A stretch of 40,344 nucleotides of DNA from Myxococcota bacterium (GCA_036012755.1 DASCPX010000105.1:1-40344); one strand, 5' to 3'; positions 1 to 40,344 are shown, counted from the stretch's first letter. The notes: a model not told the origin generated them from the letters alone. Numbers and translations are program-made.

Positions 1-372
1 TGGCTCGGCAGGCTCTTCGGCGACAAGCAGATCGATCGCATCCTGCGCTTCTACCGCCGCTTCGGGGACTACTCCGTGGTCGTCTGCCGGCAGCTCCCTG
101 GCATGCGCTTCCCGGCCTTCTTCTTCTCGGGAGCCACCGGGATGCCCCTGTCGCGCTTCCTCCTGCTCGACGGCCTCGCGGCGGTCTTCACGGTCAGCAT
201 CTGGGTGTCCGTGGGCTGGTGGCTCGGCGAGCGCCTCGGAGACTTCAAGACCCTGCTGGGGAGCGTTCGCTGGGGCCTCACCAGCCTCGGAGTGCTGCTC
301 TTCGCTGCGGCGATCTGGACCGTGCTGCGCTCACGGAAGAAGCGGGCGGGTGCAAACAAGTCCCCTCCGTGA
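1..372 (+). CDS. DedA/SNARE-associated family membrane protein (5'-truncated by window edge)
   Basis: Frame 1 is open from base 1: WLGRLFGDKQIDRILRFYRRFGDYSVVVCRQLPGMRFPAFFFSGATGMPLSRFLLLD matches the DedA pattern (F-x-R-F-G ... R-x-x-P-G-x-R ... G-M-x-x-x-x-F), followed by two TM helices; overlaps the nnr 3' end convergently. Confidence 0.85.
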   Translation, partial: WLGRLFGDKQIDRILRFYRRFGDYSVVVCRQLPGMRFPAFFFSGATGMPLSRFLLLDGLAAVFTVSIWVSVGWWLGERLGDFKTLLGSVRWGLTSLGVLLFAAAIWTVLRSRKKRAGANKSPP

Positions 373-1725
373 AGGGGCGCTCCTGAGAGCGGCTGGCAAG
401 GCCGCGCAGAGGTCGGACGCCACCAGACCGTCGCCGGCCAGCTCACCGGCGACCCCGTGGACGAAGGCTCCGTGGGACAAGGCGTCCCTTGCACAGAGAC
501 CCTGGGCCAGCAGAGCCCCGACGATGCCCGCGAGCACATCGCCAGAGCCCGCGGTGGCGAGCATCGGGCCTCCGGTCCGGTTGACCCGCAGGGGCTCACC
601 GGAGATGAGCGTGTTGCGGCCCTTCAGCAAGGCCGGAGCCACGTCCCCGAGGCGACGGATCACGCCGAGGCGATCCGCCTGCACCTCCGCCGCGCTCAAC
701 CCCAGCAGGGCGCCGGCCTCTCCCGGGTGTGGGGTGATGGCGCGGGGATGAGCCGAGGGCACGAAGCTGCCCGAGAGACCGGTGAGCCCGTCGGCGTCGA
801 AGACCGCAGGAGCCGGGTGGTCCCGCCACAGGGCCGTCGCGAGACCGCGCCGTATGCCCAGCCCCGGTCCCACCACGAGGGCGTCGTAGCGATCCAGCTC
901 CAGCCCGCCTTTGACCATGACCTCTGGAGGCAGCTGCCTCGGAGCGGCGTCGATGTGGAGCGTCACCAGGCCACAGCCGGCACGCAGCGCCGCGGTGCAG
1001 ACCAGCACGGCGGCGCCTTCCATCTCGGGGGATCCGGCGACGACCCCGAGGTGGCCGTGGCTGCCCTTGTGGCTTGCCCCGGCGCGGCTGGGCAACACCA
1101 GGTCGCCACCGTCCAGGATCTCCGCGACGCAGTCCCCGTCGACCAGGCCGATCTCGGCCACGACGAGCTCCCCGACAAGGTCCGCTCCCGGCTCCAGCAG
1201 CTGCCCGATGCGCGCACGCTGGAAGGTCACCGTCTTCTCTGCGGGAGCGCAGTCGCCGAGGACGCATCCGGTGTCACCGCAGAGCCCGGTCGGCATGTCG
1301 ACCGCCACGACACGCCTGCCCTTCATCCATGCGACGCGCCGAGCGACCTCGCCCCGCAGCGCCGAGGACAGGCCGGTGCCGAGCAGGGCATCGACGATCA
1401 GCTCGGCGTCGGCTGGCCCATCGACCACCTCGACACCCACGCCCTCCGCGGCTCGGCGCATGGCAGCGCAGTCATCGGACATCGCTCCGGCCAGGGGCCA
1501 GACGCGAACACGGCGGCCGCTGGCGTGGAGGTGCCGCGCCACGACCCAGCCATCACCGCCGTTGTTGCCCTTTCCCGCGAGCACCAGGACATCGGCGCTG
1601 TCGATCTCGCGCGCGACGGCGAGTCCGGCGACCTCCATCAGCGCCAGGCCAGGCACACCGGCTCCAGCGATGGTCCTCTCGTCCATCGACCGGACCTGGG
1701 CCGAAGAGGAGACGGGCGAGCTCAC
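331..1725 (-). CDS. nnr: Bifunctional NAD(P)HX epimerase/dehydratase (YjeF_N + YjeF_C)
   Basis: LMEVAG, GKGNNGGDG, VDALLGTG, AVDMPTG (epimerase); SHKGSHG, VGPGLG, DADGL, TPHPGEA, LATAGSGDVLAG (dehydratase). Confidence 0.95.
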   Translation of the reverse strand: MSSPVSSSAQVRSMDERTIAGAGVPGLALMEVAGLAVAREIDSADVLVLAGKGNNGGDGWVVARHLHASGRRVRVWPLAGAMSDDCAAMRRAAEGVGVEVVDGPADAELIVDALLGTGLSSALRGEVARRVAWMKGRRVVAVDMPTGLCGDTGCVLGDCAPAEKTVTFQRARIGQLLEPGADLVGELVVAEIGLVDGDCVAEILDGGDLVLPSRAGASHKGSHGHLGVVAGSPEMEGAAVLVCTAALRAGCGLVTLHIDAAPRQLPPEVMVKGGLELDRYDALVVGPGLGIRRGLATALWRDHPAPAVFDADGLTGLSGSFVPSAHPRAITPHPGEAGALLGLSAAEVQADRLGVIRRLGDVAPALLKGRNTLISGEPLRVNRTGGPMLATAGSGDVLAGIVGALLAQGLCARDALSHGAFVHGVAGELAGDGLVASDLCAALPAALRSAPSRRGLVCTRPLLP

Positions 1726-2438
1726 CGGATGATCTCGACGAGGTCACGGATCGCGCGGTCGAGGCCCACGAAGATGGCCCGGCTCACGATGCTGTGACCG
1801 ATGTTGTACTCCTCGACTCTCGGCACGTTCGCGACCAGCATCGGCAGGTTGTGGTGTGTGAGCCCGTGACCGGCAGCCACGACGAGGCCCACGTCCTCGC
1901 CCACGGCGGTGGCGTGCCCGAGCCGCTGGAGCTGGTGCGAGGTGTCGGGCGCCTCGGCGAAGGCCGCCGTGTTGAGCTCGACCTGGTCGATGCCCTCGAA
2001 AGCCGAGAGTCGGATCACCTCTGGGATGGGGTCGATGAACAGGGCGACGTGGATGCCAGCAGCCGCGAGTCGCTCGGTGGCCCGCCGGACCCCGGGGAGC
2101 ACGATCCGCAGGTCCAGGCCGCCCTCGGTCGTGACCTCCTCTGCTCGCTCGGGCACCAGCGTCACCCGGTGGGGACGGAGCTCCTCCATCAGGCCGACCA
2201 TCTCGTCTGTGGCGGCGCACTCAACGTTCAGCTGGGTCGTCACGACCTGGCGCAAGAGCCGGATGTCCCGCTCGTTCACGTGTCGTCGGTCGCAGCGGAT
2301 GTGGCAGGTGATCTGGTCGGCGCCAGCCTGCTCCGCGACCAGCGCGGCCTCGACGGGGTCCGGGTACGGAGAGCGGCGCGCCTGCCGCACGGTCGCGACG
2401 TGGTCGATGTTCACGCCGAGTCGACGGATCGTCTTCAC
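1722..2438 (-). CDS. pdxJ: Pyridoxine 5'-phosphate synthase
   Basis: LGVNIDHVATVRQAR, YPDPV, DRRHV, VTLVPE, TTEGGLD, AGHGL, NIGHSI motifs; 4-nt overlaps with both neighbours. Confidence 0.97.
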   Translation of the reverse strand: MKTIRRLGVNIDHVATVRQARRSPYPDPVEAALVAEQAGADQITCHIRCDRRHVNERDIRLLRQVVTTQLNVECAATDEMVGLMEELRPHRVTLVPERAEEVTTEGGLDLRIVLPGVRRATERLAAAGIHVALFIDPIPEVIRLSAFEGIDQVELNTAAFAEAPDTSHQLQRLGHATAVGEDVGLVVAAGHGLTHHNLPMLVANVPRVEEYNIGHSIVSRAIFVGLDRAIRDLVEIIR

Positions 2439-3709
2439 TTGTGGGCCTCGATGTCCTCGACCGCGACGGCGGCCAGGGTGTCGGCGAAGCGCCTCGCGGC
2501 GTCGGGGCTCCGCGCCTCGACGAGGACCCGGAGCTTCGCCTCCGTGCCGGAGTATCGAAGCAGGGCGCGGCTCGCACCCTGGCGCAACACCCGCACCTTG
2601 GCGGCCTGCAGGCCAGGGAGCTCCTCCAGGTCGGGTTTGCTGGCGACCGCCACGTTCACCAGCACGCTCGGGTCGGGCTCCCAGTCAGCCAGCCGAGCGC
2701 CGAGGTCGAGGCCGCCAGCCAGGACGGTCAGCGCCGTCAGCAGTCCGTCTCCAGTGGGGAAGCCCTCCGCGAGGAGCACGTGCCCGCTGGGCTCGCCTCC
2801 GACCGGCCAGCCATTTCGCTGCATGACCGCGCTGATGTGGCGGTCGCCGACTGGCGTGCGCAGGAAGCCCAGCCCACGCTCTTTGAGCCGGCGCTCGAGC
2901 GCGGCGTTGCACATCACGGTGCCGACGACGCCTGGAGCCCTGGCGAGCAACAACAGCAGCGCGTCGCCGTCGATGATGCGGCCGCCCGGGCCAATGAGGA
3001 TGCAGCGATCTGCGTCCCCGTCGAGGCAGACGCCGAGCTCCGCGCCCACTCTGACGCAGTGCTCGGCGAGCACCGCCGGATGCACGGCTCCGACACCCTC
3101 GTTGATGTTCTGGCCCGTCGGCTCGACGCCGATGGCGTGGACCCTGGCACCCAGCGCCTCCAGGACACGCGGTGCGGTCCGGTACGCAGCGCCGTGGGCG
3201 CAGTCCAGGCCGACATCGACGCCGGCCAGGTCCAGGTCGGGGAGCCGGTGGAGCAGGAGCTCGACGTAGAGGTCCTCGCCCGGCTGCTGTTTCAGCGCCA
3301 GGGTCCTGCTGAAGGAGAAGGTGCCCTCGAGGATGTCTCGCTCGAGCTCGAGCTCGGTCTGGAGGTCCAGCTTGAAGCCGTCGGGGCCGAGCACCTTCAG
3401 GCCGTTGTCCTGCCAGGGGTTGTGCGACGCGGTGATGACGATGCCAGCGGCTCCCCGACGCTCGCTCAGGAGCGCAGAGAGCCCCGGCGTCGGGAGCACG
3501 CCGAGGTCGACGACGTCCCCTCCGAGCCCGGCAGCCAGGGCGTCACGGATCTCGACCCCGCTGTGCCGGGTGTCACGAGCGAGGATGACCGGATCCGTGC
3601 CGAAGCGCCGGCGCACAGCGGCTCCGAGTCCGCGGGCGACAGAGGGCATCAGCGGCGAGCGTCCCCACCTCCCCCGAATGCCGTCCGTTCCAAAGAGCCG
3701 GCCGCTCAC
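2435..3709 (-). CDS. glmM: Phosphoglucosamine mutase
   Basis: FGTDGIRG, RDTRHSG, ITASHNP (phosphoserine), DGDADR, VGDR, GGEPSGH, RYSGTE; start re-assigned to GTG 3709 overlapping the cdaR stop (the 4576 start of the ORF track runs through cdaR). Confidence 0.95.
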   Translation of the reverse strand: MSGRLFGTDGIRGRWGRSPLMPSVARGLGAAVRRRFGTDPVILARDTRHSGVEIRDALAAGLGGDVVDLGVLPTPGLSALLSERRGAAGIVITASHNPWQDNGLKVLGPDGFKLDLQTELELERDILEGTFSFSRTLALKQQPGEDLYVELLLHRLPDLDLAGVDVGLDCAHGAAYRTAPRVLEALGARVHAIGVEPTGQNINEGVGAVHPAVLAEHCVRVGAELGVCLDGDADRCILIGPGGRIIDGDALLLLLARAPGVVGTVMCNAALERRLKERGLGFLRTPVGDRHISAVMQRNGWPVGGEPSGHVLLAEGFPTGDGLLTALTVLAGGLDLGARLADWEPDPSVLVNVAVASKPDLEELPGLQAAKVRVLRQGASRALLRYSGTEAKLRVLVEARSPDAARRFADTLAAVAVEDIEAHK

Positions 3710-4677
3710 GGGGCGGGCTCCACTACGAGCCTCGCCGGATCGATGGACAGCGCCTCGATGCGCTCGGAGCCGCCGTGGCTGATCTCCACCCGAGCGGCGG
3801 CGAAGGGATCGAGCGCCACGGTGATCTGCTTCGCCGCGGTCTGCTCGGGGATGAGCACCAGCGCCGTCACGGCGTCCGCGCCGATGGCCTCGAGCTCCTT
3901 GACCGGGCCGGAGAGGCGGACGACCAGGGTCTCGGTCTGCGGCATCCAGCCGGGACTCCGGATGACCACGGGGACCTCCGGGAAGGTCTTGGTCGCTGTG
4001 ACCGTCTCGATCTCGATGGTCGCGGTGACGAGCTCGTCGCTGGTCCGGACGATGTTCCGGTCGGGCAGCGTGACACCGACAGCCCGGGTGGTCGTCTCGG
4101 TGAGCCCACCAACGGCGATGCCCTCGGTCGAGACCGTGTCCACCTTCGCGATCGCCGAGGCAGGACCCGCGAGCTCGACCTCCTGGGGCGAGAGCTCGAT
4201 GCCGGCGACGCGATGTCCCTCTGCGGCGCGGCCCACGACGGCCGGCTCGAGGATGACGGTCTTCACTGCGCGAGTCTCCAGCTCCACCTGCAGGGAATTG
4301 GGCACGAGACCGACCACCTCCAGCCTGGGCGGCAGACCAGCGATCTCGGTGTCGACGAAGTCCACCGTCTGCACGCCGGCCTCGAAGCTGCCCATGTCGA
4401 CCGCGAGCGAGAGCTCCTCTTGCGTCTTTCGCAGGGCCTTCACCTCGCCACGCGTCCCGCTCACCGTCACGCGGACACGCTGGGTCGGCGTCTGCGCCAT
4501 CACCAGGCCCTCGGGCGTCTGGTACTCGACGCGCACCCAGGCGCTCTCCTCGACGACCTGCTCGCTCTGGATCCACGCCCAGATCGCGATCGAGATCACC
4601 AGGGTGCCGATCTTGAAAGCGAGGTTCTCCCGGAAGAAACCCCGAAAGCGCGAGCGAAGTCCGTCCATGAAGGTCAT
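3706..4677 (-). CDS. cdaR: CdaR/YbbR-like regulator of diadenylate cyclase
   Basis: N-terminal 'ENLAFKIGTLVISIAIWAWI' TM anchor typical of YbbR proteins, then repeated beta-rich modules (VRVTVSG, VELAGP, VRLSGP); sits between cdaA and glmM; ATG 4677 overlaps the cdaA TGA. Confidence 0.85.
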   Translation of the reverse strand: MTFMDGLRSRFRGFFRENLAFKIGTLVISIAIWAWIQSEQVVEESAWVRVEYQTPEGLVMAQTPTQRVRVTVSGTRGEVKALRKTQEELSLAVDMGSFEAGVQTVDFVDTEIAGLPPRLEVVGLVPNSLQVELETRAVKTVILEPAVVGRAAEGHRVAGIELSPQEVELAGPASAIAKVDTVSTEGIAVGGLTETTTRAVGVTLPDRNIVRTSDELVTATIEIETVTATKTFPEVPVVIRSPGWMPQTETLVVRLSGPVKELEAIGADAVTALVLIPEQTAAKQITVALDPFAAARVEISHGGSERIEALSIDPARLVVEPAP

Positions 4678-5477
4678 CAGGACCTCTCCTCGCGGGGAGC
4701 CAGGATCTCCTGGAGGTGCTGGCGCAGGGCGTTCGCGTCGGCGACGGGGGTGAGCGCGCCCGCCATGACGAGGCTGACCGCGCCTCGCTCCTCCGAGACC
4801 ACCACCACCAAGGCGTCGGTCTCCTCGGAGAGACCGAGCGCGGCCCGGTGGCGCGTGCCGAAGTAGCGCGCGATGTCCTTTGTCAGCGACAGCGGCAGCA
4901 TGCACTTCGCCGCGGCGAGCCGGCCGTCCTGCACCACGACAGCGCCGTCGTGGAGCGGCGAGGTCGGATGGAAGATCGCCATCAACAGCTCCTCGCTGAC
5001 GTCCGCCGACAGCGCGTGGCCTCCCTCGACGAGCTCGCTGAGCGCGGCGGAGCGCTCGACCACGACGAGGGCGCCGATGCGCCTGGAGGCGAGCGCGAAG
5101 GCGGCCTGCACGACCGCTTCGTGGAAGCTGGTGTCCTGGGACGCTTGGAAGCCGCCGCTGAAGAAGCGACCGCCGGCCCTCGCGAGGCCCCTGCGGATGT
5201 CGTTCTGGAAGAGGATCAGGACCGCCAGCACGATGTAGACGAAGAACTTGTCCAGCAGCCAGCCCAGCGCGTACAGGTCCAGCATCCGGCTGAGGATGTA
5301 GAGCACGCCGAGACCGAGCAGGCCGACCAGGGACTGGAGCGCCGCCGTACCGCGGAGGATGAGGAAGGTCCGGTAGGTGATGAACCAGATGAGCAGGATG
5401 TCGAGGACGTCCCAGGGGGTCATCGTCGAGAAGACGCTGTCTGCCCAGAAGTCGACGACGGCGCTCACGGCTTGCAC
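4677..5477 (-). CDS. cdaA: Membrane-bound diadenylate cyclase (CdaA/DacA)
   Basis: Three N-terminal TM helices (DVLDILLIWFITY...ILFQNDIRRGL), catalytic SPLHDGAV (DGA) and GTRHRAALGLSE (RHR), VVSEERG. Confidence 0.95.
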   Translation of the reverse strand: MQAVSAVVDFWADSVFSTMTPWDVLDILLIWFITYRTFLILRGTAALQSLVGLLGLGVLYILSRMLDLYALGWLLDKFFVYIVLAVLILFQNDIRRGLARAGGRFFSGGFQASQDTSFHEAVVQAAFALASRRIGALVVVERSAALSELVEGGHALSADVSEELLMAIFHPTSPLHDGAVVVQDGRLAAAKCMLPLSLTKDIARYFGTRHRAALGLSEETDALVVVVSEERGAVSLVMAGALTPVADANALRQHLQEILAPREERS

Positions 5478-6236
5478 GCCTCGAAGACCGCGAGGAAGGC
5501 CGCCGTCTCGCCGACATCGTGCACGCGCAGGACGCTCGCTCCGCCCAGGACCGCCGCCGCCGCCGCCCCCAGGGAGCCCGCGAGCCTCTGGTCCGCCCTC
5601 CGCTGCCCGGTGAGGTGGCCGACGAATGACTTCCTCGACGCGCCTACGTAGAGCGGGACCCCCAGCGCGGAGAGCTCCTCCAGCCGACGGATGAGCGCAG
5701 CGCAGCCCTCTGGGCTCTTGCCGAAACCTATGCCCGGATCCGCCCAGATGCGGCCAACACCCGCCGCCCTCAGAACCTCGATCCGCTGAGCCAACACCGC
5801 TCGGACCTCATCGACGAGGTCATCGTACCGGGTGTCCAGCTGCATGGTGAGCGGTCGGCCGCGCATGTGCATCACCACAGCCCCCGCGCCCGCGCTGGCC
5901 ACGGCCTCGATCATGCCGTCGAGCTCGAAGCCACCGACGTCGTTGACCACCTCCGCCCCGGCCGCCAGCGCGGCGCGCGCGACCTCCGGCTTGCGAGTGT
6001 CGATGCTCACCGAGACGCCCCTGGCGACCAGTCCCTCGACCACCGGGAGCACGCGGCGGAGCTCTTCGGCGAGGGGGATCTCCTCCGCGCCAGGGCGCGT
6101 GGACTCGCCGCCCACGTCGACCCACCTGGCCCCCTCGCGCGCCATCGACACGCCGCGCTCGATGGCGGCCTCGACCTCGAGGAAGCGGCCCCCGTCCGAG
6201 AAGGAGTCGGGGGTGACGTTCAGGATCCCGGCGAGC

Positions 6237-6265
<29 letters not shown>
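5465..6265 (-). CDS. folP: Dihydropteroate synthase
   Basis: GILNVTPDSFSDGG, DVGGESTRPGA, SIDT, DPGIGFGK, GASRKSF, RVHDV; start placed at GTG 6265 (exact start uncertain). Confidence 0.96.
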
Positions 6266-8081
<1,816 letters not shown>

Positions 8082-8162
8082 AGGAGACTCGTCGTCATCA
8101 AGGAGAATCTATCGCGCCCCGATGGCGCCGTCTTGCCTGATGTAGACACCGTCGAGCCCACG

Positions 8163-9053
8163 TCAGGTCCGCGAGCACCGTAGACGGCTCGCCGAGAGGA
8201 CCACGCGCCAACCGCCGGGGATGTCGACGGCCGAGTTGCCCCTCTGCAGGCGGAGGATGCTGTCGATGTGACCGGAGGAGAGCTCGCCGTGCCCTCGGTC
8301 CCGCCGGACGAGCAGCAACACAGCGCGGCGCTGGAGCGGCGGCGGCGCATCCCGGAGCGCTCGGATGGGGATGCCGGTGTCGTCGAGGAGGCCTCCTGCG
8401 AGCTCCGTGAGCAGGTCGTCGTCCTCGGCGAGGTGACGCGCCGATCGACCAAGGCCACGGACCGCGCCGGGCCGCAGGGACTCCAGGGCTGGCAGGACCG
8501 TATGGCGCAGGGCACCGCGGGTGCCCTCGCGATTGCTCGGGTCCTCGATCCAGCGCAGGTCCCGCTCCTCGGCCCACGCCACGAGCTCTGCGCGGCGGTG
8601 GGCCAACAGCGGCCTCACCAGGCGCCCCCGACGGGCTCGCATCGCCCCGAGACCGCCGGAACCCGCCCCGCGGGCGAGTCGGTCGAGCACCGTCTCCGCC
8701 TGGTCGTCGAGGTGGTGCCCGAGACAGATCGTGTCGTGGGGCAGGCCCTCGAAGAAGGCCAGCCGCGCCCGGCGCGCCCTGGCCGCCTTCGCGGGACCCG
8801 GCGAGACCGCGAGGTCTCCCTGCATCATCTCCAGGCCGAGGACCGCGGCCATCGCCAGGACGAACTGGACCTCTGCGCGGGACTCCGGACGCAGGCCGTG
8901 GTCGAGGGTCACGACGCAGGGTCGGTGCCCCAGCTCGACCAGCAGGTGCAGGAGCACGACGCTGTCGACCCCACCGCTGACGGCGCAGGCGAGGTCTCCT
9001 CGCAGGAGTCCCTGTCGGTCACAGGTCAGGCGGACGGCGTCCAGCAAGTTCAT
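8163..9053 (-). CDS. tilS: tRNA(Ile)-lysidine synthetase (short form)
   Basis: AVSGGVDS PP-loop, DHGLR, GHHLDDQAETVL, RPLL, EDPSN; start ATG 9053 overlapping the upstream TGA; upstream of ftsH as is common. Confidence 0.93.
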   Translation of the reverse strand: MNLLDAVRLTCDRQGLLRGDLACAVSGGVDSVVLLHLLVELGHRPCVVTLDHGLRPESRAEVQFVLAMAAVLGLEMMQGDLAVSPGPAKAARARRARLAFFEGLPHDTICLGHHLDDQAETVLDRLARGAGSGGLGAMRARRGRLVRPLLAHRRAELVAWAEERDLRWIEDPSNREGTRGALRHTVLPALESLRPGAVRGLGRSARHLAEDDDLLTELAGGLLDDTGIPIRALRDAPPPLQRRAVLLLVRRDRGHGELSSGHIDSILRLQRGNSAVDIPGGWRVVLSASRLRCSRT

Positions 9054-9565
9054 TGGGCCCCCTTCGACACGCCGAGACGGCGAGACATCTCGAGGAGGGC
9101 GTCGGTGTCGTCCGGGTGCGCGCGGCAGCGATGCCGATGACCGCACCGGCGGCACCGGTAGCCGATCACCCAGTCATCTCCCAGCTTTTCGAGGCCCTCT
9201 GCCTGCAGGAGGCCCCCGCAGCTGGAGGACCTGTCCCCCGGGACGACATCGACGTGCAGAGAAGCGAGACAGCGCGCGCAGTGGTCACGCACCTGTGCGC
9301 CCCCGCGGCTGTTCTCGAAGCCGCAGTCCTCGCAGACGAAGGGCTCGTCACGGCGAATCGGGTTCCGGCGGATCTGCGCCGCGTCGCTCCGGTCCAGCGC
9401 GCGCCGCAGGACACGCTTGCCGGCCCAGTCGCTGGCAGCATCGGGGAGCCCCGCCTGGCGCACGACAGCAGCCTTGAGGGCGGCGTCCGCGTCGAGGACG
9501 AGCCCCAGGCGCTTGAGCGCCCGGCGCCCCTCGCGGGCCTTGGCCAAGAGCGTGTCGACATCCAC
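9050..9565 (-). CDS. RNHCP-domain-like zinc-finger protein with helical N-terminal extension
   Basis: FVCEDCG...VRDHCARCLASLHVDVVPGDRSSSCGG...YRCRRCG...AHPDD follows the RNHCP family pattern; start inferred at GTG 9565 (the rest of the 778-aa ORF is antisense to the next gene). Confidence 0.8.
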   Translation of the reverse strand: MDVDTLLAKAREGRRALKRLGLVLDADAALKAAVVRQAGLPDAASDWAGKRVLRRALDRSDAAQIRRNPIRRDEPFVCEDCGFENSRGGAQVRDHCARCLASLHVDVVPGDRSSSCGGLLQAEGLEKLGDDWVIGYRCRRCGHRHRCRAHPDDTDALLEMSRRLGVSKGAQ

Positions 9566-9571
9566 GATGGC

Positions 9572-9577
9572 TACTAT
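9572..9577 (+). promoter_or_regulatory. Putative -10 element (TACTAT) of a leaderless transcript
   Basis: TAnnnT hexamer 6 nt before GTG 9584 in an 18-nt divergent gap; no Shine-Dalgarno. Confidence 0.55.
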
Positions 9578-9583
9578 CCCGGC

Positions 9584-11434
9584 GTGATCCCCCTTCTTGT
9601 CAGCCTCGCCTACGCCGACGACCTCTGGCAGCTCGAGCTGTCCCGGGCTCCTGTCGCCGAGTTCGCCCCCCACCTGAGCTCCGAGGACGCCGGCGAGCGC
9701 GCCCGCGCCGCCCTGGCCCTGGGCCGGCTCACCGACGAGGACGCCCTGGTCCCGCTCGCGACCCTGGTCACCGATCCGGAGGCCGAGGTCCGAGCCAACG
9801 CCGCCTTCGCGCTCGGACTCACCCCGGGCGGAGACGCGCTCATCAGGGCCGCCCTGGAGGGCGAAGGCGACGAGAGGGTGCGCGAGCGCCTGGTCCTCGG
9901 GCTGGGCCTGCACCCAGACGTCCTGAACCTGGGTCTGCTGCAAGCAGCCCTCGGTGCGAGCCCCGGCGAGGCCCGCGCGGCCGGCGTCGCCCTCGGCAAG
10001 TACGCGAGGGCGGAGGTCGAAGGGGTCGACGACGACGAGATCATCGCGGCCCTGACCGCCTCGATGGAGCGCCTGCTCGACACCGAGCCGCGGCAGACCG
10101 CCGCCTTCGCCATCGCCCGCATCAACCCAGAGGACCCACCCGACCTCGCCGCGCTCCGGCATCGCGCCCGAACCGACCGGGACCCCGTCGTCCGGGCCTT
10201 CCTGGTCCGCGGCTTGACGGCAGCCAGCGAAGCCGACGGCTACGACCTGCTCGGTCCAGCATCCCGGGACCCGGATGTCGGCGTGCGCGTCGCCGCAGGC
10301 CGCGGGCTGTCGAAGCTCGGCATGCCCGAAGAGCCGACCAGGCGCCTGCTGTCCGACCCGTCCGAGCAGGTGCGGATGGCCGCGATCGAGGGACTCGCCA
10401 GCGAGGACGCGATCGACCTGCTCCTGCCCCTGCTGAGCGAGGACAACCCGCGCATCGTGGCGACGGTTGTGCGCTCGCTGTCGGCCGCCGGCTGGGAGGA
10501 CCACCTCCGCGACGCCCTCGCCCACGAGGACGCCGGCGTGCGTGCGGCGGCGGTCGGAGGCCTGACAGAGGTCGACCAGCTCGTGCGTCTGGCCAACCGC
10601 GGTGAGGAGGCCCGCATCCGGACAGCCGCTGCCAGCCGCCTGCTCGAGCTGGAGGAGCGCGGGGCCGCTCCCGCGCTCCTCGAGGCCAGCGACCCGGCCG
10701 TCGTCGGGGTCGGCCTGATGCTCCTGAAGGACTCCCCGAGCGCCGAGGACCTGGACCTGGCGCTCGAGGCGATGTCCGGCGCCACGGACCTCGACATCCT
10801 CCGCGAGGGGCTGGGGGTCGTCGCCAACGCAGTACCCGAGCTGCGAGATCCCCCCCCCGAGGCCGGTCTCGTCGTGCGACGTGCCCTGGCCTCCCCCAGC
10901 CACAGCGTGCGCGTGGCCGCGGGGCCCGCCGCAGAGGCGCTGGGCATGGACTACGTCGAGCCCTGGCCCCTGAAGCTGCCCGAGCTGGAGGACGTCGAGC
11001 GCATCGTCAGCGCACGCATCCTGACGGACAGCGGCGAGATCCGCGTTCGCTTCCGCACCGAGGTGGCCCCCTACACGGTCTGGAACTTCGCGAAGCTCGC
11101 CGACGACGACTTCTTCGACGGCCTCGCCTTCCACCGGGTCGTGCCCGACTTCGTCATCCAGGATGGCTGCCCCCGGGGTGACGGCTGGGGCGGCCCCGCC
11201 TGGTCGATCCCGGATGAGCTCTCCTGGCTGCCCTATGACGAGGGTGTCCTCGGCATGGCGCTGTCCGGACCGGACACGGGGGGCTCCCAGTGGTTCCTCA
11301 CCCTCTCGCCACAGCCACACCTCGATGGTGCCTACACGGTGTTCGGAGACCTCGACGTGGGTCAGGGTGTGATGCAGTCCGTGCACGAGGGCACGGTCAT
11401 CGAGGACGTCGTGATCGAACGGCTGCCGCGCTAG
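9584..11434 (+). CDS. Exported HEAT-repeat protein with C-terminal cyclophilin-type peptidyl-prolyl isomerase
   Basis: Repeated D-x-x-x-x-V-R-x-x-A-A-x-x-L-G HEAT units; C-terminal APYTVWNF, FFDGLAFHRVVPDFVIQDGCP, GMALSGPDTGGSQWF, HLDGAYTVFG; short signal peptide (V)IPLLVSLAYA; start GTG 9584. Confidence 0.9.
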   Translation: MIPLLVSLAYADDLWQLELSRAPVAEFAPHLSSEDAGERARAALALGRLTDEDALVPLATLVTDPEAEVRANAAFALGLTPGGDALIRAALEGEGDERVRERLVLGLGLHPDVLNLGLLQAALGASPGEARAAGVALGKYARAEVEGVDDDEIIAALTASMERLLDTEPRQTAAFAIARINPEDPPDLAALRHRARTDRDPVVRAFLVRGLTAASEADGYDLLGPASRDPDVGVRVAAGRGLSKLGMPEEPTRRLLSDPSEQVRMAAIEGLASEDAIDLLLPLLSEDNPRIVATVVRSLSAAGWEDHLRDALAHEDAGVRAAAVGGLTEVDQLVRLANRGEEARIRTAAASRLLELEERGAAPALLEASDPAVVGVGLMLLKDSPSAEDLDLALEAMSGATDLDILREGLGVVANAVPELRDPPPEAGLVVRRALASPSHSVRVAAGPAAEALGMDYVEPWPLKLPELEDVERIVSARILTDSGEIRVRFRTEVAPYTVWNFAKLADDDFFDGLAFHRVVPDFVIQDGCPRGDGWGGPAWSIPDELSWLPYDEGVLGMALSGPDTGGSQWFLTLSPQPHLDGAYTVFGDLDVGQGVMQSVHEGTVIEDVVIERLPR

Positions 11435-11491
11435 TGCGCGCGTTCCGAAGTCCTTGATGGGTCGCAGGCATCGCCTGACGCGTGCACTGGC

Positions 11492-11526
11492 GGCCCGCGT
11501 GAGCGGGCCCGGGCGCGGAGCGCCCG
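11492..11526. terminator. Tandem GC-rich hairpins between convergent genes (possible bidirectional terminator)
   Basis: GGCCCGC-GTGA-GCGGGCC (11492-11509) directly followed by CGGGCGC-GGA-GCGCCCG (11510-11526); no U-tract. Confidence 0.45.
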
Positions 11527-11533
11527 CGGGGCA

Positions 11534-12556
11534 CTAGCCGAGACCCCGCCGGATCTCCCCCGCGAGGTCCTTCTGCACCGCCTTTCCGGCGACCTTCAGG
11601 GCGTTGCGAACGGCGCGTCCGTTGCTTCGCCCGTGGGCCTTGATGACCGGCCTGTCGAAGCCGAGCACGGGCGCCCCGCCGTACTGCTTCCAGTCGGTCA
11701 TCGTCCGGATCTGCCTGAGGCCCTGGGAGAGCATCGTCAGGCCGAGGCGCCAGAGGAACTTGCGCGCGTAGGCGTCTCGGGCGATGTCCGAGACGACCTC
11801 GCTGACGCCCTCCAGCATCTTGAGCACGACGTTTCCGAGGAAGCCCTCGCAGACGACCACATCGACAGTTCCGCGCGGGATGTCGAGGCCCTCGATGTTG
11901 CCGACGAACTCCACCGCCGCGCTCTCTCGCAACAGCGCGTTTGCCTCGACGATGCTCGGGGTCCCCTTGTTCGGCTCCGTGCCGTTGCTCAGCAGGGCGA
12001 CCCGCGGGCGGCCGATGTCCGAGACGATGCGGGAGTAGGCAGAGCCCATGACCGCAAAGCCGACGAGGTCCTCGGCCGTGCAGTTCAAGGTCGCGCCGAC
12101 GTCCAGTATGAGCGCGAAGGGGTCGTCGCGGGGCCCATGGCGCGCCTCGGTCGGGTAGACCGCGGCGAGCGCAGCCCGACGGATGCCGGGGAGTCGCTCG
12201 AAGGTCCGGGCCGCCGCGAGGATGACCGCGCCCGTGTTGCCAGCGCTGACGAGCGCGTCCGCGTCACCGTCGGAGACCAGCCCCGCCGCGACCAGCACGC
12301 TGCATCCTGGCTGCTCGTCGAGGACCTCGTTCGGTTTGCAGTCCATGGGGACGAACCCCTCGGCGTGCACGACCGCCAGTCGCGCCGGGTCGTAGCGCTG
12401 GCCTGCCAGGTGCTCCGTGATCTCGGCCTCGTGGCCGACGAGGAGGACGTGCAGACCGTCGTCCTCGCGCGAGATCTGGGCCGCACCCTCGACGATGGGG
12501 AGGGACCCGCCGTCACTACCCATGGCGTCGAGCGCGATGGTGACAGGTTGGCTCAT
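11534..12556 (-). CDS. plsX: Phosphate acyltransferase PlsX
   Basis: IALDAMGSD, VSAGNTGA, LDVGA, NGTEPNKG, FVGNIEG, VVVCEGFLGNVVLKMLEG, YGGAPVLG, IKAHGRS. Confidence 0.93.
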   Translation of the reverse strand: MSQPVTIALDAMGSDGGSLPIVEGAAQISREDDGLHVLLVGHEAEITEHLAGQRYDPARLAVVHAEGFVPMDCKPNEVLDEQPGCSVLVAAGLVSDGDADALVSAGNTGAVILAAARTFERLPGIRRAALAAVYPTEARHGPRDDPFALILDVGATLNCTAEDLVGFAVMGSAYSRIVSDIGRPRVALLSNGTEPNKGTPSIVEANALLRESAAVEFVGNIEGLDIPRGTVDVVVCEGFLGNVVLKMLEGVSEVVSDIARDAYARKFLWRLGLTMLSQGLRQIRTMTDWKQYGGAPVLGFDRPVIKAHGRSNGRAVRNALKVAGKAVQKDLAGEIRRGLG

Positions 12557-14148
12557 CGAACCTCCGCCGGCGTGACCCGATGGGGGAGGCCACCGAGTGT
12601 CATCACCGTCACGGCGTGCTTGCCGTCACCGTCCTCGTCACAGACACTCCGCGCCGTGTAGCCCTCGAGGCTCAGCTCCACTGCGTAGCGACAGGCGGTC
12701 TGCATCGAGCCGATGCCGAGCTCCGGGATCCCCTCCCACTCGACCACCTCCGAGTCCAGCTCGGCGACCCCCCGAGGGCCGCCCCGATAGGGCAAGTAGT
12801 GCCCCCGCTCGTCGTAGGCCTTCTGCTCGGCGTCGGCGATGCTCATGAGCACCGACAGCGCCTCGGTCGAGGGCGGGTGACCGATGGGATCGTCGGACTT
12901 CGGCGCGCGCTGCGCCACCATGGCGGCGACCCAGTGCTGGTAGCCGGGTGCGCTGATGGTGAATCGAAGCGCCTCCCCCTCGTCTCGAAGGTGGAGGTCG
13001 AAGGAGGGCAGCGAGTCCCCCGCCAGTTCAGACCGTCCAGCAGCGAAGAGGGCGGCGCGGATGGCCTCCGAGTTGACAAAGACGCTGACACCAGGGTCCT
13101 CGGCCGAGGTCCCCTCTCCCCACAGCGTGCCCTGCCCCTCGAGCCAGCCGAGCACGCGAGCGGGGTTCGTCGCAGCGGCCAGGTGGCGGCCCTTGGCACC
13201 AACGAAGAGCGGGGTGCCGTCGTCGGCCTGGACCACGAGGACGCCGTCCGCGCCCAAGGTGCCCTTGCCCTCGCGTTCCATCCTCTTCAGGACCCGACTC
13301 GCCTTTCGAGGCCGCAACAGCGGCGCGACCAACAGGAAGTCGATGGACTCGGTGTCGGCCCAGAGGGCGCCCTCCGCACCGGGCTGGAAGCGCAGGCCCG
13401 AGTCCTCCAGCTCCTCGACCATGGCGCCTAGACTGGCCTGCAGCCCCTGGCCATCGGCCCAGGTGCCCACCAGGTCGTGGATGTCCACGTTGAGGCGGGC
13501 ATAGAGGTCGGGCTCTGTGGTGGACCGCAGCGACGGGGCCTCCGGTGGAGACCGGTCCACCAGGGTTCGATCGGCGGCGTCGAAGGCGCTCCCGTAGACC
13601 AGTCCACTGACGACCTCTCCGCCCCGGGGAGTGAGGAGGAGCACGATCTCCCCAGCCGTCGGCGTGCGCAGCCCGCCCGCGAACACGCAGGTCTCGCCGA
13701 GACCCTCCGCTCGCTCCAGATCGCTGAGGCCGACCGAACCGAGCGCCTCGAGGGGGCTGTCCGCTGACGTCGGCGTCCACGCCCGGACCTCGCCCCGGTC
13801 GCCCAGGGTGGTTTGGGCGACGAGGTTCCCACCGGAGTCCTCCCAGCGTCCCTCGCGGTGGATCCAGCCCTCGGCGTCCAGTCGGTGGCGCTCCGACTCC
13901 AGCCACCCCTCGGCATCGATCAGCCCGGAGGACAGGACGATCGCGACCCCTCCCGGCCCCGGCATCATCGCGACGTGGAAGGGCGCCGCCGCATCGAGGT
14001 GCTCCGCGAAGGGGGTCGCTGACAGGAGCTCCAGCCCCTGGGCCGCGCGGGGGCAGGTCATCACGAAGGCGGGTGGAGCGTCGAGGGAGGTGAGGAAGTC
14101 GATGGCACCGTCATCCGCGTGGGACAACGACAGCAGTGCCAGGAGCAT
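12553..14148 (-). CDS. Exported hypothetical protein with C-terminal type IV pilin-like globular segment
   Basis: Short signal peptide MLLALLSLSHA; C-terminal EALSVLMSIADAEQKAYDERGHY...CRYAV...YTARSVCDEDGDG resembles deltaproteobacterial PilA head domains; 4-nt overlap with the plsX start. Confidence 0.65.
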   Translation of the reverse strand: MLLALLSLSHADDGAIDFLTSLDAPPAFVMTCPRAAQGLELLSATPFAEHLDAAAPFHVAMMPGPGGVAIVLSSGLIDAEGWLESERHRLDAEGWIHREGRWEDSGGNLVAQTTLGDRGEVRAWTPTSADSPLEALGSVGLSDLERAEGLGETCVFAGGLRTPTAGEIVLLLTPRGGEVVSGLVYGSAFDAADRTLVDRSPPEAPSLRSTTEPDLYARLNVDIHDLVGTWADGQGLQASLGAMVEELEDSGLRFQPGAEGALWADTESIDFLLVAPLLRPRKASRVLKRMEREGKGTLGADGVLVVQADDGTPLFVGAKGRHLAAATNPARVLGWLEGQGTLWGEGTSAEDPGVSVFVNSEAIRAALFAAGRSELAGDSLPSFDLHLRDEGEALRFTISAPGYQHWVAAMVAQRAPKSDDPIGHPPSTEALSVLMSIADAEQKAYDERGHYLPYRGGPRGVAELDSEVVEWEGIPELGIGSMQTACRYAVELSLEGYTARSVCDEDGDGKHAVTVMTLGGLPHRVTPAEVR

Positions 14149-14154
14149 CCTCGA

Positions 14155-14160
14155 AGCCTA
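14155..14160 (-). promoter_or_regulatory. Putative -10 element (TAGGCT) of a leaderless transcript
   Basis: TAnnnT 6 nt upstream of ATG 14148; its TAG is the stop codon of the upstream gene. Confidence 0.5.
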
Positions 14161-14895
14161 CCCTTCCTCCTCCTCCGGCGCGGGCAGGAGGATGTAGCCG
14201 CTCCGCAGGTCGCCGAGGAAGGCACAGGCCTCTGGACCCCGGAGGTCGAGGAAGGCGGCGATGTAGCCCGAGAGCACGGCGTCGAGCTTGCCCTCGAGCT
14301 CCCCGAGGCGGGAGCCGTTGAGGTCGGAGAGGTCGACGTTCACCAACTCATCGAGTGAGTCGCTGTCCTCGAGCTCCGGGTCGCAGAAGGGGAGCTTCCC
14401 GTAGATCAGCTCCCGGTAGCGGTTCGCCGCGTCCTTTCGTGCGCCGATGGGCCCCGACTTGATGCGCATCGGACGCTCCAGGTCGAAGAGGATGATCTGG
14501 GCGGGCTGGGCCGCGGTCTCGATGATGCGATCGTGCTCGCTCTGTGGGTCCGGGTCGAAGCCCATTCGCTGGAGAGAGCGCCCGATGGTGCGAGGGTGCG
14601 AGGAGTTCACGGTGTTCGCCGCATACTCATCGACGAAGAAGCGTCCAAAGTGGTGGGCCAGCTGCTGATCGACCGGCCGTCGGCCGCTGCTGTTCTCGAC
14701 GATGATCGGAGCGTTCACAGAGAGGATGGCGCCGCCGCGCCCGCGGTTCCGCGCCACCCAGCTCAGTACGTCCTCGTGTGCCCGGAGGTGTGCGGTGGAT
14801 GCGACCTTGACGGTTCCGTCCCCCGTCGGCTCGAGCACCGCTCCGGCAGAGGAGGAGCGGGGGGCCCAGGCCAGATCCAGTCCGAGATAGCGCAT
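14158..14895 (-). CDS. DUF429-family predicted RNase H-like nuclease
   Basis: YLGLDLAW N-terminal strand, NAPIIVENSSGRRPVD, IIETAAQPA, LDAVLSGYIA and FLGDLRSGYILLP match the DUF429 layout. Confidence 0.75.
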   Translation of the reverse strand: MRYLGLDLAWAPRSSSAGAVLEPTGDGTVKVASTAHLRAHEDVLSWVARNRGRGGAILSVNAPIIVENSSGRRPVDQQLAHHFGRFFVDEYAANTVNSSHPRTIGRSLQRMGFDPDPQSEHDRIIETAAQPAQIILFDLERPMRIKSGPIGARKDAANRYRELIYGKLPFCDPELEDSDSLDELVNVDLSDLNGSRLGELEGKLDAVLSGYIAAFLDLRGPEACAFLGDLRSGYILLPAPEEEEG

Positions 14896-14918
14896 TGTCC
14901 TGTCGGTTCTCCATCCGA

Positions 14919-14939
14919 GGCGTCGGTTGCCTCGACGCC
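14919..14939. other. Intergenic hairpin between the kinase and DUF429 genes
   Basis: GGCGTCG-GTTGCCT-CGACGCC, 7-bp perfect stem; role unknown. Confidence 0.35.
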
Positions 14940-14949
14940 CCCTAACCGT

Positions 14950-17900
14950 TCACCGCCGACGGCCAAGCGCCCACCTCACCTCTCGTCTGGACTGGAAGAC
15001 CTCCGACAGCGCTCCAGAGCATGTCCTGCCCATTCGCGTCACGAGGCGAGCCGCTTCGCGCTGGAGCGCGCTCCCGCCCGCAGCGTGGAGGGTCTCCAGC
15101 AACAACGGGGCGTCTCCGACCGCGCGGGCCTCCTCCACCGCCGCCCCCAGGATGTCGGCGTCGCCCAGCTTGCCCGCTTCGAGCAGGACGCGCGCAAGGG
15201 CTCGCCGCTCACCGAGGCCATCGAGCTCCTCGACGGCGTGGGCGACGTCCCGACCCTGCCCGCGAAGGACCGCGACGAGACCGGCGTACTCGGCCTCCCG
15301 CCCTCGCCAGCAAGCGGCCTTCGCCTCGTCGTGGACACGGTTCGCCGCTGCGAGGGCTGCCGCGCGATCCCCGAGGGCGAGCTGGCAGCGAATGCGCGTG
15401 TCGAGCCACTCGACCCGCGATCGCATCGGCGCCTCCGGACTGCCGGCGACCCAGTGGCCCTCGAGCTCGTTGAGCGCCTCGGCGGCATCCCCCGCGCCCA
15501 CCAGGACACGGGCACGGGCCACCCCGGCAAACGCCACCTCGAAGGGATTCTCGGCGCTCCTGGCGACCCGGCCGGCCTCCGCCGCGGTCTCCCAGGCCCG
15601 GTCGAGCAAGCCCTCCCGGACCTCGAGTTCGGACAGATCCGCGAGAGAACGCACCAGCCGCTGAGGGCTGCCCTCCCGGCGCAGCCAGCCGGCCTCCTGC
15701 CGGAGGTGGCGCAGGGCGTCACCGAGCCTGCCAGCGCCCGCGTAGATCGCGCCGATCCCACCATGGGCGAGCGCGGCCAGCTCGCGCTCTCCCGAGGCCA
15801 AGGCCTGGTCGACGACCTGGCGGTAGTCCTGTCCCGCCTGCCGCATCCGCCCCATCTGGGCGCGGCAGCGCGCCCGTAGCAACAGGGCGCGTGCTGCGAC
15901 GACGCCGTCACGCCCCTCCAGGACGGAGGTGCACTGCTCCTCGGCGCGGGTGAGCTCGCCCACCCGATACAGCGCCCGTGCCCTGGCCACACCGGCAGAC
16001 CCCGCCATGATGTCGAGTCCCTGGTCCTCGGCCAGGGAGCTGGCGGCGGCGAGAGCATCCAGAGCCTCGCGAGGGCGTCCGATCTGCATCGCGGCACGCC
16101 CGCGAATGAGCGCTGCCCGGGCGGCGGTGCGCGCATCGAGCTCACTGCCGAGGCTGGCCCGGAGGAGGACCGCTAGCGCGTCAGCGCTGCGCCCGCGCGC
16201 CTCGAGGAACTCTGAGAGCTCGACCAGCGCTCGCCCCGCCTCCGATGGCGCCGCTCCGTGGGCCCTGTGCCACGCGGCGCGCTCGACAGCCCAAGGCTCG
16301 CGTCGCCCGCCGAGGGCGAGGTGAAGCGCCTGGTGGACCTTGCACACGCGCGCGGGGCCGGCCTCCCGAAGAAGCACGGCGGCGAGCGCAGGCCTTCGGA
16401 TGCCCACCCAGCCACCCTCACGGGTCGCGAGGTGACGCTCTTCGAGCCGAAACGGCGCGAGCTCCGCATCTTCGATCCCCGCCGCCTGGAGGGAGAGACG
16501 CTCCGGGAGTGGGTTGCGGGCGACCGCCAGCAGCTCGAGGAGGCGCCGCTCATCCAGCTCGAGCTTGTCGAGACGGGTGCGGAAGATCATCGCCAGACCA
16601 CTGTCCTGGGTCATCCGGGCGCTCGGCGCCATCGTCCACGCCGGCTCGCCGCTGTCCGTGCGACCCTCGCAGCGCAGCACGCCGCGCCGGTAGAAGTCGC
16701 GCAGCGTGAAGACGACCGCGCCCGGAAGCCCACCTGTGAACTCGTGGATCCGACGGTCCTGGCCGGCTGGGACCCGGGGCGTTCCAAGCATTCCGGCGAT
16801 GAGCTCGCCGACCTCTGCTACCTCCAGGGCCCGCAACGGGACGACGTGTCCGGGGATGCCCTCCGCCGCGTGGAGCCCGGTGCAGAAGACCGAGACCAGC
16901 GGGCGCTGGAGCACTCGGATCAGGCTCGTCCGCCCACGCGCCGGCGACAGATCGATGCGCTCCACGACGACCGTCAGGGCGCCATCCCTCGTCAGGGTCT
17001 CGACGGCGATGGCCAGGGCCTCCGGATCTCCGGGGAGCGGACCCACCTCGGACTCCAGGGCGCGCCGAAGCCGACGCAGCGGGGCCATCGCTCCGCCCCG
17101 CCCGTCGCAGCGCAGCCCGAACACCCTATGTCCCCGTCCCTTCGCCAACTCCCAGGCCTCGCGGACCAGTCGACCGGCACCCATGCCCGGCTCGCCGACG
17201 ACCTGGAGAAAGCCCCCCTCCTCCAGGAGCGCCTCCAGCGCCCCCATCGCTGCCGCGCGGCCAGCGAGCGGCGGCCGCCTGAGGCCACGCGTGAAGTCCC
17301 GGTGACCCGTCAGGATCGCGCGGGCGAGCGTGGCGGTCTGGGGCCTGGAGGAGGGGTCCCGGGCCATCAGCTTCGTCACCAGATCAGCCAGGCGGAGGCT
17401 GGTCCCGGCAGGCAAGGCCGGCAGCTCGCCGCGGGTGTGGGCGTCGAGATAGCCAGCCGGTCCCCTCGCCTTGTAGGGACGCCGGCCCGCAAGGGACTCG
17501 AAGAGGGTCACGCCCAGCGCATAGAGGTCCGCGCGCTGGTCGCTCCCCGCACCCGCTATCTGCTCGGGGGCCATGTAGGCGTAGGTCCCGAGGACATCGC
17601 CGACCCCCACGTCCCCGGGCTCCTCGGGGTCACGAGCCAGACCCAGGTCCAGCAGCTTGACGCGCCCATCAGAGCAGAGGAACACGTTGCCCGCCTTCAC
17701 ATCTCGGTGGACGACCCCGCGAGCGTGGAGAAAAGCGAGGGTGTCCAGCAGGGACTCGGCGAGGGCCAATACCTCCTGCTCGGCGAGGGATCCCCTGGTG
17801 CGCAGGGCGTCGGAGAGCGCCACGCCGTCGAGCAACTCCAGGGCGAGGTAGGGGCGGGGTGGTCCTTCGCTGATCTCGTAGCAAGTGGGCAGTCCCGGGT

Positions 17901-18114
17901 GATCGAGCCGCTGCAGCATGCGCCCCTCGCGAAGGAACCTGCGCGCCACACCAGGGGCCGCGCTCGGGTCCCGGAGCACCTTGAGGGCAACCGCCTCGCC
18001 TGGCTCGAGCTCGCCGAGCTGCTCCTCGTCCTCCGGCAGCACACCGAGGAACACATCGGCCAGGCCACCCTGGCCGATCTTGCGCTGCACCGCGTACCGC
18101 CCGAAGCGAATCAC
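14950..18114 (-). CDS. Hanks-type Ser/Thr protein kinase fused to a degenerate STAND/AAA-like NTPase and TPR-like repeats
   Basis: IGQGGLADV, VALKVL, HRDVKAGN, DLGLA, YMAPEQ, DLYALG; then LAGR...GEPGMGAGRL P-loop-like segment and TGGLPG (GxP); Ala/Arg-rich helical repeats to the C-terminus. Confidence 0.9.
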   Translation of the reverse strand: MIRFGRYAVQRKIGQGGLADVFLGVLPEDEEQLGELEPGEAVALKVLRDPSAAPGVARRFLREGRMLQRLDHPGLPTCYEISEGPPRPYLALELLDGVALSDALRTRGSLAEQEVLALAESLLDTLAFLHARGVVHRDVKAGNVFLCSDGRVKLLDLGLARDPEEPGDVGVGDVLGTYAYMAPEQIAGAGSDQRADLYALGVTLFESLAGRRPYKARGPAGYLDAHTRGELPALPAGTSLRLADLVTKLMARDPSSRPQTATLARAILTGHRDFTRGLRRPPLAGRAAAMGALEALLEEGGFLQVVGEPGMGAGRLVREAWELAKGRGHRVFGLRCDGRGGAMAPLRRLRRALESEVGPLPGDPEALAIAVETLTRDGALTVVVERIDLSPARGRTSLIRVLQRPLVSVFCTGLHAAEGIPGHVVPLRALEVAEVGELIAGMLGTPRVPAGQDRRIHEFTGGLPGAVVFTLRDFYRRGVLRCEGRTDSGEPAWTMAPSARMTQDSGLAMIFRTRLDKLELDERRLLELLAVARNPLPERLSLQAAGIEDAELAPFRLEERHLATREGGWVGIRRPALAAVLLREAGPARVCKVHQALHLALGGRREPWAVERAAWHRAHGAAPSEAGRALVELSEFLEARGRSADALAVLLRASLGSELDARTAARAALIRGRAAMQIGRPREALDALAAASSLAEDQGLDIMAGSAGVARARALYRVGELTRAEEQCTSVLEGRDGVVAARALLLRARCRAQMGRMRQAGQDYRQVVDQALASGERELAALAHGGIGAIYAGAGRLGDALRHLRQEAGWLRREGSPQRLVRSLADLSELEVREGLLDRAWETAAEAGRVARSAENPFEVAFAGVARARVLVGAGDAAEALNELEGHWVAGSPEAPMRSRVEWLDTRIRCQLALGDRAAALAAANRVHDEAKAACWRGREAEYAGLVAVLRGQGRDVAHAVEELDGLGERRALARVLLEAGKLGDADILGAAVEEARAVGDAPLLLETLHAAGGSALQREAARLVTRMGRTCSGALSEVFQSRREVRWALGRRR

Positions 18115-18120
18115 GGGCCC

Positions 18121-18126
18121 AGTCTA
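18121..18126 (-). promoter_or_regulatory. Putative -10 element (TAGACT) of a leaderless transcript
   Basis: TAnnnT 6 nt upstream of GTG 18114; no SD; its TAG is the stop codon of the upstream hydrolase gene. Confidence 0.5.
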
Positions 18127-18774
18127 GCGTTGCTGCTCGACGGCGCTCTCGCTGGAAGGGAACTCACCGTCGGCGAGGAAGCCCAGCGTGAGGCGCTGGA
18201 CCTCCTTGTTGCCTGGCAGAAATGTGTGGCGGACAGGGACGACGACGAAGTGGCTCACGCCGTCGAGTCGGGCCTCCTCAACGCGCACGGTCTGGTCGTT
18301 GTCGCCGTCGAGCACGGGGTTGAAGCCCCTGCTGGTGCCGGTGCCTCCGGTGATGATGCCGACCTCCGCAGTGCCGCGCGGGAGCTGGGCCGGGATGCCC
18401 GGGAGGACTTGCGCGAAGGGGTCCCATCCCACCTCGTGCACGGGAATCAGGCGTCGCGCGATCTCCGCCGTCTGCGCACCATGGTTGGGCGGCGCGAGCA
18501 TGACCAGCCGGCGCACCGGAGCGTGGGGGATGACGGCGCGTGCGAGCACGCCACCGTAGCTGTGGGTCACGAGATCGATGGTGTCGCCGGTCTGGTCAGC
18601 CAGTGACTCGATCCGGCCAGCCAGCTCCTGGGCAATGTCGGGCAGTCGGCGCCAATGGTAGGCCCAGGTCGGCAGCGAGACCATGTAGCCAGCCTTCTTC
18701 AGGGCAACCGCCATGGGCAGCATCGACACCCCCGTACGGAGGAAGCCGTGCAGCAGGAAGACCTGTCGGCTCAA
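18124..18774 (-). CDS. Small alpha/beta hydrolase (lipase/esterase-like)
   Basis: LLHGF oxyanion motif, VTHSYGG nucleophile elbow, LAPPNHG, DNDQTV (Asp), VRHTFL (His); start TTG 18774 overlapping the upstream TGA. Confidence 0.87.
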   Translation of the reverse strand: MSRQVFLLHGFLRTGVSMLPMAVALKKAGYMVSLPTWAYHWRRLPDIAQELAGRIESLADQTGDTIDLVTHSYGGVLARAVIPHAPVRRLVMLAPPNHGAQTAEIARRLIPVHEVGWDPFAQVLPGIPAQLPRGTAEVGIITGGTGTSRGFNPVLDGDNDQTVRVEEARLDGVSHFVVVPVRHTFLPGNKEVQRLTLGFLADGEFPSSESAVEQQR

Positions 18775-20549
18775 GGCAGGACCGCCCGAACCTGCGCCCT
18801 CCCCCGGTCCAACTCGACGAGGAGCAGGTCCTCGGCGAGCGTCGTGCAAGCCAGTGTGAGGCGCCCTCCGACCACCCCGACCACCTGGATCGAGTCGATG
18901 TCGAAGAGGGGCTCGACCACCAGCGGGATCGGCTTGTCGCCCTCGCCCAGGACACACGCCCAGGCACCGCAGCGTCCATCGGGCTGCTCGCGAGAGTAGA
19001 CGACGACGGGCTTGCCATCCACCGCCACGAGGTCGAGCGCGGCCACGGCGTGGTCTCCGTCGAGTGTCACGGAGGTGGGTCGCGCGTCCTGGACGAGCTC
19101 GGCCCAGCGAAGGCCCCCATGGCCCTCGGCGAGCCAGGCGACGACGGTTCGATCACCGGCGCGGCACGACGCGGCGACCCGAACGGCGAATTGGCTCGGC
19201 TCCTGAAGCGGGTCCTCGAGACCGCGGGGTCCGATGGGGTGGATGACGCCACCACGAGTGCTGAGCACGGGGTGCTCGTTTCCGAGCAGCGCGCGCGCCG
19301 TCGACGCGCGGGCGGCGAAGACCCGCTCGAGCTCATCTGCAATCCGGTGGCAGTAGAGAGTCGGTCCCCGGCGTCCCAGGCCATAGACGTGGACCTGGGC
19401 GCCGCCGGTGACGATCGGGGCCACCACCGGGTCGTACCCGAGCCGGAAGCTCGAGCTGTCGACGATCTCACCCGAGGTCGAGAGCCTCGTGACCTGGAAC
19501 TCGGTGCCGGAGGGCCGCTCCAACATGCAGACCGAGGCGAAGCCCTCGCCGCAGACGACGATTCCTCGGGACAGGACGAGCTCGGCGGGAGCCGGAATCG
19601 CTGGGGCGCGACCGGCGAACCCGTCTCCCCGGGCCAGCACCGCGCAACGATTGACGAGGGTCCGTTCGTCGTCCTCGTTCTCCCACAGGATGGCGATGTC
19701 GGTGCCGAGGATGGCCGCGTGCGGGTCCTCGATGCGAACGGTCTCGGGAACGTCCGGGTAGCTCGGAGCGTCCGCTTGCTGTCCCAGTCCCCTGCGAGCC
19801 GTGCTGTCCAACCGAGCGCGGGTCAGGTCCGCGTCACGGAGGATGGCTCCGGCGAGCTCCGCTTCGGCGAGATCTGCCTCGACGAGGCTCGCTCCCGAGA
19901 GGTCGGCGTCCACCAGCGACGCTGCGGTCAGATCGGCGCGCTCCAGGCGAGCGCCGCCCAACGAAGCGCTCCGGAAGCAGGTGTTCGCAGCGCGAGCTCC
20001 ACGGAGGTCGGCGCCGACCATCCCGCAGTCCTCGAAGCTCGCCCCTGCGAGGTTCGCCTCCGAGAAACGACAGCCGCTGAGCTTCGACTTCGAGAAGTCC
20101 GCCTTGTCCAGTCGGGCCTCGCCGAAGTCGGCCTCCTCGAAGTGGACACCCTTGGCTTCGGCGGCGGTGAGGCGGCACTTGCGGAAGATCGCGCTCGGCC
20201 CCTTCGAGCCGTTCAGCACTACGTCCGAGAGATCCGAGTCCGAGAAGTCCGCGCGGCTGAGGTCGACCTGGTCGAGGTAGGCCTCCCGCCACTTGCTTCG
20301 GACAGCGACCACACCGTCGAGGCAGGCACCGGTGAGGTCGGCGCCGTTGAGATTCGCGCGCACGAGCAGTGCGTTCGACAGGTCAGCAGAGGACAGGTCG
20401 GCCTTCTCGAGGTTCGCGCCGGAGAGGTCCACGCCCTGCAGGTTCCTTCCAGCCAGGTCCGCGGCGAAGAGGTCCGGCGTGCTCCTCCGTCCTCTCTGCT
20501 CGTTGAACTCCGCGACTCGTTCCTGTTCCAGAAGCTCGAGCAGCGTCAC
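18771..20549 (-). CDS. Pentapeptide-repeat protein with large unassigned beta-rich C-terminal domain
   Basis: N-terminal ~250 aa of A(D/N)L-x-x repeats (ADLAG, ANLEK, ADLSS, ADFSD, ADLRG...); GGAGG SD upstream of GTG 20549. Confidence 0.88.
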   Translation of the reverse strand: MTLLELLEQERVAEFNEQRGRRSTPDLFAADLAGRNLQGVDLSGANLEKADLSSADLSNALLVRANLNGADLTGACLDGVVAVRSKWREAYLDQVDLSRADFSDSDLSDVVLNGSKGPSAIFRKCRLTAAEAKGVHFEEADFGEARLDKADFSKSKLSGCRFSEANLAGASFEDCGMVGADLRGARAANTCFRSASLGGARLERADLTAASLVDADLSGASLVEADLAEAELAGAILRDADLTRARLDSTARRGLGQQADAPSYPDVPETVRIEDPHAAILGTDIAILWENEDDERTLVNRCAVLARGDGFAGRAPAIPAPAELVLSRGIVVCGEGFASVCMLERPSGTEFQVTRLSTSGEIVDSSSFRLGYDPVVAPIVTGGAQVHVYGLGRRGPTLYCHRIADELERVFAARASTARALLGNEHPVLSTRGGVIHPIGPRGLEDPLQEPSQFAVRVAASCRAGDRTVVAWLAEGHGGLRWAELVQDARPTSVTLDGDHAVAALDLVAVDGKPVVVYSREQPDGRCGAWACVLGEGDKPIPLVVEPLFDIDSIQVVGVVGGRLTLACTTLAEDLLLVELDRGRAQVRAVLP

Positions 20550-20609
20550 GAGGGCCTCCGAGCTTGCGGTGAAGCCGCTGATCGGTCAGGTTCCAGCGCT
20601 GGAGTCGTC

Positions 20610-21437
20610 ATGTTGAGCATCATGGTCGTCCTGGCCTGCACCAAGCCTGGAGATGTCGGGGAAGACAGCGGAGCCGCCGGAGAGCCCGACGACAGCGCGG
20701 CGCAGTCCTATCCGTCGTCCTACGACAGCGGCAAGTACCGCGCTGAAACCCTTGTGATCGTGGAGGATCAGGAAGCCGGCGGTGACGTGGACGGGGACGG
20801 CGTGACCGAGAACAAGCTGCCTGCCGTCCTGATGCTCGTGGACATCGTCACGACCAGGCCGACGGCCGCAGCTGACATCAACGCGACCTTGGTCGAGGAT
20901 CTCGGCGACGGCTCCATCGTCGTCCTCGCGGAGATGGCCTACGCCGACGGCTCCCTCACCCAGGACATACTGCTCGGTCTGATCGACGATCTGGGCGCCC
21001 TGGGCGTAGACCCGGCCAGCTTCGCCGAGGACGGCACGCCGAACAGCCGGTTGACCGGCGTCTTCGTGGACGAGACCGCCTACCGGGTGAAGGCCGATCG
21101 CATCCTGCTCCCCTTCCCGATCCTGGAAGACGAACCGCCGATCCTGGTGCCGCTGGAGCTGGTCAAGATCGAGGGCGCCGTGACCAGCGAGGAGGTCGAC
21201 GGCCTGATGTACGGCGCCGTCCCCGTGGACGACATGGTCGACGGGGTGATCGACCCAATCACGCCGAGCGGCGAGGACTACGACCCCGCCGACTACCAGG
21301 ACATGGAGCGGGACGAGTTCCTCGAGTACGTGAGGGAACTGGCCAACGATCCGGACTTCAGCGACATCGACCTCGGCGACGGACGTCGGGCGATCTCGGC
21401 GGCCCTGACCTTCACGGCCACGAAATCCGACTGGTAG
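20610..21437 (+). CDS. Acidic hypothetical lipoprotein
   Basis: MLSIMVVLA-C lipobox-like start, GGAG upstream, DVDGDG Ca-binding-like motif, GC3-rich codon pattern; start re-assigned from 18540. Confidence 0.75.
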   Translation: MLSIMVVLACTKPGDVGEDSGAAGEPDDSAAQSYPSSYDSGKYRAETLVIVEDQEAGGDVDGDGVTENKLPAVLMLVDIVTTRPTAAADINATLVEDLGDGSIVVLAEMAYADGSLTQDILLGLIDDLGALGVDPASFAEDGTPNSRLTGVFVDETAYRVKADRILLPFPILEDEPPILVPLELVKIEGAVTSEEVDGLMYGAVPVDDMVDGVIDPITPSGEDYDPADYQDMERDEFLEYVRELANDPDFSDIDLGDGRRAISAALTFTATKSDW

Positions 21438-21493
21438 GAACCACCTTCGGGGGCGAGCGGTTAGCTTCATGCTCGACCTTTCCAGGAGGCAAA

Positions 21494-22201
21494 GTGTTGA
21501 TTCTCATGGCCCTCACCGGGTGCAAGGACCCGACGGGTATCTGGCTGTTCCAGCTCGAGTCCGGCGACATCGAGTGCACCGACACGGTCACCGAAAACTA
21601 CACGGATGGCTCGGCCACCGACACCACGACCACCGGTGACTGGACCATCGTCGAGTCCGAGAGCATGAGCCCCTCGCTCGTGTTCGGGCAGATCGTCAAG
21701 CACAGTCGCAACGAAGGCGTGCTCGTCATCGGAGATTTCGTGTTCCCGGGCACCCTCGAGGGTGGGATCTGGACCTTCACGTGGACCGGTGAGGAGACGA
21801 CCAGCGACAGCGAGACCCACGCGGACGGCTACACCTACACGCGCGATGTCCTCGGAACCAGCACGACCACCTGGACCCTGACGGTCTCCGGCGACAACGC
21901 CGAAGGCACGGGCAGCACCGACACGGACGAGACCCGCAGCTGGACCGAGACGGACGAGTGGGACACCCTCGAGGTCGGCGTCGACACCAGCAAGGTGCCC
22001 TCTCCGAACTACCTCGAGGACGAGGACGGCTTCCCGGTCCTCAACGAGCCTGAGGAGTCCGACTGCTCTTCCGGGAGATGTGAGCTCTCTGCCCAGTCAG
22101 TGTGCAGCGGCAGCGCTCCGTTCTCGGCGGTCTGGGCAGGCTTCCTCGAGGAGGACGCCTACAACGGCGTCTCACGGGCGCGCCAGGACCCCGGCACCTG
22201 A
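21494..22201 (+). CDS. Thr/Asp-rich hypothetical lipoprotein
   Basis: AGGAGG SD, (V)LILMALTG-C lipobox, beta-rich acidic sequence with several Cys. Confidence 0.75.
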   Translation: MLILMALTGCKDPTGIWLFQLESGDIECTDTVTENYTDGSATDTTTTGDWTIVESESMSPSLVFGQIVKHSRNEGVLVIGDFVFPGTLEGGIWTFTWTGEETTSDSETHADGYTYTRDVLGTSTTTWTLTVSGDNAEGTGSTDTDETRSWTETDEWDTLEVGVDTSKVPSPNYLEDEDGFPVLNEPEESDCSSGRCELSAQSVCSGSAPFSAVWAGFLEEDAYNGVSRARQDPGT

Positions 22202-22908
22202 TGTCGGTCCTCCTCCTCCTCACGCTCGCCGCGGACGCCGCCGAACTCCCGGTCGCCCTTCGTCCGGCCATAGTGGACGCTGGCGGAGAAGGCGGGAAGA
22301 ACAAGGGCAAGAAGAAAAAGAAGAAGAAGGCGGGCTGGAGCTCGGCGCCCTTCGTCCAGCCGCAGATCGGCGCCGTCATGCTGGCGGCGAACGGGGGCGG
22401 CGCCCTCGCGGCAGACCTCGGTTTCACGGGTGGAGCGCAGTACCGCTGGACAGGCGATCCGAAGCTGCGAGGCCAGAGTCACGTCGCCCTGTCGGGTCAG
22501 CTTGGCGCCGGCGTGCTCGGAACGGACGCTCGCGTGGGCACGAGGCTGGGCCCTGTGGTCGGAGCTCTCTCTCCGCAGCTCGGGCTGGAGCTCTTCTGGA
22601 ACCGAGCCGCCTGGTCCGGGGCGTCGCTCGCCGCCTCTCCAGGGGTCGCCATCCCGCTGGCGCTCAAGGTCGGCAAGGGCGATGTCCGTGCAGATTTCGG
22701 CGTCGCCCCAGCGTGGCTCTCGAACACCAACCGGCGCACGCCCTCCCGCGCAACGGGCCTCCCGGGTTTTGCCCACGAGATCTCCTACTCCGCCGCCCTC
22801 GAGATGAAGCGCGACAGCCTACGCCTCGGCCTGGCGTACGAGGCACAGGTCCGCGAAGTCGGCACCACCCACACCCTCGGCCTGCGGGTTCGCCGCAAGC
22901 TGGGGTGA
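22201..22908 (+). CDS. Exported hypothetical protein, probable outer-membrane beta-barrel, with poly-Lys tract
   Basis: ATG overlaps the upstream TGA; hydrophobic N-terminus, KNKGKKKKKKK tract, alternating amphipathic strands (LGLELFW, LRLGLAY, HTLGLRVR). Confidence 0.6.
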   Translation: MSVLLLLTLAADAAELPVALRPAIVDAGGEGGKNKGKKKKKKKAGWSSAPFVQPQIGAVMLAANGGGALAADLGFTGGAQYRWTGDPKLRGQSHVALSGQLGAGVLGTDARVGTRLGPVVGALSPQLGLELFWNRAAWSGASLAASPGVAIPLALKVGKGDVRADFGVAPAWLSNTNRRTPSRATGLPGFAHEISYSAALEMKRDSLRLGLAYEAQVREVGTTHTLGLRVRRKLG

Positions 22909-22962
22909 TCCCCCTGGCCGAGCGGCTATGTTGGCCGCTCGGGCAGGGAACGAGGAAAGCAC

Positions 22963-23598
22963 ATGACCCTACTCGCGCTCACCCTGAGTGTCGGCTGCCC
23001 AGCTCCGGAGGCTGACGACAGCGCCGTCGAGGCTGACGCCGACACCGACAGCGACGCCGACACCGACACCGACACTGACGCGGACGCGGACTCGGACACG
23101 GACACGGACACCGACACGGACACCGACGCCGACGCCGACGCCGACAGCGACGCGGATGCCGACACGGACGCCGACACGGACGCCGACGCCGACACCGACA
23201 GCGACGCCGACACCGACACCGGCGGCGAGACCTGCGCTCCGGCCGACCTGAGCTGGCTGGCCGAGACCCGCGACTCCAGCGGCACGGCCACGACGAGCTT
23301 CACGACCGCCGACGAGATCATCGCGGCCGGGGTCGTGGAGAACCCATGCTCGGTGGACGTCAGCTTCACCACGCCCGACGCCTGCCTGACGACCGGCGGT
23401 GGCCTGACCTCCGGGTCCGGTATCGGCATGGCCTGGTCGAAGCTCTGCACCGGCGGTGTGACCTCGTGGACGGTCCCAGCCGGCGGCTCGATCGAGGAGT
23501 CCGAGAGCCTCGGGCGACTGTCCGCCGACAGCTACGGCCTCGAGATCTACTTCAACCGTGGCAGCTTCAAGGGCACGACCTCGTTCACCGTGAAGTGA
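22963..23598 (+). CDS. Lipoprotein with Asp-(Thr/Ala/Ser) repeat stalk and small C-terminal beta-sandwich-like domain
   Basis: GAGGA SD, MTLLALTLSVG-C lipobox, D-x repeat, then ~125-aa Cys-containing beta-rich domain. Confidence 0.8.
   Translation: MTLLALTLSVGCPAPEADDSAVEADADTDSDADTDTDTDADADSDTDTDTDTDTDADADADSDADADTDADTDADADTDSDADTDTGGETCAPADLSWLAETRDSSGTATTSFTTADEIIAAGVVENPCSVDVSFTTPDACLTTGGGLTSGSGIGMAWSKLCTGGVTSWTVPAGGSIEESESLGRLSADSYGLEIYFNRGSFKGTTSFTVK
23035..23220 (+). repeat. Coding hexanucleotide tandem repeat GA(C/T)-NNN, 31 Asp-(Thr/Ala/Ser) units
   Basis: 186 nt of gacacc/gacgcc/gacagc/gacacg/gacgcg-type units; 23035-23070 and 23185-23220 are identical 36-mers. Confidence 0.95.
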
Positions 23599-23631
23599 CC
23601 CCCAGCCCGGCGGACGGGCGACAATGGGCCG

Positions 23632-25464
23632 ATGCTGCTCTTCGGGCTGGCGCTGGCCCACACTCCCCACGACACGACGACCTTCCTCGCAGTCGACGAG
23701 GACGGGCGCCTGCTCACCGCGCTGTCCCGCACCCCCGAGCTCCTGCTCCTGAGCTCCGAGGACGAGGGACGAAGGTGGGACCGCGATCGCTGGCTCGGTG
23801 ACATCCCCACGGACGGTGTCTGGCTGGACGGCGAGGCGTTCGTGGTCGACGGGAGTGACGGCATCTCCTTCGCGGACATCTACGAGGGAGAGCTCTGGAC
23901 CGGAGGCGAAGCGGGCCTCTTCATCGACGGCGAGCCGGTCACTGACGAGGTCATCGTCGCGCTCGCCTCGCCCTGCTACGCGACGACGGATCGCGTGGTG
24001 TGCCAGGGGGAGCACAGCCTCGATGCCCAGGTGGTCGACATCGCCTGGGGGGGAGACCAGACCTACGTGGCCACCGACGGCGAGGGTCTCCTCGAGCTCG
24101 TCGGAGAGAGCTGGGAGCGCGTGGACGGCCCGGGGGATCGCGTCGCCTGCGTCGATGTGCTCGACGGCGTGCTCTACGTCGCCGAGTTCGCCGACATCCT
24201 CTGGGTCGACGGGGTCTCCAGCGAGCCCTTTCCCGAGACCCAGGAGGGGCCCGGCAATCCCCCTGACGGACGCCACTATTTCGGCTTCGAGCAAAGTCAG
24301 GAGGCGGTCTGGCTGGCCAGCTGGGAGGGCATCCTCAGCAGTGACGACCAGGGCCAGAGCTGGCAGGAGCATCCTGTCATCACCCCAGAGGTGCACCGCT
24401 CCGTGGCGATCGACGACCAGGGTCGCTGGTACCTCGGCAGCTATGGCGGCGGGCTTGTTCGCTTCGACGCCTCCACGGGGATCTCGGAGCCGCTGTCGAA
24501 GACCTCACCTGCCGGTTTCGTACGCCAGGTAGAGGTCGGAGACACGGTCTGGTTCACCGAGAAGGGGCAGCTGTGGCGCTTCGACGACCCTGACTGGACC
24601 TCCATCGAAGGCAGCGCAGAGGACATCTCCGTGGATGGCTCCACGTTGTTGGTAGCCGGCGAGGACGGAGTCCTGCGCTCGACGGACGGAGAGGTCTTCG
24701 TGCAGCTCCTCCAAGGCGACTTCGAGCACGTCGCCCTCGACGGGGAGCGCTGGGCCGCGCTGGACTCCGACGGCACCCTGACCCTCGACGGCGAGGTCGT
24801 GGGCGATGGCTATCAGGGCGTCAACGACATCGCTCTGGACGAGGGCGTCGTCGTGCTCTCGACGTCTGCCGGGCTGATCCGGACCGACGGCTCGGTCGAG
24901 CACGCCGGAGAGTGGGTCGAGGCCTGGGAGGACGGAGTCGCCCTGCTCGACGACGGGCACGTGGTCACGGACCTGGCGGTCGTCGGCGACATCACGCTCC
25001 GGAGCACACACGACGGCGTCTTCGATCAGGACGGCGACCTGGTCAGCAACGTGCTGCTCATCGACGCCGGCCACCCCGGCTGGAGCGGCGAGGCCATCGC
25101 CCACACCGACACCGAGTCGATCCGCTGGACCCGGCACGTCGTTTCCCCGTGGGAGAGCCTGAGCCTGTCATTCCACGGGGAGGGGCTCCGCCTCCACGGC
25201 GTCGGTACCGTGCTCGTCGACGGCGAGGAGGTCGAACCCTGCGCGCTGGTCTCGCCCGGCTACCACACGCTGGAGATCCCGGGACCGGCCGAGGTCGACG
25301 CAGTGGAGATCCTCCTCGGCCGTGGCTGGCAGGACCTGGACTGCGGCGAGGAGGAGGAGGAACCACCCAGCTCCCGCTGCGGAGGCTGCGCGTCCCTCGA
25401 TCTGGCAGGCGGGGCCTGGCTTCTCGCCCTGCTCCTGGCCGCTCGGCGCGACCGCGGGTCGTGA
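23632..25464 (+). CDS. Exported beta-propeller-like (BNR/Asp-box) protein with MYXO-CTERM-like C-terminal anchor
   Basis: Signal MLLFGLALA; Asp-box motifs SEDEGRRW, SDDQGQSW, STDGEVF; tail EEEEEPPSSRCGGCAS...AWLLALLLAARRDR. Confidence 0.75.
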   Translation: MLLFGLALAHTPHDTTTFLAVDEDGRLLTALSRTPELLLLSSEDEGRRWDRDRWLGDIPTDGVWLDGEAFVVDGSDGISFADIYEGELWTGGEAGLFIDGEPVTDEVIVALASPCYATTDRVVCQGEHSLDAQVVDIAWGGDQTYVATDGEGLLELVGESWERVDGPGDRVACVDVLDGVLYVAEFADILWVDGVSSEPFPETQEGPGNPPDGRHYFGFEQSQEAVWLASWEGILSSDDQGQSWQEHPVITPEVHRSVAIDDQGRWYLGSYGGGLVRFDASTGISEPLSKTSPAGFVRQVEVGDTVWFTEKGQLWRFDDPDWTSIEGSAEDISVDGSTLLVAGEDGVLRSTDGEVFVQLLQGDFEHVALDGERWAALDSDGTLTLDGEVVGDGYQGVNDIALDEGVVVLSTSAGLIRTDGSVEHAGEWVEAWEDGVALLDDGHVVTDLAVVGDITLRSTHDGVFDQDGDLVSNVLLIDAGHPGWSGEAIAHTDTESIRWTRHVVSPWESLSLSFHGEGLRLHGVGTVLVDGEEVEPCALVSPGYHTLEIPGPAEVDAVEILLGRGWQDLDCGEEEEEPPSSRCGGCASLDLAGGAWLLALLLAARRDRGS

Positions 25465-26198
25465 GAGCCGAGTCGCCCAGCAACCTCCTGCGGCTGGTGG
25501 TGGTCGGTGGCACGGTGCTGCTGTTCTGGTGGATCTACGGGGGCATCGGGGTCATGCAGGCCGATGGGGTGGAGCTCCACACGCTGCCGACCCGGCTGGA
25601 CGCCTGGATTCCACTGTCGCCCGCCTAGGTGCTCGTCTACCTGTTCCTCTTCCCCCAGGTCATCTCACCGCTGGCCATCGTCACGAGCCGACGCGTGCTC
25701 TGGCGCTCGTGGCTCGCCTTCATCCTCATGATCGCCGCGGGAATCCCCTTCTGGCTGCTCTTCCCGGTGACCGTGCCGCGTGAGCCTGTCCCGGTCACGG
25801 ACCTCTGGTCCTACGGCCTCGCCCTCACGCGCTTCATCGACCCGCCGACGAACTGCTTCCCCTCGATGCACGTCGCAGACGCGGCCCTCGGCGCCCTCAT
25901 CATGCGCCGGCACGACCGGAGGGTCGGCAACCTGCTGATCGCCACCACGGCCTTGATCTGGTACAGCACCGTCGCCCTCGACCAGCACTGGATCGTAGAC
26001 GGCGCGCTCGGCCTCGCCATAGCCTTCACGGCCAACGCGCTGGCCTTCCGTGGCCTGCCCGAGACCGAGTTCCGGAGCCGCGCCAGCACCTGGCACGCCA
26101 GCTGGCTGGGCCTCTACGTGCTGCTCGTGCTCATCACCTCGTCCGGCTGGTGGACCGGCTGGGCCCTACCCTACCTGGACACACCGATCTGGCGCTGA
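25461..26198 (+). pseudogene. PAP2/Aur1-like membrane phosphatase/phosphotransferase interrupted by in-frame TAG at 25626-25628
   Basis: Continuous frame from GTG 25461 (overlapping the upstream stop): ...TRLDAWIPLSPA*VLVYLFLF...; downstream NCFPSMHV and QHWIVD catalytic motifs intact. Confidence 0.75.
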
Positions 26199-26207
26199 GC
26201 GGCCCTC

Positions 26208-27341
26208 TCAGATCCCATCGTCACCCAGCACGAGCTGGTTCTCGGCCCACGGGAGCACCTCCCCTTGGTTGTCGTCGGCGGCCCCGAGGACGTTCCAGCC
26301 GACCTCCCGCCCATAGCCCAAGGTGAACGCCGCTTGGACTCCCACGGGCTCGTACCAGAGCAGGCCCTTGCTGTCGCTGCCCGCGTTGGCGCTGTAGGCG
26401 AAGGGGCGCTCTTCGCCCTGGTACTCGAACTCCTGGTCCCCGTCGTCGCCCCAGGCCAGGGCGATGTAGGCAGCGCTGACGAGCCCGAGCGCCGAGTAGT
26501 CGGTTCCGTCTGCGGAGATGGAGCTCAGCGACTCCTTCGCGGGCATGCCGATGGGCTGGAACTCGAAGCGCCCGTCGGCCCCAGCCTCCGCGAGTCCGTG
26601 CCACGGCGCCCGGTCGGTCGGGTCCCCGCTGATGAGCTCCTGGAAGAACTCGACGTTCCACAGGGTGACCGTGACCTGACCGTCGGGCAGCTCCGCGTCG
26701 ACCTTCCCGGAGACGCCCTCCTCGGTCCGGTTCAAGGGCAAGAGGTTCGACTCGACGTCCCAGACGAAGAAGGACTGCTCGATGGCGTAGACATCCTTGA
26801 TCTCTCCGACGTCCAGGTCCGGGATGCTGATCAGGTACCAGCCCGGCCCCTCGTCGAAGCCCGAGGCGTTCCCGGAGACGACGTGGACCAACAGGTCGGT
26901 GGAGTTGCCACCGACGATGGTGTCGGCCGGGTCGATCACGCCGTTTCCGTCGTCGACGTAGGCAACGAGCATGAACGTCGTGCCCGTCATCCCCTGGATG
27001 TCGTACTCCTGCTCTGCGGGGACGGCGTCGGGGACGCCGAGCTTGAAGGGCCGCTCCACGCCCGGGGAGAGGTCCTCGACGAGCGCCTCGTCCACGAGCT
27101 CGAAGACGTTCATGAAGGGCTCGGTCTCCGCCGCCCCGAAGATGAACTCGAAGCGAACGACACCCACGGTGACCCGGGGGAGCGCGTTCCGAGAGCTCCG
27201 GTCGGGGAGCATGTCCAGCGAGCCGCTGATCTCGATGACGTGGTCGTCACCAGAGTCACCGGAGTCCTCGGGGCCGACCTTGGTGCGCCAGTCGTAGTCG
27301 CTCTTCGTGATGAGCGCGCAAGCCGAGAGGAGGAACAGCAT
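26208..27341 (-). CDS. Acidic hypothetical lipoprotein with two internally repeated domains
   Basis: MLFLLSA-C lipobox at ATG 27341; paired motifs AYVDDGN/AWGDDGD and GPGWYLI/EVGWNVL. Confidence 0.72.
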   Translation of the reverse strand: MLFLLSACALITKSDYDWRTKVGPEDSGDSGDDHVIEISGSLDMLPDRSSRNALPRVTVGVVRFEFIFGAAETEPFMNVFELVDEALVEDLSPGVERPFKLGVPDAVPAEQEYDIQGMTGTTFMLVAYVDDGNGVIDPADTIVGGNSTDLLVHVVSGNASGFDEGPGWYLISIPDLDVGEIKDVYAIEQSFFVWDVESNLLPLNRTEEGVSGKVDAELPDGQVTVTLWNVEFFQELISGDPTDRAPWHGLAEAGADGRFEFQPIGMPAKESLSSISADGTDYSALGLVSAAYIALAWGDDGDQEFEYQGEERPFAYSANAGSDSKGLLWYEPVGVQAAFTLGYGREVGWNVLGAADDNQGEVLPWAENQLVLGDDGI

Positions 27342-27395
27342 CTCGGGGAACCAGTCTACTCGCGGCTTCTCTGCGAATCTACTTGAAGGGAACTC

Positions 27396-27425
27396 TTGAC
27401 AGGACAAGAGTAGTGGCGGTACTCA
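27396..27425 (+). promoter_or_regulatory. Candidate sigma70-type promoter
   Basis: Perfect TTGACA (27396-27401) in an AT-richer divergent gap, imperfect -10 (TACTCA) 18 nt later, AGGAGG SD before ATG 27444. Confidence 0.4.
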
Positions 27426-27443
27426 TTCGAGGAGGACCGCGTC

Positions 27444-27911
27444 ATGCTCCTGCTGCTGGGCTCACTGTCGATCTCCCCCGCGCACGCGAAGGACCTGCGC
27501 AAGCGCGTGGGCGTCGGGCTGGACAACCAGTTCGGCCATGTCTCCAGCTTCTCCGTGAAGGCAGGCATCCCGACACCGGATCCGGCCATCAACCTGCAGG
27601 TCCAGGGCACCTTCGGCCTCTCCGTGCTCGACGGCGCGGCGGACGACTGGTGGTTCGGCGGACGCGTGCTCTACGGCGTCGTCGCAGAGGACAACATGAA
27701 CCTCTACGCGGCCGCAGGGGCCGGCTGGCGGGTGGCCGGTCGGGACAAGTCGCTCCGGCTCTACCCCGCCGTCGGCACCGAGTTCTTCCTCTTCGGGCTC
27801 GAGAACCTCGGCCTCTCCGCCGAGGTCGGCCTCGGGATCGACCTCGGCACCGGCGCTGACTTCTACAGCGTCGGCTCCGCCGCCGGCATGGGCGTCCACT
27901 ACTACTTCTGA
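27444..27911 (+). CDS. Small outer-membrane beta-barrel protein (probably 8-stranded)
   Basis: AGGAGG SD, signal ending AHA, amphipathic strands (NLYAAAGAG, GTEFFLF, LGLSAEVGLG), C-terminal GVHYYF beta-signal. Confidence 0.82.
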   Translation: MLLLLGSLSISPAHAKDLRKRVGVGLDNQFGHVSSFSVKAGIPTPDPAINLQVQGTFGLSVLDGAADDWWFGGRVLYGVVAEDNMNLYAAAGAGWRVAGRDKSLRLYPAVGTEFFLFGLENLGLSAEVGLGIDLGTGADFYSVGSAAGMGVHYYF

Positions 27912-27919
27912 GGCTTCCG

Positions 27920-29158
27920 ATGCTGCTCATCGCAATGACAGTGGGCTGCGCAGACTCCCCCTGCGCTGATGTCGACGGGAGCAAGCTCTATGTCTTCCCG
28001 CCGACCCAGGAACAACGGAGCGTGCCCTCGAACGCCCGGGTCTTCGAGACGATCCAGGACGCCCTGGACCACGCCGAGCCGGGCACGGCCGTGTGCGTCG
28101 CCGAGGGACACTATCGCGAGTCACCGACCGTCTACACGCCCGACGTGATGCTCTACGGCGCCGGCCCCGAGCGCACCGAGATCATCCCCGAGACCCTCCA
28201 GATACGAGCGCCAGGCACGACGGTCCTCAGCGTCGGGGCGGCCGGCGTCCACGTGCGTGGCTTCAGCCTCCGCCACGGCGCGACCGGCATCTACGTCGAG
28301 CCTGGCACCAGCGCGCTGGTCGAGGACGTCGCCCTGGAGGACAACGGCGTCGGCCTGCTCGCCCCGGAGCCTTCGGGGCTGGGTCTCGTGGGGCTCGACG
28401 TAGCGAGGAACACCAGCATCGGGCTGCTGGTCACCGCGAACCACGACTTCCCGACCGTGACCGTCCACGGGGGTCGTTTCGTCGGGAACGGCACCCTCGG
28501 CGAGAGCGAGGTCGGGGGCATCTACTCCGACACCGCGCTCGAGCTGCGCGGAGTCACCCTCCGCGACAACGTCGGAGAGCTGACAGCGGACGTCTTCACC
28601 CAGCGCGGCCTGACGCTCACCGACGTCGTACTCGAGCGGGCCGCGCGACTCGGAGGCGCCCCACGAATCTCCAGCCAGGACGGCCTCGTCGCCCGGGACC
28701 TCAGCGTCCACACCTACGGCAGCGTCGGCCTCGACATCGGCTGCCGGGAAGGAGGCGTAGAGATCGACAACCTCGCGCTGTCCGACGCCGGGGGTGGCGC
28801 CACCGGCCTGGTGCTGGAGGACTGTGTCGGCCGCATCGCCCACGCCACGCTGGTCGACACTACCCAGACAGCGCGTCCAGCGCTCTCCGGGACCGGAACG
28901 CTGGAGATCGTCAACACCGCCTTCGTCGGCTTCGGCGCCCCGGATCTCGATGGATCCCTCCAGACCGCCGCGGTCTTCACCGGGACGGCCTCTGACGCAG
29001 CGCTGATGCGGCCCCTGCCTGTCGATCCCGACCTTCGCCCGCAGAGCGACTCGCCGTTGATCGACGCCGGAGTGATGGTCGGCGTCGGCTCGGACCTGGA
29101 CGGACGCCCGCGCCCCTCTGGGGACGCCCCGGACATCGGAGCTTACGAGTTGTACTGA
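27920..29158 (+). CDS. Right-handed beta-helix lipoprotein (pectin-lyase-like fold)
   Basis: MLLIAMTVG-C lipobox; TIQDALD...VCVAEGHYRE cap; Asn-ladder repeats; C-terminal DLRPQSDSPLIDAG...DLDGRPR...PDIGAYE motif typical of beta-helix proteins. Confidence 0.85.
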   Translation: MLLIAMTVGCADSPCADVDGSKLYVFPPTQEQRSVPSNARVFETIQDALDHAEPGTAVCVAEGHYRESPTVYTPDVMLYGAGPERTEIIPETLQIRAPGTTVLSVGAAGVHVRGFSLRHGATGIYVEPGTSALVEDVALEDNGVGLLAPEPSGLGLVGLDVARNTSIGLLVTANHDFPTVTVHGGRFVGNGTLGESEVGGIYSDTALELRGVTLRDNVGELTADVFTQRGLTLTDVVLERAARLGGAPRISSQDGLVARDLSVHTYGSVGLDIGCREGGVEIDNLALSDAGGGATGLVLEDCVGRIAHATLVDTTQTARPALSGTGTLEIVNTAFVGFGAPDLDGSLQTAAVFTGTASDAALMRPLPVDPDLRPQSDSPLIDAGVMVGVGSDLDGRPRPSGDAPDIGAYELY

Positions 29159-29242
29159 CCCCAATGCTGCTGTATTTTTCTCGCGCACCCGCGAGGAGGA
29201 GCAGGTGGCCGACAAGACGGGTCTTCGGAAGGGAGGAGTGGC

Positions 29243-32200
29243 TTGCTGCTCCTAGCAGTCGGCCTCGCCTACGGCGCCGCCTACCAGCCCGAGCTCGAGT
29301 GGCGCACGCTCGAGACAGAGAACTTCAACATCACCTTCCACCAAGGTGAGGAGCAGCTGGCCAACGAGCTCGGCTTCATCGCAGAGGACGTGCACGTCCG
29401 CCTGACCGCGGACATGCAGAACACTCCGAAGCGGGCGACCGAAGTCGTCCTCGTCGACCACACCGACATCGCCAACGGCTACGCGATGCGCTTGCCGGTG
29501 AACACGATCGTCATCTTCGTGACGGCCCCGCAAGAGGCCTCCGGACTGGCCCTGTACGAGGACTGGCTCCAGACGATCATGACCCACGAATACGCCCACA
29601 TCCTGCACCTCGACACGGTGCGTGGGCCACCCCTGCTCCTGCGCTACGTGCTGGGTCGCGTGGTCAGCGTGAACGACCTCTCGCCGTGGTGGATCGTCGA
29701 GGGCAGCGCCACCTTCCAGGAGACCCGCCACACCACTGGCGGCCGAGGACGCAGCAACCACACCGACATGATCCTCCGCATGGCGGTGATCGAGGACGGC
29801 TTCCCCGAGCTCGGCCAGATGGACGGCTTCCTCACGCAGCCGCCGGGGGGCAACACGCGCTACCTCTTCGGACAGTCGCTGCTGTCCTACATCCAGCAGC
29901 ACACAAGCGACGACGCCATCACGCGCTGGAACCTCAGCTACGGCTCCTGGGTCCCCTACTGGCTCCCTGCGAAGCAGGTCTTCGGCAAGGGGTACAGGGC
30001 CTGGTACGAGGAGTGGAAGGCCCACCTCGAGGGGGTCTACGAAGACCAGCAGATCGAGGTCGCCGAGCTGGGTGTCACCTGGCCGCAGCTGTTGATGAAC
30101 GACGAGCTGGACGGTTCCTGCTCCGGGCCACGCTTCTCTCCCCAGGGGGACAAGCTCGCCTTCGCTTGCAGTGACCGGCGAGATGGCGCCAACGTCTACC
30201 TGGCTGACGGCGAGGGCGGCGAGATCGAGATCGAGGTCGAGGAAGGCTGGGCCAAGCAGTTCGCCTGGCGGCCCGACGGCGAGGCCTTCGCCTACAGCTC
30301 CACCCACATCGTCAACGACTACAGCCTCTACGAAGACGTCTACTTCCACGTCCTCGGCGAGGAGACCGCGGTCCGCCTCACGAGCGGAAAGCGAGCCAGG
30401 GACCCGGAGTTCAGCCACGACGGCGCGGATCTGCTCGTCGTGACCAACGAGGTCCAGAACAACAACCTGGCGCGGATGCGCATCGACCAGAGCCTCGAGG
30501 AGCTGACCGAATACGCGGATCACACGCAGCTCTCCACGCCACGCTACTCGCCGGATGGGCGCTACATCGCGCTGTCCGCCTGGATGGACGGAGATCGGGA
30601 CATCTGGATCTTCGAGGCCGACGGGACGCCCTATCGCCGCGTGACGATGGACATGTACACCGATCGGGACCCGACGTGGTCCGCGGACGGAGAGCGGCTC
30701 TACTTCTCCAGCGATCGCTCGGGCATCTCGAACATCTACGCCGTGGACCTGGAGACCGAGCAGCTCTGGCAGGTCACGAACGTGCTCTCCGGAGCCTTCC
30801 AGCCCACCGTGCGCGCCGACGAGCAGGTCATCGCCTGGCTCCACTACACCCACAACGGCTACCGAGTCGCGCTCATGGAGCTCCAGCCGGAGGCCTGGCG
30901 GGATCGCGGCCTGCTGCCCCGGCCGCTGGTCCACGGCGGGCCGCTGTCGTCCTGCTTGCCCGGAGAGCCAGGAGACCGGGTGGCCCAGAGCGGTGGCGTG
31001 GCTGGCTTCGAAGAGCACCCCGGGATGCGTGGGCACACGCCCCGGCCCATCCACACGGTCCTGGACCAGCCGGTGAAGGGTCCGGATCTCGACGACATCG
31101 CGGAGGCGGACGAGGACAAGGGCGAGCACGACGACGAGTACCCCTTCGACTTCGAGGTGCGGGACTACGAGGCCCTCTCGACCCTGGTCCCGCCTCGCTA
31201 CGTGCTGCCGACGATCTACAGCACGAGCACGGGCTTCATGGGGGCGCTGTCGACCAGCGGCGTCGATACCCTGCGACGGCACGGCTACAGCATCTACGCG
31301 ACCTACCGGACGGACGCGAACTTCGCCGGCGGAGGCGCCGCCTACACCTGGAACCGGTGGAAGCCGATCTTCAGCTGGGGCGCTCACACCTACGTCGTGC
31401 CCTACGGCAAAATCTACCGGCAGCAGACGCCGGAGCCCGGCGCCAACATCCCCGTCGTCCAGGAGACCGACCGCCAGTACTGGGACCACCGGACGCGCTT
31501 CTGGACCGCCGCCAGCGTCTCCCGCCGCGAGCGCACGGCCATCTATGCCCGTTACACCGGTGTCTACCGGACACCCAAGGACAAGCCGGGCCCGCACGCC
31601 TACCGGGACTTCCTGCCCACCCGGGGCTTCCTCAGCACGATCGGCGGCGGCTGGCGCTACGCGAAGGGCAAGGTCTACACCTACTCGATCGCGCCAGAGG
31701 ACGCGCGAGTCCTCGCCCTCGACGCCGAGTGGACCTCTCCCTGGCTCGGCTCCTACACGCTGGACACGAGCGACAAGCCGGTCGCCTTCAATCGCATGCA
31801 GGTCAGCGGCGAGGTGCGCGAGTTCGTCTCCCTGCCCTGGGCCTACAACCACGTCCTCGCGATGCGCGGCGCGGCTGGCATCAGCTTCGGTGACCAGCTC
31901 CGCTACGGCGCCTTCCGGCTCGGCGGCAACTACGGGGAGAGCGGCTACTACCGCCTCCCGGACGAGTGGAAGAGCCTGCGGGGCTACCCCGTCGCGACCG
32001 TAGGAGGCAACGGCTACTACCTCAGCTCCATCGAGTACCGCCTGCCGCTCCGCCGGCTGGACTGGGGCCCGGGCACGCTGCCCCTGTTCCTCCGCACGCT
32101 GCACGGCGCCGCCTTCATGGACATAGGTGACGCCTTCGACGAGCTGACCGAGCTGCAAGAGCCCACAGCGATTCGCGACGGCGGCGCGGTCCTCCCCTTC

Positions 32201-32368
32201 CGCCCGCCTCTGGTCGGAGTCGGCGCCGAGCTGCGGCTCGGCACCATCGTCGGCTGGGGCCTCGGCTTCAACACCCGCGCCGGCTACGCCATCGGGCTGA
32301 CCCGCTCCGACTACTACGCGCCGACGGACCTGCAGACCTTCTACTTCCGGATCGGCAGCTCCTTCTGA
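29243..32368 (+). CDS. Omp85-family protein with N-terminal zincin domain and PD40/TolB-like propeller
   Basis: GGAGG SD + TTG; HEYAH...WIVEGSA gluzincin motif; PRFSPQG, WRPDG, PEFSHDG, PRYSPDG, PTWSADG repeats; LRGY, EYRLPL, GVGAEL and terminal FYFRIGSSF. Confidence 0.87.
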   Translation: MLLLAVGLAYGAAYQPELEWRTLETENFNITFHQGEEQLANELGFIAEDVHVRLTADMQNTPKRATEVVLVDHTDIANGYAMRLPVNTIVIFVTAPQEASGLALYEDWLQTIMTHEYAHILHLDTVRGPPLLLRYVLGRVVSVNDLSPWWIVEGSATFQETRHTTGGRGRSNHTDMILRMAVIEDGFPELGQMDGFLTQPPGGNTRYLFGQSLLSYIQQHTSDDAITRWNLSYGSWVPYWLPAKQVFGKGYRAWYEEWKAHLEGVYEDQQIEVAELGVTWPQLLMNDELDGSCSGPRFSPQGDKLAFACSDRRDGANVYLADGEGGEIEIEVEEGWAKQFAWRPDGEAFAYSSTHIVNDYSLYEDVYFHVLGEETAVRLTSGKRARDPEFSHDGADLLVVTNEVQNNNLARMRIDQSLEELTEYADHTQLSTPRYSPDGRYIALSAWMDGDRDIWIFEADGTPYRRVTMDMYTDRDPTWSADGERLYFSSDRSGISNIYAVDLETEQLWQVTNVLSGAFQPTVRADEQVIAWLHYTHNGYRVALMELQPEAWRDRGLLPRPLVHGGPLSSCLPGEPGDRVAQSGGVAGFEEHPGMRGHTPRPIHTVLDQPVKGPDLDDIAEADEDKGEHDDEYPFDFEVRDYEALSTLVPPRYVLPTIYSTSTGFMGALSTSGVDTLRRHGYSIYATYRTDANFAGGGAAYTWNRWKPIFSWGAHTYVVPYGKIYRQQTPEPGANIPVVQETDRQYWDHRTRFWTAASVSRRERTAIYARYTGVYRTPKDKPGPHAYRDFLPTRGFLSTIGGGWRYAKGKVYTYSIAPEDARVLALDAEWTSPWLGSYTLDTSDKPVAFNRMQVSGEVREFVSLPWAYNHVLAMRGAAGISFGDQLRYGAFRLGGNYGESGYYRLPDEWKSLRGYPVATVGGNGYYLSSIEYRLPLRRLDWGPGTLPLFLRTLHGAAFMDIGDAFDELTELQEPTAIRDGGAVLPFRPPLVGVGAELRLGTIVGWGLGFNTRAGYAIGLTRSDYYAPTDLQTFYFRIGSSF

Positions 32369-32374
32369 GGCCGC

Positions 32375-34411
32375 TCAGGGGTCTCCGTAGATCCAGCGGT
32401 AGGTCATCAGGTAGCCGAGGACGCGGCGGGTGTAGCGGCGGGTCTCCGAGTAGCTGATGTTCTCTGCGAACCAGTCGACCTCTGGGGGCTCCGCGTACTC
32501 GACCAGCCAGCGCTCGACGGCCTCAGAGCCACCGTTGTAGCCCGCGATGGCCAGCGGGAGCCTGGGCTCGACCCCCGCGCCGTGGAAGCGGACGTAGAGC
32601 TCGCCGATCTCGGTCGTGCCAAGCCAGGCGTTGTAGCCGGGGACGTAGAGCCGGTCGGGGTCGTAGGGATCCCCGGGCAGGCGCTGGGCGTGGAGCTCTC
32701 CAGCGAGATCAGGCATCAACTGCATCAGCCCGCGGGCCCCGGCGAGGCTGGTGACGCTCGGGTCCAGGGCTGACTCCGCGGTCATGATCGCGAAGGGCAG
32801 CAGGGGATGAAGTCCGTACTCCGCTGCGGCGCCCTCGACGACGAGCCTCTCCGGACGCGGGTAGCAGGCGGTGGTGGCGATGGGAGACTCGCCGGCTCGC
32901 CAGGGCTTGGAGCACCACGGCTTCGCCAGGGCCTGGGCGTCCTTGTAGGCGCCGACCTCGACGAGGAGGTGGGCATAGGACAGGGCCGTGGTCTTGCCCT
33001 TGGCCTTCGCCGCCGGGATCGCGGCGACGAGGCGCTCCCGGGCCCAAGCGAACTGGCCGGCTTCATAGAGCGCGATGCCGAGGCTCACGTCCTCGTTGGA
33101 GGCGACGAAGGCTGGGTCGAGCTCCGGCACCTCCACCTCTGGGATACCCGGGAAGGTGCGACCCAGTCGCTCGGCCGCGAACCAGGCATGCCCGCTCACC
33201 GGGTAGCTCTTCAGGAGCCGGGACAGGGCCGCCGTCTCCCCCGCCGCGTCGCCTTGCATGCCGCGAATCCGTGCCTTCCAGTACAGGGCCTGGGGCGCGA
33301 GGCTGGAGCTCCCGTGCTTCGCGAGCAGCGTATCGAGCCAGCCCTCGGCCTCCTCCAGCTGCCCGAGGCGCAGGCACGACCAGCCCAGGAACCAGTAGGT
33401 CTCGTCCGCGTGCTTCGTCGAGGGCCGGCGCTCGAGGTGGTCGGAAAAGAGCGGGATCGCGTCGGTCAGGCGCCCCTCGTCGTATGCGAGGTAGCCGAGC
33501 TTGTAGCTGGCCGTGTCGGCCCGCTTCGTCGACGGGTAGAGCTCGATGAGGCGCGCGTAGTAGTCCGCCGCCGCGGCATAGTCGCCGGTCCGCGATGTGC
33601 CCAGGGCGTAGTGGTAGAGCGTCTCGGCGCCGCCCTTCGTCCCAGGCTCGGTGGGAGACAGCTCGGCCATCACCGCCATCGAGCGCGGGTAGTCCTTGGC
33701 CGAGAACAGCGCCATCGCGAGCTCGTGGGTCCAGCTCGCGTCGCTGCGTCCGGTCGCCTCGCCGATGGCGTCGTAGAGCGGGATGGCCTCGCCCGCCCGG
33801 TAGACCTTCACCAGGTTTCGGGCTCGCGTCAGGGCGAGCTCCTGCCCTTCGGCAGTGCCGACATCCGGCACCGGTGAGCCCATCGCCGCGAGGCGCTCGG
33901 CGCTGGCGGCCGAGTAGGGGCTCTTGACGTTCTTCGCCCAGTTGGAGCGGTGGGCATCGAGGGCCGCGTCGAGGTCCCCGCGCCCTTCGGCGCCCACGGC
34001 TAGCCAGTACAGAGCCTCGCCGGTGCTGTCTCCGCCGAGCAGCCCGCGCAGGTGTGGTCGGGCGTCCATGCTGCGACCGGCGCCGACCAGAGCGCGGCCG
34101 TAGAGCATCGTCGCGTCGTCCCCAGCGGTCCCCGGCAGATCGACCCCCCGAACGGTCTCCACCACGAACTCAGGGTCGTCCTCTACCCATCCCTGGGCGA
34201 TGAGGACCCGAGCGTAGGGGTCGAGCGGCCCACCGCCGAGGTAGGCGACGAGGTGCTCCGCGTGGCCGCATCGGGCGAGCGCCATCGCCTCTTCCATGTC
34301 GGCGACGTCACCAACGAGGGTGATGACCTCGCCGCAGTCGCCCCGTCGAAGGGCGGTGAGCAGGTCGGCCGGAAGGGCGGCACGGGCGACCGGAAGGAAG
34401 GCGAGCAGCAT
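32375..34411 (-). CDS. Slt70-like lytic transglycosylase with TPR repeats
   Basis: TPR-like helices; AIMTAESALDP (catalytic Glu), AGARGLMQLMP, AGYNGG, ETRRYTRRV. Confidence 0.92.
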   Translation of the reverse strand: MLLAFLPVARAALPADLLTALRRGDCGEVITLVGDVADMEEAMALARCGHAEHLVAYLGGGPLDPYARVLIAQGWVEDDPEFVVETVRGVDLPGTAGDDATMLYGRALVGAGRSMDARPHLRGLLGGDSTGEALYWLAVGAEGRGDLDAALDAHRSNWAKNVKSPYSAASAERLAAMGSPVPDVGTAEGQELALTRARNLVKVYRAGEAIPLYDAIGEATGRSDASWTHELAMALFSAKDYPRSMAVMAELSPTEPGTKGGAETLYHYALGTSRTGDYAAAADYYARLIELYPSTKRADTASYKLGYLAYDEGRLTDAIPLFSDHLERRPSTKHADETYWFLGWSCLRLGQLEEAEGWLDTLLAKHGSSSLAPQALYWKARIRGMQGDAAGETAALSRLLKSYPVSGHAWFAAERLGRTFPGIPEVEVPELDPAFVASNEDVSLGIALYEAGQFAWARERLVAAIPAAKAKGKTTALSYAHLLVEVGAYKDAQALAKPWCSKPWRAGESPIATTACYPRPERLVVEGAAAEYGLHPLLPFAIMTAESALDPSVTSLAGARGLMQLMPDLAGELHAQRLPGDPYDPDRLYVPGYNAWLGTTEIGELYVRFHGAGVEPRLPLAIAGYNGGSEAVERWLVEYAEPPEVDWFAENISYSETRRYTRRVLGYLMTYRWIYGDP

Positions 34412-34428
34412 CAGCGCCCCGCAGTGAG

Positions 34429-36117
34429 TCAGCGAATGTCGAGTTCGACCGGCATCAGCGCCAGAGGTTCGTTCGGATGGGCCGCGAGGAAGTCCACGAA
34501 CTCCATGAGAGCGCCTGCCGACTCCACGGTCTTCAGCAGACTACCGAGTCCGAGGGTCCCGACCACCACCTGAGCCGCACCGGGGATCATCTCCATCAGC
34601 CAGGAACGGGCGGGGCGCACGACGACATCGATACGGCGCCAAGGGCGACCCGGGGCGATCCCCGCCTTGGAGCGGGCGCGCCGGATTGCTTCTTCGAGCC
34701 CTCCGAGGTCATCGACGAGTCCGACCTCCTTGGCTCGGCGTCCGGTCCACACGCGGCCGCGGGCGACGGCCTCCACCTCGTCGTAGGTACGTCCCCGGCC
34801 CTCGCTGACCCGACGGACGAAGCCCTCGTAGGTCTGCTCCAGGCGCTCGCGGAACTTGGCCCGCTGGTGGTCGTCGAAGGGTCGGTCCGGCTGGTACAGC
34901 CCCACGTTGCGTCCTCGGTCGATGGCTTCTGTGAAGACCCCGAGCGCGGCGCTCCCCTTCCCGGTGACCAGCTTTCCGCCCACGACCCCGATGGACCCGG
35001 TCATCGTGCCCGACCGCGCCACGATGCTGTGGACGGGGGCCGCGATGTAGTAGCCGCCGCTGGCAGCGACGTCGCCGAAGCTGGCGATGACCGGCTTTTT
35101 CTTGGCCAGGAGCTCGACCTCGTGCCAAATGAGGTCGCTGGCGAGCACCGAGCCCCCCGGCGACTGGATGTGCAGCACGACCGCGTCCACCTTGTCGTGG
35201 TCCCGCACCGCTCGCAGCATGGGCACCACCTCCGTCGGCGAGATGCGCGGCCGCGCCGAGGGGCCGCTGGCGGTGCTCACCCCACCCTCGAGGTGCACGA
35301 CGGCGACCAGGGGATCCGGAGAGAGGAAGTCGTCCACGCGCCGGGCGGTGCGCATGAGCATCTCGACCCCGCGGTAGGGCACCCTACGCACGTCGACGCC
35401 CAGGAGCTCCTCGAGCAGTCGGTCGACGGCGTCCTCGTACCCGACGATGTCGATGAGCCCGGCTTCCTTGGCCTCCTCGGGGTGCAAAGGCGCCCGATCG
35501 ATGAGCGCCTGGACGGTGCCCTCGTCGAGCTCCCGTGACTTCGCGAGACAGCCGACGAGATCCTCGTGCAGATCGTCGATCAAGCCACTGATGGCCTCGC
35601 GGTTCTCGGCAGAGGGGTGCTCGCGGGTGAAGGTCTCGCCGAGGCTCTTGTACTCGCCGGCCGCCTCGACGTCGAAGCGGAGCCCCAGGCGCTCCAGGAG
35701 CGGCCCGATGAAACGCAGGCGTCCACCGATCCCGACGACGCCGACCTCTCCCATCGGCGGCACGATGATCCGGTCAGCCGCGGTCGCGAGGTACATGCCC
35801 GCGTTGCCGGGGGATGGCGCGAAGACCACGACGAGCTTGCCGAGGCCCCTCACCCGCAGGAGCCCGGCATGCCACTCCTGGAGCGTGGCCCAGCCCCAAC
35901 CGATGCCGGAGACCTGGAGCACGACACCCTTGACCTCGCGAGCGGAGATCGCCTGCTCGAGGTTGCGGAGCAACAACAGCGGGTGCTTGATGTTGCCGTC
36001 GAGGCGCAGATCGATGACGCCGGCGGGACCGAGACGTGCCTTCGCGCCAGCGTTGAGGCCCTGGGCGAGGAGGAAGCCCAGCGGGCGCGTGACCAGACGC
36101 AACAGATCCTTGACCAA
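34429..36117 (-). CDS. sppA: Signal peptide peptidase SppA, 67K type
   Basis: YLATAADRI, GEYKS (catalytic Lys), SPGGS, AASGGYY (catalytic Ser), TGSIGV, GRVWTG; GGAGG SD + TTG. Confidence 0.93.
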   Translation of the reverse strand: MVKDLLRLVTRPLGFLLAQGLNAGAKARLGPAGVIDLRLDGNIKHPLLLLRNLEQAISAREVKGVVLQVSGIGWGWATLQEWHAGLLRVRGLGKLVVVFAPSPGNAGMYLATAADRIIVPPMGEVGVVGIGGRLRFIGPLLERLGLRFDVEAAGEYKSLGETFTREHPSAENREAISGLIDDLHEDLVGCLAKSRELDEGTVQALIDRAPLHPEEAKEAGLIDIVGYEDAVDRLLEELLGVDVRRVPYRGVEMLMRTARRVDDFLSPDPLVAVVHLEGGVSTASGPSARPRISPTEVVPMLRAVRDHDKVDAVVLHIQSPGGSVLASDLIWHEVELLAKKKPVIASFGDVAASGGYYIAAPVHSIVARSGTMTGSIGVVGGKLVTGKGSAALGVFTEAIDRGRNVGLYQPDRPFDDHQRAKFRERLEQTYEGFVRRVSEGRGRTYDEVEAVARGRVWTGRRAKEVGLVDDLGGLEEAIRRARSKAGIAPGRPWRRIDVVVRPARSWLMEMIPGAAQVVVGTLGLGSLLKTVESAGALMEFVDFLAAHPNEPLALMPVELDIR

Positions 36118-36209
36118 AGAGCCTCCCAGAAGGCGGAACGAGAGCCTAATGACTACACTCTAAACACCCCGAAGTCAGCTCGGAAACGCTCAGCCAGGAA
36201 GCAGTCCTC

Positions 36210-36608
36210 ATGAAGTTCAGGTTGAGCACCACAGAGGCGGCCCAGGTCGAGTTCGTCCCGGTCGGCGACCTCGTCGATCTCGCTGTGGAGCTCGATCACA
36301 TCCCGGACCAGGACATCGATCGACTCGAGCTCCTGGCCGAGTTGATCCCCAGGCTCTACGAGTTGGCGCAGCGAGATGGGCTGCCGTTCTCCAAGTACGA
36401 CGCAGAGGACCTCGCCGAGCTTCCGACGGAGCACCGCGCGGCCCTCGCCGAGGCGATGGGCTGGGACTCCGACGTGTCAGCGATCCTCAGAGGCGGCGGC
36501 AAGGTCTACCGGAGATACGCGAAGAACAAGAAAAACTCGCAGATCGCGCTGTTGCTCCCTTGCCTCTTGCGACCCCTGGCGAGGCACGCCGCAGAGCGGG
36601 GCGGCTAG
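36210..36608 (+). CDS. Hypothetical helical cytoplasmic protein
   Basis: 132-aa ORF with coding-like GC3 pattern filling the gap; no recognised motif. Confidence 0.7.
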   Translation: MKFRLSTTEAAQVEFVPVGDLVDLAVELDHIPDQDIDRLELLAELIPRLYELAQRDGLPFSKYDAEDLAELPTEHRAALAEAMGWDSDVSAILRGGGKVYRRYAKNKKNSQIALLLPCLLRPLARHAAERGG

Positions 36609-36725
36609 AGGCCGCTCGCAAACGAAAAGACAAGAAGGAAGCCGGTCTATTGACCGCGCCTTCGAGCCTGAACTAAGTCATGTAGCTGTACCACCCGGGC
36701 GCAGTGCGCGCTCCAGGAGCACCAC

Positions 36726-37232
36726 GTGGCCACCAAGACCTGTCCCAGCTGCAGCGAGGAAGTCCCCCTCGCGGCGCCGCGCTGCAAGCACTGCTTCCAC
36801 GACTTCACCGAGACCGCCCCCAACAAGGGGCGGGGCATCGTCGGACTCCTCGGCCTCATCGCCGCCATGTGTGTCCTGGGCGGTGCGGTCCTGTTCTTCG
36901 TCAACCAGCGGGCCGGCCAGGAGATGATCGTCATCGACGAGGAGACCAGCTCCATCGTCTTCACGACGAAGTTCGCCGACCACACAGAGACCGAGCGCGT
37001 GCGCTTCGACGATGTCAGCAACGTCGAGGTCGTCATGGGCGGCAGCACTGCGACCTGGGAGGTCGCGATCCTGACCGTGGACGGCTCCCGGCGAGTCGTG
37101 AACCTCTCTGACGACAAGTCGCTCAAGGGCTACGCGGAGCACATCGCGGCCGTCATGGACAAGCCGCTGGTGGAGAAGAGCGAGGCCCGTGGTTTCGGCG
37201 ACCTCGGAACCGGCGGAAAGAAGGTCGAGTAG
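36726..37232 (+). CDS. Zinc-ribbon single-pass membrane protein
   Basis: AGGAG SD; KTCPSC...RCKHC, one TM helix, then a beta-rich domain with a terminal helix. Confidence 0.8.
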   Translation: MATKTCPSCSEEVPLAAPRCKHCFHDFTETAPNKGRGIVGLLGLIAAMCVLGGAVLFFVNQRAGQEMIVIDEETSSIVFTTKFADHTETERVRFDDVSNVEVVMGGSTATWEVAILTVDGSRRVVNLSDDKSLKGYAEHIAAVMDKPLVEKSEARGFGDLGTGGKKVE

Positions 37233-38261
37233 GTGGAGCAGGCCCTAGGGCGCCTGACACGCGACCTCGCGATCGATCTCGGCACCGCCAACACGCTGGT
37301 GTGGGCGGAAGGCCGCGGCGTGGTCCTCGACGAGCCGAGCGTGGTCGCCGTCACGACAACGGACGCCGGGACCTATGGCGACGTGCTCGCGGTGGGCACA
37401 GAGGCTCGAGAGATGCTCGGGCGCACGCCCAGCGGCATCGTCGCCATGCGACCCATCCGCAACGGCAGCATCGACGACTTCCAGGTCACCGAGGAGATGT
37501 TGCGCGCCTTCATTCGACGGGCCGGGGGTGCCGGCATGGTCAAGCCCAGGGTGGTGGTGTGCGTTCCCCTCGGCCTGACAGAGGTCGAGAAGCGCGCCGT
37601 CCACGAGTCCACGCGCGCTGCCGGGTCGCGCGACGTCGTGCTCATTCCCGAGCCCATGGCTGCCGCCCTGGGAGCGGGCCTTCCGGTGCTGGAGGCGGTC
37701 GGGTCCCTGGTCATCGATGTCGGTGGTGGGACCACGGAGGTGGCGGTCATCTCGCTCGGCGGACCCGTCGCGGCGCGGTCGCTGCGAGTGGGGGGCGACG
37801 CGATGAATGCAGCCATCGCCGACTGGGTCGCCGAGCACGAGGGACTTCAGATCGGTGAGCGCACGGCAGAAGCCCTGAAGATCGAGATCGCTACGGCCGC
37901 GCGCCTGAAGGAGCCCCTGGTCTCGAGCGTGAAGGGGCGTGACGCGCAGACCGGCATCCCCCGACAGACCCAGGTGACGAGCGAGCATCTGCGAGCGGCG
38001 CTGCAGGAGCCACTCGCCGAGATCGTAGAGGCGATCAGGTCCGTGCTCGAGTCGACCTCTCCCGAGCTCTCGGGCGACGTGCTCGAACACGGCCTGGTGC
38101 TCGCCGGGGGCGGCGCGCTCCTGCGCGGCTTCGAACACTACCTGCGCGAGGCCACCGGGCTGCCGGTGTCGAGGGCCGAAGACCCCGCTCGCTGCACCGT
38201 GATGGGCGCTGGCCGGGCGCTCGAGGACAAGGCCATCCTGGAACGCATCAGGCTCTCCTGA
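37233..38261 (+). CDS. mreB: Rod shape-determining actin homologue MreB (probable paralogue)
   Basis: DLAIDLGTANTLV, EPSVVA, MLGRTP, TEVEKRAV, EPMAAALGAGLP, DVGGGTTEVAVISLGG, IGERTAE, KGRD, PELSGD, LAGGGALL. Confidence 0.93.
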   Translation: MEQALGRLTRDLAIDLGTANTLVWAEGRGVVLDEPSVVAVTTTDAGTYGDVLAVGTEAREMLGRTPSGIVAMRPIRNGSIDDFQVTEEMLRAFIRRAGGAGMVKPRVVVCVPLGLTEVEKRAVHESTRAAGSRDVVLIPEPMAAALGAGLPVLEAVGSLVIDVGGGTTEVAVISLGGPVAARSLRVGGDAMNAAIADWVAEHEGLQIGERTAEALKIEIATAARLKEPLVSSVKGRDAQTGIPRQTQVTSEHLRAALQEPLAEIVEAIRSVLESTSPELSGDVLEHGLVLAGGGALLRGFEHYLREATGLPVSRAEDPARCTVMGAGRALEDKAILERIRLS

Positions 38262-38928
38262 GCTCGAGCCCGTCCTCCCCGACGGACAGCCAGGTGTGTT
38301 GGTGGAGGAAGTCGCCCAGGTTCACGTAGGTGCCACCCGGCAGCGCTCGAACATCGGGCGCGTGAGAGTGCCCCATCACGACCACATCCGCGGCACCCAG
38401 CTCCTCGACCGCGAGCGCGACCTGCGCCTCGATGAGTGAGGCGTTCGGCTCTCCCACATAGGAAGCCCCCGCGAGGCCGAGCCCGATGCGCTGGGCCCGG
38501 GCCGGACCGACCAGACGCATCAGGCCCGCGTAGGCCGGTCCCCGGAGGAGACGCCGCGTGAGCCTGTAGCCGAGCGTGCGATCGGCTTCGTCACCGTGGA
38601 TGAGCACGAAGCGACGTCCGCCCAGCTCCACCTCGATGCGGTCGCTGACGACGATGCCGAGCTCACGGAACAGGGGCGCAGCGCCGAAGTCGTGGTTGCC
38701 CGGCACGAAGTGCACCGCGGCCCCCCGTCCTTGCAACCGCGCCAGGGCGTCCATGACCGGGCGGTGCTCCGCGAAGGCCAGGTCTCTCCCACCCCACCAC
38801 CACTGGAACAGGTCCCCCAGCAAGAAGACCTGCGGCGCATCGAAGGAGTCGAGCAACGCGGTGAGCCGACCCTGGTTCGGATCGTCCAGCCCGTTGAGAT
38901 GGGCGTCCGAGATCATGGCCGCGAGCAT
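38248..38928 (-). CDS. LpxH/YbbF-like metallophosphoesterase (UDP-2,3-diacylglucosamine hydrolase-like)
   Basis: ISDAHL, LLGDLF, GNHD, IHGD, MGHSH, NLGD; start chosen at ATG 38928 (GTG 38937 possible). Confidence 0.82.
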   Translation of the reverse strand: MLAAMISDAHLNGLDDPNQGRLTALLDSFDAPQVFLLGDLFQWWWGGRDLAFAEHRPVMDALARLQGRGAAVHFVPGNHDFGAAPLFRELGIVVSDRIEVELGGRRFVLIHGDEADRTLGYRLTRRLLRGPAYAGLMRLVGPARAQRIGLGLAGASYVGEPNASLIEAQVALAVEELGAADVVVMGHSHAPDVRALPGGTYVNLGDFLHQHTWLSVGEDGLELRRA

Positions 38929-38935
38929 CGTCAGC

Positions 38936-38941
38936 ACGCTA
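38936..38941 (-). promoter_or_regulatory. Putative -10 element (TAGCGT) of a leaderless transcript
   Basis: TAnnnT 7 nt upstream of ATG 38928 in a 23-nt divergent gap; no SD. Confidence 0.45.
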
Positions 38942-38951
38942 ACCGAATGAA

Positions 38952-40199
38952 GTGAGCACTCCCCTCGCCGAGCGCATGCGGCCCCAGAGCCTGGACGAGA
39001 TCGTCGGCCAGGAGCACGTCCTGGGACCAGACGCGAGCTTTCGCCGCGGCTTGTCCTCTGGCCTGCGAAGCGTGCTGTTGTACGGCCCGCCGGGCTGTGG
39101 CAAGACCACCCTCGCCCGCTTGCTCGCCCAAGGCAGGGAGCTCGTCACGCTCAGCGCAGTGCTCGCCGGGAAGAAGGAGCTCATGGAGGTCGTCCAGCGC
39201 GCCCGCACACCTGGGCTGCTGGGCCGCGACATCGTCCTCTTCGTGGACGAGATCCACCGGTGGAACCGAGCGCAACAGGACGCCCTGCTACCCCACGTCG
39301 AGGACGGAACGCTGACGCTGGTCGGGGCGACCACGGAGAACCCGGGCTTCCAGATCCGACGAACGCTGTTGTCCCGCATGGAGCTGGTCACCCTCCGGGC
39401 CCTGTCGGAAGACGACCTGGTCGTGTTGATGCAGCGCGCACTCCAGAGCGAGCGAGGACTCGACGGCTCGGTGAGCGCGACGGAGGCGGGCCTGCGCGTC
39501 ATCGCTCGTGTCGCGGGTGGAGACGGGCGCTGCGCCCTGGGCCTCCTGGAGCGAGTAGCAGACACAGGCGTGATCTCCGAGCAGACCGTGGCCGAGCGCC
39601 TGGACCGCGACGCGGCCTCTCTCTCCCTGGACTCCGATGAGCACTTCGCGCTGGCCTCTGCGCTGGTCAAGTCGATGCGAGGCAGCGACCCGGACGCGGC
39701 GCTGTACTACCTGGCGCGCATGCTCGAGGCCGGCGAGGACCCCATGTTCATCGCGCGCCGCCTGGTGATCTTCGCGAGCGAGGATGTCGGCAACGCCGAC
39801 CCGCGGGGCCTCATCCTGGCCTCGTCTGCGGCCCAGGCCGTCCACCTCATCGGCATGCCCGAGGCACGCCTGGTCCTGGCCCATGCTGCGACCTACCTGG
39901 CCACCGCACCCAAGAGCAACGCCTCCTACCTGGGACTGCAGCGCGCCCTCAAAGAGGTCAGGCGCACGGGGAAGCGGCCCGTGCCACACCACCTCCGCAA
40001 CGCCGCCACAGACCTGGATCGAGACGCCGGGATTGGAAAAGGCTACCGATATCCACATGATGCGGAATACGGCGTGGTGGACCAGCAGCACCTCCCAGAG
40101 GGCATCGAGGGCGGGTACTACGAGCCCAGGCCCTGGGGCAACGAGAGGCTCATCGCCGAGCGGCTCGCCTGGTGGCGTCAGAAGCTGGCGGAGCGCTGA
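38952..40199 (+). CDS. rarA: Replication-associated recombination protein A (MgsA/RarA)
   Basis: PLAERMRPQSLDEIVGQEH, GPPGCGKTT, FVDEIHR, GATTENP, KSMRGSDPDAA, ASEDVGNADP, APKSNA, GYRYPHD. Confidence 0.96.
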   Translation: MSTPLAERMRPQSLDEIVGQEHVLGPDASFRRGLSSGLRSVLLYGPPGCGKTTLARLLAQGRELVTLSAVLAGKKELMEVVQRARTPGLLGRDIVLFVDEIHRWNRAQQDALLPHVEDGTLTLVGATTENPGFQIRRTLLSRMELVTLRALSEDDLVVLMQRALQSERGLDGSVSATEAGLRVIARVAGGDGRCALGLLERVADTGVISEQTVAERLDRDAASLSLDSDEHFALASALVKSMRGSDPDAALYYLARMLEAGEDPMFIARRLVIFASEDVGNADPRGLILASSAAQAVHLIGMPEARLVLAHAATYLATAPKSNASYLGLQRALKEVRRTGKRPVPHHLRNAATDLDRDAGIGKGYRYPHDAEYGVVDQQHLPEGIEGGYYEPRPWGNERLIAERLAWWRQKLAER

Positions 40200-40211
40200 C
40201 GCCAGACAGAG

Positions 40212-40249
40212 AGACCCCCCGGGAGCCAAGAGGCTCGACCGGGGGGTCT
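40212..40249. terminator. Strong hairpin between convergent rarA and 5S rRNA (likely rRNA-operon/bidirectional terminator)
   Basis: AGACCCCCCGG-GAGCC-AAGA-GGCTC-GA-CCGGGGGGTCT; followed on the minus strand by pyrimidine-rich CTCTGTCT. Confidence 0.75.
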
Positions 40250-40258
40250 GAGGTGTGG

Positions 40259-40344
40259 ACGGCGATGACCTACTCTCCCACCGCGTGACCGCGGCAGTAC
40301 CATTGGCGCTGGGAGGCTTGACTTCCGTGTTCGGTATGGGAACG
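40259..40344 (-). rRNA. rrf: 5S rRNA (3' part; 5' end beyond the window)
   Basis: Reverse complement contains CCCATACCGAACACGGAAGTCAAG, GCGCCAATGGTACTG and GTGGGAGAGTAGGTCATCGCC, conserved 5S segments. Confidence 0.97.

Follow-up and report, generated by a model that had tools for sequence, protein, structure and literature searches.

Canonical Gram-negative Sec/SPase I signal peptides are N-terminal and carry a basic n-region, an uncharged hydrophobic core (h-region) of typically about 7-15 residues and small residues at -3 and -1; they are borne by outer-membrane proteins, periplasmic enzymes and receptors. Lipoprotein signals of the E. coli Lpp type end in a lipobox, L-[LAIV]-[AGS]-C, with the Cys at about position 20 behind Lys/Arg residues, and the PROSITE-type lipoprotein rule requires one of the first seven residues to be basic and the Cys to fall at 15-35. 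Positive charge is said to be replaceable in E. coli by a longer or more Leu-rich core, and engineered uncharged poly-Leu signals were reportedly exported when the core was made more hydrophobic. Uncharged or defective signals can also be accommodated by the channel. I187 belongs to the Ile pore ring of SecY, according to an excerpt of PMC2171872, and prlA (secY) suppressor alleles map to the ring, the plug and the lateral gate and permit export of proteins with defective or missing signals, as a section of PMC7530735 describes.

The window analysed here is a whole stretch of 40,344 nucleotides from a Myxococcota genome. The host is an uncultured high-GC bacterium. All twelve short N-termini without Lys/Arg ahead of the core that had been listed in an earlier note on this DNA were read from the window sequence exactly as written there (Table 1). 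None of the seven SPI-type signals has Lys or Arg before the core, and no Arg precedes the core in any of the twelve N-termini, so that the twin-arginine (Tat) motif is missing. The SPI-type signals resemble canonical ones in their N-terminal position, uncharged core and small -3/-1 residues (AYA, SHA, ADA, ALA, AHA, AYG and ARA), and in being carried by the same kinds of protein. They differ in having no basic n-region, in a length of mostly 9-15 residues as compared with 21-25 in outgroups, and in a core richer in Leu. The lipoprotein-type signals share with the Lpp type a canonical lipobox, encoded Lgt and LspA and an acidic or Ser/Thr-rich linker after the Cys (an acidic Asp/Thr-rich stretch at 22963), and the window lipoboxes (VLA-C, LTG-C, SVG-C, LSA-C and TVG-C) were classed under the pattern [LVI][ASTVI][GAS]C. 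In contrast to the Lpp type, the Cys stands at about position 7-11 (mode 8) with no preceding Lys/Arg; in the window, 7-11 residues precede it, which places it at positions 8-12. None of the lipoprotein-type signals in the window combines a basic N-terminal residue with a Cys at 15-35, and the PROSITE-type rule in the above form would reject all of them. Judging from the rule sets given in a part of PMC3509430, short uncharged signals would escape the usual prediction rules.

Table 1. Predicted signal starts in the window. A slash marks the predicted processing site, residues are counted up to it, and a first residue in brackets is encoded by a non-ATG start codon; SD-like 5-mers are at good spacing; "first" denotes the first ATG/GTG/TTG past an in-frame stop in the ORF listing.
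Coordinates	Strand	Type	N-terminus	Residues	SD-like site	Start	Protein
9584..9616	+	SPI	(V)IPLLVSLAYA/DD	11	none found	GTG	HEAT-repeat/cyclophilin protein; Pro_isomerase (E 8.5e-31) and HEAT_2 Pfam profiles
14116..14148	-	SPI	MLLALLSLSHA/DD	11	3-mer	first; in-frame TAG 3 codons upstream is the stop of the preceding gene	531 aa, no Pfam family; identical public copy, 12 contigs
20610..20636	+	lipoprotein	MLSIMVVLA/C	9	4-mer		exact protein public
21494..21520	+	lipoprotein	(V)LILMALTG/C	9	5-mer; AGGAGG 5 nt upstream	GTG; first	
22201..22239	+	SPI	MSVLLLLTLAADA/AE	13	4-mer	ATG overlaps TGA of upstream gene (TGATG)	identical public copy, 14 contigs
22963..22995	+	lipoprotein	MTLLALTLSVG/C	11	5-mer	first; stop 18 codons upstream, no intervening start	
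23632..23658	+	SPI	MLLFGLALA/HTPHD	9	none found	first; in-frame TGA 11 codons upstream, no ATG/GTG/TTG between	610 aa; exact protein public
27321..27341	-	lipoprotein	MLFLLSA/C	7	none found	short form is the public call	
27444..27488	+	SPI	MLLLLGSLSISPAHA/KDL	15	5-mer; GAGGAGGA	first; in-frame TAG 10 codons upstream	155 aa, outer-membrane beta-barrel-like, ending HYYF
27920..27946	+	lipoprotein	MLLIAMTVG/C	9	4-mer	first	
29243..29275	+	SPI	(L)LLLAVGLAYG/AAYQP	11	5-mer; GGGAGGAG	TTG; first	1041 aa; PD40 beta-propeller (3.1e-11)
34379..34411	-	SPI	MLLAFLPVARA/A	11	none found	first	TPR and SLT lytic transglycosylase (SLT 1.5e-16)

The earlier note had held that mis-called starts do not explain these N-termini, and upstream stops, SD sites, orthologues, genes that allow no extension and public gene calls all agree with it. 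All nine ATG-start proteins were found with identical N-termini in public collections, and our own gene caller reproduced 11 of the 12 starts, placing the remaining one, 9584, at 9281. Four starts follow strong SD-like 5-mers and several follow in-frame stops; no SD-like site was found before 9584, 23632, 34411 and 27341. The start at 9584 is the weakest of the twelve. It is likelier than 9281, since the segment 9281-9583 has a poor coding score (0.08 per codon vs 0.32 downstream) and the orthologue in a relative of the same genus (G002) reads (V)LTLPFLLAAPALA/DDP, with a stop lying 9 codons ahead of the N-terminus in the alignment. For 27341 alone, an in-frame TTG 22 codons upstream (27407) is an alternative start that could add a stretch of mixed charge.

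If the real starts lay further upstream, at a non-canonical codon or beyond a frameshift or assembly indel, the proteins could possess ordinary basic n-regions. Short Arg/Lys-rich ORFs in another frame do begin at a GTG 38 nt before 29243 and at an ATG 30 nt before 21494. Ahead of 27920 and 34411, a CTG overlaps the TGA of the upstream ORF and would lengthen the protein by a few residues, one of them Arg at 27920. Being purine-rich, an SD encodes Arg/Gly/Glu whatever the frame, and this accounts for such Arg/Lys-rich cases. Genome-wide, another in-frame start lies within 25 codons upstream in 403 of 1289 short-signal genes, 199 of the 403 giving a net-positive extension. However, Lys/Arg were not enriched upstream in any frame, the mean over eight in-frame codons being 1.21 in both short-signal and non-signal genes, and near-cognate starts giving a net-positive extension occurred at background level (187/1289, 14.5%, vs 517/3451, 15.0%). 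Several window starts are fixed by in-frame stops only 3-11 codons upstream. Among the 935 genes of the genome with a stop within 5 codons upstream, where extension is impossible, the short fraction was unchanged, with 146 of 179 lipobox proteins short and uncharged (median 8). The short-signal genes were also similar to all genes in the frequency of an SD 4-mer or better (52% and 50% vs 47%), of an in-frame stop within 5 codons upstream (19% vs 16%) and of ORFs without an upstream ATG/GTG/TTG (52% vs 49%). Independent assemblies of relatives, other genera included, share these N-termini, three of the orthologues (that of 27920 in G002 and those of 34411 in G002 and in G005, a member of another genus) having a stop 3 codons upstream. 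A start-calling artefact is thus largely refuted, and we consider it very improbable.

Alignment with homologues, proposed in the earlier note as a check on the starts, supported the short forms in G002 and G005, whose orthologues bear the same kind of signal. The G002 orthologues begin MLSIILVMA/C (for 20610), MFLLIAG/C (27341), MLLVWLSA/C (27920) and MLLFLVSFANA/A (34411); those of G005 begin MNTLMLLSALAYS/AP (9584), MLSLLSLLYAPAVHA/AAYDP, right after a stop (29243), and MILLLASIAHA/D (34411). In the 34411 set, the small-x-small site is conserved and the remaining signal sequence varies. In the more distant G003, the 27920 orthologue begins MRLLLVAALGLSA/C, and that of 29243 has a signal of 29 residues with Arg. 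For the 27444 protein, all 11 orthologues possess a basic n-region (MRR.., MSR.., MKR..), and their mature part begins at the same KDLR.

To describe the whole genome, we applied our own gene calls (5793 genes) and signal heuristic. There were 1007 SPII-like (lipobox) proteins, with a median of 8 residues before the Cys and 81% without Lys/Arg, and 1250 SPI-like proteins, with a median of 15 residues and 53% without Lys/Arg; the SPI class has visible false positives, for example 331-1686 in the window, and its counts are therefore upper bounds. The short, uncharged class made up 1289 of the 2257 signal-type calls. The state is a natural one and concerns about one in five predicted proteins. 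In the window, the heuristic assigned to this class 11 genes, namely those of Table 1 minus 9584. An additional match, spanning 38248-38928, seems to be a false positive. The commonest lipobox was LLA-C, in 202 of the 774 short lipoprotein-type signals. Small -3/-1 residues are part of the detection rule, and their genome-wide occurrence is no independent test. The core between Met and lipobox had a median of 4 residues, and the SPI-type h-region (after Met, minus the last three residues) one of 7, the lower limit of the usual range. Leu accounted for 0.53 and 0.39 of the core, as compared with 0.31 and 0.24 in outgroups. The first 15 residues past the site had a net charge of -2.3 and -1.7, vs -0.49 in the background. 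Outgroups, and those lipoproteins of this genome that have canonical signals, show the acidic mature N-terminus to the same extent; it is therefore at most permissive and does not explain the trait.

In four genomes from other families of the phylum, analyzed with the same pipeline, the signals had basic n-regions and measured 21-25 residues (SPII medians 21-22; 1-3 of 19-33 without Lys/Arg), and the short uncharged class comprised only 1-7 of their 47-55 signal-type calls per 200 kb; against this background, the 11 genes of the window exceed chance. Signal length and charge tabulated over the genome agree with the earlier note. Relatives were sampled at 40-260 kb, two same-class outgroups being left out of the trait sampling. 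Inside the order, the short-signal fraction was graded from 0 to 0.59, and no short signals were found in 80-kb samples of three order members (G022, G026 and G030). The trait is therefore a clade property rather than that of one genome. It is most pronounced in this genus and in several of its sister genera, less so among the remaining members of the order, and absent from the other families sampled; the suggestion that a lineage employs very short signals lacking a basic n-region applies, in graded form, to family and order. Our literature searches found no published description of it.

A check for presence showed that the genome encodes SecA, SecY, Ffh, deformylase and LepB (three S26 peptidase genes), and the lipoprotein enzymes LspA (two genes) and Lgt (five), the latter two above Pfam cut-offs. 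Multiple Lgt genes occur phylum-wide, also in genomes with canonical signals. At the SecY position of E. coli I187, we found Ala in this genome, Ala or Ser in 28 of 28 order members, and Ile in 9 of 9 outgroups; it is among 7 alignment columns fully separating the order from the outgroups. At the remaining five positions of the ring, this genome and nearly all aligned sequences have Ile; a Val occurs once in the order, at the I82 position, and once in a same-class outgroup, at the I86 position. In the alignment, the I187 position would thus qualify as a prlA-like substitution of a pore-ring residue against its conserved state. Unlike in prlA4, the positions F286 and I408 are unchanged.

The starts are genuine, and we regard it as likely that these N-termini are minimal Sec-type signal peptides. 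Each would consist of Met, a Leu-rich core of about 4-8 residues, and then small-x-small or a lipobox and Cys, with no Lys/Arg, giving typically 9-15 residues in total for the SPase I type and 6-10 before the Cys for the SPase II type. Export would proceed through ordinary SecA/SecYEG, with processing by LepB or Lgt/LspA. The free amino terminus, which deformylase could provide, and the acidic first 15 mature residues may supply the charge asymmetry in place of a basic n-region, and extra Leu may compensate for the short core. The order-wide Ile to Ala/Ser change at the I187 position may relax the demand of the channel on signals in a prlA-like manner; Leu-rich cores and a changed pore-ring residue are common to these signals and the prlA/poly-Leu systems. 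Those systems were made in the laboratory or are single mutants whose fidelity is reduced, whereas the present signals are natural and conserved across genera.

The SecY substitution is a candidate for the adapted export machinery proposed in the earlier note, the sole one found, and it may be a neutral clade marker. It is insufficient for the trait, since it is present in order members with no short signals in their samples, and inside the order it correlates only loosely with trait strength. These signals may instead be exported with no adapted component, an ordinary Sec system accepting Leu-rich uncharged signals with acidic mature N-termini while the lineage drifted, for example via deletion bias or selection on gene 5' ends. 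The acidic flank of canonical signals in outgroups favors this reading, but outgroups with acidic flanks and many lipoproteins stayed canonical, and the clade with short signals is the clade with the ring change (28/28 vs 0/9); we take it as a tenable possibility, somewhat short of an even chance. A bolder proposal is that the whole order re-tuned its channel by the pore-ring Ile to Ala/Ser change and that on this background several genera pared down the signals of over half of their exported proteins, leaving Met and some 6-10 Leu-rich residues without charge. Although rather unlikely in our estimate, this would amount to a natural proteome-wide 'prl' state in a high-GC, lipoprotein-rich order, and would redefine the minimum information for Sec targeting and Lgt/LspA processing.

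Alternatively, the N-termini could be real and yet not cleaved Sec signals, acting as uncleaved anchors or serving another targeting or lipidation route, with a partly coincidental likeness to c-regions and lipoboxes. A core of median 4 residues seems too short for a bilayer-spanning helix, and nine of the twelve window proteins lack a Pfam family; to our knowledge, no signal as short as a lipobox behind some 4 core residues works in E. coli. Nevertheless, although the signal sequence drifts, its small-x-small site or Cys remains equally far from the conserved mature part, distant orthologues have a canonical signal at the same place, the lipobox is canonical, and the genes for Lgt, LspA and LepB are encoded. 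Furthermore, short signals occur in families whose members have to pass the inner membrane: in 6 of 10 Plug proteins of TonB receptors (by visual judgement), in 10 of 19 OmpA-domain proteins and, in the window, in the SLT transglycosylase, the Omp85-like protein and the small beta-barrel, three kinds of protein that the earlier note had named as necessarily exported. We therefore judge the minimal Sec-type reading better founded and a non-Sec role improbable. The Omp85-like C-terminus of the 29243 protein scored 6.4e-5 and 23.0 bits, just below the 24-bit cut-off. The model of the 27444 protein (pLDDT 81.7) was all-beta, with OmpX, the OprF N-domain, NspA and OmpA as the best folds.

We confirmed that the short signals of the window, that is, about 7–15 hydrophobic residues from Met without Lys or Arg, extend to the whole genome of this bacterium (G000) and to its clade. 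Re-reading of the window, an entire contig (40,344 bases) of a 6.73-Mb assembly (250 contigs, ~70% G+C), reproduced all twelve N-termini that the earlier note had listed as such signals. Genes of G000 were called with our own codon-usage caller with SD and start-type refinement, which gave 5793 genes, and signals with a simple heuristic of our own that requires a hydrophobic 7-residue window free of charged residues, ahead of a lipobox or small-x-small site. Lipobox proteins numbered 1007; their Cys followed a median of 8 residues, and 81% of them had no Lys/Arg before the core. SPase-I-like proteins numbered 1250 (median, 15 residues; 53% without Lys/Arg), counts that are upper bounds with visible false positives, the lipobox class being more specific. 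Signals with a core from residue 1–2 and no Lys/Arg made up 774 + 515 = 1289 of the 2257 signal-type calls. The composition of the short signals was 38% Leu and 20% Ala. Their core, taken between Met and the last three residues, had a median of 4 residues in the lipoprotein type (SPII) and 7 in the SPase I type (SPI), with Leu fractions of 0.53 and 0.39, respectively, the corresponding outgroup values being 0.31 and 0.24.

The genome-wide signal lengths do not match ordinary ones, since the same pipeline gave 21–25 residues in outgroups; on this point too the earlier reading held. In 200-kb samples of four genomes from other families in the phylum, the medians were 21–22 residues for lipoproteins and 21–25 for SPI signals, and only 1–3 of 19–33 lipobox proteins lacked Lys/Arg. 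Within the order the short fraction was graded, as estimated from small samples of the relatives (40–260 kb) with the G000 codon model applied inside the order: 0.57 in G000, 0.52 in G002 (same genus), 0.59 in G007, 0.38–0.47 in genus g7, 0.44–0.45 in genus g4, 0.32 in G003 (a more distant relative), 0.30 in genus g5, 0.11 in G004 and 0–0.39 in six order members of other families, with 0.02–0.13 in outgroups.

Positions of the short-signal genes and of other features in the window and elsewhere in G000
Position	Strand	Feature	Pfam content
9584	+	Short-signal gene	Cyclophilin, HEAT repeats
14148	-	Short-signal gene	
20610	+	Short-signal gene, lipoprotein-type	
21494	+	Short-signal gene, lipoprotein-type	
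22201	+	Short-signal gene	
22963	+	Short-signal gene, lipoprotein-type	
23632	+	Short-signal gene	
27341	-	Short-signal gene, lipoprotein-type	
27444	+	Short-signal gene, small barrel	
27920	+	Short-signal gene, lipoprotein-type	
29243-32368	+	Short-signal gene, Omp85-like	PD40 repeats; Omp85 at 23.0 bits (below the 24-bit cut-off)
34411	-	Short-signal gene, SLT protein	TPR, SLT
9166-9561	-	ORF opposite the 9584 leader	
14950-18114	-	Protein with kinase-like glycine loop	
21464-21494		Out-of-frame ORF 5' of 21494	
22996-23100		Low-complexity stretch of the 22963 lipoprotein	
27908-27910	+	CTG in frame with 27920	
29205-29243		Out-of-frame ORF 5' of 29243	
34430-34432	-	CTG in frame with 34411	
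C59:100000-102591		lspA-lspA-lgt-lgt	
C80, locus L123, 1288-2637		SecY	

Mis-called starts had been held unable to explain all of the signals, and alignment with orthologues from G002 and from G005 (another genus of the same family) settles the question in favor of that claim. The SLT protein begins with MLLFLVSFANA/A in G002 and MILLLASIAHA/D in G005 (slash, predicted cleavage site), in both cases with a stop three codons upstream. The G002 orthologue of the 27920 lipoprotein begins with MLLVWLSA/C, again three codons from a stop, and the Omp85-like protein of G005 starts with MLSLLSLLYAPAVHA, followed after the predicted site by AAYDP, immediately 3' of a stop. Equally short N-termini occur in the G002 forms of lipoproteins 20610 and 27341. 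The distant relatives G003, G006, G021 and G028 mostly carry ordinary Arg/Lys-bearing signals at the same site. The small barrel has a basic n-region in 11/11 orthologues (MRR.., MSR.. or MKR..; 17–27 residues), and the window copy, whose mature part runs from the same KDLR, is the sole one without it. All nine ATG-start proteins were present with their exact N-termini in public protein collections, in 6–14 contigs each, and other gene callers and other assemblies therefore agree with these starts.

In the window, the start is the first ATG, GTG or TTG after an in-frame stop in 8 of the 12 genes; the distance from this stop to the start downstream of it is 3 codons for 14148, 10 for 27444 and 11 for 23632. 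Strong SD-like 5-mers precede 27444, 29243, 21494 and 22963; four other genes have weaker sites, and the remaining four have none. Genome-wide, short-signal genes could not be told apart from other genes by three features: they had SD sites in 52% and 50% of cases (47% for all genes), an upstream stop at most 5 codons away in 19% (vs 16%) and no upstream start in the ORF in 52% (vs 49%). Among 935 genes whose start is fixed by a stop at most 5 codons upstream, short uncharged signals occurred in 146 of the 179 lipobox proteins, and the length distribution was unchanged. Doubt attaches to a single start, that of 9584, a GTG without SD, for which our caller chose 9281 instead; the upstream extension codes poorly (0.08 vs 0.32 per codon), and the G002 orthologue is not extendable. 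The ORF on the opposite strand was rejected as a gene that would pin this start (coding score, -61.8). It comprises 131 codons from an ATG and is a shadow ORF of a type common at 70% G+C.

Basic n-regions might instead be hidden upstream and reached through non-canonical starts or frameshifts, an explanation that a genome-wide test rejected. The eight in-frame upstream codons contained 1.21 Lys/Arg in short-signal genes and 1.21 in non-signal genes, the other frames showed no surplus either, and near-cognate starts yielding a net-positive extension were at background level (187/1289 short-signal vs 517/3451 non-signal genes). The short out-of-frame ORFs just 5' of 29243 (GTG..K..RK..) and 21494 (ATG..RR..) would be n-region-like in a joined frame. 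Given the lack of any such excess genome-wide, both are probably chance readings of SD-rich leaders; purine-rich SD sites encode Arg/Gly/Glu in every frame, which accounts for the basic look of the window leaders. Upstream of both 27920 and 34411, an in-frame CTG overlaps the TGA of the upstream gene (CTGA). The CTG of 27920 would prepend L-R-L-P, similar to the MRLLL.. with which the G003 orthologue begins, and may be left over from an earlier start.

As had been argued from the window, families obliged to cross the inner membrane carry short signals. Of ten TonB-receptor Plug proteins, three have canonical basic signals, one is a fusion, and six have a short uncharged hydrophobic run and a small-x-small site as judged by eye, the heuristic flagging three. 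A called gene was available for 19 OmpA-domain proteins; 10 of these were flagged as short and uncharged, and 5 had Lys/Arg. Across orthologues, the cleavage-type site or Cys stays at a constant distance from the conserved mature part, and the signal drifts or becomes canonical. We infer that the short-signal proteins are exported and cleaved. Apart from the basic n-region and the length, their signals agree in all tested respects with those of the Sec/SPase I and SPase II types; we therefore regard them as a variant rather than as canonical members.

An acidic flank could keep a charge difference across the core. Net charge over the 15 residues past the site is strongly negative (-2.3 and -1.7 vs -0.49 background), but canonical lipoproteins of G000 and of the outgroups are equally acidic there; an acidic early mature region was hence rejected as the specific cause, and the flank by itself does not explain the trait. 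The G000 proteome is acidic overall (D+E 14.7% vs K+R 9.0%). The genome has two peptide deformylase genes, making a free amino terminus plausible.

The earlier note had proposed a minimal code served by adapted machinery; the minimal signal code is supported, and the adaptation comes down to one unproven candidate, the SecY pore ring. Machinery matches in G000 were SecY (1), SecA (1), Ffh (1), S26 peptidases (3), Lgt (5) and LspA (2). Two lspA and two lgt lie in tandem on one strand outside the window, with three more Lgt matches elsewhere. Copy number of Lgt/LspA was rejected as a trait-specific adaptation, Lgt numbering 3–6 in all 30 relatives and 2–6 in five canonical outgroups; several Lgt copies are thus a feature of the phylum. 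We aligned 37 SecY sequences from 28 order members and 9 outgroups, two of which belong to the same class and seven to the phylum, with E. coli numbering via PDB chain 5abb_A. Ring positions I82, I86, I191, I278 and I408 are Ile in G000 and nearly all others. The I187 position, which the available text of PMC2171872 places in the isoleucine ring, is Ala (19) or Ser (9) in 28/28 order members and Ile in 9/9 outgroups, and is one of only seven columns that separate the two groups fully. The available text of PMC7530735 locates prlA alleles in the ring, the plug, the gate and the interior of the channel; such alleles let proteins be exported even when the signal is defective or absent. Because 80-kb samples of three order members with the I187 change contained zero short signals, this change is at best permissive, and may be a neutral marker. 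The S282 position, beside the ring in TM7, is Ala in 10/28 order members (genera g1–g4, G000 included, from the alignment read by eye) and Ser in 9/9 outgroups.

A tripartite n-h-c signal with a basic n-region is among the most general rules of protein export and is built into prediction tools. Our literature search turned up no account of a natural short-signal state like this one. A broad prokaryotic proteomic signal survey required, by design, 15–35 residues and early basic residues (PMC3509430), and by these criteria, as stated in its available text, would be blind to short signals. If a clade indeed bears uncharged signals of 7–15 residues on about one fifth of its predicted proteins, its envelope proteome would be systematically under-annotated, and Sec, LepB, Lgt and LspA substrates would have a lower size limit far under that given in textbooks. 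A comparison of close relatives that vary in the trait could test what the n-region and SecY proofreading contribute, and the short signals may be a source of very short natural secretion tags.

The Pfam search found no family in nine of the twelve window proteins. The small barrel protein has 155 residues and a C-terminal HYYF, and its model, built with the 11 orthologues, is all-beta (pLDDT 81.7) with residues 1–14 unstructured. A Foldseek search of PDB with this model gave zero matches at E <= 0.001; the best folds (E 2e-3 to 9e-3, TM 0.46–0.67) were OmpX, the OprF N-domain, NspA and OmpA, all small outer-membrane barrels. The Omp85-like protein (1041 residues) combines a weak M48-peptidase-like match, a PD40/TolB-type beta-propeller and a C-terminal Omp85-like barrel below the cut-off, an architecture unusual within the Omp85 family. 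After its Cys, the 22963 lipoprotein continues as a long stretch of low complexity that is acidic and abounds in Asp, Thr, Ala and Ser. The protein at 14950-18114 has 1054 residues and an N-terminal Ser/Thr-kinase-like glycine loop (..IGQGGLADVF..).
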